From assembly GCA_963657885.1 (NCBI GenBank), contig CAVKNZ010000003.1, positions 4,134 to 68,133 of the forward strand: 64,000 nucleotides of DNA, in the 5' to 3' direction. The translations under genes and the position numbers were made by a program. Positions 1 to 64,000 of this stretch are shown piece after piece (the first letter of the stretch is position 1; each line of letters begins with the position of its first letter). The stretch comes from Bacteroidaceae bacterium. GTDB taxonomy: Bacteria; Bacillota_I; Bacilli_A; RFN20; CAG-826. The notes beneath the pieces are model-generated. The model was not told the origin of the DNA and did no database searches. It was given only the letters and a program-made list of their open reading frames with translations.

Positions 1-1610
1 TATATTCGAATAATATCCAGATAAAATACGCTTCTAAATTTAAGCGCAAGCAAATTATAAATAATTATCTAAATAAATATGACGAACCTACAAGATCGCT
101 TATTGGAGCTTTGCTATTTAATTATCGGAATTACGATAGTGAAGCGATAAGTTTAGCTACTGAATTAAATATTATTTTCCTTTTTTCATTAAGCGGAATA
201 TATCTGAGTTTTTTTATAAACGTTATAAAGAAAGTTCTATCTTTATTCTTAAATGAAACAGTTGCGACTCTTATCCCTATAATATTTTTGTTACCTTTGA
301 TGCTTTTTACTTTTACAAAAGTTGGAGCTTTAAGAGCGTATTTAATGTCTATTTTGACTTTGCTAAATAGAACATTATTGAAAAAACGTTTCAGCCGATT
401 ATCGCTCATTTCATTTTTAGGATTGACATTTTTATTAGTCGATTTTCATTTAATATATCAATCTAGTTTTTATGTTGGTTTTGCTCTATCTATATTCATA
501 CTCTTTATAAGGCATTCACTAGCTAAATTTAAAAAGAGTAAAAGAAGGCTTTTTACAAGCATATTTGTGATTCTTTTTATGCTACCAATTAGTAGTTCAC
601 TAGTATATAAATGGTATATTTTTTCACCAGTATTTCAATATTTATTAACGCCTATTAATCAAATTTATCTTTTTTTAAGTATTTTCTCTTTTTATATTCA
701 AGTTCCTTTTACGCATATTTTTTCGTTTATATCGAACTTTATCGTATTTTCGATGAAGCAATTTTCTGTAATCAATTTTGCAATCTACTATAACTCAGTT
801 TTCACCTATTTTGTGCCAATTTATTATGTATTATTGCTTCTTGTCATCATTGTTTTAGAGCAAAAAAGATTTCGCCATGTTAAAGTTAATTCTTTATTGC
901 TTACAACATCCTTATTATTTTGCTTTGTTCCGATTAAAATATACATCACAAATTCCATCTATTTTATCAATGTTGGACAAGGCGATTCTATTCTCATACA
1001 AAACAAAAATAATATAGTTATGATTGACACTGGAGGAAATACCTCTTTCGATATGGCTAGTGAAGTCTTAATTCCATTTTTGAATAGACACGAAATTAAA
1101 CATATTGACGCTCTTATAACAACGCACAACGACTTTGATCATGCTGGGGCAGCAAGCTCACTAATTTCTAAATTCAAAGTTAATGATTATTATACTTGTG
1201 AAAATTTTTCTTATTATGAGATCGGCGATATTAAGCTAAAGAACCTCAATCAATATAAAGCAAGTGATGAAAACGATAACTCCCTTGTTTTTAATCTTTC
1301 TTTCCTTTCGTCGAAATTTTTGCTAATGGGTGATGCAAGTGTCAATGTTGAAAAATATTTAATCGAAAACAAACTTGATATTGACGCGGATTATTTAAAA
1401 GTAGGGCACCATGGTAGTAAAACTTCAACATCTGATGAATTTTTAAGACTTGTTTCGCCTAAGGAAGCTATTATTTCTGTGGGAAGAAAGAATAGATATG
1501 GTCATCCAAATAAAGAAGTTATTGATAGACTCAATAAATATAAGGTGAAAATAAGGAGAACCGACCAAGAAGGAACGTTAGTTTATAGCCAATACAATTT
1601 TTCTTATTAA
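1..1610 (+). CDS. comEC: ComEC/Rec2 DNA-internalisation channel; 5' end lies upstream of the window
   Basis: The frame of the 111..1610 ORF stays open back to nt 3. Polytopic hydrophobic region followed by a C-terminal metallo-beta-lactamase domain (INVGQGDS, DTGG, HNDFDHAGA, VGHHGSKTS). Followed by holA and rpsT, as in Bacillus. Confidence 0.85.
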   Translation, partial: YSNNIQIKYASKFKRKQIINNYLNKYDEPTRSLIGALLFNYRNYDSEAISLATELNIIFLFSLSGIYLSFFINVIKKVLSLFLNETVATLIPIIFLLPLMLFTFTKVGALRAYLMSILTLLNRTLLKKRFSRLSLISFLGLTFLLVDFHLIYQSSFYVGFALSIFILFIRHSLAKFKKSKRRLFTSIFVILFMLPISSSLVYKWYIFSPVFQYLLTPINQIYLFLSIFSFYIQVPFTHIFSFISNFIVFSMKQFSVINFAIYYNSVFTYFVPIYYVLLLLVIIVLEQKRFRHVKVNSLLLTTSLLFCFVPIKIYITNSIYFINVGQGDSILIQNKNNIVMIDTGGNTSFDMASEVLIPFLNRHEIKHIDALITTHNDFDHAGAASSLISKFKVNDYYTCENFSYYEIGDIKLKNLNQYKASDENDNSLVFNLSFLSSKFLLMGDASVNVEKYLIENKLDIDADYLKVGHHGSKTSTSDEFLRLVSPKEAIISVGRKNRYGHPNKEVIDRLNKYKVKIRRTDQEGTLVYSQYNFSY

Positions 1611-1631
1611 GAAGGTGCAAATTGATTTATT

Positions 1632-2600
1632 TTGTTTGATAATTATTCTATGAATTACATTCTTTATGGTAAACAATATCCAATGATAAAAAAACGCTTG
1701 GATAAAGTTTTAAAAGAACGCATCGGTGAAATCGACGATTTCAATGTCTCTAAATACGATCTTGAAAATGTCGATTTAGATGAAGCAATAGATGATGCTT
1801 ATTCTCTGCCTTTAGGCTATGAAAGGAAGGCGGTTATTTTTGATAATGTTAGCTTTCTTTCTAAAGGCGCTAAAAAGGACGATGTTAAGAAGGTTTTAGA
1901 ATTAGTCAGTATTCCTAACAAAGCTATAGATTTATTTTTCATTTATAGAGATGAAGATATCGATAAAAAATCGCCAATTTATGAAGCTATTGAAAAAGAT
2001 GGCGTTGTATATAATTTCATGGATTTATCTAAAAATGATTGGGACAAATATGTTCGAAAATATTTCTCAGATCGAGAAGTTAAAATCGATGATGATGCAA
2101 TCAACGAATTGATTTTAAGAGTAAATGGCGATTTAAATAAATTTATTAACGAAGCTGATAAACTCTGTTTATACAAAAAAGAAATTAAGCTTGTTGATAT
2201 TGTTTTAATGGTATCTAAGCCTCTTGAGGATAATGCTTTTGAAATGTGCAATGCTTTGCTTAAAGGTGATAACGCGATTGCTTTATCAATTTATCGCGAT
2301 TTAAAGATGCTTGGTTCAAGAGCTACTGATTCATTGATTCCTCTTTTATCAAGTCAATTCAGATTCATTTCTCAAGTTTTTTATCTTTACGCTAAAGGAT
2401 TCGATGCTGATGAAATTGCTAATGAATTAAAGGCGAATAGATATCGCGTCATTCAATCTTTAAAATTGAAATCTCATCTAAAAATCATTGATGTGGCTCG
2501 AGCTTTAGATGATTTATATTATCTAGATTACAACATTAAAAGCGGCCAGATTGACCGCTTCTATGGGTTTGAATTATTTTTAATCAATTTTCCTAATTAA
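1632..2600 (+). CDS. holA: DNA polymerase III delta subunit
   Basis: A 322-aa ORF of delta-subunit size and character, sitting between comEC and rpsT exactly as B. subtilis holA (yqeN) does. Start is uncertain: TTG at 1632 or ATG at 1650 (MNYILYGKQ). Confidence 0.7.
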   Translation: MFDNYSMNYILYGKQYPMIKKRLDKVLKERIGEIDDFNVSKYDLENVDLDEAIDDAYSLPLGYERKAVIFDNVSFLSKGAKKDDVKKVLELVSIPNKAIDLFFIYRDEDIDKKSPIYEAIEKDGVVYNFMDLSKNDWDKYVRKYFSDREVKIDDDAINELILRVNGDLNKFINEADKLCLYKKEIKLVDIVLMVSKPLEDNAFEMCNALLKGDNAIALSIYRDLKMLGSRATDSLIPLLSSQFRFISQVFYLYAKGFDADEIANELKANRYRVIQSLKLKSHLKIIDVARALDDLYYLDYNIKSGQIDRFYGFELFLINFPN

Positions 2601-2860
2601 TTTAAAGAATTAACTAATTTGGCTAATGCTGCTTTCTTGCGGTTAGCAGTATTGCGAGCATAGACACCATCGGTTACGCTCTTATCAATTAGACGTGTTG
2701 CAACTTTTAATGCTTCATTTGCAGCGGCAACATCTTTCTTTTCAACAGCAATGCGAACTTTTTTGCTTTCTGTAGCAATTCGGCTACGAACGCTGACATT
2801 GCGAACTCGTGCTTTTTCGTTGGTTTTTATTCTTTTAATTTGGGATTTAATTTGAGCCAT
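2597..2860 (-). CDS. rpsT: 30S ribosomal protein S20
   Basis: MAQIKSQIKRIKTNEKARVRN... is a typical S20 N-terminus. I chose the ATG at 2860, preceded by AGAGGTAG, rather than the upstream ORF-track start at 2890. Confidence 0.9.
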   Translation of the reverse strand: MAQIKSQIKRIKTNEKARVRNVSVRSRIATESKKVRIAVEKKDVAAANEALKVATRLIDKSVTDGVYARNTANRKKAALAKLVNSLN

Positions 2861-2925
2861 TTTTCTTACTACCTCTTTTTTATATCGCAAATAAGTTTAT
2901 CAAACTTAATAGTTTTGAACAACTC

Positions 2926-4926
2926 TTATTTATTTTTTTGTTTTCCTTTCAAAGAAAGGATTTCTTCAGTAAAGTCGTTAACACTTGTTAGAAGCGCATA
3001 TTTTTCTTCTGGAATAGTGATGCCGAATTCTTTGTTGATTGTATCAATTAATTCAACATAAGACATCGAGTCGCCTCCTAAATTGTTAATCCAGTGATCA
3101 TCATCTCCAACTTTGACAATAGGAAGGATGAGAATTTTCGCGAATATTTTTCTTACTTTCTTAACGATAGGTTCAACTTCTTCTTTTGTGTAGCCATCGA
3201 ATTTTTTGATTTTTTTCTTCATCGAGAAATCGACAAATAAATCCGCTTGTTCACTTAAGAATTGTTTTACTCTAAAACGTTTGACCTTCATTGAAGCGGT
3301 TAACGGTAGGCGGTTCTTGCTAATTAAGAATTTTTCTACTCGTTTTTCATTTGGCAATGTGAGATTGATTTCATCGCATTTCTTTTTGATGACTTCTAAA
3401 TCTTCTTCTCCGACATCGCTTGTGATTTCTAACACGCAAGTTATTGCTTCATGATGCGCGCCTTTTTTGACACCAATAACGCAAACTTTGTTTACGCCTG
3501 GAACAGCTTTAAAGTAATCTTCGATTTCATCAGGATAAACGTTTTCACCGTTGGTGTTGATGATGACATCTTTGATGCGACCTTTTAAATAGTAGTGGCC
3601 TGTTTCATCAACAGAAGCGATATCGCCTGTGCGAAGATAGCCATCTTCTAGTGCTGGCTTTTGTTTGATGCCATCGATAATTTCTAAGTAATGGGTGATT
3701 GGCGATTTTATCATTAATTCGCCTGTATTTGGTTCAATAGTTGTTGTTCCAACAAGCTTATATTCAACGCCGTGAAGAGGATGACCGATACTTCCTTTTA
3801 AACGTTGTTCGACATTCATCGATAATTCAACTGAAGTAACACCGACTTCAGTCATGCCGAAGCCGTTATATAAAGGATAGCCAATACCATTAATGGTATT
3901 TAATGTATCTAAAGATAGATATCCTCCTCCAGAAATGCAGTAACGAATTTTCTTTCCTAATAGTTGACTTTGAACCGCAGATAAGCTCATTGCGTAGGCG
4001 CTGCTACCAGCTTCATCGCTTGATATCTTTTTGGTGTGATAGGCAATCATCTTGGCAAGCATATCGACTTTCTTTTTACCTTCGAGTTCGGCTTTTCTAT
4101 TAATTTGTTGAGCTAGTGAATCCCAGAAGAGTGGCACGCTATAAATGTGCGTGACGCCACATTTTTGTGATACGTTTGCTATTTCTTTAGGCGATAAGTC
4201 TTTTGGAAAAACAATATTTTTGCCAAAGAACGTATACCATAAAAAGACTGCGACAAAGCCAAAGATGTGGTGAAACGGAATGATAGCTAAGATATTTATT
4301 TCTCCAGGATACATGATATCTTTTGTCTCTTCCGCCATATCTAGCGCAGCAGCAATTTGATGACACATATTTGCTCCGTTATAGACCATGAGTTTTACAT
4401 TACCCGTTGTTCCGGAAGAACAGAAAATGATATCGTTAGCCCATTTTGTGGCAAATTTAAAGTTCACTTTTGTTTCTTTTAAAGCGGTTATGTTGACATT
4501 TATCACATCGTAAGTTGATATTTCGTGAGTGATAATCGCTCCAGCATTTGATTCTTTTAAAAGAAGTTCGGTATTTTCTTTTGGTAGCTTTGAATCAATT
4601 AAAAAAGGAATGTATCCGCTCATCAAGATTCCCCAGAAAATAAGTGGCCAATCTGGACAATTGTGAAGTTTCAAAGCGACAACTGAATCTAATGGTAGGT
4701 TTTTTAATTTCTCGGATATCCTCGAGGCAAATTCAAAACAATATGAGCGGTAATGCTTATATTTTATTGAAATAGTTTTGCCCTTTTCATTGATCCAGGT
4801 GAGAGCTTTTTCTTTTTTGTGAAGTGATGTAGCTTTATTGAAAATATCCTGCATCGTCTTCGATGTTTTTAATAAATCTTCCGCGGATGAGAAGAATTGT
4901 TTGACTTGTTTATATTCGTTGTACAT
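2926..4926 (-). CDS. Adenylate-forming enzyme (acyl-AMP/acyl-CoA ligase family) fused to a C-terminal carrier-protein domain (A-T didomain)
   Basis: Adenylation cores are present: SSGTTGNVKLMV, NGFGMTE, TGDIASVDETGHYYLKGRIKDVIINTNGENVYPDEIE, and MKVKRF. The C-terminal ~80 aa carry the phosphopantetheine motif LGGDSMSYVELI. The ATG at 4926 is preceded by GAGG-N6; the ORF track's GTG at 4953 is less likely. Confidence 0.8.
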   Translation of the reverse strand: MYNEYKQVKQFFSSAEDLLKTSKTMQDIFNKATSLHKKEKALTWINEKGKTISIKYKHYRSYCFEFASRISEKLKNLPLDSVVALKLHNCPDWPLIFWGILMSGYIPFLIDSKLPKENTELLLKESNAGAIITHEISTYDVINVNITALKETKVNFKFATKWANDIIFCSSGTTGNVKLMVYNGANMCHQIAAALDMAEETKDIMYPGEINILAIIPFHHIFGFVAVFLWYTFFGKNIVFPKDLSPKEIANVSQKCGVTHIYSVPLFWDSLAQQINRKAELEGKKKVDMLAKMIAYHTKKISSDEAGSSAYAMSLSAVQSQLLGKKIRYCISGGGYLSLDTLNTINGIGYPLYNGFGMTEVGVTSVELSMNVEQRLKGSIGHPLHGVEYKLVGTTTIEPNTGELMIKSPITHYLEIIDGIKQKPALEDGYLRTGDIASVDETGHYYLKGRIKDVIINTNGENVYPDEIEDYFKAVPGVNKVCVIGVKKGAHHEAITCVLEITSDVGEEDLEVIKKKCDEINLTLPNEKRVEKFLISKNRLPLTASMKVKRFRVKQFLSEQADLFVDFSMKKKIKKFDGYTKEEVEPIVKKVRKIFAKILILPIVKVGDDDHWINNLGGDSMSYVELIDTINKEFGITIPEEKYALLTSVNDFTEEILSLKGKQKNK

Positions 4927-4957
4927 TTTTGACCTCAGTTTCTTTATACTCACTCAA

Positions 4958-4986
4958 TTGAAAATGAGCGATAACTTTTTTATAAT
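4958..4986 (+). promoter_or_regulatory. Sigma-A type promoter, TTGAAA-N17-TATAAT, 10 nt upstream of the fmt ATG
   Basis: TTGAAA at 4958-4963 and TATAAT at 4981-4986. There is no Shine-Dalgarno sequence between the -10 box and the ATG at 4997. Confidence 0.6.
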
Positions 4987-4996
4987 AACTTACGTT

Positions 4997-5932
4997 ATGA
5001 AAAAAGAGAATAATTATCGTTTAATTTTTATGGGAACACCTTTGATAGCTTCGAAAGTGTTTGAGGCACTTATTGAAGATGGTTTTCATTTTGTGGCGTT
5101 GATCTGCCAAGAAGATAAAGCGGTTGGTCGAAAAGCTGTTTTAGAAGCGCCGCCAACAAAAGTGGTGGCTTTAAAACACAATATTCCAGTTTTTCAGCCT
5201 CATAAAATTCGTTTAGATTATGAATTTGTCAAAGATTTAAAACCGGATTTAATTTTAACGATGGCCTATGGCCAAATAGTCCCTCAAGCTCTTTTAGATA
5301 TACCAAAATATGGGTGCTTAAATTTGCATGGCTCTCTTCTTCCAAAATATCGTGGAGCTGCGCCTATACAAAGAGCGATAATCGATGGCGAAAAGAAAAC
5401 AGGCATCACCTTGATGGAAATGGTCGATAAGATGGATGCTGGAAAAATGTATGCTAAAGAAGAAATAGATATCGCTGACGATGATAACTATACATCGCTT
5501 TGCGATAAAATGGCTGATGCCGCTATAAAAGTCTGCAAAGAAAATCTTTTGAATTACTTTGAAGGTAAATTAGTTGGAATAGAGCAAGATGAATCACTTG
5601 TCAGCATCGCGAATAAAATAAAACCTGAAAATGAAAAGCTCGATTTATCGCTTGGATTTCGCGATTTTATTAACTATGTTCGTGGATTATCTAATGAACC
5701 AGGAGCGTATCTATTTTTAAACGATAAAAAACTAAAGATTTATAAAGCTCATATTGTCAATGAAGAAGCACAAACTGAAGTTGGAAAATTAAGAGTTCAT
5801 AAAGGTGTTTTTCTTTCTTTAAAAGATGGAATTATATCTTTAGATATCCTTCAAATAGAAGGCAAAAAGAAAATGGATGGTAAAAGCTTTGCAAATGGCA
5901 ATGTCTTTTACGATGGAAATTATCTACATTAA
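4997..5932 (+). CDS. fmt: Methionyl-tRNA formyltransferase
   Basis: MKKENNYRLIFMGTP... with NLHGSLLPKYRGAAPIQRAI. At 311 aa this is the typical Fmt length. The ORF-track start at 4838 adds 53 non-homologous residues that overlap the divergent gene. Confidence 0.9.
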   Translation: MKKENNYRLIFMGTPLIASKVFEALIEDGFHFVALICQEDKAVGRKAVLEAPPTKVVALKHNIPVFQPHKIRLDYEFVKDLKPDLILTMAYGQIVPQALLDIPKYGCLNLHGSLLPKYRGAAPIQRAIIDGEKKTGITLMEMVDKMDAGKMYAKEEIDIADDDNYTSLCDKMADAAIKVCKENLLNYFEGKLVGIEQDESLVSIANKIKPENEKLDLSLGFRDFINYVRGLSNEPGAYLFLNDKKLKIYKAHIVNEEAQTEVGKLRVHKGVFLSLKDGIISLDILQIEGKKKMDGKSFANGNVFYDGNYLH

Positions 5933-5937
5933 TTGCT

Positions 5938-8268
5938 ATGCAAAAACATTTCGAACTATCTGTCCATGAATTAGTCGATTTTTTGCTTAGAAAAGGCGAT
6001 ATTGACAATCGCATCTACAATCAGTCGACGATGCAAGAAGGTAGTGCGATTCACTCTATCTATCAGTCTAAGCGCAGCGGAAATTACATAAGCGAATATT
6101 TTCTTAAAGAAAAATTTGACGTTGAGGACTTCACTTTTTCTTTAGAAGGTCGAGCTGATGGAATATTTACTAAGAACGATAAGTATTACGTTGAAGAAAT
6201 AAAGTCGACGACTGATGATTTAAACAATTATTTTGAAAGTCAAAAGGATTGGCATTTAGGGCAGGCAAAATGCTATGCCTTAATGCTAGCTCACGAAAAA
6301 GGACTTGATGAAGTTAAGATTAAATTAACTTACATAAACCAGCTAAATCAAAAGGTGAAATTGTATAAGTATTTTTCTTTTAGTAGTGATGAGCTTGAAA
6401 GCGATGTCTATTCCTACATGCGAGATTATTTAAATTTCTTTAGGATTATTTATCAACGAACTCTTCGCCGCGATGAAAGTGTTAAAGATTTACCTTTTCC
6501 ATTTGCTAAATTTCGTAAAGGTCAACGCGAATTGGCAAAATATGCTTACAAGGTCGCTTATGATGGAGGAGTTTTATTCGCTGAGGCTCCAACCGGAATT
6601 GGTAAGACAATGTCTACTTTATATCCATCGGTTAAAAGCTTTGCCGGAGGAATAAATCAAAAGATTTTTTATTTGACTGCAAAAACATCAGGAAAAGAAG
6701 CGGCTTATCAAGCGGTGAAACAACTTAAAGAAGTGGGGCTAGATGCCAGCGAAATTATCATAACGGCCAAAGACAAGGTTTGCCCATTAGAAAAGCCAAG
6801 CTGCAATCCAGATGATTGTCCATTTGCAAAAGATTATTACAGCAAATTAAAAGATGTCATGCTTTCTTCTATTAAAAAATATGATTCATTTTCTAAAGAA
6901 ACCATCTTAAAAATTGCTAGTGAAAATATGATGTGTCCTTTTGAATTGTCGCTAGATTTATCGCTTTTAATGGATATCATCATCTGCGATTATAACTATT
7001 TCTTTGATCCGTTTGTTTATTTAAAAAGATATTTTGATGGTGCGACAACCAATGATGTTGTACTAGTGGATGAAGCTCACAATTTAGTGGATAGAGGACG
7101 CGAAATGTATAGCGCATCTTTATCGCGTCGCTTATTTTTTAAAGCCAGGAAATGCTTAGGCAACATTAATCATCCTAAAATTAAAATTGCAGTTAAAAAG
7201 ATTGTGCAGTTCTTCGATGCATACGCATCTATGGAAGGTGAAACAAATATTCCCTTGTTTTCGCGAAATATATTGCTCGATTTTGATAAATTCAATGTTG
7301 CCGCCATCGACGTTTTAAAGCATTTCCAAAAAGATGTAAACCAAGAATTTGTCGATTTTTCCTTTGAGTTGATGCGCTTTAGAAAACTTTTAGATTATTA
7401 CGATTCTTCTTTCTCTTTGTCAGTTAAAAATAATGAATACGATTTGACATTTAATTTGTTTTGCCTTGATCCAAGCGAGTTTTTATCCTCAACTTTAAAG
7501 AAAGCTAGAAGCAAAATTATTTTTTCTGCCACATTATCGCCATCTGAATATTATCTAAGAATGATTGGTAACGACAATCAATTGCCGATGCTATCACTAA
7601 AATCTCCTTTTCAAAAAGAAAATCTATGCGTCATGGTTGCCCCTAAAATATCTGTCAAATATAAAGATAGAGATAGCACGATGGCTAAAGTCAGCGAATG
7701 TATTAAAAGTGCGGTGAAGATGAAAACTGGCAACTATATCATCTATGCTCCGAGCTTTGAATATCTCAATAAGTTACTACCGTATTTAAGTTTTGATGAC
7801 ACAGAGCTTATTGTTCAGCAAAAAGATATGAGCGAATCAGAGAAAGAATCTTTTCTTGCTCACTTTGAAAATGAACCAAAAAGAAGTGTCGTCGCTTTAG
7901 CTGTTGTCGGCGGTGCTTTCAGCGAAGGTATCGATTTAGTAAGCGACCGATTAATCGGAGTTATCATCATCGGCGTGGGCTTTCCACAGATTTGCTTTGA
8001 AAGAGAAAGAATAAAAGAATATTTCGATTTAAACGAAGAAAAAGGGTTCGTTTATAGCTATATCAATCCTGGCATCAATAAAATCATGCAAGCTGTTGGA
8101 CGCGTGATTAGAAGCGAATCTGATAGAGGAATGGCTCTACTTATCGATGATCGTTATTTAAATTCAACGTATCGTGAATTGTTTGCTAATCACTGGAACA
8201 ACTATAGAGTTGTGACCTCTAAAGAAGATATTGAAAAAATCTTAACTAAATTTTGGGAAGAACATTGA
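5938..8268 (+). CDS. XPD/DinG-family (Rad3-like) Fe-S helicase with an N-terminal PD-(D/E)XK nuclease-like domain
   Basis: The first ~130 aa carry GRADGI...VEEIKST...QAKCYA (D / ExK / QxxxY). Helicase motifs follow: Walker A APTGIGKT, four Cys (VCPLE, SCNPDD, DCPFA, MMCPFE), DEAH box VDEAHNL, and the C-terminal motifs GGAFSEGIDL and QAVGRVIRS. Confidence 0.8.
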   Translation: MQKHFELSVHELVDFLLRKGDIDNRIYNQSTMQEGSAIHSIYQSKRSGNYISEYFLKEKFDVEDFTFSLEGRADGIFTKNDKYYVEEIKSTTDDLNNYFESQKDWHLGQAKCYALMLAHEKGLDEVKIKLTYINQLNQKVKLYKYFSFSSDELESDVYSYMRDYLNFFRIIYQRTLRRDESVKDLPFPFAKFRKGQRELAKYAYKVAYDGGVLFAEAPTGIGKTMSTLYPSVKSFAGGINQKIFYLTAKTSGKEAAYQAVKQLKEVGLDASEIIITAKDKVCPLEKPSCNPDDCPFAKDYYSKLKDVMLSSIKKYDSFSKETILKIASENMMCPFELSLDLSLLMDIIICDYNYFFDPFVYLKRYFDGATTNDVVLVDEAHNLVDRGREMYSASLSRRLFFKARKCLGNINHPKIKIAVKKIVQFFDAYASMEGETNIPLFSRNILLDFDKFNVAAIDVLKHFQKDVNQEFVDFSFELMRFRKLLDYYDSSFSLSVKNNEYDLTFNLFCLDPSEFLSSTLKKARSKIIFSATLSPSEYYLRMIGNDNQLPMLSLKSPFQKENLCVMVAPKISVKYKDRDSTMAKVSECIKSAVKMKTGNYIIYAPSFEYLNKLLPYLSFDDTELIVQQKDMSESEKESFLAHFENEPKRSVVALAVVGGAFSEGIDLVSDRLIGVIIIGVGFPQICFERERIKEYFDLNEEKGFVYSYINPGINKIMQAVGRVIRSESDRGMALLIDDRYLNSTYRELFANHWNNYRVVTSKEDIEKILTKFWEEH

Positions 8269-8292
8269 AAAATATATTAATATATAACCATT

Positions 8293-10104
8293 ATGGATTT
8301 TGATAGACGCTACATTAGAAATTTCTCAATCATTGCTCATATTGATCATGGCAAGTCAACTTTAGCTGATCGCATTTTAGAATTGACTGATACAGTTTCA
8401 AAAAGAGAGATGAAAGATCAATTTCTCGATTCTATGGATTTAGAGCGAGAAAGAGGAATCACTATCAAACTAAATGCTGTCACAATTAAATATCGTGCGG
8501 ATGATGGACACGATTATTTATTCAATTTAATAGACACTCCGGGGCATGTTGACTTCTCTTACGAGGTTTCTCGTTCGCTTGCCGCTTGTGAAGGCTGTCT
8601 TTTAGTAGTTGATGCTTCTCAAGGAGTAGAGGCCCAAACCTTAGCGAATGTTTATTTAGCAGTCGACAATAATCTAGAAATTATTCCTGTCATCAATAAA
8701 ATTGATCTTCCTAGCGCAATGCCAGAAGTAGCGATTAAAGAAATCGAAGAACGAATCGGCATTCCTTGCGATTCAGCCTGCTTAGTAAGCGCCAAAACTG
8801 GCAAAGGTGTAAAAGACGTTTTAGAAGCAATTGTAAAATACATTCCTTCTCCAAAAGGAGACCCAAATGCTCCTTTACAAGCCCTTATTTTCGATTCTTT
8901 CTACGATTCCTTTAGAGGAGTTATTATTTTGGTTTGCATCAAAAATGGCACTGTCAAAGTCGGAGACACAATCACTTTGATGGCGGCTAACACTGATTAT
9001 TTAGTTACTGAAGTGGGCATCAGAACTCCGAAAGAGTTAAAGAAAAATGAATTAAGCGCTGGCGAAGTCGGCTATATTGCAGCTCAAATTAAAAATATTA
9101 AAGATGTATTTCCAGGAGAAACGGTTACTCTTAAGAGTAATCCTGCTAAATTTGCCTTGCCTGGTTATCGAAAAATGAATCCGATGGTCTACTGCGGTTT
9201 ATATCCTGTTGATAGCAAAAAGTTTTTAGATTTAAAAGATGCGTTAGAGAAATTATCTTTAAATGATGCTTCACTTGTCTTTGAAGCTGAAACTTCGCAA
9301 GCTTTAGGTTTTGGCTTTCGATGTGGTTTTTTAGGTCTTCTGCATATGGACGTTGTTCAAGAACGTCTTGAAAGAGAATATGGATTAGATTTAATTTTGA
9401 CCGCCCCAAGTGTCATTTATCATATCTATCTCACCAAAGGTGAAATGATTGAATTAGATAATCCTTCTAAACTTCCAGATGTTACCCTCATTAAAGAAAT
9501 CCAAGAACCGTATGTCAAGGCGGAAATCATGACACCTAAAGAATATGTCGGTCCTGTTATGGAGCTGTGCCAAAATAGACGAGGCATCTATAAAGATCTT
9601 CAATATTTTGATGATACGAGAATGGTGGTCACTTACGAATTACCTCTTTCGGAAATTGTTTACAATTTCTTCGATAAACTTAAAAGTTACACAAAAGGTT
9701 ACGCTTCTTTTGACTATGAATTCTCCGGCTATAAGCCAGGTCAGCTCGCTAAGATGGATATTTTGTTAAATGGGGAAGTTATCGATGCTTTATCAATTAT
9801 CGTACATCGTAGTACAGCCTATGAAAGAGGAAGCATTGTCGTTAGAAAATTAAAAGATATCATCCCGCGTCAACAGTTCGAAGTGCCTGTACAAGCAGCG
9901 ATAAATGGCAAAGTAATTGCCCGCGCTGATATTAAAGCTGTCCGTAAAGATGTTTTAGCTAAGTGCTATGGTGGAGATATATCTCGAAAACGCAAACTTC
10001 TTGAAAAGCAAAAAGAAGGTAAGAAGCGCATGAAAGCTATTGGCTCGGTGGAAGTTCCTCAGGAAGCATTCATGAGTGTTCTCTCAATTGATGATGACGA
10101 TTAA
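8293..10104 (+). CDS. lepA: Elongation factor 4 (LepA)
   Basis: [34 protein letters not shown] and the characteristic LepA C-terminal domain. 603 aa. Confidence 0.97.
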
Positions 10105-10130
10105 TAGTCATTATTTAGTTTAAAATTAGT
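10104..10130 (-). repeat. Phased pentamer repeat, copy E (ACTAA-N6-ACTAA-N6-ACTAT read on the minus strand)
   Basis: The + strand reads ATAGTcattatTTAGTttaaaaTTAGT, with pentamers at 10104, 10115 and 10126 (11-bp period). It begins on the last base of the lepA stop codon. Confidence 0.7.
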
Positions 10131-10189
10131 ATATTCTTATTGTATAAGCTTTTAAAAAGTGCTAAATTGTTTTTAAAGGAGATGCTTTT

Positions 10190-11611
10190 ATGTCCAATAC
10201 TAATTTAGCCGTTCGCTTTACAGATGAAGTATACGCCACGCGACAAATGGTGGCTCGTGAACTAGGCACAAATTTAATTGATTCTATTTGGAAACAAATT
10301 ATTGATTATCGAAGAGGTTTTTCTGTTTCTTTGCCTTTATACGATGTGAGCAAAGCTCAATTTAGCCTAACTTTCACTGATTCAGTCAAAGAAAATTGCA
10401 AACGTCTTGAAAATAGACTTAACTCAACTTTTGAAGAATACAATTCCTTAAAAGATGGCGTTATCGGGAAAGATGTTTTGCAAAAAGACATGCTTAAAAT
10501 GTCTTTAAGATATCTCGCTCATTTTAAAGGCATCATCATTAACGATATTGCGATTGATAACATTCTTAGAGGAGAAAATAATAATCTTTTATACGAGCCT
10601 CTTTGTTCATATTTAAATTCTTTGAAGCAATTAAAAAATTACAATTTCGATAAAATCGATGAAAATTTACTTGCTTTCTATCTTGCTAATCTTTCTAACA
10701 ACAGCGAATTATCTTTCTTTTATAGAGACAGGGAAATTGAATCACCAAGTCAAAAAGTATTAATTAATCGTGAATATAATGGAGCTCCAGTGACTCTTAT
10801 TGAGCCATTAATGAATACGTTATTTAATTTTATTAACGATGAAAGAAATGATGTTATTGTGCGAATGGCCTCATCTTTATTCATGATTAACTACATTAAG
10901 CCATTTGAAAAATATAACGAAGAAATTTCTGTCTTAGTTGCAAAAAGCTTGCTCAGCAAAACAATTTCTAAAGAATTTGTAAGCATTCTTCCTTTGGAAG
11001 TTGTGCTTTACGAAAATAAAGATTGCCTTAATACGGCTTCAAAAGAAGCTCAGAAAAATCGTGATTTAACCTATTACTTAAATGAAATTATTCGTTTAAG
11101 TGAAGATGTTGTTTCCTCCTTTGCTAATCGTTTAGTTCAATTGACTCACGATTCGCTAGCGGATGAATATTTTGAAAAAAATGAAGCACCAGTAGAGGAA
11201 AAGGTTGAAGAAAATGAGACAACTTTGAGCGAAGAAAGCTTAACAAAGTATATTGCCAAGGAAGAAAAAGAAGAACCTCTTCAAGTTGAAGAAAAACCGA
11301 TCAAAAAGGTTGAATTAGCAAATAATAATCCAATGGTAAATGTCCATAAATTCGAAGAACTTGATGAAAAAGCACTCAATCGCGCCGCGAATGATTTACT
11401 CGAAAGTGATCCAAATCTTCGACCGAGTCAAGCTCATTTCTATGTTAGACATTGTACTCTTGGGAAATACTACACAATTCAACAGTTTAAAAAATGCGAA
11501 AAGGTTGTCTATGAAACGGCAAGAACATCGATGGAATATCTTGCTAGAGCTGGATATTATAGACGTGAACAAGTAAAAAATAAGTTTGTTTACACTCCTA
11601 TTTCAAAATAG
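10190..11611 (+). CDS. Fic-domain-like protein with a degenerate active-site motif and a C-terminal winged-helix-like region
   Basis: Strong SD (AAAGGAG). The Fic core context ...YRDREI...LFMINYIKPFEKYNEEISVLVAKSLL has KPFEKYNEE where HPFxxGNGR is expected. An acidic linker follows, then YYTIQQF...TARTSMEYLARAGYY. Confidence 0.55.
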   Translation: MSNTNLAVRFTDEVYATRQMVARELGTNLIDSIWKQIIDYRRGFSVSLPLYDVSKAQFSLTFTDSVKENCKRLENRLNSTFEEYNSLKDGVIGKDVLQKDMLKMSLRYLAHFKGIIINDIAIDNILRGENNNLLYEPLCSYLNSLKQLKNYNFDKIDENLLAFYLANLSNNSELSFFYRDREIESPSQKVLINREYNGAPVTLIEPLMNTLFNFINDERNDVIVRMASSLFMINYIKPFEKYNEEISVLVAKSLLSKTISKEFVSILPLEVVLYENKDCLNTASKEAQKNRDLTYYLNEIIRLSEDVVSSFANRLVQLTHDSLADEYFEKNEAPVEEKVEENETTLSEESLTKYIAKEEKEEPLQVEEKPIKKVELANNNPMVNVHKFEELDEKALNRAANDLLESDPNLRPSQAHFYVRHCTLGKYYTIQQFKKCEKVVYETARTSMEYLARAGYYRREQVKNKFVYTPISK

Positions 11612-11634
11612 TAAAATAACGGAGGTAAATTGCT

Positions 11635-11904
11635 ATGAAAACATTAACTAGTGTATGGGAGAATCCCTTCGTTATCATCGGGCTCGTATTAGCCTTCTTT
11701 GGAATAATTATCTTAATAATTATCCTTGTTAAAAGACATGTTAAACCTTTGCAAATTAAAAAGGACGATATTGATGAACAAGTTGCTGTTCAGCAAGAAT
11801 TAGATCGCATTTTAGTTCCTATTGAAGATGAAAACATTCAAAAGGAGATGCAAGAAAAGACTGAACACATCGAAAAAACTCCTTCTGATGAGAAGAAAAA
11901 CTAA
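11635..11904 (+). CDS. Small single-pass membrane protein (89 aa) with a charged cytoplasmic tail
   Basis: SD is ACGGAGG. One hydrophobic helix (FVIIGLVLAFFGIIILIIILV) is followed by a K/E/D-rich tail. No family recognised. Confidence 0.6.
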   Translation: MKTLTSVWENPFVIIGLVLAFFGIIILIIILVKRHVKPLQIKKDDIDEQVAVQQELDRILVPIEDENIQKEMQEKTEHIEKTPSDEKKN

Positions 11905-12982
11905 CGCACTTTATGTGCATGTTCCTTTCTGTGAACATATCTGCGCATATTGCGACTTTACAAAATTATTTTATAATCAAAAATTTATTGAGCCTTATCT
12001 TGAGGCTCTTTTCAAAGAAATAGACTCATTTAATATTGATAAAGTCGACACCATTTATATCGGTGGAGGCACTCCAAGTGCTTTAAACGATTCAGAATTA
12101 GAAGCAATTTTAAAGAAAGTTTCACCTTTTTTAAGAGAAAATGGTGAGTTTAGCGTTGAGGGCAATGTTGAAAATCTTACATTAAGCAAACTCAAACTAT
12201 TAAAAAAATATGGAGTTAATCGCCTTTCTATCGGTGTGGAAGCCACGACAAATGATGCTTTAGAACTATTGAATAGACATCATACTTTCTTAGAAACAAA
12301 GAAAGTCATATCAATGGCTAGAGAAGTTGGCTTTAATAATATTAATGTAGATTTAATATATGGCTATCCAAATGAAACTATCGATGTTTTAAATATTGAT
12401 TTAGAAAATATATTAAGTTTAAACACTGAACACATTTCTATTTACTCTTTGACAGTTAATCCTGGAACGCTATTCAAAAATAGAGGCATCAAAGAGCAAA
12501 ATGAAGATGACTCAAGACTTTTTTACGAAGTAATCCTAAAAAAGTTAAGAGAAAATGGCTATATTCGTTATGAAGTAAGCAATTTTGCAAAGCCTAATTA
12601 TTATTCGCGTCACAATTTAGTTTATTGGAAAGATGAAGAATATTTTGGTGTGGGCTTAGGAGCGTCAGGTTACTTAAATGGAGTTAGATACACAAATACA
12701 AAAAATCTAGAAAAATACATAAAAGGTCAATACATTGATGTCCAAGAAAAGTTAACAAAGGATGAAGAAATCGCGGATTTTTTATTAACCAATCTTCGCC
12801 TTGAACAAGGTTTTAAAAAATTAACATTTAAAAATCGCTTTGGCTTTGACTTCTTAGATAAGTATCAAAATAAAGCGATGAAATTAATTGATGCTAAATT
12901 GTTAATAGCAAATGATGATACAATTAGAGCAAGCGATGAGGGCATATTGCTTCTTGATCGCATTTTATTAGAACTATTATGA
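11888..12982 (+). CDS. hemW: Radical-SAM heme chaperone HemW (HemN-like, oxygen-independent coproporphyrinogen oxidase family)
   Basis: ALYVHVPFCEHICAYCDF is a CxxxCxxC radical-SAM motif. The position after lepA and before hrcA matches Bacillus. I chose the ATG at 11888, which overlaps the previous ORF by 17 nt. Confidence 0.85.
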   Translation: MRRKTNALYVHVPFCEHICAYCDFTKLFYNQKFIEPYLEALFKEIDSFNIDKVDTIYIGGGTPSALNDSELEAILKKVSPFLRENGEFSVEGNVENLTLSKLKLLKKYGVNRLSIGVEATTNDALELLNRHHTFLETKKVISMAREVGFNNINVDLIYGYPNETIDVLNIDLENILSLNTEHISIYSLTVNPGTLFKNRGIKEQNEDDSRLFYEVILKKLRENGYIRYEVSNFAKPNYYSRHNLVYWKDEEYFGVGLGASGYLNGVRYTNTKNLEKYIKGQYIDVQEKLTKDEEIADFLLTNLRLEQGFKKLTFKNRFGFDFLDKYQNKAMKLIDAKLLIANDDTIRASDEGILLLDRILLELL

Positions 12983-13407
12983 ATACAGCAAAATTCCCAA
13001 AAAGAGTTATCTCTTATGTCTTTGACATGATACTTTCTTTTTTGTTTTCGTTGGCGTTAGTTATTTTAGGTAGCGTCTTTATTCCTGGCTTTGCTGATTT
13101 AGGTATTTTCTACATTGTTTTGATATTTTTTGGCTTACTTTGGTTTATTTATACTTTCATATTCACTTTTTGGCTTTTTATTAGTAATGGTCGAAGCTTA
13201 GGCATGCTCATCTTCGGCTTAAGAGTGGTGCATAAAGATATTTCTCGCTTGAGTTTTGGCGATTGTCTTGCCCGTTCAGCGAGCGAAGGAATGATTGTCT
13301 TTGTTGTTATCGATTTATTTTACGTGCTTATTAACAATACTGAGAGAACTGCTTTCGATCGTATTTCAAACACTTATGTTGTCGATTGGCGACACCGATC
13401 GAACTAA
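12979..13407 (+). CDS. RDD-family-like small membrane protein
   Basis: 142 aa with three hydrophobic helices, an N-terminal KRVISYVFDMILS and a C-terminal R..FDR pattern resembling RDD-domain proteins. ATGA overlap with hemW. Confidence 0.5.
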   Translation: MNTAKFPKRVISYVFDMILSFLFSLALVILGSVFIPGFADLGIFYIVLIFFGLLWFIYTFIFTFWLFISNGRSLGMLIFGLRVVHKDISRLSFGDCLARSASEGMIVFVVIDLFYVLINNTERTAFDRISNTYVVDWRHRSN

Positions 13408-13463
13408 TTTTTACTCAATTTTTAAAATTAATAGCTTTGCTATTGCAAAATATTTTTAATTTT

Positions 13464-13490
13464 TTAGCACTTTATGCTTGACAGTGCCAA
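13464..13490. promoter_or_regulatory. CIRCE-like HrcA operator (upstream copy, overlaps the -35 box)
   Basis: TTAGCACTT-N9-CAGTGCCAA, compared with the consensus TTAGCACTC-N9-GAGTGCTAA. Confidence 0.7.
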
Positions 13491-13505
13491 AAAGCTTTTT
13501 ATAAT
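13478..13505 (+). promoter_or_regulatory. hrcA operon promoter, TTGACA-N16-TATAAT
   Basis: TTGACA at 13478-13483 and TATAAT at 13500-13505, placed between the two CIRCE elements. Confidence 0.75.
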
Positions 13506-13510
13506 TATGA

Positions 13511-13537
13511 TTAGCACTCCGGAAGAATGAGTGCCAA
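13511..13537. promoter_or_regulatory. CIRCE HrcA operator (downstream copy)
   Basis: TTAGCACTC-cggaagaat-GAGTGCCAA matches the CIRCE consensus at 17 of 18 positions. It lies just upstream of the hrcA SD. Confidence 0.9.
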
Positions 13538-14571
13538 AAAGGAGGCCAATATGAACAGACGAGAAAAAGTTTTGAAGCTTATTGTCGAGCACTTTATTAA
13601 AAATGCCCAACCAGTTGGTAGCAAAACTTTGATTGATGAATATGGTCTTGATTATTCCTCAGCGACTATTCGCAGTGAAATGAACGCGCTTGAACAAGAT
13701 GGTTATCTTGAGAAAACGCACACTTCCAGCGGTCGCGTGCCTTCTTCAAAAGGTTATCGATATTATATTGAACACTTGCGTGAAGGAAGCCTTGATCAAG
13801 AATTCAAATATCAGATGCAATCGATTTTCGACCAAAAAGTTCAGTCCATTCAAGATGTTATTTCCCAATCTTGTGAAATATTATCGCAGATGACAAACTT
13901 AGCTAGCATTGTCCTTGGACCTGATTCTAACAATGAACATCTAGTCTCAGTTCAATTGGTGCCTATCACTGATTCAAGTGCGACATGCGTCTTTGTCACC
14001 GACCAGGGCTATGTTGGCAACAAAACCTTCTTAATTGAAAGCAAGGATAAACTTCAAGATGTTGAAAAATGTGTGAAGTTATTCAACGATCGATTAAAAG
14101 GCACGCCGATAAGCGAGCTCATGGGCAAAATGCAAGCCATTCGTCCATTGCTCAATGACTTAGTAATTGATCACGATGTCATCTATTCAGCAATGGTGAA
14201 GACCTTCATGGAATTCGCCAAAGATCGATTGTTCGCATTTGGAAAAGAAGAACTCTTCGCTCAACCAGAGTTTGCAAACGATGCGGCCAAGATAAAAAGG
14301 ATGATCGAATTATTCGATAGACCTGATATCTTCCGAGAAGTAGAAGAAAGCACTTCAGGCAGTATTGCCATCCACATCGGAGGCGAAACTAATGGCGATG
14401 ATGATGTTTCAATTGTCCAAGCAAAACTTAAAATGCCGGGCAAGCAAGAACGTTCCATCGCAGTGGTTGGTCCAAAGAGAATGGATTATGACAAGGTTGT
14501 TTCATCATTAGAATATCTAATCAAACAATTAAATGTTTATTACGATGAGAAGCCTAGAAAGGAAGTTAGCA

Positions 14572-16973
<2,402 letters not shown>

Positions 16974-16990
16974 TTGTTAATCTATAAATA

Positions 16991-17015
16991 AGCGTGGGGA
17001 CTTTGTCCCCTCGCT
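16991..17015 (+). terminator. GC-rich hairpin between dnaK and dnaJ (attenuator or processing hairpin; weak T-tract)
   Basis: AGCGTGGGGAC-ttt-GTCCCCTCGCT pairs at 10 of 11 positions and is followed only by TT. Confidence 0.45.
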
Positions 17016-17041
17016 TTGACGATTAGAAAGGAAGTGTAGCA

Positions 17042-18184
17042 ATGGCAAAAAGAGATTTTTATGAAGTATTGGGAATTTCTAAAAGTGCTTCAAAAGATGA
17101 AATCAAAAGCGCTTATCGAAAACTAGCCAAGAAATATCACCCAGATTTAAATCATGAACCAGGTGCTGCTGATAAGTTTAAAGAAGTCCAAGAAGCTTAC
17201 GATATTCTTTACGATGATAAAAAACGTCAAATGTATGATCAATTTGGCATGGCTGCTTTTGAACAAGGCGCCTCTACCGGTGGATATGGCAACCCATTCC
17301 AAGGTGGCGGATTCTCTTCTCAAGGCTTTGGCGATATCGACTTAGGCGACATATTTTCTTCTTTCTTTGGCGGAGGAGCTCGCTCTTCTTCTAGACAAAG
17401 CTATGGTCCTAGACGTGGAGATGACACTCTTCAAAGAATTCGCGTTCCATTTATGGATGCAATTATGGGCAAAAAAGTTCTCGTGCCAGTTAGCTACGAT
17501 GAAAAATGTGCCACTTGTAATGGTACAGGCGCTAAATCCGCGAGCGACATTGAAACTTGTCCAAACTGTCAAGGCAAAGGCTATGTCAAAACTCAACAGC
17601 GAACCATCTTTGGCGTTATGGAAGGTCAAAGCACTTGTCCAAAATGTGGTGGAACTGGCAAGATTATCAAAGAAAAATGTCCAGATTGCTTAGGTAAAGG
17701 ATATAAACATATTAAACGCGATATGGAAGTCAACATTCCTGCTGGAATTAACGAAGGGCAGCAAATTGTCATTCGTGGTAAAGGCGGACGTGGAGTTAAC
17801 GGAGGCGATAATGGTGATCTTTATCTTGAAATCGTCATCATTCCTCATGAATATTTCAAACGTGACGGAAATGATATACATATCGATGTTCCAATTAGCT
17901 TTATCGATGCAACTTTAGGCAAAAAGATTGATGTTCCAACAGTTTATGGAGATGTTGAAGTAGATATTCCGGCTGGCACTCAACCAAATCAAATACTTCG
18001 CTTAAAAGGACGAGGTGTTAAAGATTTAAGAAAAGGAACGCCTGGCGATCAATATATCCACGTTCAAATCAAAACTCCTACTAAAATTAGCAAAGAGCAA
18101 AAAGATCTTCTTGAACAATTCCAAAAAGCTGAAAAAAAAGAAGATTCGTTCTTTGAAAAATTTAAGAAAAATTTCAAAAAATAA
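17042..18184 (+). CDS. dnaJ: Co-chaperone DnaJ (type I)
   Basis: J-domain with the HPD motif (KKYHPDLN), a G/F-rich linker, and four CxxCxGxG zinc-finger repeats. Confidence 0.97.
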
Positions 18185-18200
18185 ATCTTTAGATTTAAAT

Positions 18201-18228
18201 AGACCGGTTCAGCCGGTCTTTATTTATG
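18201..18228 (+). terminator. Rho-independent terminator after dnaJ
   Basis: AGACCGG-ttcag-CCGGTCT followed by TTATTTAT. Confidence 0.7.
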
Positions 18229-18271
18229 AAAAGTAAAATTATGGTAAAATTGTACTTGTGAGGATGAATTA

Positions 18272-18727
18272 ATGAACAAATATATGAAAATTGCGATTGG
18301 TGAAGCTCGCAAGGGCATTCGCCATGGTCATGGTGGCCCTTTCGGCGCGGTCATCGTAAAAGATGGTGTAGTTGTTGGAAAAGGCCATAATCAAGTTGTT
18401 AAAAATAATGATCCAACTTGCCACGGAGAGATGATGGCAATTCATAAAGCTTGTAAAACTTTAGGCACATTCGACTTGAGTGGATGCGAAATTTACACTA
18501 CTGGAGAACCTTGTCCTATGTGCATGGCCGCTATCTTATGGGCGAATATTGAAAAAGTTTACTACGGTTGCAACATTGTTGATACTGAGGAAATTGGATT
18601 CCGTGACAAGAAGTTCTACGATATGAGTGAAGAAGAAAGAAACGCGATGGTCGTTGAACTCGATAGAAAAGCAGTTTTAAAACTATACGCTGAATATAAA
18701 GCGGACAAAGACCGAGTCGCTTATTAA
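18272..18727 (+). CDS. guaD: CMP/dCMP-type zinc deaminase, most similar to guanine deaminase GuaD
   Basis: GGPFGAVIVKDGVVVGKGHNQV..DPTCHGEMMAI...GEPCPMCMAAILWA closely parallels B. subtilis GuaD as I recall it (GGPFGAVIVKDG, PCPMC). An extended -10 TGgTAAAAT lies at 18242-18250. Confidence 0.6.
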   Translation: MNKYMKIAIGEARKGIRHGHGGPFGAVIVKDGVVVGKGHNQVVKNNDPTCHGEMMAIHKACKTLGTFDLSGCEIYTTGEPCPMCMAAILWANIEKVYYGCNIVDTEEIGFRDKKFYDMSEEERNAMVVELDRKAVLKLYAEYKADKDRVAY

Positions 18728-18745
18728 TAAATTTGATTTATTATT

Positions 18746-18767
18746 GAGGTGGAGACACCTCTTTTTT
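18746..18767 (+). terminator. Rho-independent terminator after the deaminase gene
   Basis: GAGGTG-gaga-CACCTC followed by TTTTTT. Confidence 0.8.
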
Positions 18768-18768
18768 G

Positions 18769-18777
18769 TGTTACAAT
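18769..18777 (+). promoter_or_regulatory. Extended -10 box TGtTACAAT, 6 nt upstream of the ABC-F ATG
   Basis: TG at 18769-18770 and TACAAT at 18772-18777; the ATG is at 18784. No SD. Confidence 0.5.
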
Positions 18778-18783
18778 ACCGGC

Positions 18784-20319
18784 ATGGCTTTAGTGGAATT
18801 AAAAGATGTCGATTTTAATTATGCAGATAAGGAACTATATCGTTCTATCTCTTTAAAAATCAATGAAGGAGAGCATTGCGTTTTAGTCGGTGTCAATGGT
18901 TCGGGAAAGACCACGATTTTAGATTTGTTAACTAAAAAATTGTCTCCTGATAGCGGCAGTGTTATTTGGACTCCTCATGTTACTTTTTCTTATCTAGATC
19001 AAAATTTAAAAATCGACCAGGATTTATTGACTCGCGATTATCTTCATCAAACCTATGCCCATCTATTTACTTTAGAAGCGGAGATGGAGCATTTTTATGA
19101 GTTATCGGCAACAGATTTAGCTAATTTTGAAAAGCATTTGAGCAATGCTCAAAAAATCCAAGATGAACTCATGCAAGTTGGCTTCTATTCCATTAAGGAA
19201 ACGATTGATAAATTAATCGATGGTTTAGGCATTAAGCAAGATCGCTTAGACATTCCTTTATCTAAATTATCCTCTGGTCAAAGAGAGAAAGTTTATTTAG
19301 CAAGGATGCTATTAGAAAATAAAGATGTCCTTTTCCTTGATGAACCAACAAATTTTCTTGATGAATCGCAAGTAAGTTGGCTAGCTAGCTATCTATGTGC
19401 ATATCCTAAAGCTTTTCTTGTGGTTTCTCACGACCAATCTTTTCTTAGGAAAATCGCAACCGTGGTTTTTTCTTTAGAAAATAGAACCGTTGCTCGTTAC
19501 CGAGGAAGTTTTGATCATTTTCTTGAACAAAACGCTTTGGATAAAGAAATGTATGAAAAACGGTATAACGCTCAGCAAAGATATATTAAAAATGAAGAAG
19601 ATTTCATTCAAAAACATATCGTGAGAGCGACATCTTCTAGAGCTGCGAAAAGCCGAAGAGCTCGCCTTGCTCATTTAGAAAGATTAGAAACACCAGCAAA
19701 AGAAGAAGGCGTTACTTATTTTAATTTCCCATCTATAAAAGCTACAGGTAAAGAGACACTTGTGGTCGACAATTTAGTTATTGGCCATGACAAAAAAGCA
19801 CTTCTTGATCCAATTACTTTCACACTTTTTAGAAACGAAAAGATTGCTATTATTGGAAAAAATGGTGTTGGCAAGACAACATTTTTAAAGACGATTCTCA
19901 ATATTATTAATCCTATTGATGGTCATTATAAATGGTTTGAAAAGACAGTCATCAATTTCTATAGTCAAGAAAATAATCTTGACTTAAATTTATCGCCATT
20001 TGAACTTATTAAAAGTAATTATCCATCATTAACTAACACTGAAATTCGCACGCTTTTAGGCTCTTCCGGTTTAAGAAAAGAACTAGCGATGCGTAGGATG
20101 AAAGAATTAAGTGGCGGAGAAGTCACTAAAGCGCGTCTAGCCTTAATGAGCTTGAAGAAATCGAACTTTTTAGTTTTTGATGAACCGACAAATCACTTAG
20201 ATGTTAAAGCTAAAGAAGCTCTTTTTGAGGCTATCGATAAATTTGATGGAGGAGTCATCATCGTTTCTCATGAAAAAGATTTCTATGACGGCTTAGTTGA
20301 TTACGAAATTCATTTTTAA
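18784..20319 (+). CDS. ABC-F family ATPase (two NBDs, no membrane domain); translation-factor or ribosome-protection type
   Basis: Two Walker A motifs (GVNGSGKTT, GKNGVGKTT), two signature motifs (LSSGQ, LSGGE), and an inter-domain basic linker (RATSSRAAKSRRARL). Start taken at MALVELKDV. Confidence 0.85.
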   Translation: MALVELKDVDFNYADKELYRSISLKINEGEHCVLVGVNGSGKTTILDLLTKKLSPDSGSVIWTPHVTFSYLDQNLKIDQDLLTRDYLHQTYAHLFTLEAEMEHFYELSATDLANFEKHLSNAQKIQDELMQVGFYSIKETIDKLIDGLGIKQDRLDIPLSKLSSGQREKVYLARMLLENKDVLFLDEPTNFLDESQVSWLASYLCAYPKAFLVVSHDQSFLRKIATVVFSLENRTVARYRGSFDHFLEQNALDKEMYEKRYNAQQRYIKNEEDFIQKHIVRATSSRAAKSRRARLAHLERLETPAKEEGVTYFNFPSIKATGKETLVVDNLVIGHDKKALLDPITFTLFRNEKIAIIGKNGVGKTTFLKTILNIINPIDGHYKWFEKTVINFYSQENNLDLNLSPFELIKSNYPSLTNTEIRTLLGSSGLRKELAMRRMKELSGGEVTKARLALMSLKKSNFLVFDEPTNHLDVKAKEALFEAIDKFDGGVIIVSHEKDFYDGLVDYEIHF

Positions 20320-20348
20320 AATGATGATGTTATACTAGAATAGTATTT

Positions 20349-20783
20349 ATGCTTAAATGTAAAAGTTGTCACGCCAGTTTATCTAGACTTGATAAGGATA
20401 TCTGTCCTTTCTGCGGAGCAAAAAAACCGTTAGAAGGTCAAGAGGATGTTACTGAAGATATCACCAAGGCTTTCGATCCAATTACTTGCAAAGAAAAAAT
20501 TGTCCGTAAAAAGAAAGTTGTTGCCTTTTTTTTAACGCTTTTTCTCGGTATTTTTGGAGTTCATATGTTTTATTTAGGCAAGAAAAAGGATGGCTTAATT
20601 ACTTTAGCGGCTTCGATGAGTTTTATCGTTATATTAGGTCTCATTCTTTATTTTACTTGCCTAAATAATGTCTTCGCTTTTTTAATTCCTTATTTTGCTA
20701 CAGAGCTTTTGATGATAATTTCTTCTATATTGATATTAGTTAGAAACGACATTGTCGATGGCAACGGAGAATTTTTAGAATAA
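20349..20783 (+). CDS. Zinc-ribbon plus TM2-domain membrane protein
   Basis: N-terminal CKSC...CPFCG, then FLTLFLGIFGVHMFYLGKKKDG, which is typical of TM2 domains. Confidence 0.6.
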   Translation: MLKCKSCHASLSRLDKDICPFCGAKKPLEGQEDVTEDITKAFDPITCKEKIVRKKKVVAFFLTLFLGIFGVHMFYLGKKKDGLITLAASMSFIVILGLILYFTCLNNVFAFLIPYFATELLMIISSILILVRNDIVDGNGEFLE

Positions 20784-21502
20784 TGCAACGATATTTTGGT
20801 TCTATTGTCGATAAAAGAGTATTGCTTAATCGCGATGATGTTTTTCATCTAACCAAAGTGATGCGAGCAAGAGAAAACGAAGAAATAGAAGTCGTTTCTG
20901 ATGAAATACCTTTTCTATGTGTTATTAAATCTTTAAAACCATTAGAAATTGTTGTTAAAAAACAAATTCATGAAAAACGTGAACTTGATAATAACATCAC
21001 TTTAATCTGTGCTTTACTAAAAGGCGATAAATTGAATTTTGTTCTACAAAAAGCAACTGAATTAGGTGTCTATGAAATTGTTCTTTTATCTAGCGACCGC
21101 ACAATCGTAAAAAGCAAAGATTTTGATACTTCTAAAAAATTAGAAAGATATAATCGCATTTTAAAAGAAGCTAGTGAACAATCGCATCGTTCACGCATTC
21201 CTTTGATGTATCGCCTCATCAATATCGATGAATTAGGCAAAATTAAAGGTGATATTAAAATGATTGCTTATGAAGAAGAAGCAGGAAAAACTGATTCTTT
21301 TTTCGCTCAAATAAAGAAAATTAATAAAGGCGATAAAGTTAATATTGTCATTGGCCCTGAAGGTGGCTTCAGCGAAGATGAAGTCGAAAGAGCTAAAAAG
21401 ATGGGATACGTTCCAATTTCTTTAGGTAGAAGAATTCTTCGCGCGGAAACTGCATCGATATTTGCCTTAAGTGTTTTAAGTGCATCTTTGGAAAGGAAAT
21501 AG
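20783..21502 (+). CDS. rsmE: 16S rRNA (uracil1498-N3)-methyltransferase RsmE
   Basis: MQRYF...; C-terminal IVIGPEGGFSEDEV...LGRRILRAETA is the RsmE signature. Confidence 0.9.
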   Translation: MQRYFGSIVDKRVLLNRDDVFHLTKVMRARENEEIEVVSDEIPFLCVIKSLKPLEIVVKKQIHEKRELDNNITLICALLKGDKLNFVLQKATELGVYEIVLLSSDRTIVKSKDFDTSKKLERYNRILKEASEQSHRSRIPLMYRLINIDELGKIKGDIKMIAYEEEAGKTDSFFAQIKKINKGDKVNIVIGPEGGFSEDEVERAKKMGYVPISLGRRILRAETASIFALSVLSASLERK

Positions 21503-21504
21503 CG

Positions 21505-22290
21505 ATGCATTTTTTTGAAACTTTATCGCGTTATCAAAAAGGCGTTAACTATCATAAAAGTGAAGATTATTATTTTTACGTTAATAATCGTCACCTTTTT
21601 TCAAATATTGAAATGTATCATTTTCTCTTAGATGCGAAAAACGAATTTGATGTCATTAGAGCTAACATTTTAATTAAAGCTATTCAAAATAAAGAAAAAT
21701 TTGAAAAAACAATAATCTTTGCCTATAACAAAAGTGATTTAAGAACCGATGAAGTTGCTAAATTCATTAAAAAAGAAACAGCATCTTTACCATATTTAGT
21801 CGACGGCAACAGTAAAATTTATATACCTATTTTTTCTAGAAGTGTGAACAGTTTATACACTTCTCAATTTGGGAAATTGTTAAAAGATCCTTACTCAAAA
21901 CTATTAACGAATTTTTCAACATCGTGCATCGATTTATTTGAAATGTATAATTTCGCTTTATACGATTCTTTATTTACGAAATTTATAACCATCTACAAAG
22001 ATAATAAAGTTATGGTGGTCTATCATTTCGATTTTAAAACCATCTACTTTATTAACAACCAAGGCCGTTTGGATGCACGTATCGCTCTATTTGATCGTTA
22101 CTTAAAAAATGTTGATGATTCTCGTATAATCGAAAGAATTAAGCCAGTCGTGGAACGTTATTTAGATAACGATAGAGAAGGAATGTATCAATCTCTTATT
22201 GTTAATAATTTAATTTCTGAAAAGATGATTTATAAAATCAAGCATCAAGAGTATCGCTTTAAAAGGAAGCTGAAAAGAAGAGCAAAATGA
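21505..22290 (+). CDS. Hypothetical protein (261 aa) inserted in the rsmE-mtaB operon
   Basis: A long ORF 2 nt after rsmE, with an ATGA overlap into mtaB. Basic C-terminal tail. No recognisable motif. Confidence 0.5.
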   Translation: MHFFETLSRYQKGVNYHKSEDYYFYVNNRHLFSNIEMYHFLLDAKNEFDVIRANILIKAIQNKEKFEKTIIFAYNKSDLRTDEVAKFIKKETASLPYLVDGNSKIYIPIFSRSVNSLYTSQFGKLLKDPYSKLLTNFSTSCIDLFEMYNFALYDSLFTKFITIYKDNKVMVVYHFDFKTIYFINNQGRLDARIALFDRYLKNVDDSRIIERIKPVVERYLDNDREGMYQSLIVNNLISEKMIYKIKHQEYRFKRKLKRRAK

Positions 22291-23537
22291 AATTCAAAAA
22301 TGTAACGCTTGGCTGCAAAGTCAATTTTTATGAAAGCTACGCGATTGAAAAGTCTCTTCGTGATGAAGGTATTTTAGATGATAAAAATATTCCTGATATT
22401 GTTTTGATAAATACATGCTCAGTGACTGCGATTGCTGATCAAAAATCGCGACAAATCATCCGTCGAGAAAAGCGAAATAATCCAAATGCCATAATAGTTG
22501 TCATGGGTTGCTACTCGCAAAAAAATGCCGATTATGTCTTAAACGATTGCAAAGCTGACATTGTCATAGGCACAAGCTATCGAAATGAATTAGTTAAACT
22601 TATTAAGCAATACTTAATAGGCAAAAAACCAATCATAAAAATTAATAAAAGCACGAGAAATCTTCCTTATGAATCTTTTAAAGCTTTCCCTCTTCCTTTG
22701 ACCACTAGAGCGTATGTAAAAATACAAGATGGTTGCAATAACTTCTGTACGTATTGCACAATTCCTTACACTCGAGGGGAAGCTCGTTCAAAACCGAAGG
22801 CCGAAGTTTTAGATGAAATTAAGTATTTAGTTAATCAAGGTTACAAAGAAATTGTTTTAACCGGCATTCATACCGCACATTACGGATTAGACCTGGAAAA
22901 TACTAATTTTTCCGATTTAGTTGAAGAGATTCTTAAAATTGATAACTTATACCGTTTAAGAATATCCTCAATAGAAGAAAGTGAAATTGATGATAAATTG
23001 ATTTCGCTATTAAAAAATAAAAAATTAGCAAATCATCTGCACATTCCTCTTCAAAGCGGATCTCCTTCTGTCTTAAAAAGGATGAATAGAAGATACAATG
23101 TTGACTCTTTTATTAAAAAAGTGGAACAAATCCGTAAAGTTTCTCCAGATATTGCAATAACCACAGATGTAATTGTAGGTTTTCCAGGCGAAAGCGAAGA
23201 AAATTTCTTGGAAACTAAACAACTAATTGAAAAAGTGAAATTCGCCGAACTTCATGTTTTTCCTTTCTCAGCCCGATTAGGTACAGCAGCCTACAACTTC
23301 CCTGATCAAATTGATGGCCAAACTAAATCTAGAAGAGTTAATGAATTAATCGCTTTATCAAAAAAGTTAGAAGAAGAATATAGAAATAAATTTAAAGGTC
23401 AATCGCTTGACGTCATTTTAGAAGAACGTAATAAAGTTACTCATAAATTATCTGGTTTTACATCCAATTATTTAAAATTATCAGCTGATTTACCAGATGA
23501 ATATATTGGAAAGATTGTCAAAATAAAAGTTGATTAA
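22287..23537 (+). CDS. mtaB: tRNA t6A37 methylthiotransferase MtaB (MiaB-like radical-SAM enzyme)
   Basis: N-terminal UPF0004 cysteines (GCKVN, NTCSV, GC), the radical-SAM motif CNNFCTYCTIPY, and synteny with B. subtilis yqeV after rsmE. Confidence 0.8.
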   Translation: MKFKNVTLGCKVNFYESYAIEKSLRDEGILDDKNIPDIVLINTCSVTAIADQKSRQIIRREKRNNPNAIIVVMGCYSQKNADYVLNDCKADIVIGTSYRNELVKLIKQYLIGKKPIIKINKSTRNLPYESFKAFPLPLTTRAYVKIQDGCNNFCTYCTIPYTRGEARSKPKAEVLDEIKYLVNQGYKEIVLTGIHTAHYGLDLENTNFSDLVEEILKIDNLYRLRISSIEESEIDDKLISLLKNKKLANHLHIPLQSGSPSVLKRMNRRYNVDSFIKKVEQIRKVSPDIAITTDVIVGFPGESEENFLETKQLIEKVKFAELHVFPFSARLGTAAYNFPDQIDGQTKSRRVNELIALSKKLEEEYRNKFKGQSLDVILEERNKVTHKLSGFTSNYLKLSADLPDEYIGKIVKIKVD

Positions 23538-23582
23538 CTTCGACTGAAAACTGTGGTTTTTTAAACGTTGTATGAAAATCAA

Positions 23583-23610
23583 TTGATTTTATTTTCCTTT
23601 AATTTATAAT
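23583..23610 (+). promoter_or_regulatory. Promoter TTGATT-N16-TATAAT upstream of rpmF
   Basis: TTGATT at 23583-23588 and TATAAT at 23605-23610. The SD AGGAGG lies upstream of the ATG at 23638. Confidence 0.6.
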
Positions 23611-23637
23611 TAACACGTTATTTAGGAGGAAATAAAG

Positions 23638-23898
23638 ATGGCAGTACCATTTAGAAGAACATCAAAAACATCAAAAAGAATGCGTCGTTCTCACCTCGCA
23701 TTAAAGGTTACCGGTCTTGTTAAATGCCCTAACTGCGGTGCAACAATTAAATCACACGTTGTTTGCCCAAAATGTGGACATTATGATGGAAAAGACGTCA
23801 TGAGCAAAAAGGATAACAAAGCTGTTGATGTTAAACCTGTAGAAAAGAAGAGTAAAAAAGCGAAAGCTAAAGATAGCAGAACCGAAAAAGCTGAATAG
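23638..23898 (+). CDS. rpmF: 50S ribosomal protein L32 with a ~30-aa lysine-rich C-terminal extension
   Basis: [19 protein letters not shown] with CPNCG...CPKCG zinc-ribbon cysteines. 86 aa, compared with ~57-60 aa usually. Confidence 0.9.
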
Positions 23899-23947
23899 TT
23901 TCTATAAATAGTTAGCTATGCTATAATTATCAACAGAGGTTGAAATT

Positions 23948-24592
23948 ATGGAATTAAATAGAATGATTGATCACACATTGCTAAAAGCTGATGCTTCAAT
24001 CGAAGCAGTTAAACAATTGTGTGAAGAAGCTCGTAAATATAGCTTTGCATCCGTTTGTGTTAATCCTTGCTTTGTGCCAGTTGCGAAAAGATTATTAACT
24101 GGCTCAGATGTCAAGGTTTGTACAGTAATTGGCTTTCCATTAGGCGCGACATTGCCAGAAGTTAAAAAATTCGAGGCTAGTGAAGCGGTAAAAGCTGGCG
24201 CCGAAGAAATCGATATGGTTTTAAACATTTCGATGGCTAAAGAACACGACTACGACTTTGTAGAAAAAGAAATTCACTTAGTTAAAGAAGGTTGCAAAGG
24301 AAAATTGCTCAAAGTAATTCTTGAAACTTGTCTATTAACTGATGAAGAAATTGTCAATTGCTGCAAGGCAGCAGTTAGAGCTGGTGCAGAATTTGTCAAG
24401 ACTTCAACAGGATTCTCAAAAGGTGGCGCGACAGTGCATGCTGTGCAACTTATGAGAAACACAGTTGGCTCAACAGTTGGCGTTAAGGCTAGCGGTGGCA
24501 TTCATACTCGCGAAGAAGCAGAAGCCATGGTTCTTGCTGGGGCTAACCGCATTGGTGCCTCCTGCGGAGTAAAAATTGTTACTGAAAAATAA
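23948..24592 (+). CDS. deoC: Deoxyribose-phosphate aldolase
   Basis: IDHTLLK, VCVNP, VIGFPLGA, DMV, KVILET, FVKTSTGF. An extended -10 TGcTATAAT lies at 23919-23927. Confidence 0.93.
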   Translation: MELNRMIDHTLLKADASIEAVKQLCEEARKYSFASVCVNPCFVPVAKRLLTGSDVKVCTVIGFPLGATLPEVKKFEASEAVKAGAEEIDMVLNISMAKEHDYDFVEKEIHLVKEGCKGKLLKVILETCLLTDEEIVNCCKAAVRAGAEFVKTSTGFSKGGATVHAVQLMRNTVGSTVGVKASGGIHTREEAEAMVLAGANRIGASCGVKIVTEK

Positions 24593-24633
24593 TTCGATTA
24601 ATTCTATTTACGTAAGAAAGGAAGTGATTAAAG

Positions 24634-24807
24634 ATGCCTAAAACAGTTGTTCGCGAAAACGAAACATTAGATGAAGCACTTAGACGTTTTAAACGTCAAG
24701 TTAATAAATCTGGCGTTCTTCTTGAAACACGTAAAAGAGAATACTATCTCAAAAAAGGTTTAAAACGTAAACTTAAAAGCGAGATGGCTAGACGTAAATC
24801 TTACTAA
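24634..24807 (+). CDS. rpsU: 30S ribosomal protein S21 (below the ORF-track size cutoff)
   Basis: My own translation gives [57 protein letters not shown]. The SD is AAAGGAAG. Confidence 0.93.
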
Positions 24808-24836
24808 AATAAGATAAAAGAAAATTTTAAAACTTT

Positions 24837-24866
24837 AGGAAGTATTTAATACTTCCTTTAATTTTG
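24837..24866 (+). terminator. Rho-independent terminator after rpsU
   Basis: AGGAAGTAT-tta-ATACTTCCT followed by TTAATTTTGTTT. Confidence 0.8.
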
Positions 24867-24916
24867 TTTGACACTTTTTCATTAAAAAACAATACCTATA
24901 TATGAGGGGGTGAAAA

Positions 24917-26092
24917 ATGATGTCGAAATACTTTTGCTATCAAGCTAACGATTCTGACTGCGGGTTTGCGTCTTTAAAGATGCTTATGGCATACAAATGC
25001 AGGAACACAAACTATTTGAGGATTACCAAAGACAAAAAACTTGGCAGCTACACTTTTGCTGATCTAATTGCTATTGCGAACAATTATGGGTTTTCGCTAG
25101 CAGGATATCGATACGAAGAGAAGAAGAACGTTTCGGTAAAAGTTCCATTCTTAGCGCTGCTTGAGCGCAATCACTTAGTAGTGGTTACTCGCCTTGACTC
25201 TTTTAAGGTTAAGATTCTTGACCCATCTAGAGGCGAAGTAACGCTATCACGAGATGATTTTATTAAGTCTTGGAGCGGTGACACACTAGAAATAAAATCG
25301 TTTAAGCAATCGAGTTTTAAAAAAGAAAGAATTCAATTTTGTAGCTGGCACTCCAAAATATTCACTTATTTATTATCGATATCATCATTAGCCTCCTTAC
25401 TCGTTGGTTTTTTCTTCATTCAGGATGACACATATATATTTATACCATTAATACTTTTAGGCGTTTTCATTAGTATTGAATTAGTACAAAAATGGTATTT
25501 AATCAAACAAATAAATTTGTTTGATATAAAATTTACCCCCATTTATTTTAAAGAAAATGATAATTTAAATAGAGAAGGACTTATTGAGTATAGCGAATTT
25601 AAAAAGATTTGCTTTTCTTTTGAAAATAAAATAGCTGTTGCTCTTTGCGCTAGCGCAGCCATCATTGTTGTCTTAGTTATCAATACGCCGATTAGTGTAG
25701 CTAGCATTTTATTAATTTTATTAATGAACGTAATTTCTAAAATGCTATTCAAAAATAGCGATGAGAAAAGGCTCGACATCATCAATAAGAGCGAGGATAG
25801 CTTATTAAACTCTAATAACGCATCTTCGCAAGACATTATGAAAATATGCAATTTATCGAATAAATATGCTTTTAATATCTCATTAAGAAACTGTATTTAC
25901 TCTTTTTTGATTTTGCTTCTAAGTTTCTTTACGATGATTGCTTCTGGCATCGTAAGTGTGAATTTCATCATCTTCCATTTCGGTTTATTTTATGTTTTAA
26001 ACACTTACATCGATACTTTAGTTAGTTATCTCGATGAAAAGAAACAATATGAAAGAAGCAAAGCTAGATTTTTAGACAAGTGCAATTTATAA
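24917..26092 (+). CDS. Peptidase C39 (double-glycine leader protease) domain fused to an ABC-exporter-like membrane domain; no nucleotide-binding domain
   Basis: YQANDSDCGFASLKML (Gln/Cys), NHLVVV (His) and ILDPSRG (Asp) together form an intact C39 catalytic set. About 250 aa with ~5-6 hydrophobic helices follow. Strong SD (GAGGGGGTG). The ORF ends 42 nt before ybeY. Confidence 0.7.
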   Translation: MMSKYFCYQANDSDCGFASLKMLMAYKCRNTNYLRITKDKKLGSYTFADLIAIANNYGFSLAGYRYEEKKNVSVKVPFLALLERNHLVVVTRLDSFKVKILDPSRGEVTLSRDDFIKSWSGDTLEIKSFKQSSFKKERIQFCSWHSKIFTYLLSISSLASLLVGFFFIQDDTYIFIPLILLGVFISIELVQKWYLIKQINLFDIKFTPIYFKENDNLNREGLIEYSEFKKICFSFENKIAVALCASAAIIVVLVINTPISVASILLILLMNVISKMLFKNSDEKRLDIINKSEDSLLNSNNASSQDIMKICNLSNKYAFNISLRNCIYSFLILLLSFFTMIASGIVSVNFIIFHFGLFYVLNTYIDTLVSYLDEKKQYERSKARFLDKCNL

Positions 26093-26134
26093 ATAAATTT
26101 CTTAAATGTATGCTATAATCAATTTCCCAAAATT

Positions 26135-26980
26135 ATGGAACTTGATTTTTCTAACAACGGACCTCAATCATTCGATTCTTATGAACAAATCTTTAATGAT
26201 CTTGCTCAAAAGGTCTTTTCACATTTAAATGTATCCGTTAATTACGTTATTGACATTACAATTGTTAACAACAATTCAATCCAAGAAATCAATCGAGAAT
26301 ACCGTGACAAAGATTACCCAACAGATGTTATTAGTTTCGCTTTCTTCGATGATGAAAACGAGATTGTAAGTAGTGATTTGCCTAATTCATTAGGGCAAAT
26401 TATTATCTCTTTTGAAAAAGCAGAAGAACAAGCGAAGTTGTATAAGCATTCTTTGAACCGAGAGATGTCTTTTTTATTCGTTCATGGACTGTTGCATCTT
26501 CTTGGATATGATCACATGAAAAAAGACGATGAACTTATTATGTTTTCTATACAAAATGAAATTTTAGGAGGTAATAAAATGACAAAAGAAGAACTCGTTG
26601 CTAAAGCAATAGAAGCAAGAGAATTGGCTTATGTGCCTTATTCTCATTTTAAAGTTGGTGCTGTAATAATGACCAAAGATGGTCGCTTGTTTTTAGGAGC
26701 AAACATCGAAAACTCTTCATATCCATGCTGCATGTGTGCAGAAAGAAACGCTATTTACAACGCTTATCTTCATGGTGTTAAAAAGAATGATATTGCTGCT
26801 TTGGCATTATCAGCGGATACCGATGGACCATGTTCACCTTGCGGAGCTTGTCGCCAAGTTCTAAGTGAGCTTATGCCAACCGACGCTCCAATCTATATGT
26901 CAAATTTAAAAGGACTTATAAAAGAGACGACCATAGCGGAACTTTTGCCATATGCTTTCTCTGAGGATGATTTAAAATAA
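26135..26980 (+). CDS. ybeY: In-frame fusion of endoribonuclease YbeY (aa 1-148) and cytidine deaminase Cdd (aa 149-281)
   Basis: The YbeY zinc motif HGLLHLLGYDH is followed, with no stop codon, by MTKEEL...CAERNAIYNA...CSPCGACRQVL (Cdd). An internal AGGAGG-N6-ATG lies at 26566-26581. An extended -10 TGcTATAAT lies at 26111-26119. Confidence 0.85.
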   Translation: MELDFSNNGPQSFDSYEQIFNDLAQKVFSHLNVSVNYVIDITIVNNNSIQEINREYRDKDYPTDVISFAFFDDENEIVSSDLPNSLGQIIISFEKAEEQAKLYKHSLNREMSFLFVHGLLHLLGYDHMKKDDELIMFSIQNEILGGNKMTKEELVAKAIEARELAYVPYSHFKVGAVIMTKDGRLFLGANIENSSYPCCMCAERNAIYNAYLHGVKKNDIAALALSADTDGPCSPCGACRQVLSELMPTDAPIYMSNLKGLIKETTIAELLPYAFSEDDLK

Positions 26981-27852
26981 TGCGTTCTGGATTTGTTGCC
27001 ATAATTGGACGAGCTAACGCTGGAAAATCTACTATTTTAAATTCACTTTTAAATCACGATATTTCTATCGTTACTGATAAAGCTCAAACGACAAGAAATT
27101 TGATTCGTGGCATCTATGATGATGGCGATTATCAAATCGTCTTCATTGACACTCCAGGAATTCATAAAGCCCATCATTCTTTAGGCAAAATAATGAATCA
27201 AGATGCATTTGACTCTACAAAAGATGTCGATGCAATCGTTCTTGTTGTTGATGCTTCTAAACGATTTAATGAAGGTGACGAACTCATTATGAACAAAATT
27301 CCTAATAAGGTTCCCCTCTTCATTGCAATTAACAAAATTGATTTGCTTAGGCTACCTCAAGTAGAAGAAGTGAAAAAGCTTTATCAAAGCCGTTATCCAA
27401 ATGGCAAGCTTATCGAGATGAGCGCAATTCGCGATTTTGGCACCGATGATTTATTAGCGGATATTAAAAAATTGATGCCTGAAGGGCCTCGCTATTACCC
27501 AGAAGAGCAACTCGTCGATAAAGACGCTGCATTTTTTGTTTCTGAAATAGTGCGAGAAAATGCTTTAAATCTTCTAAAAGAAGAAGTTCCACACGAACTC
27601 GCAGTTCGCGTCGATGAAATTAAGCATAAAAAAGAAGCGGTTTATATTAAATCCACGATTATCGTTGATCGTGAATCGCATAAAGGCATTGTTATAGGTA
27701 AGGGTGGTAAAAAGATTAAAGCCATCGGATCTAAATCACGAGTCAAATTGGAAAAATATTTCAATAAACGTGTTTATCTTGAACTTTTTGTTTCTGTTAA
27801 AGAAGACTGGATTAACAATCCACGCATTCTAAAAGAGTTAGGATATAAATAA
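26980..27852 (+). CDS. era: GTPase Era
   Basis: GRANAGKST, DTPG, NKID, and a C-terminal KH domain (VIGKGGKKIK). Confidence 0.96.
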   Translation: MRSGFVAIIGRANAGKSTILNSLLNHDISIVTDKAQTTRNLIRGIYDDGDYQIVFIDTPGIHKAHHSLGKIMNQDAFDSTKDVDAIVLVVDASKRFNEGDELIMNKIPNKVPLFIAINKIDLLRLPQVEEVKKLYQSRYPNGKLIEMSAIRDFGTDDLLADIKKLMPEGPRYYPEEQLVDKDAAFFVSEIVRENALNLLKEEVPHELAVRVDEIKHKKEAVYIKSTIIVDRESHKGIVIGKGGKKIKAIGSKSRVKLEKYFNKRVYLELFVSVKEDWINNPRILKELGYK

Positions 27853-28571
27853 TGTTTGAAGTCAAAGGCATAATCATCAAATCAACACCTTTTAAAGAAA
27901 ACGATGCGATGATAACTTTGCTTAGTGAAGACAAAACATACTCATTTTTAGCAAAAGGCGTTTTAAAAGCTAATAGCAAAAACGCTTCTTTAGTTAGAAT
28001 TTATAGTCAATCACAACTAAGTTTATATAAAGGCAAAGATGGTTTTGCTCTAAGAAATGGAACCGTAATTAATGGATTTAGTAAACTAAATGCATCGTTA
28101 AATAGTTTGCTTGCCGTAAAAGCTATTGGAGAAATCACTAATACTTTATTGCAAAAAGAAGATTGCAAAAAAGTCTACATTGCTTTGGAAAAATCACTCA
28201 ATTTAATAAATGAGAATTTTTCACCTTTAACAGTCGTTCTTATCTACTTCGCCTATCTATTGAGGATTTCTGGCTATGGTCTTGAAGTCGATAAATGCGT
28301 TATTTGCTCCAATAAAAGCCAAATAAAGAGCCTTTCATATGAGGATGGGGGATTTATCTGCTCAAATTGTTTTGACGCCCATAAGCATGTTCAATGCGAG
28401 CAGAGGTATTTAAAAATAATGAGATACATATTTAAGGTCGAGCCAGAACAATTTAATCATATTGCTTTCGAAGATGCAGAAAATAAATTCATTTTAAATG
28501 AATTAGATAATTTTCTTTATAATAGCAGTCAAACGCGAATTCATAGCTTAAAACTAGTTTTAAATGTTTAA
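27852..28571 (+). CDS. recO: DNA repair protein RecO
   Basis: N-terminal OB-fold region and the zinc motif CVICS...CSNCF. The position after era matches Firmicutes. Confidence 0.85.
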   Translation: MFEVKGIIIKSTPFKENDAMITLLSEDKTYSFLAKGVLKANSKNASLVRIYSQSQLSLYKGKDGFALRNGTVINGFSKLNASLNSLLAVKAIGEITNTLLQKEDCKKVYIALEKSLNLINENFSPLTVVLIYFAYLLRISGYGLEVDKCVICSNKSQIKSLSYEDGGFICSNCFDAHKHVQCEQRYLKIMRYIFKVEPEQFNHIAFEDAENKFILNELDNFLYNSSQTRIHSLKLVLNV

Positions 28572-28587
28572 ATAGTTCACTTTTAGT
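28572..28587 (-). repeat. Phased pentamer repeat, partial copy G (two units)
   Basis: The + strand reads ATAGTtcacttTTAGT, starting immediately after the recO TAA. The third position is not conserved. Confidence 0.4.
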
Positions 28588-28647
28588 GGGTTGACAACAT
28601 ACCTATCTAGTGAGAGACTTTTTGCATATTTTAAAGGAACAGATAAT

Positions 28648-30015
28648 ATGGATAAAAAATTCGATGAAATCGTTACACATTTAATTACAAGTGGCTTTGT
28701 CTATCAAGATTCTGAAATCTATGGTGGGCTTTCTAATTCCTGGGACTTTGGTCCTCTTGGAGTTGAACTTAAAAACAATATTAAGAAATTGTGGTGGAAG
28801 AAATTCGTTCAAGAGTCGCCAACAAATGTTGGAATTGATGCGGCTATCTTGATGAATCCTCGCGTTTGGCAAGCAACCGGTCACGTTTCGACCTTTGCTG
28901 ATCCTTTGATTGATTGCAAAGAATGTCACACTCGCCATCGGGCAGATGATTTAATTGCAAAAGCTTGTCCTGATGTCGATGTTAACGCGATGACAAACGA
29001 AGAAATGATTGCTTTTATCAAAGATAATAAAATCAAATGCCCTAATTGCGGAAAGTCTAATTTTACTGATATCCGTCAATTCAATTTGATGTTTAGAACC
29101 CATATTGGCGTCACTGAAGAATCTGAAAGCTTAGTTTATCTTCGCCCAGAAACGGCACAAGGCATGTTTGTTAATTTCAAAAATGTCCAAAGAACAACTA
29201 GAAGAAAAATACCTTTTGGTATTTGTAACATCGGTAAGAGCTTTAGAAATGAGATTACACCGGGCAATTTTATCTTTAGAGTTCGCGAATTTGAACAAAT
29301 GGAAATGGAATTTTTCTGTAAACCTGGTACCGATTTAGAATGGTTTTCCTATTGGAAAGATTATTCTCTTAAGTTCCTCGAATCCTTAAATGTCAGCCAA
29401 GAAAATCTCCGTTACCGTGACCATGAAAAAGAAGAATTAGCCTTTTACTCAAAAGCTACAACTGATGTTGAATACAAATTCCCATTTGGCTGGGGAGAAA
29501 TTCTTGGCGTTGCTGATCGTACAGACTACGACTTGAAACGTCATATGCAAGCCAGTGGTCAATCTTTAGAATATCTCGATCCAGAAACAAATGAAAAATA
29601 TGTTCCATATTGCATTGAACCTTCTATGGGTGTTGAGCGTATTTTCTTAATGATTTTATGCGAAGCATATGATGTAGAACAACTTGAAAAAGATAAACGC
29701 GTTGTCATGCATATTAAACCTTCGCTAGCCCCTTATTTAGCAGCTATTCTACCTCTAAGCAAAGAATTGGCTCCTAAGGCGAAAGAAGTGCAGTCTTTAT
29801 TAAATAAATACTTCTCAACTGTATATGATGAAACTGCATCTATCGGAAAAAGATATCGTAGGCAAGACGCTATTGGTACGCCATTTTGCATCACTTATGA
29901 CTATGATAGTTTAAATGATAACTGTGTCACAATCAGGGAAAGAGATTCTATGAAGCAAGAAAGAATCAAAATTTCTGAATTGAGAAATTATCTTTTAGAT
30001 AAAATTGAAGAATAA
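28648..30015 (+). CDS. glyQS: Glycine--tRNA ligase (single-chain GlyQS type)
   Basis: MDKKFDEIV..GFVYQDSEIYGG...YLRPETAQG...FRNEITP. The ATG at 28648 follows AAAGGAA. The ORF-track TTG at 28591 is unlikely. Confidence 0.93.
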   Translation: MDKKFDEIVTHLITSGFVYQDSEIYGGLSNSWDFGPLGVELKNNIKKLWWKKFVQESPTNVGIDAAILMNPRVWQATGHVSTFADPLIDCKECHTRHRADDLIAKACPDVDVNAMTNEEMIAFIKDNKIKCPNCGKSNFTDIRQFNLMFRTHIGVTEESESLVYLRPETAQGMFVNFKNVQRTTRRKIPFGICNIGKSFRNEITPGNFIFRVREFEQMEMEFFCKPGTDLEWFSYWKDYSLKFLESLNVSQENLRYRDHEKEELAFYSKATTDVEYKFPFGWGEILGVADRTDYDLKRHMQASGQSLEYLDPETNEKYVPYCIEPSMGVERIFLMILCEAYDVEQLEKDKRVVMHIKPSLAPYLAAILPLSKELAPKAKEVQSLLNKYFSTVYDETASIGKRYRRQDAIGTPFCITYDYDSLNDNCVTIRERDSMKQERIKISELRNYLLDKIEE

Positions 30016-30039
30016 GTATATTTTTAGTATTTAATTAGT
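30013..30039 (-). repeat. Phased pentamer repeat, copy F
   Basis: The + strand reads TAAGTatatttTTAGTatttaaTTAGT. It overlaps the glyQS stop codon and ends 2 nt before the dnaG ATG. Confidence 0.6.
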
Positions 30040-30041
30040 AT

Positions 30042-31844
30042 ATGAAATTTGATCATGATTTGCTCCAAGAAATCAAACAACACGCCGACATCGTTGACGT
30101 TATTTCTTCATACGTTAATGTAGTTAAAAAAGGCCGTCGTTACGCTTCTTTATGTCCATTTCATGATGATCACAATCCTTCGATGGATATCAATAAGGAA
30201 CGTCAAACTTATCATTGCTATGTTTGTCATGCCGGAGGAGATGTTTTTTCCTTTGTCTCTGACTATGAAAAAATATCTTTTGCAGAAGCTGTTAAAAAGG
30301 TCTGCGAAATTATAAATTTCGATGATCCAAGATTGCACGAGATTAAGCAAATAAAACCTGTCAATCCTGATTTGCAAACTCTTTATAACTGCATCAATGA
30401 ACTTCAAAAATTTTATGAATATGGTCTGCAAGTTGACGAAGGTAATGTTGCAAAAGAATATTTAACTAAAAGACAAATTAGTATTGAGCAAGCTAATAAA
30501 TTTCATCTTGGCTATTCTTTAAAAGATGGTAAGAAGACGATTTCTTATCTTCAACAGAAAGGATATTCTCTTAAAAATATAGAAGATATCGGCATTGCGT
30601 TAGCTAGGATAAGCGATACTAGTGACTCTAATGCGGGACGCTTAATTTTTCCTATTAAAAATATCGATGGACAAGTTGTTGGCTTCTCTGCAAGAAAAAT
30701 AGTCGAAAATAGCGATGCGCCTAAATACGTTAACTCTCCTGAAACCAAAATATTTAGAAAAGGTGATATTTTATATAATTTTGACTTAGCTAAACAATCT
30801 GCGAAGCACGATGGATATATCTATCTTGTTGAAGGCTTTATGGATGTTTTTGCTTTCGATTCTATCGGAATTAATTCAGTTGCAGCCTTAATGGGCACAA
30901 AATTAACTAGCAAGCATATCGAATATCTTAGACGCTTAAACGTTGAGGTAAGACTTTGTCTTGATGGCGATAAAGCTGGCCAGAGCGCAATGATGGCTAT
31001 CATGAGCCAACTTGATAAGGCGCAAATCAATTATCGTCTAGTATCAATGAGCAAGGAAATACGCGATCCTGACGAGATTTTAAAACAAGATGGCAAAGAA
31101 AAACTTACCATTTTTGTTAATTCATTAATGGATCCATTTGATTTCGCTTTAAATTATTATAAAAACACTTCACCATTGAGCACTCTTGAAGGTAAGAAAA
31201 AAGTCGTCGCACATTTCGCAACAATGCTTAATAGCATTAATGATAAATTAGAATACGAAGATTACATTTATAAATTAGCAGATGTAACCGGCTTTAACCA
31301 CAATGCGATAAGAGAATACTTAAACGATGTTAAAAAAACAATTAAGGCTGATGATGATATTCAATTTGAGCCTAGAGAAGCTCCTAAACAAACTTCACTT
31401 GTTCTAAATCGCGATTTGCGTCGACTAAACAATGCCGAAAAGATTGTTTTAAAACTTATGGCAAATAGCAAAGATGCGGTGAATTTCTATGAAAAGAATA
31501 TCAAATATTTCTCTACTGAAGTATATCGGCAATTAGCAAACTATTTTGTTGAATATGTCTCTAAATATGAAGATGTAAATGTATCGATGATAATCGATTT
31601 AATTCAAGAAAGTAACCCCACGAACAAAAGAGAATTAATTGATTTATTAAGCTCTCTACCGAATGAAGAAGTAGACGGAGACAAGTTGACTTCTATTCTC
31701 AAAGACTGTTTGAAAGTCATTGAAGAAGAAAGAAATAGAACTTATGAGAAATCGATATTGATGAAAGCCTTCGAAGGCAAAGACCCCAAGGAACAAGCGA
31801 GAATTCTCGATGATTATATAAAGCGAACTAATAAAATTAGTTAG
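30042..31844 (+). CDS. dnaG: DNA primase
   Basis: Zinc-binding [13 protein letters not shown]...[10 protein letters not shown] and TOPRIM motifs (EGFMDV, DGDKAG). Confidence 0.96.
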
Positions 31845-31861
31845 AAAAGAGGAAAAAAATT

Positions 31862-33139
31862 ATGCCAGCTACAAAAAAAGAAAAGAAACCATCTAAGAAA
31901 ACGACTAAAACTGCTAAAAAGGTCGTTAAAGATGAATTCGATGACATCGATTTCGACACTAATGAAATTGAATCATTAGATTCCATCAAGAAAAGATTGC
32001 TTAAAAAAGCAAAAGAGAACGAAAATCAAATCGAAGAGTCAGAAATTTTCGATGAAACTTCTAATTTAGATTTAACAGATGATGAAGCTAGCGCTCTTCA
32101 AAATTACTTTTTAGATAACGGAATCAAAATTGTTTCCGATGAAGCGGAAGATGATATTGACAATTTAGAATATGGCAGCGATTTAAAAGATGATGACACA
32201 CTTCTTGATGATGATGATTTAGCTAATGAAGACTTCGAGGAAGATGTCCCAAGTGAACAAGAACTAAATGATTTATCAAAACTTGTCGCAGGTGAAGTCA
32301 AAGTTAATGACTCTGTTAAGATTTATCTTAAAGAAATCGGTAAAGTTCCTTTATTAACAGCGAAAGAAGAAACTGAATTAGCTAAACGCATCGCTGCAGG
32401 TGATGAAGATGCTAAACAGCAACTTATCAATGCTAACTTGCGTTTAGTCATTTCTATTGCCAAACGTTATGCTGGACGAGGCATGCCATTTCTTGATTTG
32501 ATTCAAGAAGGTAATATGGGCTTAATTAAAGCTGTTGAAAAGTTCGATTACACTAAAGGATTTAAGTTTTCAACTTACGCCACATGGTGGATTAGACAAG
32601 CTATTACAAGAGCTATCGCTGACCAAGCTCGTACCATTCGTATTCCTGTTCATATGGTTGAAACAATTAACAAAATCACTCGCGCTCAGCGCGAATTAGT
32701 GCAAAAACTAGGACGCGATCCAACAGCTGAAGAAATTAGTGAAAAACTCGATGGCGCTCTTTCCGCTGATAGAATTCGCGAAATTCAAAGAGTTAATCAA
32801 GAGCCAGTTTCACTAGAAACTCCGATTGGCGAAGAAGATGATTCTCGTCTTGCGGACTTCGTAGAAGACAAAGAAACTCTTTCGCCAAGCGAATACACTA
32901 GAAAAACACTTTTGAAACAAGAATTATATGAAGTAATGCGTGAAAGTTTAACTGACCGTGAAGAAAAAGTTTTACGTAGACGTTATGGCTTAGATGATAA
33001 TCATCCACGCACTCTTGAAGAAGTCGGAAAAGAATTCGGCGTTACTCGAGAACGTATTCGTCAAATCGAAGCAAAAGCAATTCGTACACTTCGCAAGAAA
33101 AATAAACTTAAAAAGCTTGGCGACTATCACGAGATTTAA
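31862..33139 (+). CDS. sigA: Primary sigma factor (RpoD/SigA)
   Basis: Acidic region 1, then [44 protein letters not shown], and region 4 [21 protein letters not shown]. Confidence 0.97.
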
Positions 33140-33142
33140 TCG

Positions 33143-33793
33143 ATGGTTTTATCTAAAAGATTAGAAACAATCGCTCAATGCGTACATCTTGATTCTTTCG
33201 TCTATGATGTCGGTGCTGATCATGGACTTTTAGAAAAATATCTTTTAGATAATAAAAAAGTCAAGCACATTGTTGCTGTTGAAAATAAAATCGGGCCATT
33301 TAATCAACTGAAAAGTAATTTGCTAGGTTATCAAAATGTCGATTTGCTTCTAAGCGATGGAATTAAAGACTTACCTAGTGAAGCTGATGTTTTGGTGCTT
33401 GCTGGTCTCGGAGGTCTTAAAATAATTGAAATATTATCGAAATATCCTGAAAAACTAGCCAACATTCAACAAATAGTTATAGACGCTCATAGAGATACAC
33501 CTCTAGTAAGAAAAGTTATTGTTAAATATGGTTTTAAGATTGAAAAAGAAACATTAGTTTTCGAAAATGGCATCTATTATTTCGTGATTTCTTTTGTTAA
33601 AGGCCAATCTAGCTACAATGAAGATGAATACGAATTTGGCTATAAAATAGCTCAAGATGAACTATTCTCGATGTATAAAAAAGATTTTATCGATGAAAAT
33701 CTTGAAATTGTTAAAAGAATAAAAAAATCAGATAAAAATGATATTAAAATTAAAGAAGTCGAAGAAAAGATTAGGAGAATTAATCGCTTATGA
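33143..33793 (+). CDS. trmK: tRNA (adenine22-N1)-methyltransferase TrmK
   Basis: LSKRLETIAQ...DVGADHGLL... matches the YqfN/TrmK N-terminus. Synteny after sigA. Confidence 0.8.
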   Translation: MVLSKRLETIAQCVHLDSFVYDVGADHGLLEKYLLDNKKVKHIVAVENKIGPFNQLKSNLLGYQNVDLLLSDGIKDLPSEADVLVLAGLGGLKIIEILSKYPEKLANIQQIVIDAHRDTPLVRKVIVKYGFKIEKETLVFENGIYYFVISFVKGQSSYNEDEYEFGYKIAQDELFSMYKKDFIDENLEIVKRIKKSDKNDIKIKEVEEKIRRINRL

Positions 33794-34563
33794 AAACATT
33801 GAAATTATTAAGAAGACTCGCAATTAGATTTCCTAAATCGCTTGCTAGCCATGGTGATTATGTCGGATTAATGACTGGAAAGCTAAAAGATGACACTAAA
33901 TCAATTCTACTTTGTCTTGATTTTGATGATACGGTATATAGTTTTGTTGCCAAAATGGCTAAAAAGCCTGATTTAATTCTCACCCATCATCCTTTTATTT
34001 ACGGGACCAAATATCGCGTTTTTCTTCACGATGAAGTTAAGAAAAATTTATGCGAAAGAATTGATAAATTAAATATCCCTGTTTACAGTATGCATACCAA
34101 TTTCGATACTGGAAAAGATGGAATGAACGATGCATTAGCTAATGCTTTAAAACTTAACGATATAAAGCCTTTAGAAACTTGCCCAATGGCTCGAGGTGGA
34201 AGTTTAGCTAAGCCTATGGAGATTCATGAATTTTCAAAATATGCGAATGAATGCTTAGGAATCGAATATTCTCATTTAATAAACGGCGGAAAGAAGACGA
34301 TTTCAACTGTGGCTATTTTAGGTGGCGGAGGCTCATATAAATATATCAATGCGATGAATGAAGGCTATGATATTTACATAAGCGGAGACACCCCTCATCA
34401 TATTCGACGCGATGTCATATCTTATAAATACAATTATTTAGATGTTTCTCATGAAGTCGAAAGAATTTTTATGCCTCAAATGAAAAAGATTCTTTTAGAA
34501 ATCGATCCTAGTTTAGATGTGATAATTGTCAACCACGAAGAACTTCCTGAACTAATCGTTTGA
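33790..34563 (+). CDS. Nif3-family dinuclear metal-centre protein (YqfO-like)
   Basis: LILTHHPFIY...MHTNFD...GGGG...SGDTPHH. Follows trmK as in Bacillus. Confidence 0.8.
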   Translation: MKTLKLLRRLAIRFPKSLASHGDYVGLMTGKLKDDTKSILLCLDFDDTVYSFVAKMAKKPDLILTHHPFIYGTKYRVFLHDEVKKNLCERIDKLNIPVYSMHTNFDTGKDGMNDALANALKLNDIKPLETCPMARGGSLAKPMEIHEFSKYANECLGIEYSHLINGGKKTISTVAILGGGGSYKYINAMNEGYDIYISGDTPHHIRRDVISYKYNYLDVSHEVERIFMPQMKKILLEIDPSLDVIIVNHEELPELIV

Positions 34564-35427
34564 TTGCTCAATAAAAGTTTTGATATCTTCGATTACTTTT
34601 TTAGGAGTTGAAGCTCCTGATATGATGGCTATTTCTTTAAAGGATGAAATGTCATCACTTTTTAATTCATCCTTATTTTCAAGCATTATAACTTTTGTGT
34701 TAGCAAAATGCTTTTTTGCCAAAGAATACAAAGTCAAAGTATTATTGGAATTCTTTCCTCCAACAACAAGAATTAAATCTGTGTTTTTGTCGATATTTAG
34801 CAATGCTTTTTGTCGTAAAAGAGAAGAATTGCATATGCTTGGATAAAAGCTGACGTTTCTTATCTCATGCTTAATTTTCTTTAATAGATTATTGACATCA
34901 AGTGAGGAAAAAGTCGATTGGGAAACGACAATTGTTTTTTCTTCTTTTTTCATGTCGGCATCTATTTTCCCATCAAGAGTTAATAGATGCACACGTTTAG
35001 ATAGCGATAAAGCTGCATCGCTTTCAGGATGATTTTCTTTGCCAATATAAATAAGCGAATATCCATCATCAAGATATTTATTCATATCGTTCATCGCCTT
35101 TTTTACAAACGGGCATGTGGCGTCGATATATTTTAAATGTCTTTCATTTAACTTATCTTCAATATCTTGGCTATGGCCATGAGCTGTTAAAATTACGATT
35201 GTATCATCATCAATTTCATCGATTAAATCGATTAATTTCTTTTCTTTTGAATATAAAGTAGCAATTGATAAATCTTCAATTTCTTTTAGGGCATCCTTGT
35301 TATGGACTAGCATTCCTAAAACGACGATTTTCTTATCAGGATGATCATTTTTAGCTTTTTTAGCTATGTTGATTGCTCTATAGACTCCTTGACAATATCC
35401 AGAAGGTTCATAAATTCTTACATTCAT
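34552..35427 (-). CDS. ispH: 4-hydroxy-3-methylbut-2-enyl diphosphate reductase (MEP pathway)
   Basis: MNVRIYEPSGYCQGV..., LTAHGHS, CPFV, VVGGKNSNNT. I chose the ATG at 35427. An extended -10 TGcTATTAT (35443-35435) lies 7 nt upstream of it. Confidence 0.9.
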   Translation of the reverse strand: MNVRIYEPSGYCQGVYRAINIAKKAKNDHPDKKIVVLGMLVHNKDALKEIEDLSIATLYSKEKKLIDLIDEIDDDTIVILTAHGHSQDIEDKLNERHLKYIDATCPFVKKAMNDMNKYLDDGYSLIYIGKENHPESDAALSLSKRVHLLTLDGKIDADMKKEEKTIVVSQSTFSSLDVNNLLKKIKHEIRNVSFYPSICNSSLLRQKALLNIDKNTDLILVVGGKNSNNTLTLYSLAKKHFANTKVIMLENKDELKSDDISSFKEIAIISGASTPKKVIEDIKTFIEQSND

Positions 35428-35484
35428 TGGTTTAATAATAGCATAGCTAAAGTTTTGAATGTATAATAAAGCGAGCAAATTCTT

Positions 35485-36843
35485 ATGTCATTTAAAGCTA
35501 TAAATTTATCAGATAAAATGATCACTTCCTTAACAAGACAAGGATATTTTGAACCTTCTTCTATTCAACTAAAAGTCATCCCGAAAGCCTTAAAAGGCAA
35601 CACTTTGATGGTTCAATCTGCGACTGGCACCGGCAAAACTTTATGCTATTTATTACCAATTATTGAAAATACCGAATGCTCTAAAAAAAATCTCCAAGCT
35701 ATTGTTGTTGCACCTACGCGTGAATTAGCGAGTCAAATATATAATTTTGCAATTCCTTTCACTAAAGAATTCACAAATCTAAAAATTCGGCTATTAAAAG
35801 CCGGTGAAGAAATTGATGAATCATTAAAAGGATTAAACGAAAACCCTCAAATTATAATTGGCACGCCTGGTAGACTTGTCGATGTTTTAGTTAAAAACAA
35901 TGCCTTGAAACTAAATAATGTTAAAACAGTGGTTCTTGATGAAGCCGATATGCTATTAAAAGAAGGCTATTTTGCTGAAATTGACCAAATTGTTGATAAA
36001 TTAGCAAAAGTTCAATTCCTTGTCTTTTCAGCAACCTTAGAGAAAACTTTAGCGGCTGAACTTGATAAATATGTCGGCTCAAATATATCGATTATCAACG
36101 AAGAAATATTAACATCACAAAACGTTAAACATTATCTAATTGACATTAAACACATTCCTCAAACTGAGGCGGTTGAACAGTTTATAAACATTATAAATCC
36201 ATACCTTTTGCTTATATTCGCTTCAAAAAAAGAAAAAGCCAATGTAATTTATTCTTATTTAAAAGCGAAAAAATATAAAGCAGGACTCCTCACTGGCGAT
36301 TTAAGTTCGCGAGAACGTAAAAACGTAATGAAGGCGTTACATAATGAGCAAATTTATATTCTTGTTTGTTCTGACATGGCGGCGAGAGGCCTAGATATCG
36401 ATGATGTAAGCGACATTTTAAATGTCGATTTACCAATGAATCTTGATTTCTATTTCCATCGAGCAGGCCGAACTGGTAGATTTTCTAAAAAAGGTAATTG
36501 TTATACTTTTTACAATTCCGATAGCGTTAAACGACCTTTAGAACTCGTATCGCGAGGCGTTAAATTTGAATACTTAGTTTTAAAAGACAATAATTTAACT
36601 CTAGGTAAGGAAATAACTAAAAAAGTCTTAAAGCCTAAACGAGTCGATGATGAGCTCAATAAAGAAATCAAAAAAATAACCAACATTTCTAAAGCAAAAA
36701 ATAAAAAAGTTAAGCCGGGTTATAAGAAAAAAACTCGATTAGCGGTGGATAAAGCTAAAAGAAAACACCGTCGAGAACTGATTAAAAAAGATATTCGCCG
36801 ACAAAGAGTCGAACGTTACAAAAAGGAAAGCAATGGAAGATAA
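35485..36843 (+). CDS. cshB: DEAD-box RNA helicase (CshB-like)
   Basis: Q-motif region, SATGTGKT, APTRELA, VLDEAD, SAT, ARGLD, HRAGRTGR, and a basic C-terminal tail. The ispH-cshB-nfo synteny matches B. subtilis yqfP-yqfR-yqfS. Confidence 0.8.
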   Translation: MSFKAINLSDKMITSLTRQGYFEPSSIQLKVIPKALKGNTLMVQSATGTGKTLCYLLPIIENTECSKKNLQAIVVAPTRELASQIYNFAIPFTKEFTNLKIRLLKAGEEIDESLKGLNENPQIIIGTPGRLVDVLVKNNALKLNNVKTVVLDEADMLLKEGYFAEIDQIVDKLAKVQFLVFSATLEKTLAAELDKYVGSNISIINEEILTSQNVKHYLIDIKHIPQTEAVEQFINIINPYLLLIFASKKEKANVIYSYLKAKKYKAGLLTGDLSSRERKNVMKALHNEQIYILVCSDMAARGLDIDDVSDILNVDLPMNLDFYFHRAGRTGRFSKKGNCYTFYNSDSVKRPLELVSRGVKFEYLVLKDNNLTLGKEITKKVLKPKRVDDELNKEIKKITNISKAKNKKVKPGYKKKTRLAVDKAKRKHRRELIKKDIRRQRVERYKKESNGR

Positions 36844-37717
36844 AATTTATATTGGATCACATGTATCCTTAAAAGCACCTGATTATTATCTTGGCAGCGT
36901 CAAAGAAGCAATAAGTTATAATTCAACAACTTTTATGTTTTATACGGGCGCTCCGCAAAACTCATTTCGTTTGCCTTTAGAAAAGTTAAAAATCGATGAA
37001 GGTAGAGCCTTAATCAAGGAATCATCTTTAGATGAATCGAAAATTATTGTTCACGCCCCTTACATTATCAATATTGCGAATAAACTCAACGAAAAGCTCT
37101 ATGAAATGAGTAAAGATATATTGCTAAATGAGCTTAAGCGCGTCGCTGGTTTTAATTTGAAAATATTAGTTCTTCATCCAGGAAGCCACGTCGGCACAGG
37201 TGTGGAAAATGGATTAACTTCAATTGTCGAAGCTCTCGATGATGTTTTTTCTCGCGATCATAGCGATGTAAAAATCGCATTAGAAACGATGGCGGGAAAA
37301 GGTAATGAAATGGGCTCTACGTTTGAACAAATTGATTACATCATTAAGCATGTTAAAGATAGCCATCGCTTAGGTGTGTGTTTTGATACATGCCACGTAA
37401 ACGATGAAGGAGTCGATGTTAAAGATGTTGATAAAACGATTGAAACATTCGATAAAATAATTGGTTTAAATCGTTTGTTATGCATTCACATCAATGATTC
37501 AAAAAATCCTTTAGGTTCGCATAAAGATCGTCACGAAAATATTGGCTATGGCGAAATTGGCTTTGATGCTATTTATAAATATGTCCATCATCCTAAATTA
37601 GTGAATGTGCCAAAAATTTTAGAGACTCCCTATGTTGATAGTAACCCTCCATATAAACAAGAAATTAAAATGCTTTTAGATGGAAAATACGATCCATCTT
37701 GGAAAGAAAATTTATAA
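36833..37717 (+). CDS. nfo: Endonuclease IV
   Basis: IGSHVS, HAPYIINIA, HPGSH, LETMAGKG, FDTCH, HINDSK. Confidence 0.93.
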   Translation: MEDKIYIGSHVSLKAPDYYLGSVKEAISYNSTTFMFYTGAPQNSFRLPLEKLKIDEGRALIKESSLDESKIIVHAPYIINIANKLNEKLYEMSKDILLNELKRVAGFNLKILVLHPGSHVGTGVENGLTSIVEALDDVFSRDHSDVKIALETMAGKGNEMGSTFEQIDYIIKHVKDSHRLGVCFDTCHVNDEGVDVKDVDKTIETFDKIIGLNRLLCIHINDSKNPLGSHKDRHENIGYGEIGFDAIYKYVHHPKLVNVPKILETPYVDSNPPYKQEIKMLLDGKYDPSWKENL

Positions 37718-38770
37718 TTTAGCAATTTCTTTGACAAGCTCGTTATAGATATCTTTATCTTTAACTGTTTTTATAATTTTATCTTTTTTAAAGATAACCC
37801 ATTGGTCTTTTCCACCGGCGCAGCCTAAATCCGCACGCTTTGCTTCGCCTGGTCCATTGACAATGCAGCCCATAATAGCAATGGTTTTATTGATTTTATT
37901 CTCTTCCAGATATTTAAGTATTTTGTTAGCTAAAGGAACTAAATCAACTTGCGTCCTTCCGCAAGTAGGACAAGAGATAAGATTTGGATAATCGTTTCTT
38001 AGATTTAAATCTTTTAGTAAACGTCGGCAAGCTTTAATTTCTTCTTCTGGGCTATCGCTTAATGAAATTCTAATTGTATCGCCTATTCCTTCTAAAAGCA
38101 GAGGTGCAATACCAGCGACGCTTCTTATTAAGCCAATATCTTTTGGACCAGCTTCGGTAATGCCAATATGCAAAGGATAGCTAAATTCTTTACTTGCTAG
38201 TCTATAAGCTTCAATTGTTTCAAGAACATGGGAACATTTTAAAGATATTACAATGTTATAGAATGACAAATCTTCTAAGATTTTCACCATGCTTTTAGCT
38301 GATTTAACTAATTCTTCGGCCCTCACGATTGAAGTATTTTTATTTATTTTTTCATCGATTGAGCCGGAGTTTACTCCAATTCTAATCGGGATATTTCTTT
38401 CTTTGCATAGTTCAACGACTTTTTTAACATTTTCTTCGCTTCCGATATTTCCTGGGTTTAATCTAACAGCATCGACATTAGAATTTATAGCCTCTATTGC
38501 CAGGCGATAATCAAAATGAATATCTGCGATTAAAGGTATAGAAATTTGTTTTTTAATTTCTTTGATTGCTTTAGCATCTTCAATATCTAATACGGAAACG
38601 CGCATTAAATCAGCACCTAAAGCAGCGCAAGAATTAATTTGTTTAATAACTTCTTTTACATTCGATGTTTTTATATTGCACATCGATTGTATTAGAATCT
38701 TATTTTCTCCGCCGATTGATGTGTTTCCAACTTTTATTTTCTTAGTTAGTTCTCTCTTTAATTTTTCCAT
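37712..38770 (-). CDS. ispG: 4-hydroxy-3-methylbut-2-en-1-yl diphosphate synthase (MEP pathway)
   Basis: VGNTSIGGENKILIQSM, RLNPGN, ISCPTCGR and GCIVNGPGE (Fe-S cysteines). Confidence 0.93.
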   Translation of the reverse strand: MEKLKRELTKKIKVGNTSIGGENKILIQSMCNIKTSNVKEVIKQINSCAALGADLMRVSVLDIEDAKAIKEIKKQISIPLIADIHFDYRLAIEAINSNVDAVRLNPGNIGSEENVKKVVELCKERNIPIRIGVNSGSIDEKINKNTSIVRAEELVKSAKSMVKILEDLSFYNIVISLKCSHVLETIEAYRLASKEFSYPLHIGITEAGPKDIGLIRSVAGIAPLLLEGIGDTIRISLSDSPEEEIKACRRLLKDLNLRNDYPNLISCPTCGRTQVDLVPLANKILKYLEENKINKTIAIMGCIVNGPGEAKRADLGCAGGKDQWVIFKKDKIIKTVKDKDIYNELVKEIAKL

Positions 38771-38860
38771 ATTATAAGTATTATAAACTTAGAAAATATC
38801 TTGTAGATATCTTTTTTCTATTGTGATATTATCTATCTTGCTTAACAAAGGAGTGATTTT

Positions 38861-39022
38861 ATGGCTAACAAAGTTCGAAGCAGTATCACATTAAAATGCA
38901 CTGTCTGCGGTGAAGAAAATTACATCACATCAAAAAATAAAAAAGAACATCCTGACAGAATGGAAATCAAAAAATATTGCCCTAGATGCAAAAAGCAAAC
39001 CATCCATAAGGAGAAAAAATAA
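38861..39022 (+). CDS. rpmG: 50S ribosomal protein L33 (below the ORF-track size cutoff)
   Basis: My own translation gives [53 protein letters not shown]. The SD is AAAGGAG. Confidence 0.9.
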
Positions 39023-39041
39023 GGACTTAGTCCTTTTTTTT
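39021..39041 (+). terminator. Short rho-independent terminator after rpmG
   Basis: AAGGAC-tta-GTCCTT followed by TTTTTTT. Confidence 0.6.
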
Positions 39042-39051
39042 ACATTTAAAA

Positions 39052-39675
39052 ATGGTTGATATTTATTGTTCGGGTTCTGCGTGCAATTCTTATTTAATCT
39101 ATGATGATATTCATCAAGGCTTTATCGTTGATCCTGGATATAACGAAAACGGAAATTATCTTAAGCATATCAAGAAATTAAATGTCGATGTTTTGGCGGT
39201 TTTACTAACTCACGCCCATTATGACCACATTGGAGCATTAGAAGATATATGTAAAGCATTTCCTAACGCTATTTGCTATATTGCTAAAGAAGAAAAAGAA
39301 TTGCTCGATAACCCTTCACTAAATTTAAGCGTTTATTCAAAGCCATTAACTTATGTGCCTAATAATTTAGTTGAATTATTCGATGGCGAAGAATTTAGTA
39401 TAGCTAATTTTAATATCAAAATAATTATGACTCCTTTTCACACGATTGGAAGCGCATGCTACTATCTGAAAAAGGAAAATATTCTTTTTTCCGGTGATAC
39501 TTTATTCCGTTCATCAATAGGAAGAACTGATTTACCTACTGGTTCAAATAGAACAGTGGAATCTAGTTTAAATAAACTTTTAAATTTAACTAATGAAACG
39601 ATAATTTACCCTGGACACGGTCCGAAAACAACTTTAGAACGTGAAAAGAATTACAATCCATATTTGAAGATTTGA
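39052..39675 (+). CDS. MBL-fold metallo-hydrolase (YqgX / glyoxalase II-like)
   Basis: LLTHAHYDHIGA (HxHxDH), TPFHT, SGDTLF, PGHG. Confidence 0.8.
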   Translation: MVDIYCSGSACNSYLIYDDIHQGFIVDPGYNENGNYLKHIKKLNVDVLAVLLTHAHYDHIGALEDICKAFPNAICYIAKEEKELLDNPSLNLSVYSKPLTYVPNNLVELFDGEEFSIANFNIKIIMTPFHTIGSACYYLKKENILFSGDTLFRSSIGRTDLPTGSNRTVESSLNKLLNLTNETIIYPGHGPKTTLEREKNYNPYLKI

Positions 39676-39718
39676 TGAATATAAGTATAATATTCATACA
39701 CTTACGGAGGAGAAAAAG

Positions 39719-40273
39719 ATGAATGTTACTGAATTAAGACCAGGGAACTATTTCATTGATGAAGGCAATCTTTATCAAGTAATGGATATATTGCTCAATA
39801 AAACAGCGATGAGAAAAATGGTTGCCAAAGTTAAAGCCAAAAATATGCGCACTGGCGCGATTACCGAACTTGCTCGTAACAGCGGTTATGATGTTGAAAA
39901 AGCTGTATTAACAAAGAAGAAAATGGCATTTTTATACGATGCCGGTGACAATTTAGTGTTTATGGACAATAACACTTTTGATCAAATTGAAATAGCTAAG
40001 AAAAGATTAGAATGGGAAGTTAATTTCCTAGTTCCAAATTCGGAAATCGATATTTTATTCTACGATGATGAAATTTTAGGAATTACCTTGCCTTCAAGCG
40101 TCGCTTTAAAAATTACTGATTGCGAACCAGGTGTTCGTGGTGACACAGTCAACAAAGCCATGAAATTAGCAACCGTTGAAACTGGCTATCAACTTAAAGT
40201 CCCATTATTTATTAATAATGGTGAAACAATTCTTGTGCGCACTGATACAGGCGCATACGACGGAAGAGCCTAG
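39719..40273 (+). CDS. efp: Elongation factor P
   Basis: Full-length alignment by eye to EF-P (LRPGN..., GDTVNKAMKLATVETGYQLKVPLFI). The loop that normally reads KPGKG reads NKTAMRK here. Confidence 0.9.
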   Translation: MNVTELRPGNYFIDEGNLYQVMDILLNKTAMRKMVAKVKAKNMRTGAITELARNSGYDVEKAVLTKKKMAFLYDAGDNLVFMDNNTFDQIEIAKKRLEWEVNFLVPNSEIDILFYDDEILGITLPSSVALKITDCEPGVRGDTVNKAMKLATVETGYQLKVPLFINNGETILVRTDTGAYDGRA

Positions 40274-40284
40274 GAGTTACAATA

Positions 40285-40515
40285 ATGGTAATGGTTGATT
40301 TACAAGTTGGTGGACTTGTTGGAATCATTATTGGTTGCGTTATTGGAGGTTTAGTTATTGGGTTCTTCTTATCTCGTTGGTTTTTTAAACAACAATTGAA
40401 GAAAAATCCGCCAATTAACGAAAACATGATTAGAGCAATGTTTATGCAAATGGGGCAAAAACCTAGTGAAGCAAAAATTCGCGCTGTCATGAATGCGATG
40501 AAGAGAAATCAATAA
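40285..40515 (+). CDS. UPF0154 (YneF-like) small membrane protein
   Basis: One N-terminal TM helix, then KNPPINENMIRAMFMQMGQKPSEAKIRAVMNAM, typical of the YneF family. Confidence 0.8.
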   Translation: MVMVDLQVGGLVGIIIGCVIGGLVIGFFLSRWFFKQQLKKNPPINENMIRAMFMQMGQKPSEAKIRAVMNAMKRNQ

Positions 40516-40538
40516 TTAGTTCGTTTAATAGAAAATAC

Positions 40539-40567
40539 ACGCTATCGAAAGGTAGCGTTTTATTTTG
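40539..40567 (+). terminator. Rho-independent terminator after the yneF-like gene
   Basis: ACGCTA-tcgaaagg-TAGCGT followed by TTTTATTTTG. Confidence 0.7.
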
Positions 40568-40840
40568 TCAATGAAAAGATTTTTTATTCATTGAAAAAGA
40601 AAATTATCATTAAGAAGTATATTGCATTATTTTATAGTAACGATCATAGTCGATGAAACGTTTAAAATCATAAGAAGTTGTGATGGTGGTATTAATAATT
40701 TCTGATTTGTTATAAAAGTTGCTAATTAAAGTCTTTCTTAAAGAAGTTAATTAAAAATCGTCAATTAAAAACTGCAATAAAATCGAAATATTTTTTAGTT
40801 AAATTTTTGATGTGGAAAATTATTCACAAATAATAAAACG

Positions 40841-40867
40841 ACTAAAAATCTACTAATTGATAACTAT
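40841..40867 (+). repeat. Phased pentamer repeat, copy D (ACTAA-N6-ACTAA-N6-ACTAT)
   Basis: ACTAAaaatctACTAAttgataACTAT is 23/27 identical to copy C. It ends 5 nt from the plsY stop codon (minus-strand gene). Confidence 0.75.
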
Positions 40868-40872
40868 ATTAT

Positions 40873-41604
40873 TTATTTCATCCAAGAAATTTTTCTCTCT
40901 TGGTGATTGACTAATCTAGCGATGTTGGCCTTGTGGCGAACAATCAATATGAAGGCAATCAATGTTGTGACGCTAGCAAATTCCCAGCCGCAGACTACAA
41001 AGCTTCCAGCTCCCCACATAAAAATGTCAACTGAAAAGCTTGAAATGCAAATTTTTAAGATAAATAATAGCCAAGAAATTAATGAAGATATAATCGCTGT
41101 GCATATCGAAGATAGTGAGACGTATTTTTTAAGTTTCAATACACCGAAGAAAGTCAAAATTCCAATAATTACTTCTAGCCAACAAGTAGCGATGGCAAAA
41201 CCACAGAAAGTTGCGACAGCTTTTCCACCCTTAAAACCAGCAAAGATTGGCCAGCAATGTCCAATCGCCGCGCCTAGCGGAGCTAAATAAATGTATAAAA
41301 TGTGAAAATTATCCCAAGCATCTGATGCCAATAATTCTTTTAGAGGTGAAAATGTGATTACCGCCCAGACACTAACAAGCGGAATTACGCATTTAATCAT
41401 GTCAATAATTATTACGATGAAACCAACTTTTTTGCCAAATACTCTACCAACGTTTGTTCCACCAGAATTTTTTGAGCCTTCCAAACGCGGATCGCGGTGA
41501 AAAAAGAGTTTTCCAATTATTACCCCAGTAGGTATACTGCCAAATAAATAGCCAACGAATAAAGAACAAAATCCAACAACTATATTATATAAAATAATAT
41601 CCAT
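40873..41604 (-). CDS. plsY: Glycerol-3-phosphate acyltransferase PlsY (acyl-phosphate dependent), with extra C-terminal helices
   Basis: GYLFGSIPTGVIIGK...DPRLEGSKNSGGTNVGR...FKGGKAVAT. Divergent from parE as in Bacillus. 243 aa, compared with ~200 aa usually. Confidence 0.88.
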   Translation of the reverse strand: MDIILYNIVVGFCSLFVGYLFGSIPTGVIIGKLFFHRDPRLEGSKNSGGTNVGRVFGKKVGFIVIIIDMIKCVIPLVSVWAVITFSPLKELLASDAWDNFHILYIYLAPLGAAIGHCWPIFAGFKGGKAVATFCGFAIATCWLEVIIGILTFFGVLKLKKYVSLSSICTAIISSLISWLLFILKICISSFSVDIFMWGAGSFVVCGWEFASVTTLIAFILIVRHKANIARLVNHQERKISWMK

Positions 41605-41700
41605 TTTTTCTCCGATTAACTTTCACCATAATACTAAAAAAGTAAGTTACTTTTCAACCTATTTTTTGCTATAATCAATTTTTGAAAATTGAATATAAAA

Positions 41701-43644
41701 ATGAGCAACGAAAATATCGAAAAGTCATACTCTGCCGCAGATATAGAAATCTTAGATGGTTTAGCTGGTGTAAGAAAACGTCCTGGAATGTATATCGGAC
41801 CAACTAATTCTACTGGTTTGCACCATTTAGTTTGGGAAATTGTCGATAACGCCATCGACGAAGCTTTAAATGGCTTTGGAAAAGTGATTTGTATCACTTT
41901 GCATCGAGATGGATCGGTTTCTGTTCTTGATGAAGGCCGAGGAATTCCTGTTGATATTCATAAAGGTACAGGAATGCCTGCTGTGCAATTAATTTTCTCT
42001 ACTTTGCATAGCGGAGGTAAGTTTTCATCGAAAGTTTATTCTTCTTCTGGCGGTCTTCATGGGGTCGGCTCAACTGCGACAAACGCTTTAAGCGAATACT
42101 GTGATGTCACAGTCTTCCGCGATGGCAAGATTTATAATCTTCGTTTTGAAAATGGCGGTAAGCTTGTTAAACCATTGACTGTCATTGGAACTACGAAAAA
42201 GCATGGTACGCTCGTAAGATTTAAACCAGATGCTAAGATATTTTCTACTACAAACTTCCAATTTGATGTCATTGTTAGTCACGTTCAAGAAAGTGCCTTT
42301 TTACTTAAAGGTGTTAAATTTGATGTTTTAGAAGAAAAAACTGGGAAACGTGCTGAACTTTGTTACGAGCAAGGATTGAAAGAATACGTTGAATATCTCA
42401 ATAAAGAGAAAACTCCTTTAGGAGAAGTTATTGCTTTTAGTGGCGAAGAAGATCAAATCAAAATTGAAATGGCCTTTCAATATTGCGATAAAGATTATGG
42501 CGAATACATCTATTCATACGCTAACAATGTTCGAACTCGAGATGGCGGAACTCACGAAGTTGGATTTAAATCTGGTATTACTAAAGCAGTCAATGATTAT
42601 GCGATTGAAAATCAATTAGTCAAAGGAAAAATTAAATTAGAAGGCAACGATATTCGCGAAGGTTTAACCGCGGTAATATCTTTAAAAATGCCTGAACAAA
42701 AGACACTTTTTGAAAGCCAAACAAAGCAAAAATTATACACGCCTGAAGCATTGACGATTGTTAATAATTTTGTCTATAACAACTTCACGTATTATTTAAA
42801 TGAACACAAAGAATTTGCTGTTAATCTCATCAGAAAATGTATTCAAGCCTTGAATGCTAGATTAGCTGCAAGAAAAGCAAAAGATGAAATTCACAACAAT
42901 AAAAAACTTAAAAGTGATGTGATTTTATCAAATAAATTAACTCCTGCCCAATCAAAAGATTACGACAAGAACGAACTCTTCATTGTTGAAGGGCAATCCG
43001 CCGGAGGAACTGCTAAAAATGGACGCGATCGACTCCATCAGGCTATTCTTCCATTAAGAGGCAAACCGCTTAACACTGACTCAGTTTCTGTAGAACGTAT
43101 GCTTAAAAATGAAGAATTTGCTGCTTTGGTCAACACCATCGGCGCAGGTTTCTCCGAGAATTTTAATGTCGATAATTCTCATTATGGAAAAGTCATTATA
43201 ATGACGGATGCTGATACCGATGGCGCTCACATTCAAACTTTATTGATTACCTTCTTTTATAACTATATGAAACCGTTAATCTTAAAAGGAAAATTGTTCG
43301 TTGCAATGCCACCTTTATATAGAGTTTCAAAAGAAGTTAATCACAAATTAGTTTATAAATATGCCTGGGATGATGAAGGCTTAGAAAAAGCTAAGAAGGA
43401 AATTGGAAGTGGCTATAGAATTTCCCGTTATAAAGGACTTGGAGAAATGGATGCCAGTCAACTTTGGGAATCAACCATGAATCCACGAACTCGACAATTA
43501 TGCAAAGTAACAATTGAAGATCCTGTTTCAGCTGCTAGAGAAATATCAATTTTAATGGGCAATGATACAGTTATTCGTCGTCAATGGGTAGAAGAAAATG
43601 TCAATTTCTCTGAAATTGATGAGTTTATCGACGAGGTAAAATAA
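41701..43644 (+). CDS. parE: Topoisomerase IV subunit B (type IIA topoisomerase ATPase subunit)
   Basis: LDGLAGVRKRPGMYIG, HHLVWEIVDNAIDE, EGQSAGG, MTDADTDGAHI. I call parE rather than gyrB from the plsY-parE-parC synteny. An extended -10 TGcTATAAT lies at 41667-41675. Confidence 0.8.
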   Translation: MSNENIEKSYSAADIEILDGLAGVRKRPGMYIGPTNSTGLHHLVWEIVDNAIDEALNGFGKVICITLHRDGSVSVLDEGRGIPVDIHKGTGMPAVQLIFSTLHSGGKFSSKVYSSSGGLHGVGSTATNALSEYCDVTVFRDGKIYNLRFENGGKLVKPLTVIGTTKKHGTLVRFKPDAKIFSTTNFQFDVIVSHVQESAFLLKGVKFDVLEEKTGKRAELCYEQGLKEYVEYLNKEKTPLGEVIAFSGEEDQIKIEMAFQYCDKDYGEYIYSYANNVRTRDGGTHEVGFKSGITKAVNDYAIENQLVKGKIKLEGNDIREGLTAVISLKMPEQKTLFESQTKQKLYTPEALTIVNNFVYNNFTYYLNEHKEFAVNLIRKCIQALNARLAARKAKDEIHNNKKLKSDVILSNKLTPAQSKDYDKNELFIVEGQSAGGTAKNGRDRLHQAILPLRGKPLNTDSVSVERMLKNEEFAALVNTIGAGFSENFNVDNSHYGKVIIMTDADTDGAHIQTLLITFFYNYMKPLILKGKLFVAMPPLYRVSKEVNHKLVYKYAWDDEGLEKAKKEIGSGYRISRYKGLGEMDASQLWESTMNPRTRQLCKVTIEDPVSAAREISILMGNDTVIRRQWVEENVNFSEIDEFIDEVK

Positions 43645-43645
43645 G

Positions 43646-46261
43646 ATGGCAAAGAAGAAAAATGTTGAACCAGTAGAAACAGAAATCGTCGAAAATATTC
43701 ACAACGAAACAGTCGAACAAATCATGGGTTCTCGCTATGCAACCTATGCAAAATACGTTATTCAAGATCGCGCTATTCCTGATGCTCGAGATGGCTTAAA
43801 ACCTGTTCAAAGAAGAATTATTTATTCCATGTATAAATCGGGTAATATTTTTACTCGTCCAACTAGAAAAAGTGCCCATACAGTCGGTGAAGTTATGGCT
43901 AAGTATCATCCTCATGGAGACTCTTCGATTTACGAAGCTTTAGTTAGAATGTCTCAAGATTGGAAACAAAATCATCCTCTTGTAGATTTTCAAGGAAATA
44001 ATGGTTCCATCGATGGCGACCAAGCTGCTGCTTACCGATATACGGAAGCTCGCTTAAGTCAAATCGCTGAAGAAATGGTTAGAGATATCGATAAAGATAC
44101 GGTGGAGAAAACCTTAACATTTGATGATACTGAATTTGAACCAGTCGTTCTTCCGGCTAGATTCCCTAACCTTTTAGTCAATGGTTCTGAAGGTATTGCA
44201 GTTGCGTTAGCAACTGAAATCCCGACTCATAATTTAAGAGAAGTTATTGACGCAGTCATTTATCGCATAAATCATATTCGCGTTGAGCCAAAAGATTTAA
44301 TGCAATTTGTTCCGGCGCCTGATTTTCCGACAGGTGGATTCATCTATTCCAGCGAAGGTTTAACTGATATTTATACAACCGGTCGAGGAAGAATTGAAAT
44401 TTCATCGAAAACAGAAATATCTAATAACGCTCAAGGGAAACAAATTATTGTCACTGAGATTCCTTTTAAAACGATAAAAAAAGATTTAGTTTATGAAATC
44501 GATAAATTAATTCATGACAAAGTTATTTCCGGAATGAGCGAAGTTCGCGATGAAAGCGATCGTAAAGGACTTCGAATTGTTATCGACTTAAAGAAAGACG
44601 CTAATGCAGAACTCATTCATAAATATTTAATGAATAAAACCGGCTTGAAAGTCAGCTATTCAGTCAACTGTGTCGCCATTGTTAATGGTCGACCAAAAAC
44701 GATGAATTTATTAGATTTTGTCGATGCATTTATCGACCATCAAGTGGATGTAATTACGCGAAGAACCAATTATGATTTAAAGAAAGATGAATCTCGCTTA
44801 GAAATTGTCAATGGTTTAATTAAAGCTATTTCCATTCTTGATGAAGTTGTTTCAACGATTAGATCTAGTAAAGATAAAGCTGATGCCAAAATAAATATTC
44901 AAAAGAAATTTAGTTTTAGCGAAGCTCAAAGTGAAGCTATTGTCATGCTTCAACTTTATAAGTTGTCTAATACAGATATTACAACATTAAAGAATGAAAA
45001 AGAGACAATTGAAAAAGAAATTGAATTTTTCAAAGGTATCCTTTCTGATCGCAAAAAATTAGACCGTTTATTAATAAATGAGTTAAAAGCCATTTCTACT
45101 AAATATGGCAAAGATAGAAAAACTCAAATAATTGAAAAGTCTGAACCGGTCTCATTTGACAAGCGCGATTTGATCTCAAAAGAAGAAATTATGGTGGCTT
45201 TAACTCGCGATGGTTATATCAAATATAGTTCGATTAAATCTTATCGCGGCAGTGGAGTCAATGCTCTTCCAGGATTAAAGGAAGGCGATACTTGTGTTTT
45301 TAGCGGTAAAGCTATGACAACAGATTATCTTATTGCTTTTACTAATTTGGGCAATTTCTTATACATTCCTGTCCATAAAATTAGTGAAAACAAATGGAAA
45401 GATGAAGGCAAACATTTAAATTATTTAATCAATTTGAATCCAAATGAAAAAATAATTAGAGCCTTTGCTATCGAAGAATTCCGTGACGATTTATTCTTTG
45501 TCATCGCTTCTAAACACGGACAAATTAAGCGCTTAGCATTGAATGATTTTTCAGTTATACGTTATTCCAAGCCAATAACTTGTATGAAACTATTGCAAGA
45601 TGATGAAATCTGCGATGTTGTTTTCACTAAAGGCAATGCCAATTTGGTGCTTTTCACTAGCGACGGGAATTCAACGATGTTTAATGAAAATGAATTGCCT
45701 TACGCCACGCTTAGATCTGGCGGATTCAAAGGTGTTTCTTCTTTGAAGAAAGCAACTGTTGCTGGTCTATTAGCCTATGATGGAGGAGTTAATAAAGGAA
45801 AAACCATCTTATTAACCGATAAAGGTTCAGTAAGAATATATGATGTTTCTAACACTAACCTCACCAATCGTTTAGGCAAATTATCTTCTGTATTCCGTTC
45901 TTTTAAAAGCGAGATTCATAATTTAATTTATGTTAAAAAAGTTGAAGACACTAACGCGCCTACAATCATCCACGTTTTGGACAAAAATCGTGAAATAGTT
46001 AACATTAATGTCGATGATTATCACGTTACTCCGCTTGAAAGATATGCAAAAACCAACATTGATATTGCTAAGAAAAATTCTTTAGTTATTCCTTTTGTTG
46101 AAGGAAATGAGCGAATTAGTAAAGATACTGTTTCTGAATACGTAAAAAAAGATGATACCTTTGTTGAAGAAAGTGAAGTAGAAGATAAAGAAGACAAAAT
46201 CGAAAAAGAGGAAGAAGAAAAAGGTTATACCCAAATTTCTATCTTTGATGATGAAGATTAA
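43646..46261 (+). CDS. parC: Topoisomerase IV subunit A with an extended acidic C-terminal tail
   Basis: AIPDARDGLKPVQRRI, HPHGD, and AAYRYTEARL (catalytic Tyr region). 871 aa, ending in an E/D/K-rich tail. Confidence 0.8.
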   Translation: MAKKKNVEPVETEIVENIHNETVEQIMGSRYATYAKYVIQDRAIPDARDGLKPVQRRIIYSMYKSGNIFTRPTRKSAHTVGEVMAKYHPHGDSSIYEALVRMSQDWKQNHPLVDFQGNNGSIDGDQAAAYRYTEARLSQIAEEMVRDIDKDTVEKTLTFDDTEFEPVVLPARFPNLLVNGSEGIAVALATEIPTHNLREVIDAVIYRINHIRVEPKDLMQFVPAPDFPTGGFIYSSEGLTDIYTTGRGRIEISSKTEISNNAQGKQIIVTEIPFKTIKKDLVYEIDKLIHDKVISGMSEVRDESDRKGLRIVIDLKKDANAELIHKYLMNKTGLKVSYSVNCVAIVNGRPKTMNLLDFVDAFIDHQVDVITRRTNYDLKKDESRLEIVNGLIKAISILDEVVSTIRSSKDKADAKINIQKKFSFSEAQSEAIVMLQLYKLSNTDITTLKNEKETIEKEIEFFKGILSDRKKLDRLLINELKAISTKYGKDRKTQIIEKSEPVSFDKRDLISKEEIMVALTRDGYIKYSSIKSYRGSGVNALPGLKEGDTCVFSGKAMTTDYLIAFTNLGNFLYIPVHKISENKWKDEGKHLNYLINLNPNEKIIRAFAIEEFRDDLFFVIASKHGQIKRLALNDFSVIRYSKPITCMKLLQDDEICDVVFTKGNANLVLFTSDGNSTMFNENELPYATLRSGGFKGVSSLKKATVAGLLAYDGGVNKGKTILLTDKGSVRIYDVSNTNLTNRLGKLSSVFRSFKSEIHNLIYVKKVEDTNAPTIIHVLDKNREIVNINVDDYHVTPLERYAKTNIDIAKKNSLVIPFVEGNERISKDTVSEYVKKDDTFVEESEVEDKEDKIEKEEEEKGYTQISIFDDED

Positions 46262-46278
46262 TTAGCCAGCTCAAAAGA

Positions 46279-46308
46279 TTGAAATCTTTTGATTGCAGCA
46301 GTTATAAT
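46279..46308 (+). promoter_or_regulatory. Promoter TTGAAA-N18-TATAAT, with the -10 box 6 nt upstream of the yqeG ATG
   Basis: TTGAAA at 46279-46284 and TATAAT at 46303-46308; the ATG is at 46315. No SD. The -35 box overlaps a weak A/T hairpin at 46273-46290. Confidence 0.55.
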
Positions 46309-46314
46309 TAGATT

Positions 46315-46854
46315 ATGTTCAAGCGATACATTCCTTATGCCTATGCAAAAAGCATTTACGAAATTGATCCTCAGTTTTTTCTAAAAGAGAATGTTAAATA
46401 TTTATTTCTTGATTTAGATAATACGCTCGATTCATATAAACAAAAATTACCAAATCCGGAAGCCTTTAAATTAAAAGAAAATATTGAAAAACTTGGAATT
46501 AAAATTTACATAATTTCGAATAACACTGGTAAACGTGTGAGTTTATACGCTAATAAGCTCGAAGTTGCTTATCTAAATTCTATTGGAAAACCTTTTGCAT
46601 TTAAGATTAAGCGATTCTTAAAAAAGAACAATATTAACCCTAATGAGGTCATGATGGTAGGGGACCAACTTATAACAGATATTGCTATGAGCAATAGAGC
46701 TAAGATAAAATCTATTTATGTAGAAAAGTTAGTTCGTGAAGATCAAATAACTACTAGATTTAATCGAATATTTGAAAAGCCGGTCAAACGCTACCTCAAA
46801 AAGCGAAACTTATTTACTAATTGGAAGGAGAAACTTTATGGCGGAGATAAGTAA
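46315..46854 (+). CDS. yqeG: YqeG-family HAD phosphatase
   Basis: LFLDLDNTL, ISNN, GDQLITD. Starts the yqeG-yqeH-nadD-yqeK-rsfS cluster, as in Bacillus. Confidence 0.85.
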   Translation: MFKRYIPYAYAKSIYEIDPQFFLKENVKYLFLDLDNTLDSYKQKLPNPEAFKLKENIEKLGIKIYIISNNTGKRVSLYANKLEVAYLNSIGKPFAFKIKRFLKKNNINPNEVMMVGDQLITDIAMSNRAKIKSIYVEKLVREDQITTRFNRIFEKPVKRYLKKRNLFTNWKEKLYGGDK

Positions 46855-47989
46855 AATTAGACGTTGCTATAACTGCGGAGTAATTCTTCAAAGCGAAGAT
46901 AGTTCTAAAGAAGGTTATGTTAACAAAGAAATTTTGGAAAATGCGTCACAAAATTTCGTTTTCTGCAATCATTGTTTTGAACAAGAACGTTTTAAAAAAG
47001 CGATTAATGAACCTCCATTAAATCCTGAATTAATCGATATTATTAAAGATGGTATCGCTAAAGATGGTTTGTTTGTCTATGTGGTTAATCTCTTCTCTTT
47101 TGAAGCTTCATTTAATAGTCAATTAATCGAACTATTAAAAGGTGCTCGTTTATTAGTTGTTGGCAATAAATTCGATCTATTACCTGTTGGAAGTAAACAA
47201 GATTTTATTTGTGAATATGTTGCCCATCGCTTTAGAGCAAGTGGCTTAAAAAATGTAAAAGCAAGTGACGTAGTCGTTACCAGTGCATTTAACGATGAGC
47301 AAACTCGCCAAGTTATTCAAAAAATATATGAATTAAAAAACAGTAAGAACGTCTACATCATTGGAAGCCAATTATCTGGTAGAAGCACGCTTATTTCCTC
47401 TTTCTTAAGAGTCATCAATAACTTGTCACAAGGAAACATCGTAACCGAGCCTTACTCGAAGACAAACATCGATGTTTTAAAAATTCCTTTCAATTCAAAA
47501 ACCGCTATGTATGACCTTCCTGGTATCAGCTTAGAAAATTCATTCCTTTATAACTTAGATAAACATACTCTTAAAGAAATTTATCTATTAAAAGCCGTAA
47601 AAGGTAGAGATGTTGCTTTATCTGAAAAACAATGCTTATTTATCGGAGGATTATCGTTCATCGAATTTGTTGAAGGTAAGCGAACTGTTTTTACCGCATA
47701 TTTTCATGACAAAGTAGTTTTAAAGAAAACGCACTTATCGAATAAAAACATCGATTCTCGCTTCGTTTATTTAGTGAATGAAAAGGCGCTTAAACCAGCG
47801 CATCCAAATATCCATTCCTTAAAAGATTTAGATGTATACGATTTAGCTATTACCGAAACTGGGCCACGTGATATTGGTATTCTTGGCTTAGGATGGATCA
47901 CTTTTAAAGGAAATAATCAAAAGCTTAGATTGTATGTGCCTAAAGGTGTTTCTATTTATCACACGCGGTCAAAAATCGACTTGAAATAA
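46838..47989 (+). CDS. yqeH: Ribosome-biogenesis GTPase YqeH (circularly permuted GTPase)
   Basis: N-terminal zinc finger CYNCG...CNHCF, NKFDLL placed before GSQLSGRST (permuted order). The ATG at 46838 follows AAGGAG. Confidence 0.85.
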   Translation: MAEISKIRRCYNCGVILQSEDSSKEGYVNKEILENASQNFVFCNHCFEQERFKKAINEPPLNPELIDIIKDGIAKDGLFVYVVNLFSFEASFNSQLIELLKGARLLVVGNKFDLLPVGSKQDFICEYVAHRFRASGLKNVKASDVVVTSAFNDEQTRQVIQKIYELKNSKNVYIIGSQLSGRSTLISSFLRVINNLSQGNIVTEPYSKTNIDVLKIPFNSKTAMYDLPGISLENSFLYNLDKHTLKEIYLLKAVKGRDVALSEKQCLFIGGLSFIEFVEGKRTVFTAYFHDKVVLKKTHLSNKNIDSRFVYLVNEKALKPAHPNIHSLKDLDVYDLAITETGPRDIGILGLGWITFKGNNQKLRLYVPKGVSIYHTRSKIDLK

Positions 47990-47990
47990 A

Positions 47991-49103
47991 ATGGCTAACT
48001 ATCTTCTTTTCGGCGGAACTTTCGACCCTGTTCATAATGGCCATATAAGAATGGCCCTTCATGCATCATTATCTCTTAATGCTGATGTTATTTTTATTCC
48101 TGCGAAAGCTCCTAGATGGAAAAATCCTTTAACATCTAGCCTAGATCGCTTAGCTATGCTACGACTTGCTTTAAAGCATTGTCCAAGTGGGTCACGAATT
48201 TCTGAATTTGAACTTCAAAGCAATGGAGATATCAATTATACAATTGATACAGTGCGTCATTATAAAAGTCTTTATCCAAAAGATAAACTTTATCTTATTA
48301 TCGGAGCGGACCAAGTAAATCAATTCGGAAATTGGAAAAACGCAGAAGAAATTGCTAAATCAGTACAGATTGTTTTCATCTCACGGCCTGATGTTGAATT
48401 AAATAAAGATGTTATCGCTACCTACAATATGCTTGATTTGCATTATTATGAAAGCGGAGATGTAAGCTCAACTAAAATCCGTAACTTAGAGTCAATTGAC
48501 ACACCTTTTGAAGTTATTCATTACATTGAAGATCATCGACTTTATTTCGTTGAGAAACTAGCAAAGATGCTCGATGAGCATCGTTTAAATCATTCTATCG
48601 AAGTAGCTAATTTAGCTTTAGATATTGCTAAAGCAAATCATTTAAATAATCCAGAAAAATATTACATCGCAGCTTTATTGCATGATTTGGGGAAAGCAAC
48701 ACGCGGAGTTAAAGAAGATATGCTATCAGTGATGGAAAAATATTATCCTGAATATCTAAATTTGCCTCCTTTTGCATATCACCAATTTTATGGTGAATAT
48801 CTCGCGAAGAAATATTTTTCTATAACCGATGAAAGCATCTTAAAAGCAATAAGATATCATTGCACCGGCAACGAAAATATGGATTCATTAGCGATGGTAG
48901 TTTACGCTAGCGATAAAATTGAACCGACACGAGGCTTTGATTCGACATTTTTAATTTCTTCTTGTTTAAAAAATTATAAGCAAGGTTTCATCGATACCTT
49001 GATTGATAATAAAAAATATTTACTATCACACAATAAAGACATTTTAAATCCATTGACAGACGCATGTTTTAAAATGTATTTACCAAAAAAGGAGCAAGCA
49101 TGA
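47991..49103 (+). CDS. nadD: Fusion of nicotinate-nucleotide adenylyltransferase NadD (N-terminal half) with the HD-domain hydrolase YqeK (C-terminal half)
   Basis: GGTFDPVHNGH...ISST (NadD) is followed, from about aa 190, by LNHSIEVANLALDIA...LLHDLGK...RYHCTG (HD domain). Confidence 0.85.
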   Translation: MANYLLFGGTFDPVHNGHIRMALHASLSLNADVIFIPAKAPRWKNPLTSSLDRLAMLRLALKHCPSGSRISEFELQSNGDINYTIDTVRHYKSLYPKDKLYLIIGADQVNQFGNWKNAEEIAKSVQIVFISRPDVELNKDVIATYNMLDLHYYESGDVSSTKIRNLESIDTPFEVIHYIEDHRLYFVEKLAKMLDEHRLNHSIEVANLALDIAKANHLNNPEKYYIAALLHDLGKATRGVKEDMLSVMEKYYPEYLNLPPFAYHQFYGEYLAKKYFSITDESILKAIRYHCTGNENMDSLAMVVYASDKIEPTRGFDSTFLISSCLKNYKQGFIDTLIDNKKYLLSHNKDILNPLTDACFKMYLPKKEQA

Positions 49104-49423
49104 AAAAAGATAAGATTGTATTGTTAGCAGAAAAGACATTAAGTGAGCACAAAGCTGAAAATATTGAGACGATTGATGTAAAAGAAAGAACGCCATTTGC
49201 TGATTACTATGTTTTAGCGACCGCGAGTAACTCTCGACATTTAAAAGCGTTATGCGAATTAGTGGAAGATGCTTTTGAAAAAGAAAAAGTGAAGATAAAT
49301 CACATCGAGGGTAAGAGCGAAACTGGTTGGATTTTAATTGATGCCTATCATGTCATTGTAAACATCTTCACCAAAGAAGAACGCGAACGAATTAATATCT
49401 CTGATTTGCTTTCTAAGAAGTAG
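49100..49423 (+). CDS. rsfS: Ribosomal silencing factor RsfS
   Basis: 107 aa with ...FADYYVLATASNSRHLKAL...GWILIDAYHVIVNIF. Follows yqeK. Confidence 0.9.
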   Translation: MKKDKIVLLAEKTLSEHKAENIETIDVKERTPFADYYVLATASNSRHLKALCELVEDAFEKEKVKINHIEGKSETGWILIDAYHVIVNIFTKEERERINISDLLSKK

Positions 49424-49470
49424 CAGTTGCTCTTTTTTCTTTATTTGGTAAGAAATGGGAAAATATATAA

Positions 49471-49498
49471 ACTTCGCATAATCGATATTATGTTAACC
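49471..49498 (+). other. dif: dif, the XerC/XerD chromosome-dimer resolution site
   Basis: ACTTCGCATAA-TCGATA-TTATGTTAACC matches both E. coli dif and B. subtilis dif at 21/28, with the inner CATAA/TTATG dyad intact. It lies in a non-coding gap at the strand-orientation switch. Confidence 0.8.
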
Positions 49499-49614
49499 AA
49501 AGTATGATTAAAATCGATAATATCTAATCTTTTATTATTACAATGTTTCGTTCAATAATTTTAATGCACCATCTTTAAATGATGTTTTCCACCAAAAATT
49601 TGTGTATAAAAACT

Positions 49615-49641
49615 ACTAACAAACTACTAATTTTAAATTAT
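49615..49641 (+). repeat. Phased pentamer repeat, copy A2
   Basis: ACTAAcaaactACTAAttttaaATTAT is 24/27 identical to copy C. It lies 117 bp right of dif and 15-18 nt upstream of the next ORF start. Confidence 0.75.
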
Positions 49642-49655
49642 GAGTTATACTAGCG

Positions 49656-50135
49656 TTGATGAATATTACCATTACCGGCGTTCTTGTTTCCTTACTATTA
49701 GCCATTCTCTTATTGCCGCGCTTTATCTATTTTATGATCGTCAATAAACGTCAATATCCAAAAGAGTTATTTTCAAAGCAATATTTATTTTTGTTTATTT
49801 TAAATTTCTTTTTATCGTTAACTCTTGTTGCTCTTTCATTATTCTTTTCTACGTCTTTTAATAGTCTTGGTCTATTCTTTGTTTGGCTATTTATTACTTT
49901 AACAATGCTCTTTTTAGCGTTGCTTATCTTAGTTATCTTTATGATGAATGGCTACAATCCTTATTTTCAATTTAAAAAGATGTTACTTCCAATTCCTATC
50001 TACTTCATCGAAGCTATAGCAATTGTTTTAACATCATTACTATCGAACAATTATTATCTTCTTATCCCTGGATCAATCTATTTATTTACTTCCTTTATTT
50101 GGAATTATAAAGGTTATTTACTATTGAGAAATTAA
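49656..50135 (+). CDS. Hypothetical polytopic membrane protein (~159 aa)
   Basis: Four to five long hydrophobic segments. Start is TTG at 49656 or ATG at 49659, with no SD. It converges on the permease gene with a 4-nt overlap. No family recognised. Confidence 0.5.
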   Translation: MMNITITGVLVSLLLAILLLPRFIYFMIVNKRQYPKELFSKQYLFLFILNFFLSLTLVALSLFFSTSFNSLGLFFVWLFITLTMLFLALLILVIFMMNGYNPYFQFKKMLLPIPIYFIEAIAIVLTSLLSNNYYLLIPGSIYLFTSFIWNYKGYLLLRN

Positions 50136-50923
50136 TTTGTTGCTTTTGTTTTCTTGGCCTCTTTATTTAGCCTATTTTTCGCAAAATAAATAACAATATC
50201 GATTACGCCGATTATAAAGATGGCGATTAAAGAATAAGCTAAAATGCTTACCATATCGACAGTTGTTGAGGCATCACGAATCAACTTTCCTAAGCCTTCA
50301 GCGGAGTCGCTACCCGCTAAAATTTCACTCATAATCGAAACTTTCATGCCTAAGCCAATGCTAGAGGCAATGCCTAAGGCAATATAGTTACTTGATAATG
50401 GTAAATAAAATTTAAATACTGATTTAATAGTTTTTGAACCATCTATTTTTAAGGCATTTATTAAATTAGGATCAATATTTTTAAAGCCAGAAACTACGCT
50501 TTCATAGATTAATGGAAAGGTAATTAAGAAAACGACAATTATAGGAGCGTATTTTGGTTTTAATAAAGCGATGATTATAAATATAACCGCGGCTGTTGGT
50601 ATCGTTTTTAAAACGATGACAAACGGTTTAAAGAAAAGATAAAAATTTTCAAATAATCCGGCTAATACACCAAAAATTAGTCCTGTAACAATACTTAAAG
50701 CGATGGCAATTACAAGTCTTAACAAGGTTCCTCCAATAGCTAGATATGTTTTTTCTTTGCCTAATACGATAAAGAATTCAGGAAATACTTTATCTGGACC
50801 AGGAAGCAAAGTCGTATTAGCTAGTAAAGATATGAGCCACCACAATAAAAAGACCCCAATAATCCCTAACAAAGAGTAAATTAACACTTTGTGTTGATCA
50901 TAGAGGTCTTTTATTTTATTCAT
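50132..50923 (-). CDS. ABC transporter permease (binding-protein-dependent, NitT/TauT/ThiX-like)
   Basis: 263 aa with ~6 TM helices and an EAA-like loop (INALKIDGSKTIKSVFKFYLP). Confidence 0.75.
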   Translation of the reverse strand: MNKIKDLYDQHKVLIYSLLGIIGVFLLWWLISLLANTTLLPGPDKVFPEFFIVLGKEKTYLAIGGTLLRLVIAIALSIVTGLIFGVLAGLFENFYLFFKPFVIVLKTIPTAAVIFIIIALLKPKYAPIIVVFLITFPLIYESVVSGFKNIDPNLINALKIDGSKTIKSVFKFYLPLSSNYIALGIASSIGLGMKVSIMSEILAGSDSAEGLGKLIRDASTTVDMVSILAYSLIAIFIIGVIDIVIYFAKNRLNKEAKKTKATN

Positions 50924-51909
50924 AATGAAACAAAATAGTTGTCAGCAAATGTTTCTGAACCAAGTTTAGTTAAAAATGCATTAACATCAACGCTTTGAGA
51001 AGGCGAAAGTAAACCAAAGCCATTTCGTCCATCTTTTTGAACAGCTTTAACGACATTGGCGTTGAAGCCAAAACGTGAAACTTGTTCATCGAGAGTCCCA
51101 TAAGCATTCATGGTTTCTGAGACAGCATCAGGGTTAGTTATGGCTAACTGAATTGATGAATCTAAATGCGTAATAAATTCTTTTAGTTTTGCTTTTTTCT
51201 TTTCAATAGCGTTATTGTGCACGAATAAACCAGCTTGAGCGATTCCATCTTGGCCGCTGTAGGCTTTCCATTCTTCACGTATATTTCTTACGATGTGAAC
51301 TTTCCCATATGTTTCTGCACTTTTATTGTTCATTACCGCAGTTAATGCTGGCTCAGCGATAAAAACATAGTCAACAACGTCTGTTCCTTGCTTTCCAGTT
51401 TTTAAAACTGCTTGCGCTTCAGTTACGCTAGCCACGTATTTTGCGGTATTTTCGATTTTCCAGTATTCTTTGCAAAGTGTCGAATAAACTTTATCTGGAT
51501 TTAAATTCTGACCAAAAGAATAGACAACATCGCCTTCTTTTGGAAGAGGATAATTGCCTTCTTTGTCGGGAGTTTTTGTACTTTTTTCATTGTCAATGCA
51601 GGCGAGATAGAAATTGCCGGCAGTGATAATTTTAGCTAATTTGTAATTAGCATTATTCTTTTTGATGCTAGTTAAACCATTAACGGCATCGAAAACTACT
51701 GCATCGTAGTCATTTTTTTGAAGTTCAGCAGCAACATTTGTTGGGACGCTGTTGGTTGTGTAATTTACATTGCTTCCTTGATCGTAAAAGGCTAATGCTG
51801 GCGCACCAGTTGGTGTAATGAAATTGATCTCACTATTGTCTTCATTGTTAGCGTTACAGCTAGCAAGCAAGATAACGCTAAATGATAAACATAATATTTT
51901 CTTAATCAT
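50920..51909 (-). CDS. ABC transporter substrate-binding lipoprotein
   Basis: Signal peptide with a lipobox (ILLASC), then a ~300-aa periplasmic-binding-protein-like body. Overlaps both the permease gene and deoB. Confidence 0.7.
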
Positions 51910-53098
51910 TTAAAAGTTCCTTTATAACTTCTCCAATTTGATTGGGTGATTTTTTCAAAGAAAAGTTCTTTAAAATAGTTGCACCGATGTCGGCAAATGA
52001 ATTTCTTTCTTCTAGATAACGTCCATGTTTAAATGACTTTGAATAACATAATAATGGCACTTTTTCACGAGTGTGATCGGTTCCTGTATGAGTTGGGTCA
52101 TTTCCATGGTCTGCAGTTACCATGAGTAGATCATCATCTTTTAAGACATTAATTAATTCACCTAATCTAACATCAAATTCTTCTAAGGCTTTGCCATATC
52201 CGAGTGGATTTCTACGATGACCATATTCGGAGTCAAACTCAACTAGGTTAACATAACATAAACCTGTAAAGTCGTGATTCTTAGCTTCATCGATAGTTTT
52301 GTCCATGCCATCCATATTGCTGACCGTTTTTTGTGTTTTAACAACACCGACTTGATTGAAAATATCGCCGATTTTTCCGACGCAGCTAACCATGTAGTTA
52401 TTATCTTGAAGAATATTCATAACAGTAGTACCGCTTGGTGAAACAGCTATATCGTGTCTATTTGGTGTTCGCTTGAAATTTGTTGGATCGGTTCCAACAT
52501 ATGGTCTAGCAATAATCCTTCCAACGAAATATTCCGGTTTCATGCATATTTCTCGAGCAATATCGCAGCATCGATATAATTCTTTAACGCCTGTAACTTC
52601 TTCGTGAGCAGCTATTTGTAATACGCTATCAGCACTAGTGTAGACAATTAATGAATTGTCGCGCATTTGTTCAGAACCTAATTCTTTAAGAATTTCTGTT
52701 CCGCTTGCAGCTTTATTGCCGATGACTTTATGACCAGTTTTTTCTTCTAATTCATCGATTAAAGATTTTGGAAATCCTGTATCGGTAAATGTTTGGAAAG
52801 GTTTGGTTGTATAAATACCCATCATTTCCCAATGTCCGGTCATCGTATCTTTGCCAGCGCTGGCTTCTTTTAATCTCATGCAGTAGGCATTAGGATGATT
52901 TACTTTGTTTGTGCCTTTTATTGGTGCTAAATCGCCTAATCCTAGTGAATTCATGACAGGAACATTTAAGCCTCCACAACGTTCAGCAGTATGAACTAAT
53001 GTATTGGCTCCAGTGTCATCAAATTTAGCAGCGTCAGGCATTTCGCCAATACCTACTGAATCGGTAACAATGACAAATATTCTTTTAAATTTTTTCAT
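51902..53098 (-). CDS. deoB: Phosphopentomutase
   Basis: [50 protein letters not shown]. Confidence 0.95.
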
Positions 53099-53140
53099 TT
53101 AATAATTGGCCTCCTTGAAAGAACCGATAATTATATTATC

Positions 53141-54013
53141 TTATTTTCTTTTTGCATACAAATCATAAGCACTGAGTATACGTTTGGTTGATATATTTGT
53201 ATATATTTGCGTCGTGGCAATATTTACGTGCCCAAGCATCTCTTGTACAGCGCGTAAATCAGCGCCATTTTCAAGCATATGAGTAGCAAAGCAGTGCCTC
53301 AATGTATGTGGCGATATATTTTCTTTGATTCCGACTTGTTCTGCGTATTTTTTGATTTGCTTAAAAAAGTACTGGCGAGATAAACTCTTCCCGTAACGGT
53401 TGATGAACAAATTTTGGCATGCACGATGATGCTTTTTTCTTACATCGATATATTGTTTTAAATAATCTCCGGCATATTCGCCGAATGGCACTTTTCTTTC
53501 TTTATTGCCTTTTCCGACGACGTGAATAATACCTTTTTCAAAATTTACTTGGGAAAGTTTTAAAGATAAAAGTTCGCTTACACGTAAGCCTGATGAATAC
53601 ATAACTTCTAACATCGCCTTATCGCGCAGACCTTCTTCTTTTTCGATATTAGGAGCGCCTAAAAGTTTTTCAACTTCCTCGATTGAAATCGCAAGTGGCA
53701 ACTTTTTGATGCTTTTTGGCGTTTCTATTTTTTGAGGCTTTATGTTGATAATTCTCTCTTTTTCTAAGAAATTATAGAAATTTTTTGTCGATGATAATCG
53801 ACGATAAATTGTTGATGTAGACAAAAATTCCTTGTTTTGGATTCGCATAAAATCGGAAATGTCGGTCGACAAAAAATCGTTTGTGTCTTGCTTTTTTAAA
53901 ACAATAAAAAACTTTTTTAAATCGTAATAGTAAGATTTAATTGTGTCGTTACTAACACCCTTTTCTACTCGTAGGTATTGGAAATATAAATCAAGTGCAT
54001 CATCTAATTGCAT
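53141..54013 (-). CDS. xerD: Tyrosine recombinase XerD
   Basis: HTLRHCFATHMLENGADLRAVQEMLGHVNIATTQIYT carries the R-H-R-Y catalytic set, and the GADLRAVQEMLGH string is typical of XerD. Adjacent to deoB, like B. subtilis ripX. Confidence 0.8.
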   Translation of the reverse strand: MQLDDALDLYFQYLRVEKGVSNDTIKSYYYDLKKFFIVLKKQDTNDFLSTDISDFMRIQNKEFLSTSTIYRRLSSTKNFYNFLEKERIINIKPQKIETPKSIKKLPLAISIEEVEKLLGAPNIEKEEGLRDKAMLEVMYSSGLRVSELLSLKLSQVNFEKGIIHVVGKGNKERKVPFGEYAGDYLKQYIDVRKKHHRACQNLFINRYGKSLSRQYFFKQIKKYAEQVGIKENISPHTLRHCFATHMLENGADLRAVQEMLGHVNIATTQIYTNISTKRILSAYDLYAKRK

Positions 54014-55206
54014 TTTTTCTTACCTTCCTTTAAAACATCTCGTGCTGTTTTGAAAACATCTTTATTCATCTTTCTATTTAGCTCGGCAATGAGCAGTTTT
54101 GTTGCGTATTTCTCTTTAATTTCTTCAAAGTCATCAAAAATTGATAGCTGAATTGGCGCCTCAGCTTTATCTATGAGATTTTGTAATGTGACTCCAACTA
54201 GTCTCACATAGACATTCTCATCATAGTTTTTATCTAATAATTCAATTGCAGCATCGATAATTAACTCGTAATCATTTGTTGGCTCTTTCAACGCTTTTGA
54301 GCGATTAATTACATTGAAGTAATTATCTTTTAAAACAATTTGTACTGTTTGCGCTAGTTTATCAGCTTCTTTTGCTTTGTTTGATATATCTTTTGCTAAC
54401 GCTTTTATATTTCTTACCAATTCATCGTAGTTATTGCTATCCTCTTTCAATGTGTGGCTTTTTCCAATGGACTTGGGATTGAATGGTTCTTGATTAACTT
54501 CATCATCTCCTTTGCCGTTTAGCCAATCTTTGATGACTATGTAGAATTTTCCAAGTTCTTGTTTAACTATTAAATCCTCATCATCAATTTTCTTTGATAA
54601 ATCGCCGATTGTATTTATGCCTAATTCTTTTAATCTAGGTGCGGTTTTCTTACCAATTCCATAGAATGATTCGATATTTAAATGATCGAGCATCTTATGA
54701 ATATCACGTTTTCGAATGATAGTTATTCCCATAGGCTTTTTGTAGTCGCTGGCCATCTTGGCTAAAAATTTAGTTGGCCCCACTCCGATTGAACATTTAA
54801 GCTTTGTTTGTTCAAATAAGTTTCTTTGCATGTCAAGAAAGTATTGGTTCACATCTGTGATATTTTTTAGTTGCTCGCTCATGTCTAAATAACATTCATC
54901 AATTGAAGCCTGCTCAATTTTATCTGAATAATGTTTCATAAAGGCTATGAATTCATTAGATTTTTGTTCGTAATAGTTATAATCACCAGGAATTATTATG
55001 GCGTTTGGACATAATTTTGTAGCTTTAAACATTGGCATTCCGCTAGAAACGCCGTATTTGCGAGCTTCATAAGAACATGTAGAAACAATTCCTCCTCGGC
55101 CTTCATGACCAATTAAAATTGCTTTATTTTCTAATTTTGGATTTTTAATTTCTTCGCAGCGAACAAAAAAGGCATTTAAATCGACGTGAAGAATTACCTT
55201 GCTCAT
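54004..55206 (-). CDS. dinB: DNA polymerase IV (Y-family)
   Basis: ILHVDLNAFF, SCSYEARKYGV, SIDECYLD, GIGKKT. Its 3' end overlaps the xerD start by 10 nt. Confidence 0.93.
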   Translation of the reverse strand: MSKVILHVDLNAFFVRCEEIKNPKLENKAILIGHEGRGGIVSTCSYEARKYGVSSGMPMFKATKLCPNAIIIPGDYNYYEQKSNEFIAFMKHYSDKIEQASIDECYLDMSEQLKNITDVNQYFLDMQRNLFEQTKLKCSIGVGPTKFLAKMASDYKKPMGITIIRKRDIHKMLDHLNIESFYGIGKKTAPRLKELGINTIGDLSKKIDDEDLIVKQELGKFYIVIKDWLNGKGDDEVNQEPFNPKSIGKSHTLKEDSNNYDELVRNIKALAKDISNKAKEADKLAQTVQIVLKDNYFNVINRSKALKEPTNDYELIIDAAIELLDKNYDENVYVRLVGVTLQNLIDKAEAPIQLSIFDDFEEIKEKYATKLLIAELNRKMNKDVFKTARDVLKEGKKKCN

Positions 55207-55226
55207 AAAACTAGTTTATTAAAACT

Positions 55227-55254
55227 AAAACTAGCATTCAATATTATGTTAACC
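55227..55254 (+). other. Degenerate dif-like site (XerD arm and half the centre identical to dif; XerC arm not conserved)
   Basis: AAAACTAGCAT-TCAATA-TTATGTTAACC. The 17-mer ATATTATGTTAACCAAA at 55241-55257 is identical to 49485-49501, on the same strand. It lies in the 53-nt dxs-dinB spacer. Confidence 0.55.
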
Positions 55255-55259
55255 AAAAG

Positions 55260-57128
55260 TTATAATTTTGCGATTTTATTGGCAACTTGTTCTGGGAGTA
55301 AAGAGAAATCTTCAAGCTGTTGATTTATTGTTGCTTGATCAACAAATTGTTTTTTTATCGAATAACATTTAATACTTCCTTGATAGTTCGATTTAGCCAA
55401 TTTGCTTATTAATGGATTGGCAAAGCCATCTTCAATTGAATATGGGTCATAGATGACTAAATGTTTGAATTTTAATAATTCAGAGACGTTTTCATCTTTT
55501 ATTGGCAACAAATAAATTGCGTTATATATTGAGCAATCAATATGTTTTTCTTCGATAATATCCGCTAATTCTCTTAAATAAGGGCCTACACCAACGATAG
55601 CTAAATCATTGTTTTTACTTTCTTTAATTTTTAGCCAACTTCCATAAGTAAGATTTAAAGTTTCGCTTGTTTCATCTCGCTTAGTTATTGTTCGAGGAAT
55701 TCTTATAAAGAATGGCCCGTGGTTTTTAAAAGACTCTTCATATAAATATTTAGCTTCTAAAATTGTGCTAGCCATAGTAACTGTCACGTTTGGAACACTA
55801 TTTAGAAAGGCGACATCATATATGCCTTGATGCGTCTCGCCATCTGCACCGACTAGACCTGCACGATCAACTAAAATAGTTGAATTGCAATTTAGTCGAG
55901 CTAAATCATGGGAAATCTCATCGTAAGCACGCTGCATAAATGTCGAATAAATGCTGATAATTGGATGAATTCCATCGCATGCAAGGGCGCTAGCTAATGT
56001 AAAGGCATGCTCTTCAGCGATGCCAACATCAACGCAGCGAGCTTTGTATGCTTGGAAGACATCATCTAGACCAGCGCCTTTGATAGTTGCTGGAACGATT
56101 AAATATCCGTTTTTATGTTCTTCCATCATATTCATAGTCAAATCGGCATAAATATGCGACCACGAATTAAAACCAGGATGAAGGTTTATTGGTTCACCAG
56201 TTTCAATTTCAAAGGGAGTCACTCCATGCCAATAGCCATTGGAATCATTTTCAGCTTTTTTATAGCCTTTGCCTTTAACGGTACATGTATGGATAATTAC
56301 AGACTTAGTCGTATTTTTCGCACGTTTTATAGCTTTTTCAATAGCTTTTATATTGTGACCATCAATTGGACCAACATAGGCAAAGCCCATTTTGTCAAAA
56401 ATTGTAACAGGTACTAATTTACGTTTGATCCAATTTTTAAAACGGCGAGTTACTGAATAAAGTTTTTTTCCAATTTTTGTTTTAAAAGTAAAGTGTTGGT
56501 AGGCTTTTTTGATGCGATTATAGCCATATGCTGTTGAAATACGCGAGAACAGTTTGCCAAAGGCACCAGTAGGCTTTGAAATAGACATTCCATTGTCATT
56601 TAAGAAAATAATGATTTTATGGGAGCTTCCAGCCACGTTATTTAATCCTTCAACTGCTAAGCCTGAGACTATGGAAGCATCTCCGATAAAGGCAATTACA
56701 TCGTAATTTTCGTGCTTTAAATCGCGAGCGATAGCAAAGCCATTTGCGGCGCTTATAGAAGTCGATGAATGCCCGGCTTCGTAGCAATCATAGATAGATT
56801 CATCTCTTTTTTGGAAACCAGAAATTCCGTCTTTTTGTCTTAAAGTATCAAGACTTCTTCCGGTGAGTATCTTATATGTGTAACATTGATGGCCAACATC
56901 AAAGATAATCTTATCTTTTTTAAAATCGAAAAGACGACATAAAGCAATGATTGATTCAACTGTTCCTAAGTTGCTTGAAAGATGTCCGCCATTATGGCTG
57001 GTAATTTGTAAAATATAATCGCGAATATCATCTGATAATTCATTGAGTTCTTTATAAGTCAATTTGCTTAAAAAATCCGGTGATTGGATATTATTTAAAT
57101 CAAATTTTTTGACTTGTTTTTTTGACAT
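55260..57128 (-). CDS. dxs: 1-deoxy-D-xylulose-5-phosphate synthase (MEP pathway)
   Basis: GGHLSSNLG, FDVGHQCY, GDASIVSGLAVEGLN, AEEHA. Confidence 0.96.
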   Translation of the reverse strand: MSKKQVKKFDLNNIQSPDFLSKLTYKELNELSDDIRDYILQITSHNGGHLSSNLGTVESIIALCRLFDFKKDKIIFDVGHQCYTYKILTGRSLDTLRQKDGISGFQKRDESIYDCYEAGHSSTSISAANGFAIARDLKHENYDVIAFIGDASIVSGLAVEGLNNVAGSSHKIIIFLNDNGMSISKPTGAFGKLFSRISTAYGYNRIKKAYQHFTFKTKIGKKLYSVTRRFKNWIKRKLVPVTIFDKMGFAYVGPIDGHNIKAIEKAIKRAKNTTKSVIIHTCTVKGKGYKKAENDSNGYWHGVTPFEIETGEPINLHPGFNSWSHIYADLTMNMMEEHKNGYLIVPATIKGAGLDDVFQAYKARCVDVGIAEEHAFTLASALACDGIHPIISIYSTFMQRAYDEISHDLARLNCNSTILVDRAGLVGADGETHQGIYDVAFLNSVPNVTVTMASTILEAKYLYEESFKNHGPFFIRIPRTITKRDETSETLNLTYGSWLKIKESKNNDLAIVGVGPYLRELADIIEEKHIDCSIYNAIYLLPIKDENVSELLKFKHLVIYDPYSIEDGFANPLISKLAKSNYQGSIKCYSIKKQFVDQATINQQLEDFSLLPEQVANKIAKL

Positions 57129-57134
57129 ATTTTA

Positions 57135-57161
57135 ACTAATAAACTACTAATTTTTAACTAT
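57135..57161 (+). repeat. Phased pentamer repeat, copy C (ACTAA-N6-ACTAA-N6-ACTAT)
   Basis: ACTAAtaaactACTAAtttttaACTAT fills the xseB-dxs spacer. The ACTAT unit overlaps the xseB TAG stop codon (minus strand). Confidence 0.75.
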
Positions 57162-57364
57162 TTATCTTCACTACTATCTTTAGATAGTTTTTCAATTTTT
57201 TCCTCTGCATCTTTAAACGCCTTTTCTAAAGCTTTTATTAGCTTCTTTCCTTCTTCGTAATAGCTCATGCACTTCTCTAATGGAAGAGTCTCATTTTCTA
57301 ATATATTCACTATTTCATCTAATCGTTTGATTGATTTTTCAATATCTAGTTTCTCTACTGGCAT
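57158..57364 (-). CDS. xseB: Exodeoxyribonuclease VII small subunit
   Basis: 68 aa with SIKRLDEIVNILENETLPLEKCMSYYEEGKKL, a typical XseB helical hairpin. Follows xseA. Confidence 0.9.
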   Translation of the reverse strand: MPVEKLDIEKSIKRLDEIVNILENETLPLEKCMSYYEEGKKLIKALEKAFKDAEEKIEKLSKDSSEDK

Positions 57365-57368
57365 TTCG

Positions 57369-58574
57369 CTATTCCTCCTTTGATAGAACTTTGCTTTTAA
57401 CTATTCCATCACTTAGTTTTAAACTAAGTGTATCGTTTATCTTTAATTGTTTTACGCTTTTTATAATTATACCATCGACATTTTCGACAATAGAATAACC
57501 ACGATTAAGTGTATTATTAACCGATAATGTTTCTAGCCTAGTGGTTAAAGATTTTAGCTGAGCTAAATTTAGATCGTATCGATGTTTTATTAATAAATCT
57601 AATTTATTATTTAGCAAATTCATGCGTTCTAATTTATCTTTGTAAATTAATTTTGGTTCTTGGAAATATTTATAACGTTTAATGGTTTCTAAATAGGTTT
57701 TATAATTGACTAATTTGTTTTCCATCACCGTATCTAATCTTTCGTTTGAATCGGTTAATTTCTGATATATTTCTCGTTTATCAAATGTGGCTAATTCGGC
57801 GGCCCCTGTTGGAGTTGAGGCTCTTAAATCCGCTACATAATCTAATAACGTATAGTCGATTTCGTGTCCAACTGCAGAGATAACTGGCATATCTAGTTTT
57901 GCGACTTCACGAATAAATTCTTCATCGTTAAATGCACTTAAATCTTCGCTTGCTCCGCCACCTCGACCGATGATTAGAGTATCTAAATTGCTTTCTTTTG
58001 CCTTTTTAACGGCCTTTATAAGCTCTTTTGGAGCCCCTTCGCCTTGCACCATGCTCTCAATTAAAACGATGTCTAATAACGGGTTTCTACGCAAAAGATT
58101 TGTTTTGATGTCAGACATTGCTGCACTTTTTGGGGCGGATATAACGCCGATACGTTTGGCGAAAATATTGACTTTTTTCTTTCTTGATTCATCAAATAAG
58201 CCTTCACTAGCAAGTTTCTTCTTAAGAAGTTCTAGTTCTAATAGTTGAGCTCCTTTGCCGTATAGTTCCATTGTTTCGGCGTATATTTGATATTCTCCTC
58301 TTGCAGGATAGACGCTTATTCTACCGCTTACTATTACTTCATCGCCAGTTTTAAAATTGTTAGTCAATCTTCTTGCGTAATCATAAAACATCACAGCTTT
58401 TAAAGAAGATGCATCATCTTTTAAGGTAAAGTAAATGTGACCGTTTGGATATTGCTTATAATTAGAAATTTCGCCTCGAATCGATATTTTTCGTAAAACA
58501 AAATTACTATCAAACATATTTTTGATGTAATTATTCAATGTCGAGACTGTAAAAGTATTATTTTCGATATTCAT
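57369..58574 (-). CDS. xseA: Exodeoxyribonuclease VII large subunit
   Basis: N-terminal OB fold (ISIRGEISNYKQYPNGHIYFTLKD), GVISAPKSAA, IIGRGGGS, AVGHEID. Confidence 0.93.
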   Translation of the reverse strand: MNIENNTFTVSTLNNYIKNMFDSNFVLRKISIRGEISNYKQYPNGHIYFTLKDDASSLKAVMFYDYARRLTNNFKTGDEVIVSGRISVYPARGEYQIYAETMELYGKGAQLLELELLKKKLASEGLFDESRKKKVNIFAKRIGVISAPKSAAMSDIKTNLLRRNPLLDIVLIESMVQGEGAPKELIKAVKKAKESNLDTLIIGRGGGASEDLSAFNDEEFIREVAKLDMPVISAVGHEIDYTLLDYVADLRASTPTGAAELATFDKREIYQKLTDSNERLDTVMENKLVNYKTYLETIKRYKYFQEPKLIYKDKLERMNLLNNKLDLLIKHRYDLNLAQLKSLTTRLETLSVNNTLNRGYSIVENVDGIIIKSVKQLKINDTLSLKLSDGIVKSKVLSKEE

Positions 58575-58999
58575 AAAACTTTATCTAAAATAGCATTTAC
58601 AAATTTGTAATCATCCTTATCTAGGTATTTTTTGCTTAGTATAACCGCGGTATTAATAACCACATTTTTATCAGATTCCTTTATGAGCTTGTAATTTGTG
58701 TAGCTCATGAGCAAGATGGCTTTTTCTAAATTATTCAATCGAGAAAAGTTCCATTTTGGCATGTTAGCTTGATAAATGGGAATTATTTCGTTGATATGTG
58801 ATAAGGATTTAACAACAAGAGAACGAGAAAAAAGTGGTATTTCATCAAAATTCATATCAAAAATACCTTCCATCAATGTTTCGACCGAAAATTGCTCGTT
58901 CATTAAACTGTATATTAAGGCATCATAGATGCACATCATCGAAAGTTTTTGTTCTTCATTTCTACTTATTATCTTCTTTTCCACTGGCAATAACCTCAC
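58571..58999 (-). CDS. nusB: Transcription antitermination factor NusB
   Basis: Small helical protein directly upstream of xseA, as in Bacillus (nusB-folD-xseA). Start is uncertain: GTG at 58999, or GTG at 58984 preceded by GAGG. Confidence 0.7.
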   Translation of the reverse strand: MRLLPVEKKIISRNEEQKLSMMCIYDALIYSLMNEQFSVETLMEGIFDMNFDEIPLFSRSLVVKSLSHINEIIPIYQANMPKWNFSRLNNLEKAILLMSYTNYKLIKESDKNVVINTAVILSKKYLDKDDYKFVNAILDKVL

Positions 59000-59597
59000 T
59001 TTCGATTTCTTCGTCTAATTTTAAAACTTTTTTGCCTTTAAATGTTACTTCAATGTGAACCACATTGTAATATTCAATAATTGCTAAAATACAGGCGCCT
59101 AAAATAAGAGCGTGACTTGCTAATGTAAATGCGTAATTAGTCCAATAAAATGGAATAATTCCGAAAGAATATATGAAAAACATTAAAGCAAAATCTAGCG
59201 CATATAATCCGCTTCCTAATAAAAGCACCCACTTCTTACCTCGCGATGCGTAAAAGCCCATAAAGGCGAAAGCTACGCTTAAGAGTAAACCAATCAAAAT
59301 AATTATAAAATTAACCGCTATCCCCATATTCGCTCTTAATAGAGCGTTATTGATCAATTGCTGCAAGGAATAGGATAATGAATAACCGCTTTTTGGCCAA
59401 TAATAAGATAAACCCGCAATGATGTTGTCTTCATTCATGCGATAAGTTGCTACTTGAACGATGCCAATTATCAATGAAAAGATATTAAGAATTCCTGACC
59501 ATAAAAGAAAAATCGAAGATTTTTGATATAATCTAACGGCTTTATTATGTGCCTCCAAATAGGTTATAGGCCTCTTTCCTCGATTTTTAGTTTTCAT
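58962..59597 (-). CDS. Hypothetical membrane protein (211 aa)
   Basis: Five hydrophobic helices and a charged C-terminal tail. Sits between the asp23-like gene and nusB. Confidence 0.55.
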   Translation of the reverse strand: MKTKNRGKRPITYLEAHNKAVRLYQKSSIFLLWSGILNIFSLIIGIVQVATYRMNEDNIIAGLSYYWPKSGYSLSYSLQQLINNALLRANMGIAVNFIIILIGLLLSVAFAFMGFYASRGKKWVLLLGSGLYALDFALMFFIYSFGIIPFYWTNYAFTLASHALILGACILAIIEYYNVVHIEVTFKGKKVLKLDEEIESEVIASGKEDNK

Positions 59598-59599
59598 TT

Positions 59600-59944
59600 T
59601 TAAGATATAGAATCAACTTTAATTTGAATGTTAAAAGGTACTGATTCAGTATAAGCGAGCAAGGATTGAGCTATCTCTTCTTGTATGGCTAAACATGCTT
59701 TGCTCACATCGGCTCCTTTTTTAATAGTAATTGTTACTTTAATTTCGACTTGACCATTTGAGTGAAATGTCACTTTTACTGGGTGATAAAGCTTCTCTAA
59801 AAGACGAATTTTTCCTTTTGCAGTTGAACCTTTGCTACCTAATACACGATTAGTCGCCTCGATTGCTATGTCTTCAAAAACTCTACGAGATATCGCAATT
59901 TGACCATCTTTAGAGCAATTTTTGATGTAGATATAATCTGCCAT
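59600..59944 (-). CDS. Asp23/Gls24-family (alkaline shock protein) protein
   Basis: IAISRRVFEDIAIEATNRVLG... and a size of 114 aa. Equivalent position to B. subtilis yqhY upstream of nusB. The SD is GGGAG. Confidence 0.8.
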   Translation of the reverse strand: MADYIYIKNCSKDGQIAISRRVFEDIAIEATNRVLGSKGSTAKGKIRLLEKLYHPVKVTFHSNGQVEIKVTITIKKGADVSKACLAIQEEIAQSLLAYTESVPFNIQIKVDSIS

Positions 59945-59959
59945 TTTTTAACTCCCTAC

Positions 59960-61930
59960 TTATTTGAGATGCAAAAGAGTAAATTCAGCTAAATCTTCCG
60001 GAGTGAAATGGAAATATTTTAAAGCATCTTTTGCAGGTGCGCTTGTTCCGAAGCAGTCAATCCCGAAACAATGATCAGCGTATTTATGCCATCCAAAGGT
60101 CGATAGCATTTCTACGGAAACAATTCTATTTTTAGGCAAAGATAGAACTGATTGACGATATTTTTCATCTTGTTTATCAAACAAATAAGTCGAAGGCATC
60201 GAAACAACTTCAACATCTAAGCCTTTTTCAAGCAATATTTTTTGAGCAGCAATCGCCAATGAGACTTCGCTTCCAGTAGCAAGTAAAATTGCTTCCGCCT
60301 TTTTATGAGCTTTGCTAATGACATAGCCTCCTTTATCGACTCCATCTAATTTAGAATCTAACAATGGAAGATTTTGTCTAGAAAGAATTAAAGCAGTCGG
60401 TGTTTCTTTGCTTTCTAATGCTATTTTCCAAGCTTCGTAAGTTTCTCTATAATCGCATGGTCTTATAACATTGACATTTGGAATGCTTCTAAGCATTGCT
60501 AAAGTTTCAATTGGTTGATGAGTTGGTCCATCCTCGCCTACCGCAATGCTATCGTGGCTAAATAAATAAATGCCAGGCAATTTGCTTAAAGCTGCCATTC
60601 TAATTGCAGCTTTCATGTAATCGGCAAAGACTAAGAAAGCGCCAACATAGCTTTTAAGACCTTTATGCAAAAGCATACCGTTTTGCACAGAAGCCATCGC
60701 AAATTCGCGAATACCAAAATTGATATTTCTGCCATTTGGTGTTTGCTTTGTGAAATTGACTCCATCATTAATTTTTGTCATCACACTTCCGGCAACATCA
60801 GCACTTCCGCCCATCAAGAATGGAATTTCGTTATGTAATAGATTAAGAATTTTTCCGCTAGCGACACGTGAAGAATCATTGTTGCCTTCTATAAATGTAG
60901 GTGCTTCTTTTAAATAAGCGTCAACATTTCCATTGATAGCATCGAGGAAAATTTTAGCTTCTTCAGGATTTTCTTTTTGATAATTAGCAAATGTTTTTTG
61001 CCAATTATTTTCAGCTTCTTCGCCACGTTTAGCAAAACCATTTTTGAAATTGTCATAAACTTCCTCTGGGATGAAGAAATCAGGATAGTTATAGCCATAG
61101 ATTTCTTTAGCGTGTTTTCCATCTTCTTCGCCCAAAGGATTTCCGTGAACTTTGCTTGTTCCTTGCTTTTCGCTTCCATAGCCAATGATTGTGTGAACCA
61201 TGATTAAAGTTGGCTTGTCATCGCTTTTTTTCGCTTCAACGATAGCGTTATTAATTGCTTCTAAATCGTTTCCATCATTAACTTCGATGACATTCCATTC
61301 GGAAGCGATGAAACGTTGTTTAACGTTTTCACTAAAAGATAAATCTAAGCCACCATCTAAAGTGACATTGTTGGCGTCATAGAAAAGTATTAATTTATTT
61401 AAACGCTGATGTCCTGCTAAAGAAATAGCTTCTTGCGACAAACCTTCTTGCAAGCAACCATCTCCGCATAAAACGTATGTATAGTGAGAAATTAATTTAT
61501 TACCGTCTTTATATTGAGCAGATACTGCTCTTTCAGCCATCGCCATTCCTACTGCTTGAGCGATTCCTTGTCCAAGCGGTCCAGAAGTTGCATCGACTCC
61601 TTTGGTGTGTCGATATTCAGGATGACCAGGAGTTAGGCTATTTAATTGTCTAAAAGATTTCAAATCATCGAGACTTAATTCGTAACCAGAAACATGGAGT
61701 AAAGTATATAAAAGTGAACTTGCATGTCCAGCAGAAAGAACGAAGCGATCACGATTAATCCATTCTGGATCTTTTGGATTAGCAACTAAATGTTTACTAA
61801 ATAACGTGTATAAAATCGGCGCGCTTCCTAAAGCCATTCCTGGATGACCAGATTTGGCTTTGTTGACCACATCGATGCACATCGCCCGTATGGCGCTTAC
61901 TGATAATTTATCGATTTCTTTTTGAGTCAT
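59960..61930 (-). CDS. tkt: Transketolase
   Basis: SGHPGMALG, GPLGQGI, GDGCLQEG, FGIREFAM, HDSIAVGEDGPTHQP. Confidence 0.97.
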   Translation of the reverse strand: MTQKEIDKLSVSAIRAMCIDVVNKAKSGHPGMALGSAPILYTLFSKHLVANPKDPEWINRDRFVLSAGHASSLLYTLLHVSGYELSLDDLKSFRQLNSLTPGHPEYRHTKGVDATSGPLGQGIAQAVGMAMAERAVSAQYKDGNKLISHYTYVLCGDGCLQEGLSQEAISLAGHQRLNKLILFYDANNVTLDGGLDLSFSENVKQRFIASEWNVIEVNDGNDLEAINNAIVEAKKSDDKPTLIMVHTIIGYGSEKQGTSKVHGNPLGEEDGKHAKEIYGYNYPDFFIPEEVYDNFKNGFAKRGEEAENNWQKTFANYQKENPEEAKIFLDAINGNVDAYLKEAPTFIEGNNDSSRVASGKILNLLHNEIPFLMGGSADVAGSVMTKINDGVNFTKQTPNGRNINFGIREFAMASVQNGMLLHKGLKSYVGAFLVFADYMKAAIRMAALSKLPGIYLFSHDSIAVGEDGPTHQPIETLAMLRSIPNVNVIRPCDYRETYEAWKIALESKETPTALILSRQNLPLLDSKLDGVDKGGYVISKAHKKAEAILLATGSEVSLAIAAQKILLEKGLDVEVVSMPSTYLFDKQDEKYRQSVLSLPKNRIVSVEMLSTFGWHKYADHCFGIDCFGTSAPAKDALKYFHFTPEDLAEFTLLHLK

Positions 61931-61948
61931 TCTCTTTCTTCCTTTTCT

Positions 61949-63685
61949 TTAAGCGTTTTGTTTTTTAATTTCGATGCCTAACTCTTCGAGTTGAGCTTCA
62001 TCGACTTTGTTAGGAGCACCGCTCATCGGGCAAGCCGCTTTTAAATTCTTTGGGAAAGCGATGACATCGCGGATATTATCAGTTCCGCAGATTATCATCG
62101 ATAGTCTTTCTAAGCCAAAAGCAATGCCTCCGTGAGGTGGAGTGCCATAATCGAAAGCTTTGACAAAGAAGCCAAATTTTCTTGCGATGTCTTCTTCACT
62201 AAAACCAAGAATTTCGAAAACTCTTTTTTGCATATCTTGGTCATATATTCTTAATGAACCGCCACCAGCTTCATAGCCATTTATGACGATATCATAAGCT
62301 GCTGATAAGCATTTGCTAGGATCGGTATAAAGATATTGTTCAGTTTCTTTGCTTGGTCTAGTAAATGGGTGATGAAGAGGTTTATATGAGCCATCGTGAA
62401 TATCTTTTTCAAACAATGGGAAATTAACAACCCATAATAAGTCGTAAGTATTTTCTTTAATTAAGCCTAATTCATGAGCGTATTTGCTACGTAAAGCACC
62501 TAAGCAGAAGTTTACTTGCTCTAATTTTCCGGCCGCGACAATTAAGATATCATTTTCTTTGATTTCTACTTTGCTTGCTAATTCTTTTAACGCATCTTCA
62601 GTAAAGAATTTATTCAAACTGCTTTCTAAGGTATTGTTAACGTATTTAAAGACTCCCACGCTATTAAGGCCAAATTTCTTAGCTTCTAAGTCGAGGGAAT
62701 CCATCACCTTTCTTGTTGTTTTATCAGCAACATTTTTAACAACAATTCCTTTGATTGCGTCGGCATTTTTAAATGTTTCAAATTCAGTTTTTGCTAGAAC
62801 TGATTTTAAATCCATTAAATGCATCGCGAAGCGAGTATCTGGTTTATCGCTTCCATAGACATTGACGGCTTCCGCGTAATCCATTCTTCTTAAAGGAGTT
62901 TTAATATCAACATTTAAGATTTCTTTAAACACTAATTTTAGATAGCCTTCCATGATAGTAAGAATTTCATCTTGATCAAGAAAGGACATCTCTAAGTCAA
63001 TTTGCGTAAATTCTGGTTGACGGTCTTGACGCAAGTCTTCATCTCTAAAACATCTAGCAATTTGATAATATCTTTCAAAACCACCGATCATCAAAAGTTG
63101 TTTAAATAATTGAGGCGATTGAGGCAAAGCATAAAAGGAGCCATTACTAATTCTAGAAGGAACAATATAATCACGCGCTCCTTCGGGAGTCGATAATACT
63201 AAGCAAGGTGTTTCAACTTCAATAAAGCCGTTATTGTCGAAATATTGATGGGCTAATTGAACGATTTTAGCTCGCTTTTTAAGATTTTCTTGTAGACAAG
63301 GTCTTCTTAAATCTAGATAACGATATTTGAGTCTTACATCTTCTAAGGCATCGGTTTCGTTAGCGATAATCATCGGAGTCGTTTTTGCTTTACTTAAAAC
63401 GGTTATATTTTCCGCGACAACTTCGATATCGCCAGTTTTTAAAGCTTTGTTGACAACTTCTTTTTTTCTCACCGTTCCATTAACTTCGATTACGTATTCA
63501 TTACGCACATCAGGAATGCTTGTATTTTCATCCACAAAAATTTGGATGATTCCGCTTCGATCGCGAAGATCGATGAAAATTAATTTTCCTAAATTTCGCT
63601 TTTTGCTTACCCAACCATTAAGGGTAACTTTTTTGCCGACATCTTGTAATGATAAGTCTGTGTTGTAATTAGTCCTTTTGTTCAT
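61949..63685 (-). CDS. aspS: Aspartate--tRNA ligase
   Basis: LNGWV..KRNLGKLIFIDLRD, FRDEDLRQDRQPEFTQID, GGGSLRI, GIAFGLERL. Confidence 0.97.
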   Translation of the reverse strand: MNKRTNYNTDLSLQDVGKKVTLNGWVSKKRNLGKLIFIDLRDRSGIIQIFVDENTSIPDVRNEYVIEVNGTVRKKEVVNKALKTGDIEVVAENITVLSKAKTTPMIIANETDALEDVRLKYRYLDLRRPCLQENLKKRAKIVQLAHQYFDNNGFIEVETPCLVLSTPEGARDYIVPSRISNGSFYALPQSPQLFKQLLMIGGFERYYQIARCFRDEDLRQDRQPEFTQIDLEMSFLDQDEILTIMEGYLKLVFKEILNVDIKTPLRRMDYAEAVNVYGSDKPDTRFAMHLMDLKSVLAKTEFETFKNADAIKGIVVKNVADKTTRKVMDSLDLEAKKFGLNSVGVFKYVNNTLESSLNKFFTEDALKELASKVEIKENDILIVAAGKLEQVNFCLGALRSKYAHELGLIKENTYDLLWVVNFPLFEKDIHDGSYKPLHHPFTRPSKETEQYLYTDPSKCLSAAYDIVINGYEAGGGSLRIYDQDMQKRVFEILGFSEEDIARKFGFFVKAFDYGTPPHGGIAFGLERLSMIICGTDNIRDVIAFPKNLKAACPMSGAPNKVDEAQLEELGIEIKKQNA

Positions 63686-64000
63686 TTTCTAACTCTTTTC
63701 TATCTTCTGCATCATATTCTTCGATAAGTGAAACCAAAACTGTGCTAGCTTCTTCGTTAGACACTTCGGTTTGTACTTGTGTTTTTAAGTTTTTTACTTT
63801 TAAAATCTTCTTTTCAATTTCTTCTTCGCCGATGATTATGGCAAATTTTGCCCTTTTCTTTTCCGCGGATTTAAAGAATGACTTAAAAGATTTAACTTCA
63901 TTATTATATTCGATGATAAAGCCCATTTTTCGCAAGGCAATCGATAATGAGAATGCTTGTGTAAAGCATTTTTCATCTAAGCACATTATGTAATAATCCG
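63669..64000 (-). CDS. hisS: Histidine--tRNA ligase, C-terminal (anticodon-binding) part; 5' end lies outside the window
   Basis: FAIIIGEEEIEKKILKVKNLKTQVQ is the HisS anticodon-binding domain pattern. The frame stays open to nt 64000. The hisS-aspS order matches Firmicutes. Confidence 0.8.
   Translation of the reverse strand, partial: DYYIMCLDEKCFTQAFSLSIALRKMGFIIEYNNEVKSFKSFFKSAEKKRAKFAIIIGEEEIEKKILKVKNLKTQVQTEVSNEEASTVLVSLIEEYDAEDRKELENEQKD

Follow-up and report, generated by a model that had tools for sequence, protein, structure and literature searches.

A family of phased TTAGT repeats that is real and evolutionarily conserved was found in a stretch of 64,000 nucleotides (the whole of which is called the window here) from a lineage of uncultured gut or rumen Bacilli seen in metagenomes alone. 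Our preferred interpretation, held tentatively and with a little less than even confidence, is that the arrays are operators for an oligomerising winged-helix DNA binder with a small, terminus-proximal regulon, the likeliest binder being the product of a clade-specific gene directly after lepA, named X in the following.

Seven exact ACTAA-N6-ACTAA pairs are present in the window, compared with 0.23 expected from dinucleotide shuffles, and none of 100 shuffles contained seven or more. The start-to-start distance of 11 is the sole enriched spacing of TTAGT pairs (seven pairs, versus none to two for each of the other distances from 4 to 36), and variants with a period of 10 or 12 bp do not occur in the window. 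Intergenic DNA makes up 2,259 bases (3.6%) of the window, yet holds five of the seven exact pairs (P ~1e-6). The initial annotation had based its claim of enrichment on about 7 kb of two-strand intergenic sequence; true intergenic DNA amounts to ~2.3 kb, not ~3.5 kb per strand, so the claim stands and the enrichment is stronger. Read on the strand opposite to ACTAA, each unit comprises TTAGTA(G/T) and, after it, four A/T bases (logo TTAGTA(G/T)WTWW). This layout of seven informative bp plus four A/T bp, repeated head-to-tail two to four times per array with a period of strictly 11 bp, bears out the proposed architecture along one face of the helix. In relatives the sole exception to the period is an 18-bp step ahead of the first unit of the dxs array (L204-L207). 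The third unit is degenerate in the arrays at 49615-49641 (ATTAT) and 30013-30039 (ACTTA). C is nearly absent from the spacers, which differ between units, and the arrays are not true tandem repeats; iterons and simple tandem repeats, with their near-identical full-length units usually located by a rep gene, were rejected as candidates on this ground. The FapR operator fapO (TTAGTACCTAGTCTTAA), a 17-bp inverted repeat with TTAGTAC-like half-sites (PMC12281612), was rejected as well, since no inverted TTAGT/ACTAA arrangement is enriched in the window at spacings 0-20 and the resemblance is limited to the half-site.

Table 1. Arrays, related sequence pairs and neighboring features in the window.
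Feature	Position	Strand	Remarks
Three-unit array ATAGT-N6-TTAGT-N6-TTAGT	10104..10130	+	Overlaps lepA stop (TAATAGT); last unit 12 bp ahead of the Fic-like gene's -10
Putative -10 hexamer TATAAG of the Fic-like gene promoter	10143..10148	+	Inferred from sequence alone
Gene X, 473 aa, Fic_N/Fic fold and C-terminal winged helix	10190..11611	+	Candidate array binder
Exact two-unit pair in coding sequence	25470..25485	+	Peptidase C39 membrane ORF
Two-unit look-alike ATAGT-N6-TTAGT	28572..28587	+	Just upstream of glyS -35 TTGACA
Array TAAGT-N6-TTAGT-N6-TTAGT	30013..30039	+	Fills 26-nt glyS-dnaG spacer
Back-to-back DnaA-box pair TGTGGAAAA / TTATTCACA (+ strand)	40811..40828	.	12 bp from plsY array
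Three-unit array	40841..40867	-	5 nt past plsY stop; then DnaA-box pair
dif-like site ACTTCGCATAA-TCGATA-TTATGTTAACC	49471..49498	+	Where gene orientation converges
Face-to-face DnaA-box pair TTTTCCACC-N7-TGTGTATAA	49585..49609	.	5 bp from dif-adjacent array
Two full units (TTAGTAG-TTTG-TTAGTAG) and degenerate third	49615..49641	-	117 bp right of dif
Three-unit array	57135..57161	-	Fills xseB-dxs spacer
Exact two-unit pair in coding sequence	61785..61800	-	Within tkt

The initial annotation had described six copies of the repeat, all of them intergenic. Every one was found where it had been placed, and the identities reported for 49615 vs 57135 (24/27) and for 40841 vs 57135 (23/27) are correct. 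Five of the copies are arrays of the family. At the position of the sixth (28572-28587), relatives carry a conserved ACACTYATARTRGGTTGACAA upstream of the glyS -35 without TTAGT units; judged by this alignment, the copy is probably a different conserved element outside the family. An intergenic location holds for the copies that had been listed, but two more exact pairs lie in coding sequence (Table 1).

Positional conservation in relatives, which had been set as a test in advance, was amply found at five sites: the arrays at 10104, 30013, 40841, 49615 and 57135 keep position and orientation in at least 10 related metagenome-assembled genomes. Orthologues of the lepA-X array are present in L115, L329 and L330, and an array precedes X even where X identity is only 32%. 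Arrays after glyS are orthologous in L002, L003, L004 and L007, the plsY array is kept in L201, L203-L207, L331, L002 and L022, the dif-adjacent array in L201-L207 and L331, and the xseB-dxs array was also found in L106. Further arrays are located at nif3 in L003, at 16329 in L002 (rightward) and at the 3' end of ispH in L022 and L006 (leftward), and L002 contains a 14/15 copy antisense within ispH. A metagenome scan returned only two matches from the clade, both orthologous to sites of the window; the array copy number looks low, and it is on these two matches that the claim of a small regulon rests. The genome has a G+C content of 33% and 11-bp tandem repeats with TTAGT are common in metagenomes, where the perfect ones represent unrelated loci, which would suit functionless AT-rich low complexity arisen by chance or a decayed small mobile repeat. 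Such an origin is hardly credible in view of the excess over shuffled sequence and the lack of terminal repeats and target duplications, and it is effectively refuted by the conservation, as the five junctions retain their arrays although the flanking proteins are only 60-80% identical and the surrounding intergenic sequence has diverged.

In practically every instance, over more than 10 genomes, TTAGT reads in the same direction as the transcription unit upstream, and the first unit mostly overlaps the upstream stop codon or lies 0-6 nt from it, even where the intergenic region measures 85-600 nt. The glyS stop codon is located inside the first unit of the array at 30013, whose last unit is followed by the dnaG ATG after 2 nt; the array at 57135 begins straight after the xseB stop codon, and the dxs ATG lies 6 nt past its last unit. 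Co-direction and stop-codon proximity had been overlooked in the initial annotation. They keep a reading at the RNA level alive, in which (A/U)UAGU-N6-UUAGU-N6-UUAGU after stop codons, in intercistronic spacers or 3' UTRs, would be recognised by a multimeric RNA-binding protein or an endoribonuclease and would determine how stable the upstream cistron is or decouple the expression of the downstream cistron (dnaG, dxs); a DNA operator needs neither feature. The plsY array with its DnaA-box pair is followed by an intrinsic terminator in most relatives and is thus part of the 3' UTR, which likewise favors RNA over an operator. Variant units in relatives often retain a UAG or UAA core (GTAGA, TTAGG, CTAGT, ATAAT), and the units fit the reported preference of RNase Y for G followed by A/U in AU-rich context. 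The strict 11-nt spacing, however, is unusual for single-strand binders (the spacers are 2-3 nt in TRAP sites and 4 nt in HutP sites), and the variants TTGGT and TTTGG lack UAG. Several positions are also difficult to reconcile with a transcript-borne signal. The dif-adjacent array runs antisense to the genes on either side of it in the window and in L204 apparently lies past a terminator-like hairpin (read by eye), the copy within ispH in L002 is antisense, and the lepA-X array of L330 lies past a terminator, ~55 nt from the lepA stop codon, and tracks the promoter and not the stop codon. Moreover, the fixed spacing to DnaA boxes described below is a DNA-level feature. We regard action at the RNA level as unlikely, though as a serious contender; it would represent a new post-stop-codon signal. 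UAG-repeat RNA sites of the TRAP/HutP type, with (G/U)AG triplets 2-4 nt apart, were rejected as a model, since the UAG triplets here are 8 nt apart.

The proximity to stop codons could also be explained by a cassette of stops, TAG in three frames of one strand and TAA (in ACTAA) in three frames of the other, which would end read-through, frameshifted or spurious translation. As 11 mod 3 = 2, three units cover three frames, and tandem stops (TAATAGT) occur at lepA and, in L203-L205, at plsY. Nevertheless this explanation is very improbable: any period not divisible by 3 would do and only 11 is seen, conservation extends past the stop triplet to the flanking T's and to positions 6-7, TTGGT and TTTGG contain no stop, only ~5 of ~60 genes have an array and the dif-adjacent array follows no ORF in the window.

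At the promoter of X, the distance from the last unit to the putative -10 downstream of it is 12 bp in the window (TATAAG), 13 bp in L329 (TATAAT) and 14 bp in L330 (TATATA). In L002 and L003, where dnaG is apparently leaderless, 5 bp separate an array from the dnaG -10 downstream of it. Together with the promoter tracking in L330, the strict period of the 7 + 4 units, the spacing to DnaA boxes, the two antisense locations (near dif and, in L002, within ispH) and the low copy number, this geometry argues for operators. On the other side, the arrays at dnaG (window) and dxs leave no room for a canonical promoter ahead of the ATG, no recognisable promoter was found at the dxs, plsY 3' or dif-adjacent arrays, and the array-to-promoter geometry varies among targets. 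From the evidence on both sides we infer action at the DNA level: a winged-helix-type protein would bind the double-stranded operators cooperatively along one face of the helix. X, as the likeliest binder, would regulate its own gene through the array at the promoter and would control or occupy the remaining sites (ahead of dnaG(-rpoD), ahead of the dxs operon, after plsY and near dif), probably via promoter occlusion or a roadblock. The regulon would then be compact and deeply conserved, comprising the dnaG-rpoD operon, the dxs operon, the regulator itself and two terminus loci with DnaA boxes. To our knowledge, no regulator-site pair is known for this lineage.

The protein encoded by X has an architecture of the SoFic/CbFic2 type. 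Its Foldseek matches are CbFic2 and SoFic (E 6e-6 to 1e-4), and its match to the Pfam Fic family lies under the cut-off of that family. The catalytic motif is degenerate (KPFEKYNEE vs HxFx(D/E)GNGRxxR); since the Fic fold is present, X is probably a Fic-fold protein that is not an enzyme. The C-terminal ~60 residues fold as a winged helix, with weak, generic fold matches to AspA and TubR (E ~5e-3), and hardly vary between homologues whose overall identity is only 40%. Both the architecture with its winged helix and the array ahead of X even at 32% identity support the operator interpretation, as does a Fic protein of SoFic/CbFic2-like architecture that binds DNA (PMC10628234). Based on adjacency and parallel conservation, X is possibly the binder of the arrays and the leading candidate. 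A winged-helix or response-regulator-type binder had been proposed initially. The first part agrees with an array layout of the winged-helix/PhoB/ArcA type, the array at promoter distance and the winged-helix gene; as to the second, no response regulator was recognised among the ORFs of the window (translations read, profile scans of 12; ~64 kb of the genome), and the candidate is a Fic-family protein. Under the operator interpretation, the arrays would point to sequence-specific DNA binding as a new role for a catalytically dead Fic protein.

The window spans the replication terminus, with a dif-like site at 49471-49498 which we take to match dif of E. coli and B. subtilis; its arms are conserved and its centre is variable in eight relatives. 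Neither the terminus nor the DnaA boxes adjoining two of the arrays had been noticed in the initial annotation. Exact TTATNCACA occurs only twice in the 64 kb, both times adjoining an array. The DnaA-box pair on the plsY side is kept in L201, L206 and L207, with a single box in L331, and the dif-side boxes are kept in relatives (L202 has perfect TTATCCACA and L204 TGTGGATAA). The dif-adjacent array lies 115-150 bp from dif beside the box pair, at a distance of 5 bp from the DnaA box in seven of the nine genomes compared (larger in L205 and L331). This conserved module of dif, DnaA boxes and array is unusual and offers a testable handle on the linkage of replication termination, initiator titration and gene control in small Firmicute genomes without RTP and Tus. 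An unwinding element of DnaA boxes and DnaA-trios, which requires at least three contiguous NAN trinucleotides (3-nt period) within 16 bp of one or more DnaA boxes, mostly a tandem pair (PMC8287927), was rejected: each unit holds only two contiguous TAG/CTA trios, the period is 11 and the boxes are inverted pairs. The arrays do not follow the KOPS/SRS pattern of pointing to dif and flipping at dif either; FtsK/SpoIIIE orienting sequences were discarded, since the plsY array, which lies to the left of dif at 8.6 kb, is directed away from dif in the window and in nine relatives (10 genomes).

Without exception the arrays belong to either a rightward group (lepA, glyS, nif3 in L003, 16329 in L002) or a leftward group (3' end of ispH in L022/L006, plsY, dif-adjacent, dxs), and all known arrays lie within ~40 kb of dif (on one 255-kb contig the lepA-X array is 38 kb from it). 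Two opposed groups in a region with dif and converging gene orientation could represent polar protein-DNA barriers analogous to RTP-Ter/Tus-Ter with an autoregulated binder, which would let forks and RNA polymerase pass along local transcription and stop forks leaving the terminus. The pentamers ACTAA, CTAT and ACYAA of the arrays recur in the B. subtilis Ter consensus KMACTAANWNNWCTATGTACYAAATNTTC (PMC3317982), and the array at the X promoter parallels rtp and tus, which are autoregulated via Ter sites at their own promoters (PMC10331603). We consider such barriers improbable. There is no match to the Ter consensus with up to three mismatches, and tblastn of the window and the clade loci with an approximate RTP query gave no match with E under 4.8. 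The orientation switches at the nif3/ispH junction, ~15 kb to the left of dif, so that the first leftward array would stop a rightward fork 9-15 kb before dif, and parE, parC and the yqe genes located in between are directed towards dif. Moreover, array orientation and gene direction are fully confounded, GC3 skew goes with the coding strand and is uninformative on fork direction, and the B. subtilis polarity would make the arrangement an anti-trap. It is likewise a long shot that arrays and degenerate Fic/winged-helix protein constitute a new terminus-organising system of uncultured Bacilli, whose polar complexes, in two opposed groups around dif and beside DnaA boxes, would act as fork or transcription barriers or as organiser of the Ter domain; this would be a third independent analogue of Tus-Ter and RTP-Ter, derived from a domesticated Fic protein.

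Among known systems, RTP-Ter shares with the arrays the winged-helix binder, which is a candidate here, the pentamers ACTAA, ACTAT and ACTAA, the two opposed groups at the terminus, here confounded with gene direction, and a site where the gene of the putative binder has its promoter. Ter sites, in contrast, consist of overlapping imperfect inverted A and B sites with pentamer spacings of 9/7, versus direct repeats at 11/11 here, and the trap implied here would be centred ~15 kb from dif. The TAACTGA direct repeats of Beggiatoaceae and cyanobacteria (PMC4679880) are also short, stop-codon-containing, exclusively intergenic and gene-oriented, with no binder assigned, but they are contiguous heptamers, mostly upstream of genes and with more than 100 sets per genome, whereas spaced units at few, terminus-proximal sites are found here. 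Centromeres of the TubR-tubC/AspA type and iterons are short direct-repeat arrays bound cooperatively by winged-helix proteins, and iterons often lie next to DnaA boxes, as two of our arrays do. Unlike these plasmid elements, the arrays described here have non-conserved spacers and occupy core chromosomal loci without rep or par genes. CtrA boxes of Alphaproteobacteria (TTAA-N7-TTAA) are located beside DnaA boxes and ahead of cell-cycle genes. TTAG-N7-TTAG has the same half-site spacing; phylum and half-site are different, three to four units occur here versus two, and we know of no CtrA-like protein in this lineage.

With respect to OmpR/PhoB/ArcA-type sites, the unit sequence differs, the candidate for binding belongs to the Fic family and carries its winged helix at the C-terminus, and several arrays are located at gene 3' ends or by dif and not at recognisable promoters. 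The pho box likewise comprises seven conserved plus four A/T bp. ArcA sites are direct repeats with 11 bp from centre to centre and two to five repeats (PMC3798270). In common with ArcA and PhoB sites, the arrays are direct repeats of 5-7 bp at a phasing of 10-11 bp, here exactly 11 bp, arranged head-to-tail in variable number (two to four here) with the 7 + 4 layout, and those at X (window, L329 and L330) and at dnaG (L002 and L003) overlap or abut the putative core promoter.

The pentamer pair ACTAA-N6-ACTAA occurs seven times in the 64-kb window, as against 0.23 expected from dinucleotide-preserving shuffles, and 0 of 100 shuffles gave seven matches. For TTAGT, the same pentamer on the other strand, a start-to-start distance of 11 was the sole enriched pairing in the window (seven pairs; 0-2 pairs for each of the other distances from 4 to 36), and none of the inverted TTAGT/ACTAA arrangements in the window was enriched. 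Five of the seven exact pairs are located within the 2,259 intergenic bases, which make up 3.6% of the total length (P about 1e-6); the other two lie inside coding sequence (25470 and 61785). The opposite strand reads (A/T)TAGT-N6-TTAGT-N6-TTAGT, with two to four units per array. A logo of 81 units from the window and its relatives consists of TTAGT followed by A (78%), G/T (55%/30%), W, T (70%), W and W, and its spacer is nearly devoid of C; each unit thus comprises seven informative and four A/T bases and has a length of exactly 11 bp. The window has a G+C content of 33%, and all three stop codons are in use, which indicates the standard bacterial code.

The initial annotation had listed six intergenic copies of this family, and its coordinates as well as the pairwise identities of 24/27 and 23/27 proved to be right. 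The two-unit copy at 28572 is not counted as a member here; at the aligned position the relatives show a different conserved element, ACACTYATARTRGGTTGACAA. This element is found upstream of glyS at 28575-28600 of the window and in L001-L007, which are homologous loci of related genomes, and abuts the glyS -35. The DNA upstream of glyS gave no hit to a T-box or to any further Rfam family.

Gene orientation converges at about 50 kb in the window, which, combined with the dif-like site listed in the table, shows that the window spans the replication terminus. In eight relatives both arms of the dif-like site are kept and the 6-bp centre is variable; the window site matches the dif sequences of E. 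coli and B. subtilis at 21 of 28 positions. There are only two exact TTATNCACA boxes in the window and both abut arrays. Partner boxes complete them to two DnaA-box pairs, which are conserved and occur as perfect TTATCCACA or TGTGGATAA in L202, L204 and L206.

Repeat arrays and associated features of the window
Feature	Position	Strand	Remarks
lepA array	10104-10130		overlaps lepA stop (TAATAGT)
Gene X	10190-11611		473 aa; gene after lepA array
glyS/dnaG array	30013-30039		occupies whole 26-nt spacer; glyS TAA within unit 1; unit 3 to dnaG ATG, 2 nt
DnaA-box pair	40811-40828		plsY 3' UTR, 9 kb from dif
TTATNCACA box	40820-40828		12 bp from plsY array
plsY array	40841-40867		begins 5 nt past plsY stop (plsY on minus strand)
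parE/parC	41701-46261
dif-like site	49471-49498		ACTTCGCATAA-TCGATA-TTATGTTAACC; exactly at gene-orientation convergence
DnaA-box pair	49585-49609		about 90-110 bp from dif
TTATNCACA box	49601-49609		5 bp from dif-adjacent array
dif-adjacent array	49615-49641		between rsfS and small membrane ORF
xerD-like gene	53141-54013	-
dxs array	57135-57161		occupies xseB/dxs spacer; unit 3 to dxs ATG, 6 nt

The small membrane ORF beside dif (49659-50135) encodes a multi-pass protein of 158 aa that matched no family. The window, L201-L203, L205, L207 and L331 have this ORF, L204 and L206 lack it, and in some relatives TATAAT is found 6-7 nt ahead of its ATG. Between plsY and the UPF0154 gene about 290 nt are non-coding (window 40530-40760, - strand; also L201 and L203-L207). 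The plsY terminator is followed there by the invariant 12-mer TTTTTAATTGAC, with a second copy near the other end of the region, and the Rfam search around plsY gave no match at E<=1; the region may be a small RNA gene or a further site for a protein. The dxs/dinB spacer (55207-55259) contains CTAGT/TTAGT units with irregular spacing (6 and 14), which build an A/T-rich hairpin (CTAGTTT...AAACTAG) ahead of TTTT-ATG, and dinB has no Shine-Dalgarno sequence.

The nearest genomes are rumen and gut MAGs of uncultured 'Bacilli / Erysipelotrichaceae / Mollicutes', with a top GlyRS identity of 81%. The plsY-3', dif-adjacent and xseB/dxs arrays were found at the same position and in the same orientation in seven nadD-centred loci (NadD 64-82% identical) and in one more distant locus (62%), and the spacer sequence around them has diverged. 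The glyS/dnaG array is present in L002, L003, L004 and L007 and missing from L001, L005 and L006, and the array between lepA and X was detected in L115, L329 and L330. Among the relatives, extra arrays follow ispH in L022 (four units) and L006 and a nif3-like gene in L003. More distant Firmicutes of the 80-locus set gave no 11-bp signal. The repeats are a real, conserved cis-element family, and their origin by chance or from a dead mobile repeat is scarcely credible. A search of the literature by sequence string returned nothing relevant, and to the extent that the literature could be searched, the element is undescribed. In L002 a three-unit copy (14/15) is situated at 16329-16355 on the antisense strand within the ispH coding sequence, encoding TNNILNKYQ; with about 0.01 expected per locus, chance is unlikely for this copy.

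A metagenome scan with the strict three-unit pattern WTAGT-N6-TTAGT-N6-TTAGT yielded 120 stretches, nearly all of them perfect tandem repeats of 11 bp from unrelated loci. The clade itself contributed only L106 (xseB/dxs) and L115 (lepA/X), both orthologous to window sites (P about 0.002 if strict sites are spread evenly over an assumed ~1.5 Mb genome). These two hits suggest that a genome carries only a few sites and that these cluster near the terminus. The lepA/X array of the 255-kb contig k141_695265 (L330/L331) is located about 38 kb from dif, like in the window. A scan of viral contigs (TTAGTAG-N4-TTAGTAG) gave almost exclusively single-match stretches. Perfect 11-bp TTAGT-containing tandem repeats such as TTAGTGGATAG and TTAGTCAAAAG are common in environmental contigs (L081-L200); they probably represent iterons or tandem arrays of another kind, without relation to the motif of the window. 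L175, an unrelated-looking metagenome contig with 41% G+C and ABC transporter genes, carries a six-unit TTAGT array of 11-bp period with non-identical spacers (about 1160-1230, - strand) and a DnaA-box-like 9-mer, TGTGAATAA, about 110 nt upstream of it; the array family may extend beyond the clade, or have a look-alike there.

Every conserved array reads TTAGT along the direction of the upstream transcription unit. Moreover, the first unit usually lies 0-6 nt from the upstream gene's stop codon, even in intergenic regions of 85-600 nt, and the plsY array is placed between stop codon and intrinsic terminator in most genomes. These three observations argue for an RNA-level or translation-linked role. 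An RNA-level element placed after stop codons is possible, though we consider it rather unlikely; a stop-codon cassette is very improbable. No known RNA family matched in the window at Rfam gathering thresholds. The arrays can also be grouped by direction, with lepA, glyS, nif3 and the L002 copy at 16329 pointing rightward and ispH-3', plsY, dif-adjacent and dxs leftward. The switch in orientation then falls where nif3 and ispH converge, some 15 kb to the left of dif. Since gene direction and position co-vary, the reading by upstream gene and the reading as two opposed groups are confounded.

Evidence at the DNA level is provided by the spacing of strictly one helical turn, by the two exact boxes abutting arrays, by the antisense copy within ispH of L002 and by the dif-adjacent array, which is antisense to both neighbours in the window and, in L204 without the small ORF, follows an apparent terminator hairpin (judged by eye). 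At lepA/X the last unit ends 12, 13 and 14 bp upstream of the hexamers TATAAG (window), TATAAT (L329) and TATATA (L330), respectively, and in L330 the array comes after a terminator, at a distance of about 55 nt from the stop codon of lepA, so that it tracks the promoter and not that codon. In L002 and L003 the array is located 5 bp upstream of a TATAAC/TATAAT hexamer, itself 7-8 nt before the dnaG ATG, an apparently leaderless layout. A recognisable Shine-Dalgarno sequence is missing in about 45% of window genes, and in several a hexamer resembling TATAAT precedes the ATG by 6-7 nt (e.g., 46300-46317, yqeG; 26105-26137; 8270-8295, lepA), which suggests that leaderless mRNAs are frequent in the lineage. 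A translation enhancer in place of the Shine-Dalgarno sequence was rejected, because so many genes do without one anyway, several of them apparently leaderless, and no ORF follows the plsY and dif arrays. A promoter of the downstream gene was likewise rejected owing to the inconsistent -35/-10 register and the dnaG and dxs ATG 2-6 nt past the last unit.

Our preferred, still tentative reading is that the repeats are operator arrays for an oligomerising winged-helix DNA binder with a small terminus-proximal regulon, the degenerate Fic protein X being the leading candidate. X gave only a sub-threshold Fic match in Pfam and no match in NCBIfam or to PDB sequences. Its AlphaFold model (pLDDT 81.8) matches CbFic2 and SoFic, comprising Fic_N, Fic and a C-terminal winged helix, and the catalytic motif is degenerate (KPFEKYNEE). 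The last ~60 residues (QAHFYVRHC..GKYYTIQQFKK....VYETARTSM..LA..GYYRREQVKNKFVYTP) are near-invariant in homologues only about 40% identical overall. Modelled alone, the C-terminal region adopts a winged-helix fold, with weak best structural matches (TrmBL2, AspA, MarR and TubR, E about 5e-3). CbFic2 was reported as DNA-binding (PMC10628234), and an array precedes the X gene even at 32% protein identity. On this circumstantial evidence X is a candidate autoregulated DNA binder. Among the candidates scored, 742 homologues of X were found at E<=1e-3; the few that bear a source name go by 'Fic family protein', and one of these comes from a Bacilli MAG. X is clade-specific and inserted between lepA and hemW. 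L329 has a HigB-like toxin/HTH antitoxin pair between hemW and hrcA (12895-13485) that is missing from the window.

Further known elements were compared and rejected. KOPS-like polarity is incompatible with the plsY array, which is directed away from dif. The arrays do not follow the DnaA-trio/BUS rules (PMC8287927), and for DnaA trios or low-affinity DnaA arrays period and sequence are unfit. Rok-type AACTA/TACTA sites and primase CTA sites are unfit in orientation and taxonomy. The FapR operator fapO (TTAGTACCTAGTCTTAA; PMC12281612) has the half-site TTAGTA in common with the arrays but is an inverted repeat, and none is present in the window.

The B. subtilis Ter consensus, KMACTAANWNNWCTATGTACYAAATNTTC (PMC3317982), has ACTAA, CTAT and ACYAA pentamers in common with the window arrays, but there they are spaced 9/7 within sites that are inverted and overlap. 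The window holds no match to this consensus, and a search of the window and clade loci for an RTP homologue was negative. A Ter-like polar barrier is improbable. Such a trap would halt the rightward fork at a distance of 9-15 kb before dif, which conflicts with the way parE, parC and the yqe genes are oriented. GC skew was discarded as a locator of fork convergence, because GC3 skew simply tracks the coding strand and is uninformative on fork direction. The arrays resemble those of the ArcA/PhoB type (PMC3798270), which likewise consist of 11-bp direct repeats in variable number.

Follow-up and report, generated by a model that had tools for sequence, protein, structure and literature searches.

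Besides acting as a recombinase, XerD has since 2021 been known to unload SMC at XerD-only sites. The XerD-specific binding sites (XDS) reportedly presented by Karaboja et al. in 2021 (Mol Cell) lie in the terminus region of Bacillus subtilis and Staphylococcus aureus. A site-specific recombinase that controls its own gene is also known: Tn3 / gamma-delta resolvase represses its gene by binding res over the promoter. In these two species, XerD-only sites that serve a purpose other than recombination are described in three reports (PMC9226527, PMC10945525, PMC11894783), and the XDS layout, as given in PMC9226527, consists of a XerD arm, a centre of 5-6 bp and the inner 5 bp CATAA in inverted form. 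Autoregulation is described neither in the reports on the XerS/difSL and XerH/difH systems (PMC2965235, PMC5357621) nor in the 2017 Xer review, and a full-text literature search found no report of XerD as a repressor of its own operon.

Here, we analysed a stretch of 64,000 nucleotides (the 64-kb window) in which dif and a XerD-only site bracket a 5.8-kb block that contains xerD itself. Relatives for comparison came from an order of uncultured gut and rumen Bacilli and comprised 20 genomes or loci of the same genus, with XerD proteins 59-79% identical, and about 70 species beyond the genus.

dif, its neighbouring genes and an isolated XerD arm

The first of the two sites is a full canonical dif (49471-49498, plus strand), read from the sequence as ACTTCGCATAA-TCGATA-TTATGTTAACC. 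It has the 28-bp 11-6-11 layout, with the XerC arm ACTTCGCATAA at 49471-49481, the centre TCGATA at 49482-49487 and the XerD arm TTATGTTAACC at 49488-49498, as well as the inner CATAA...TTATG dyad. Its right arm is identical at 9 of 11 positions to TTATGTTAAAT, the XerD arm of Escherichia coli. A search of the 1.52-Mb assembly revealed a single copy of this site, and the cumulative GC skew has its maximum at about 47-49.5 kb, so that the skew switch coincides with dif. Thus, the genome has a single-copy terminal dif and encodes both recombinases, a XerC/CodV-like paralogue being found elsewhere (G000:C20), unlinked to xerD. In 19 of the 20 genus loci dif lies between rsfS and the deoB-xerD-dinB cluster (the remaining contig stops short of the dif position), and it occupies the same position in 10 genomes of the other families of the order. 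The distance from xerD to dif is 1.2-6.3 kb throughout the order.

The gene content of the bracketed block is as the initial annotation had it. The first gene of the unit is dinB, which codes for DNA polymerase IV (54004-55206, minus strand; ORF call and NCBIfam models). Its start codon (55204-55206) lies directly at the conserved N-terminus MSKVILHVDLN; the best NCBIfam match is NF002492 (E 1e-104, 350 bits, under the 399-bit cutoff), and the score against NF002677 (272 bits) is over the cutoff of 256 bits. The next gene, xerD (53141-54013, minus strand), extends over the dinB stop, with an overlap of 10 nt, and possesses a separate ribosome-binding site, AAGGAAGG. Its product scores 327.3 bits against TIGR02225 (XerD), about 2 bits under the equivalog cutoff of 329.6, and passes the PRK00283 subfamily model. 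Among solved structures the best match is that of XerD from E. coli (1A0P, E 2e-53), to which the active-site motifs R-K-H-R-H-Y could be aligned, with GLRVSEL, GKGNKER, HTLRH, LGH and IYT conserved; judged by these matches, the protein is a true XerD orthologue with intact catalytic residues.

Downstream of xerD on the minus strand are deoB (51902-53098, profile match E 1e-165) and genes for an ABC binding lipoprotein (50920-51909) and an ABC permease (50132-50923). These three are housekeeping genes and possibly part of the same transcript. A hydrophobic membrane protein of 159 aa is encoded next to dif on the plus strand (49656-50135). Profile searches gave no family match for this ORF or for the ABC binding protein. 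Homologues of the membrane ORF were found in the closest species only (L071, L072 and L085), and it belongs to a variable stretch beside dif; the ABC pair varies among relatives, being missing in some and inverted in others, and deoB-xerD-dinB is constant. LexA is absent in this genome, and dinB is therefore without the SOS repressor. The order as a whole is SMC-less and largely LexA-less.

The exact same-strand recurrence that drew attention to the second site was confirmed. Copies of the 17-mer ATATTATGTTAACCAAA were found on the plus strand at 49485-49501 and at 55241-55257, and nowhere else in the whole assembly (86 contigs, 1.52 Mb). A second exact copy would be expected by chance with a frequency of about 1e-3 on an estimate from base composition; with up to three mismatches, the window contains 5 matches, against 0.84 in shuffles. 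The second copy sits in the 53-nt spacer that separates dxs from dinB and carries an isolated XerD arm, here regarded as a candidate XerD operator (55244-55254, plus strand, TTATGTTAACC; GGTTAACATAA when read on the dinB strand), within a conserved block at 55238-55255 (TCAATATTATGTTAACCA). As previously noted, the site has a XerD arm only: no XerC arm was recognised at its left side, and none is conserved there among the relatives compared. The weaker similarity on that side ("GCAT", with "2 bp missing") does not stem from a former XerC arm; read on the dinB strand it is TTGAATGC, which corresponds to the conserved, predicted -35 hexamer of dinB. The 11-nt arm also recurs exactly a third time, within deoB (52245-52255, minus strand); this copy is not kept at that position in any relative compared and is probably due to chance, four exact arms being present in the genome and about two expected from base composition.

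The predicted dinB-xerD promoter and the conservation of the half-site

On the dinB strand, the isolated arm is followed after 2 nt from its inner end by a predicted -35 hexamer, TTGAAT (55236-55241), and, 17 nt further, by a predicted -10 hexamer, TAAACT (55213-55218), which ends 6 nt before the ATG and reads TAAAAT or TATAAT in relatives. The layout is fixed within the genus (arm, TA, TTGAnn as -35, 17 nt, TAAAAT as -10, 6 nt, ATG), with TTGA kept genus-wide at a constant offset from the arm. In this genome the pair matches the consensus at 8 of 12 positions (TTGAAT by itself at 4 of 6), which is under the threshold of the consensus scanner, so that the promoter call rests on cross-species conservation; promoter-like matches found by the consensus scan in this AT-rich region are at chance level. 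The arrangement of a -10 hexamer, 6-8 nt and an ATG recurs in most genera of the order. No Shine-Dalgarno motif precedes dinB, whereas xerD and deoB do have one. Given the 6 nt between the -10 hexamer and the ATG, the dinB-xerD mRNA is predicted to be leaderless. Taking the dinB ATG as +1, the arm spans about -48 to -38, with its centre near -43; a conserved site of the type recognised by XerD thus lies in the RNA polymerase footprint of the predicted promoter of xerD's own unit. Such a position is also compatible with activation. The arm itself contains the promoter-like hexamers TTAACA and CATAAT, apparently serving as -35 or -10 in several genera, and its conservation could partly reflect promoter function.

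Within the genus, the arm is found at the same place in all 20 loci and is exact in 19; the exception (G001) has one outer change, which is identical in its dif arm. In an alignment of 21 distinct sequences, identity in the arm columns is at least 95%, and conservation extends over the columns TGGTTAACATAATATTGA and the -10 block but not over the 17-nt spacer between them. The arm is invariant genus-wide and abuts the conserved -35/-10 pair in constant register with the hexamers, whereas the sequence on the dxs side and that left of the -35 TTGA vary freely. The arm lies 37-38 nt from the dinB start codon in nearly all genus loci, whereas its distance from the dxs stop varies; an intrinsic terminator hairpin is present between dxs and the arm in many species. 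Conservation of the half-site is also higher than that of the outer bases in the arm of dif itself. Taken together, sequence comparison indicates that a XerD-only site on the predicted xerD promoter is under strong purifying selection. Most genomes have a single extra XerD site besides dif. Two genus members (G018 and G013) carry 4-5 additional same-strand arm copies within yqeH, nadD and dxs around dif, which hints at a second, non-transcriptional role.

For the order-wide scan, the 11-nt dif XerD arm of each species was sought within 110 nt upstream of its dinB (56 species). A copy with no more than one mismatch was present in 45 species (30 exact, 15 with one mismatch), compared with an exact own-arm copy in at most 2% of background windows; the arm is lost or weak in about 10 of the 56. 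Three lineages without dinB had no clear arm upstream of xerD, L129 and L130 have no arm and still have good promoters, and a distant relative (L127) has a palindromic double arm. In every species examined for position, the arm lies within or beside the core promoter. Its register differs by genus, being upstream of the -35, serving as the -35 (TTAACA), in the spacer, or abutting or overlapping the -10. Either orientation was observed, and several lineages have the arm inverted relative to dif. Such changes of register and orientation fit an operator and not a fixed promoter element. The outer bases of the half-site co-vary with each species' own dif arm: comparison of the outer base in dif and half-site gave CC in 27 species, TT in 10, TC in 6 and CT in 2, the TT state being found in at least four clades, and in L123 a rare AAG variant is common to both sites. 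The half-site is 1-6 kb from dif in all loci.

Explanations for the half-site

We consider it probable, on the basis of these sequence comparisons, that the second site is a XerD-only half-site acting as an operator on the dinB-xerD promoter, through which XerD controls its own synthesis. The initial annotation had offered an isolated XerD arm serving as an autoregulatory operator as one of its two readings, and the invariant arm, its fixed distance from dinB and its co-variation with dif speak for this proposal. XerD, the protein that occupies the right arm of dif at a distance of 5.8 kb, would also bind the isolated arm at 55244-55254. On dif, the XerD clamp reaches over the first bases of the central region as well; bound to the isolated arm, it would be in the way of sigma-A RNA polymerase, and XerD would repress its own synthesis together with that of Pol IV; we infer repression as the direction of this effect. 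Such negative autoregulation would lead to a low and steady XerD level. A broader view, for which we would give somewhat less than even chances, is that XerD has in this order a dual role as dif recombinase and as a sequence-specific transcription factor that sets its own level and that of the translesion polymerase Pol IV via a recombination-dead half-dif operator on a leaderless promoter. If so, XerD free of dif would feed back on dimer-resolution capacity and mutagenic repair, and the conserved proximity of xerD to dif (a few kb) would belong to the same self-contained module.

Several other explanations have to be weighed against autoregulation through an operator. Near the terminus, the half-site could be an architectural docking site for XerD with only an incidental promoter overlap, acting as a reservoir or landing pad, or in dif synapsis, FtsK hand-over or motor unloading. 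The XerD-only sites of B. subtilis and S. aureus cited above are precedents; like an XDS, site 2 lies in the terminus region and consists of a bona fide XerD arm that has no XerC partner, and its constant proximity to dif (never beyond 1-6 kb) and the extra arm copies of G018 and G013 are also consistent with docking. However, profile searches for Smc (TIGR02168) and ScpA (PF02616) gave no match in any of the 41 genomes searched in the order, although controls (B. subtilis, L. lactis and others) were positive. The one published function of XerD-only sites thereby falls away, and SMC unloading by XerD is inapplicable here. Moreover, the XDS layout is missing, the bases left of the arm being AGCAT TCAATA (or GCATT CAATA) with no inverted CATAA partner, and most genomes have one extra site only. 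A docking site would also have no need to stay in the RNA polymerase footprint of one promoter, as it does in 45 of 56 species despite changes of register and orientation, and we regard this explanation as unlikely. Less likely again is that the arm is a promoter element only, either an UP element, an element close to the -35, or a former duplicate of the dif arm that now serves as promoter DNA, with no XerD binding or regulation. The apparent use of its TTAACA and CATAAT as -35 or -10 in several genera would agree with this, but a promoter element explains neither the identity of 11-14 nt with each species' own dif arm nor the co-varying outer bases, which no sigma-A promoter element needs, and it would not shift its register relative to the hexamers or flip between genera. 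Slightly lower still do we rate positive autoregulation through a class II activator-like site, with XerD at about -43 recruiting RNA polymerase. The arm centre is indeed directly upstream of a weak -35, and the promoter of this genome is sub-consensus. However, other genera have the arm in the spacer or over the -35/-10 in either orientation, which are repressor-type positions incompatible with a fixed activating contact, and the good promoters of L129 and L130 have been kept without it.

The other reading of the initial annotation, an IMEX-like architecture in which the 5.8-kb block was integrated by Xer recombination and left a crippled dif copy, was not borne out and appears hardly credible. 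What suggests it is the direct orientation of dif and the dif-like repeat in this genome and the variability of the stretch beside dif (membrane ORF and ABC pair) among relatives. However, every relative examined has the deoB-xerD-dinB core, relatives from at least eight families carry it together with both sites, and the order of rsfS, dif, deoB-xerD-dinB and half-site is kept in the 20 genus loci, 10 genomes of other families and 80 MAG loci, among which no empty site was found. Relatives with the same gene order and no second site had been named as an argument against the proposal; the opposite was found, the half-site being kept. The bracketed genes are housekeeping genes, among them that of the recombinase itself, the putative second attachment site has no XerC arm and an unconserved left flank except for the TTGA of the -35, the half-site surpasses the outer bases of dif's arm in conservation, and in some lineages it is inverted relative to dif. 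No GC break was observed across the block (0.30-0.37 inside, 0.31-0.35 in the flanks). We thus rejected an IMEX on account of the conserved core order, the lack of an empty site and of a XerC arm, and the even composition.

Comparison with known systems

Compared with IMEXs such as the CTX and TLC phages and the gonococcal genetic island, this locus is alike in that a functional dif and a direct dif-like repeat bracket several kb. It differs in having no second complete attachment site, a housekeeping cargo and no presence/absence polymorphism, and in a half-site that is under purifying selection of its own. This implies that dif plus a dif-like repeat is insufficient for calling an IMEX. With XDS it shares a XerD arm without a XerC arm near dif and presumed XerD binding without recombination. 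However, there is one extra site here and about eight in the XDS set, the inverted 5-bp partner at a distance of 5-6 bp is missing, the site lies on the predicted core promoter of xerD's operon, and the absence of Smc-ScpA from the order leaves the unloading function without a target. The lineage may therefore be seen as a natural separation-of-function case, in which Smc-ScpA is absent and a XerD-only site is kept on the xerD promoter.

Linkage of the recombinase gene to dif is also a feature of XerS/difSL and XerH/difH (PMC2965235, PMC5357621), whereas the present system relies on two recombinases, XerC and XerD, has a canonical 28-bp dif and an unlinked xerC, and its promoter element is a separate half-site and not dif. 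A role of XerD as regulator of its own operon would, if true, be new. If confirmed, it would explain a low, stable dose of a recombinase that has one or two chromosomal targets, and it would tie Pol IV expression to the Xer system in LexA-less bacteria. The regulatory logic most resembles that of Tn3 / gamma-delta resolvase, in that a site-specific recombinase would repress its own gene at a recombination-type site. However, resolvase is a transposon serine recombinase whose operator is the recombination site itself, whereas in the proposed case the recombinase is a chromosomal tyrosine enzyme, and its operator would be a separate half-site unable to recombine.

The dif site and an isolated XerD arm upstream of dinB

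By direct reading of the window (GC 33%, reading well with translation table 11), a dif site of the canonical 11-6-11 layout, ACTTCGCATAA-TCGATA-TTATGTTAACC, was located at 49471-49498. Because the cumulative GC skew reaches its maximum at ~47-49.5 kb, this dif could be placed at the terminus. The initial annotation had reported an exact recurrence of the 17-mer ATATTATGTTAACCAAA on the same strand, at 55241-55257. This was confirmed, and a search of the whole assembly (1.52 Mb, 86 contigs) revealed only these two copies. The second copy, an isolated XerD arm (half-site), lies in a 53-nt spacer that separates the dxs stop codon (55260-55262) from the dinB start codon (55204-55206), both genes being on the minus strand. 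The neighboring GCAT, initially listed as weaker similarity to dif with 2 bp apparently missing after it, is not a degenerate XerC arm; it represents the complement of the predicted -35 hexamer with one additional base (TTGAATGC). The extension of the match from 11 to 17 nt (shared ATA and AAA) has two sources: a TA at the inner edge of the arm, which is invariant in the genus, and a CCAAA flank, which is kept by dif and half-site alike across the genus.

A third exact copy of the 11-nt arm was found within deoB (52245-52255, minus strand). Since no conservation of this copy was found in relatives and the genome-wide number of exact arm copies is close to expectation (four versus ~2, by our own base-composition estimate), it was treated as chance and dropped as a meaningful site.

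To compare the region within the genus, we used 20 loci (XerD 59-79% identical). All of them have one gene order, yqeH-nadD-rsfS / dif / (ABC) deoB-xerD-dinB / XerD arm / dxs-xseB-xseA-nusB, with the two sites always on the same strand and 5.3-6.3 kb apart, and TATTATGTTAAC is present in exactly two copies in most of these genomes. On the dinB strand, the layout is TGGTTAACATAA-TA-TTGAnn, 17 nt, TAAAAT, 6 nt, and ATG or GTG. In an alignment of 21 distinct sequences, identity was at least 80-95% for the -10 block and for the 18 columns that span the arm, TA and TTGA; the 17-nt spacer and the dxs side vary freely. The arm lies 37-38 nt from the dinB start in nearly all genus loci, its distance to dxs is variable, and an intrinsic terminator hairpin is present between dxs and the arm in many species. 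Several species show stronger conservation of the half-site than of the outer bases in the dif arm.

Two relatives' genomes, G018 and G013, have 4-5 extra XerD arms of the TATATTATGTTAAC type on the dif strand, within the coding sequences of yqeH, nadD and dxs and within 8 kb around dif (positions 3913-11821 of locus L033, from contig C10 of G018, and contig C88 of G013). Spacings of 927 and 998 nt between extra arms are common to both genomes. The amino acids at these places differ (LYFVEK in the source genome versus LYYVNK in G018), suggesting that the DNA motif itself is under selection. In view of the extra arms, XerD half-sites may have an additional role at the chromosome level in those species.

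Bracketed genes and linkage of dif to xerD

The genes between the two sites are as initially listed: a membrane ORF (159 aa), an ABC permease with a lipoprotein-type binding protein beside it, deoB, xerD and dinB. The product of xerD is a genuine XerD, with intact catalytic motifs and E. coli XerD as its best solved relative, and a CodV/XerC-like paralogue is encoded elsewhere in the genome, outside the block. Neither a XerC-arm half-site at this xerC (codV-like) gene nor any arm copy nearby was found.

Ten genomes representing seven further families of the order also have dif between rsfS and deoB-xerD-dinB; the arrangement rsfS / dif / deoB-xerD-dinB is thus kept in at least eight families (window 49471-54013 and loci L061-L070), with dif-to-xerD distances of 1.2-6.3 kb. 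To our knowledge, linkage of a recombinase gene to dif is unusual for two-recombinase XerC/XerD systems. Known examples of a recombinase gene linked to its site are XerS/difSL and XerH/difH (PMC2965235, PMC5357621), which this order resembles in the linkage itself, although the system here is a two-recombinase XerC/XerD one.

The dif-adjacent flank turns over. Within the block, only the stretch between dif and deoB (49499-50923 and the corresponding part in relatives) varies: the membrane ORF is confined to the closest species, and genera differ in having the ABC pair, lacking it or carrying it inverted. No second dif-like site marking an element was found in this stretch. In addition, an ORF at 47991-49103 matches both NaMN adenylyltransferase and YqeK HD-domain models, representing a nadD-yqeK fusion that is conserved in relatives.

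The dinB promoter and the arm across the order

The predicted hexamers of the dinB promoter in the source genome are weak (TTGAAT and TAAACT, 8/12). A consensus promoter scan did not pick them up, and its promoter-like hits in this region were at chance level overall, so that the promoter call rests on conservation. The geometry of a -10 followed by 6-8 nt and ATG is repeated across genera and dinB has no Shine-Dalgarno motif (xerD and deoB have AAGGAGG-type sites); based on these sequence features, we predict that the dinB-xerD mRNA is leaderless. A similar arrangement was observed for yqeG (46290-46317; TATAAT, 6 nt, ATG, no Shine-Dalgarno motif), and AAGGAGG-type sites are found on the internal operon genes deoB, xseB, rsfS and xerD. 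In this genome, leaderless mRNAs may be common for genes that head an operon.

A perfect palindrome, TTCTAT-AAA-ATAGAA, is centred on the dinB -10 in most genus members (L031, L034, L037, L039, L041 and others) and is absent from the source genome and from L071, the relative nearest to it; this palindrome may serve another regulator as a second operator. LexA (TIGR00498) was not found in the source genome or in 22 of the 24 genus genomes. Despite this absence, dinB (Pol IV) is kept and always heads the xerD operon in the genus. With LexA absent, no control point of Pol IV other than the dinB promoter is visible.

The relatives are uncultured gut or rumen 'Bacilli bacterium' MAGs, one of them Candidatus Fiminaster equi, with genomes of ~1-1.7 Mb, and several were formerly labelled uncultured Erysipelotrichaceae or Mollicutes. 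The record titles of several 'H076xx-L1_cleanbin' MAGs of this lineage (L071, L072, L086, L104, L118), which read Coriobacteriaceae, Lachnospiraceae, Alistipes shahii, Oscillospiraceae or Bacteroides uniformis, look like taxonomy mislabels. Among 80 named MAG loci, the arm upstream of dinB recurs in varied promoter registers. Its own TTAACA forms the -35, 17-18 nt before TATAAT, in L088, L093, L094, L135 and L138; it lies within the spacer or abuts the -10 in L090, L091, L128 and L136, and over the -10 hexamer in L086 and L143. Its orientation is reversed in L125-L127, L133, L134 and L137. L127 has a palindromic double arm, TTTACATAAT-T-ATTATGTAAA, directly upstream of the dinB -10, which is the closest in the set to a two-XerD, XDS-like site.

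For the 56 species in which dif and the region upstream of dinB were both available, we searched the 110 nt preceding dinB for the species' own dif arm. The best match was exact in 30 species, had one mismatch in 15 and two mismatches in nine, and was lacking in two; no more than 2% of the background 110-nt windows from the same loci had an exact own-arm match. Co-variation of dif and half-site is seen at the outermost arm base (CC 27, TT 10, TC 6, CT 2), with TT found in four or more clades of the XerD tree, and a rare AAG variant is common to both sites in L123. In three lineages lacking dinB (L142, L149, L150), no clear arm was found upstream of xerD.

Possible functions of the half-site

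One of the two readings initially proposed was an IMEX-like architecture, in which the half-site would be the scar of a Xer-integrated island bracketed by direct repeats. This is refuted by the loci of relatives, the absent XerC arm and the flat GC content. The deoB-xerD-dinB core is universal in the 20 genus, 10 other-family and 80 named MAG loci, none of which has an empty dif or lacks the block; core and ABC genes are housekeeping genes, GC does not change between block and flanks, and the half-site is not consistently in direct orientation with dif. A function as an XerD-only site (XDS), weighed seriously because of XDS work reportedly carried out by Karaboja in 2021, was rejected for the half-site. 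The published role of XDS is Smc-ScpAB unloading (PMC9226527, PMC10945525, PMC11894783), at a layout given in one of them as XerD arm, 5-6 bp centre and inverted CATAA (PMC9226527). The half-site is alike in being XerD-only, but two defining features fail: this layout is absent, and Smc (TIGR02168) and ScpA (PF02616) were found in none of 41 genomes of the order (the source genome and 40 relatives; control genomes positive), which leaves unloading without a substrate in this lineage. Judged by the same 41 genomes, these small-genome gut Bacilli would make up a whole order of Firmicutes without SMC.

Since promoter-like hexamers are found within the arm, its conservation may in part reflect function as a promoter element. 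If XerD acts there, it could activate or repress; steric repression is favoured over activation since both register (between genera) and orientation of the arm vary, and armless species keep good promoters there.

E. coli XerD alone binds its dif half-site. Strong comparative evidence supports the other initial reading, and on this evidence we consider it rather probable that the half-site is an XerD autoregulatory operator. A full-text literature search found no description of XerD autoregulation or of an XerS/difSL promoter link, and XerD autoregulation is not mentioned in a comprehensive review of Xer from 2017. Under the proposed autoregulation, XerD alone would bind the isolated arm and, from its seat 2 bp away from the -35 hexamer, would act as a repressor of the dinB-xerD promoter; in other genera, repression would come from XerD seated on the -35, the spacer or the -10. 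The closest working likeness may be Tn3 resolvase and its res site, the paradigm of a recombinase that also represses its own gene.
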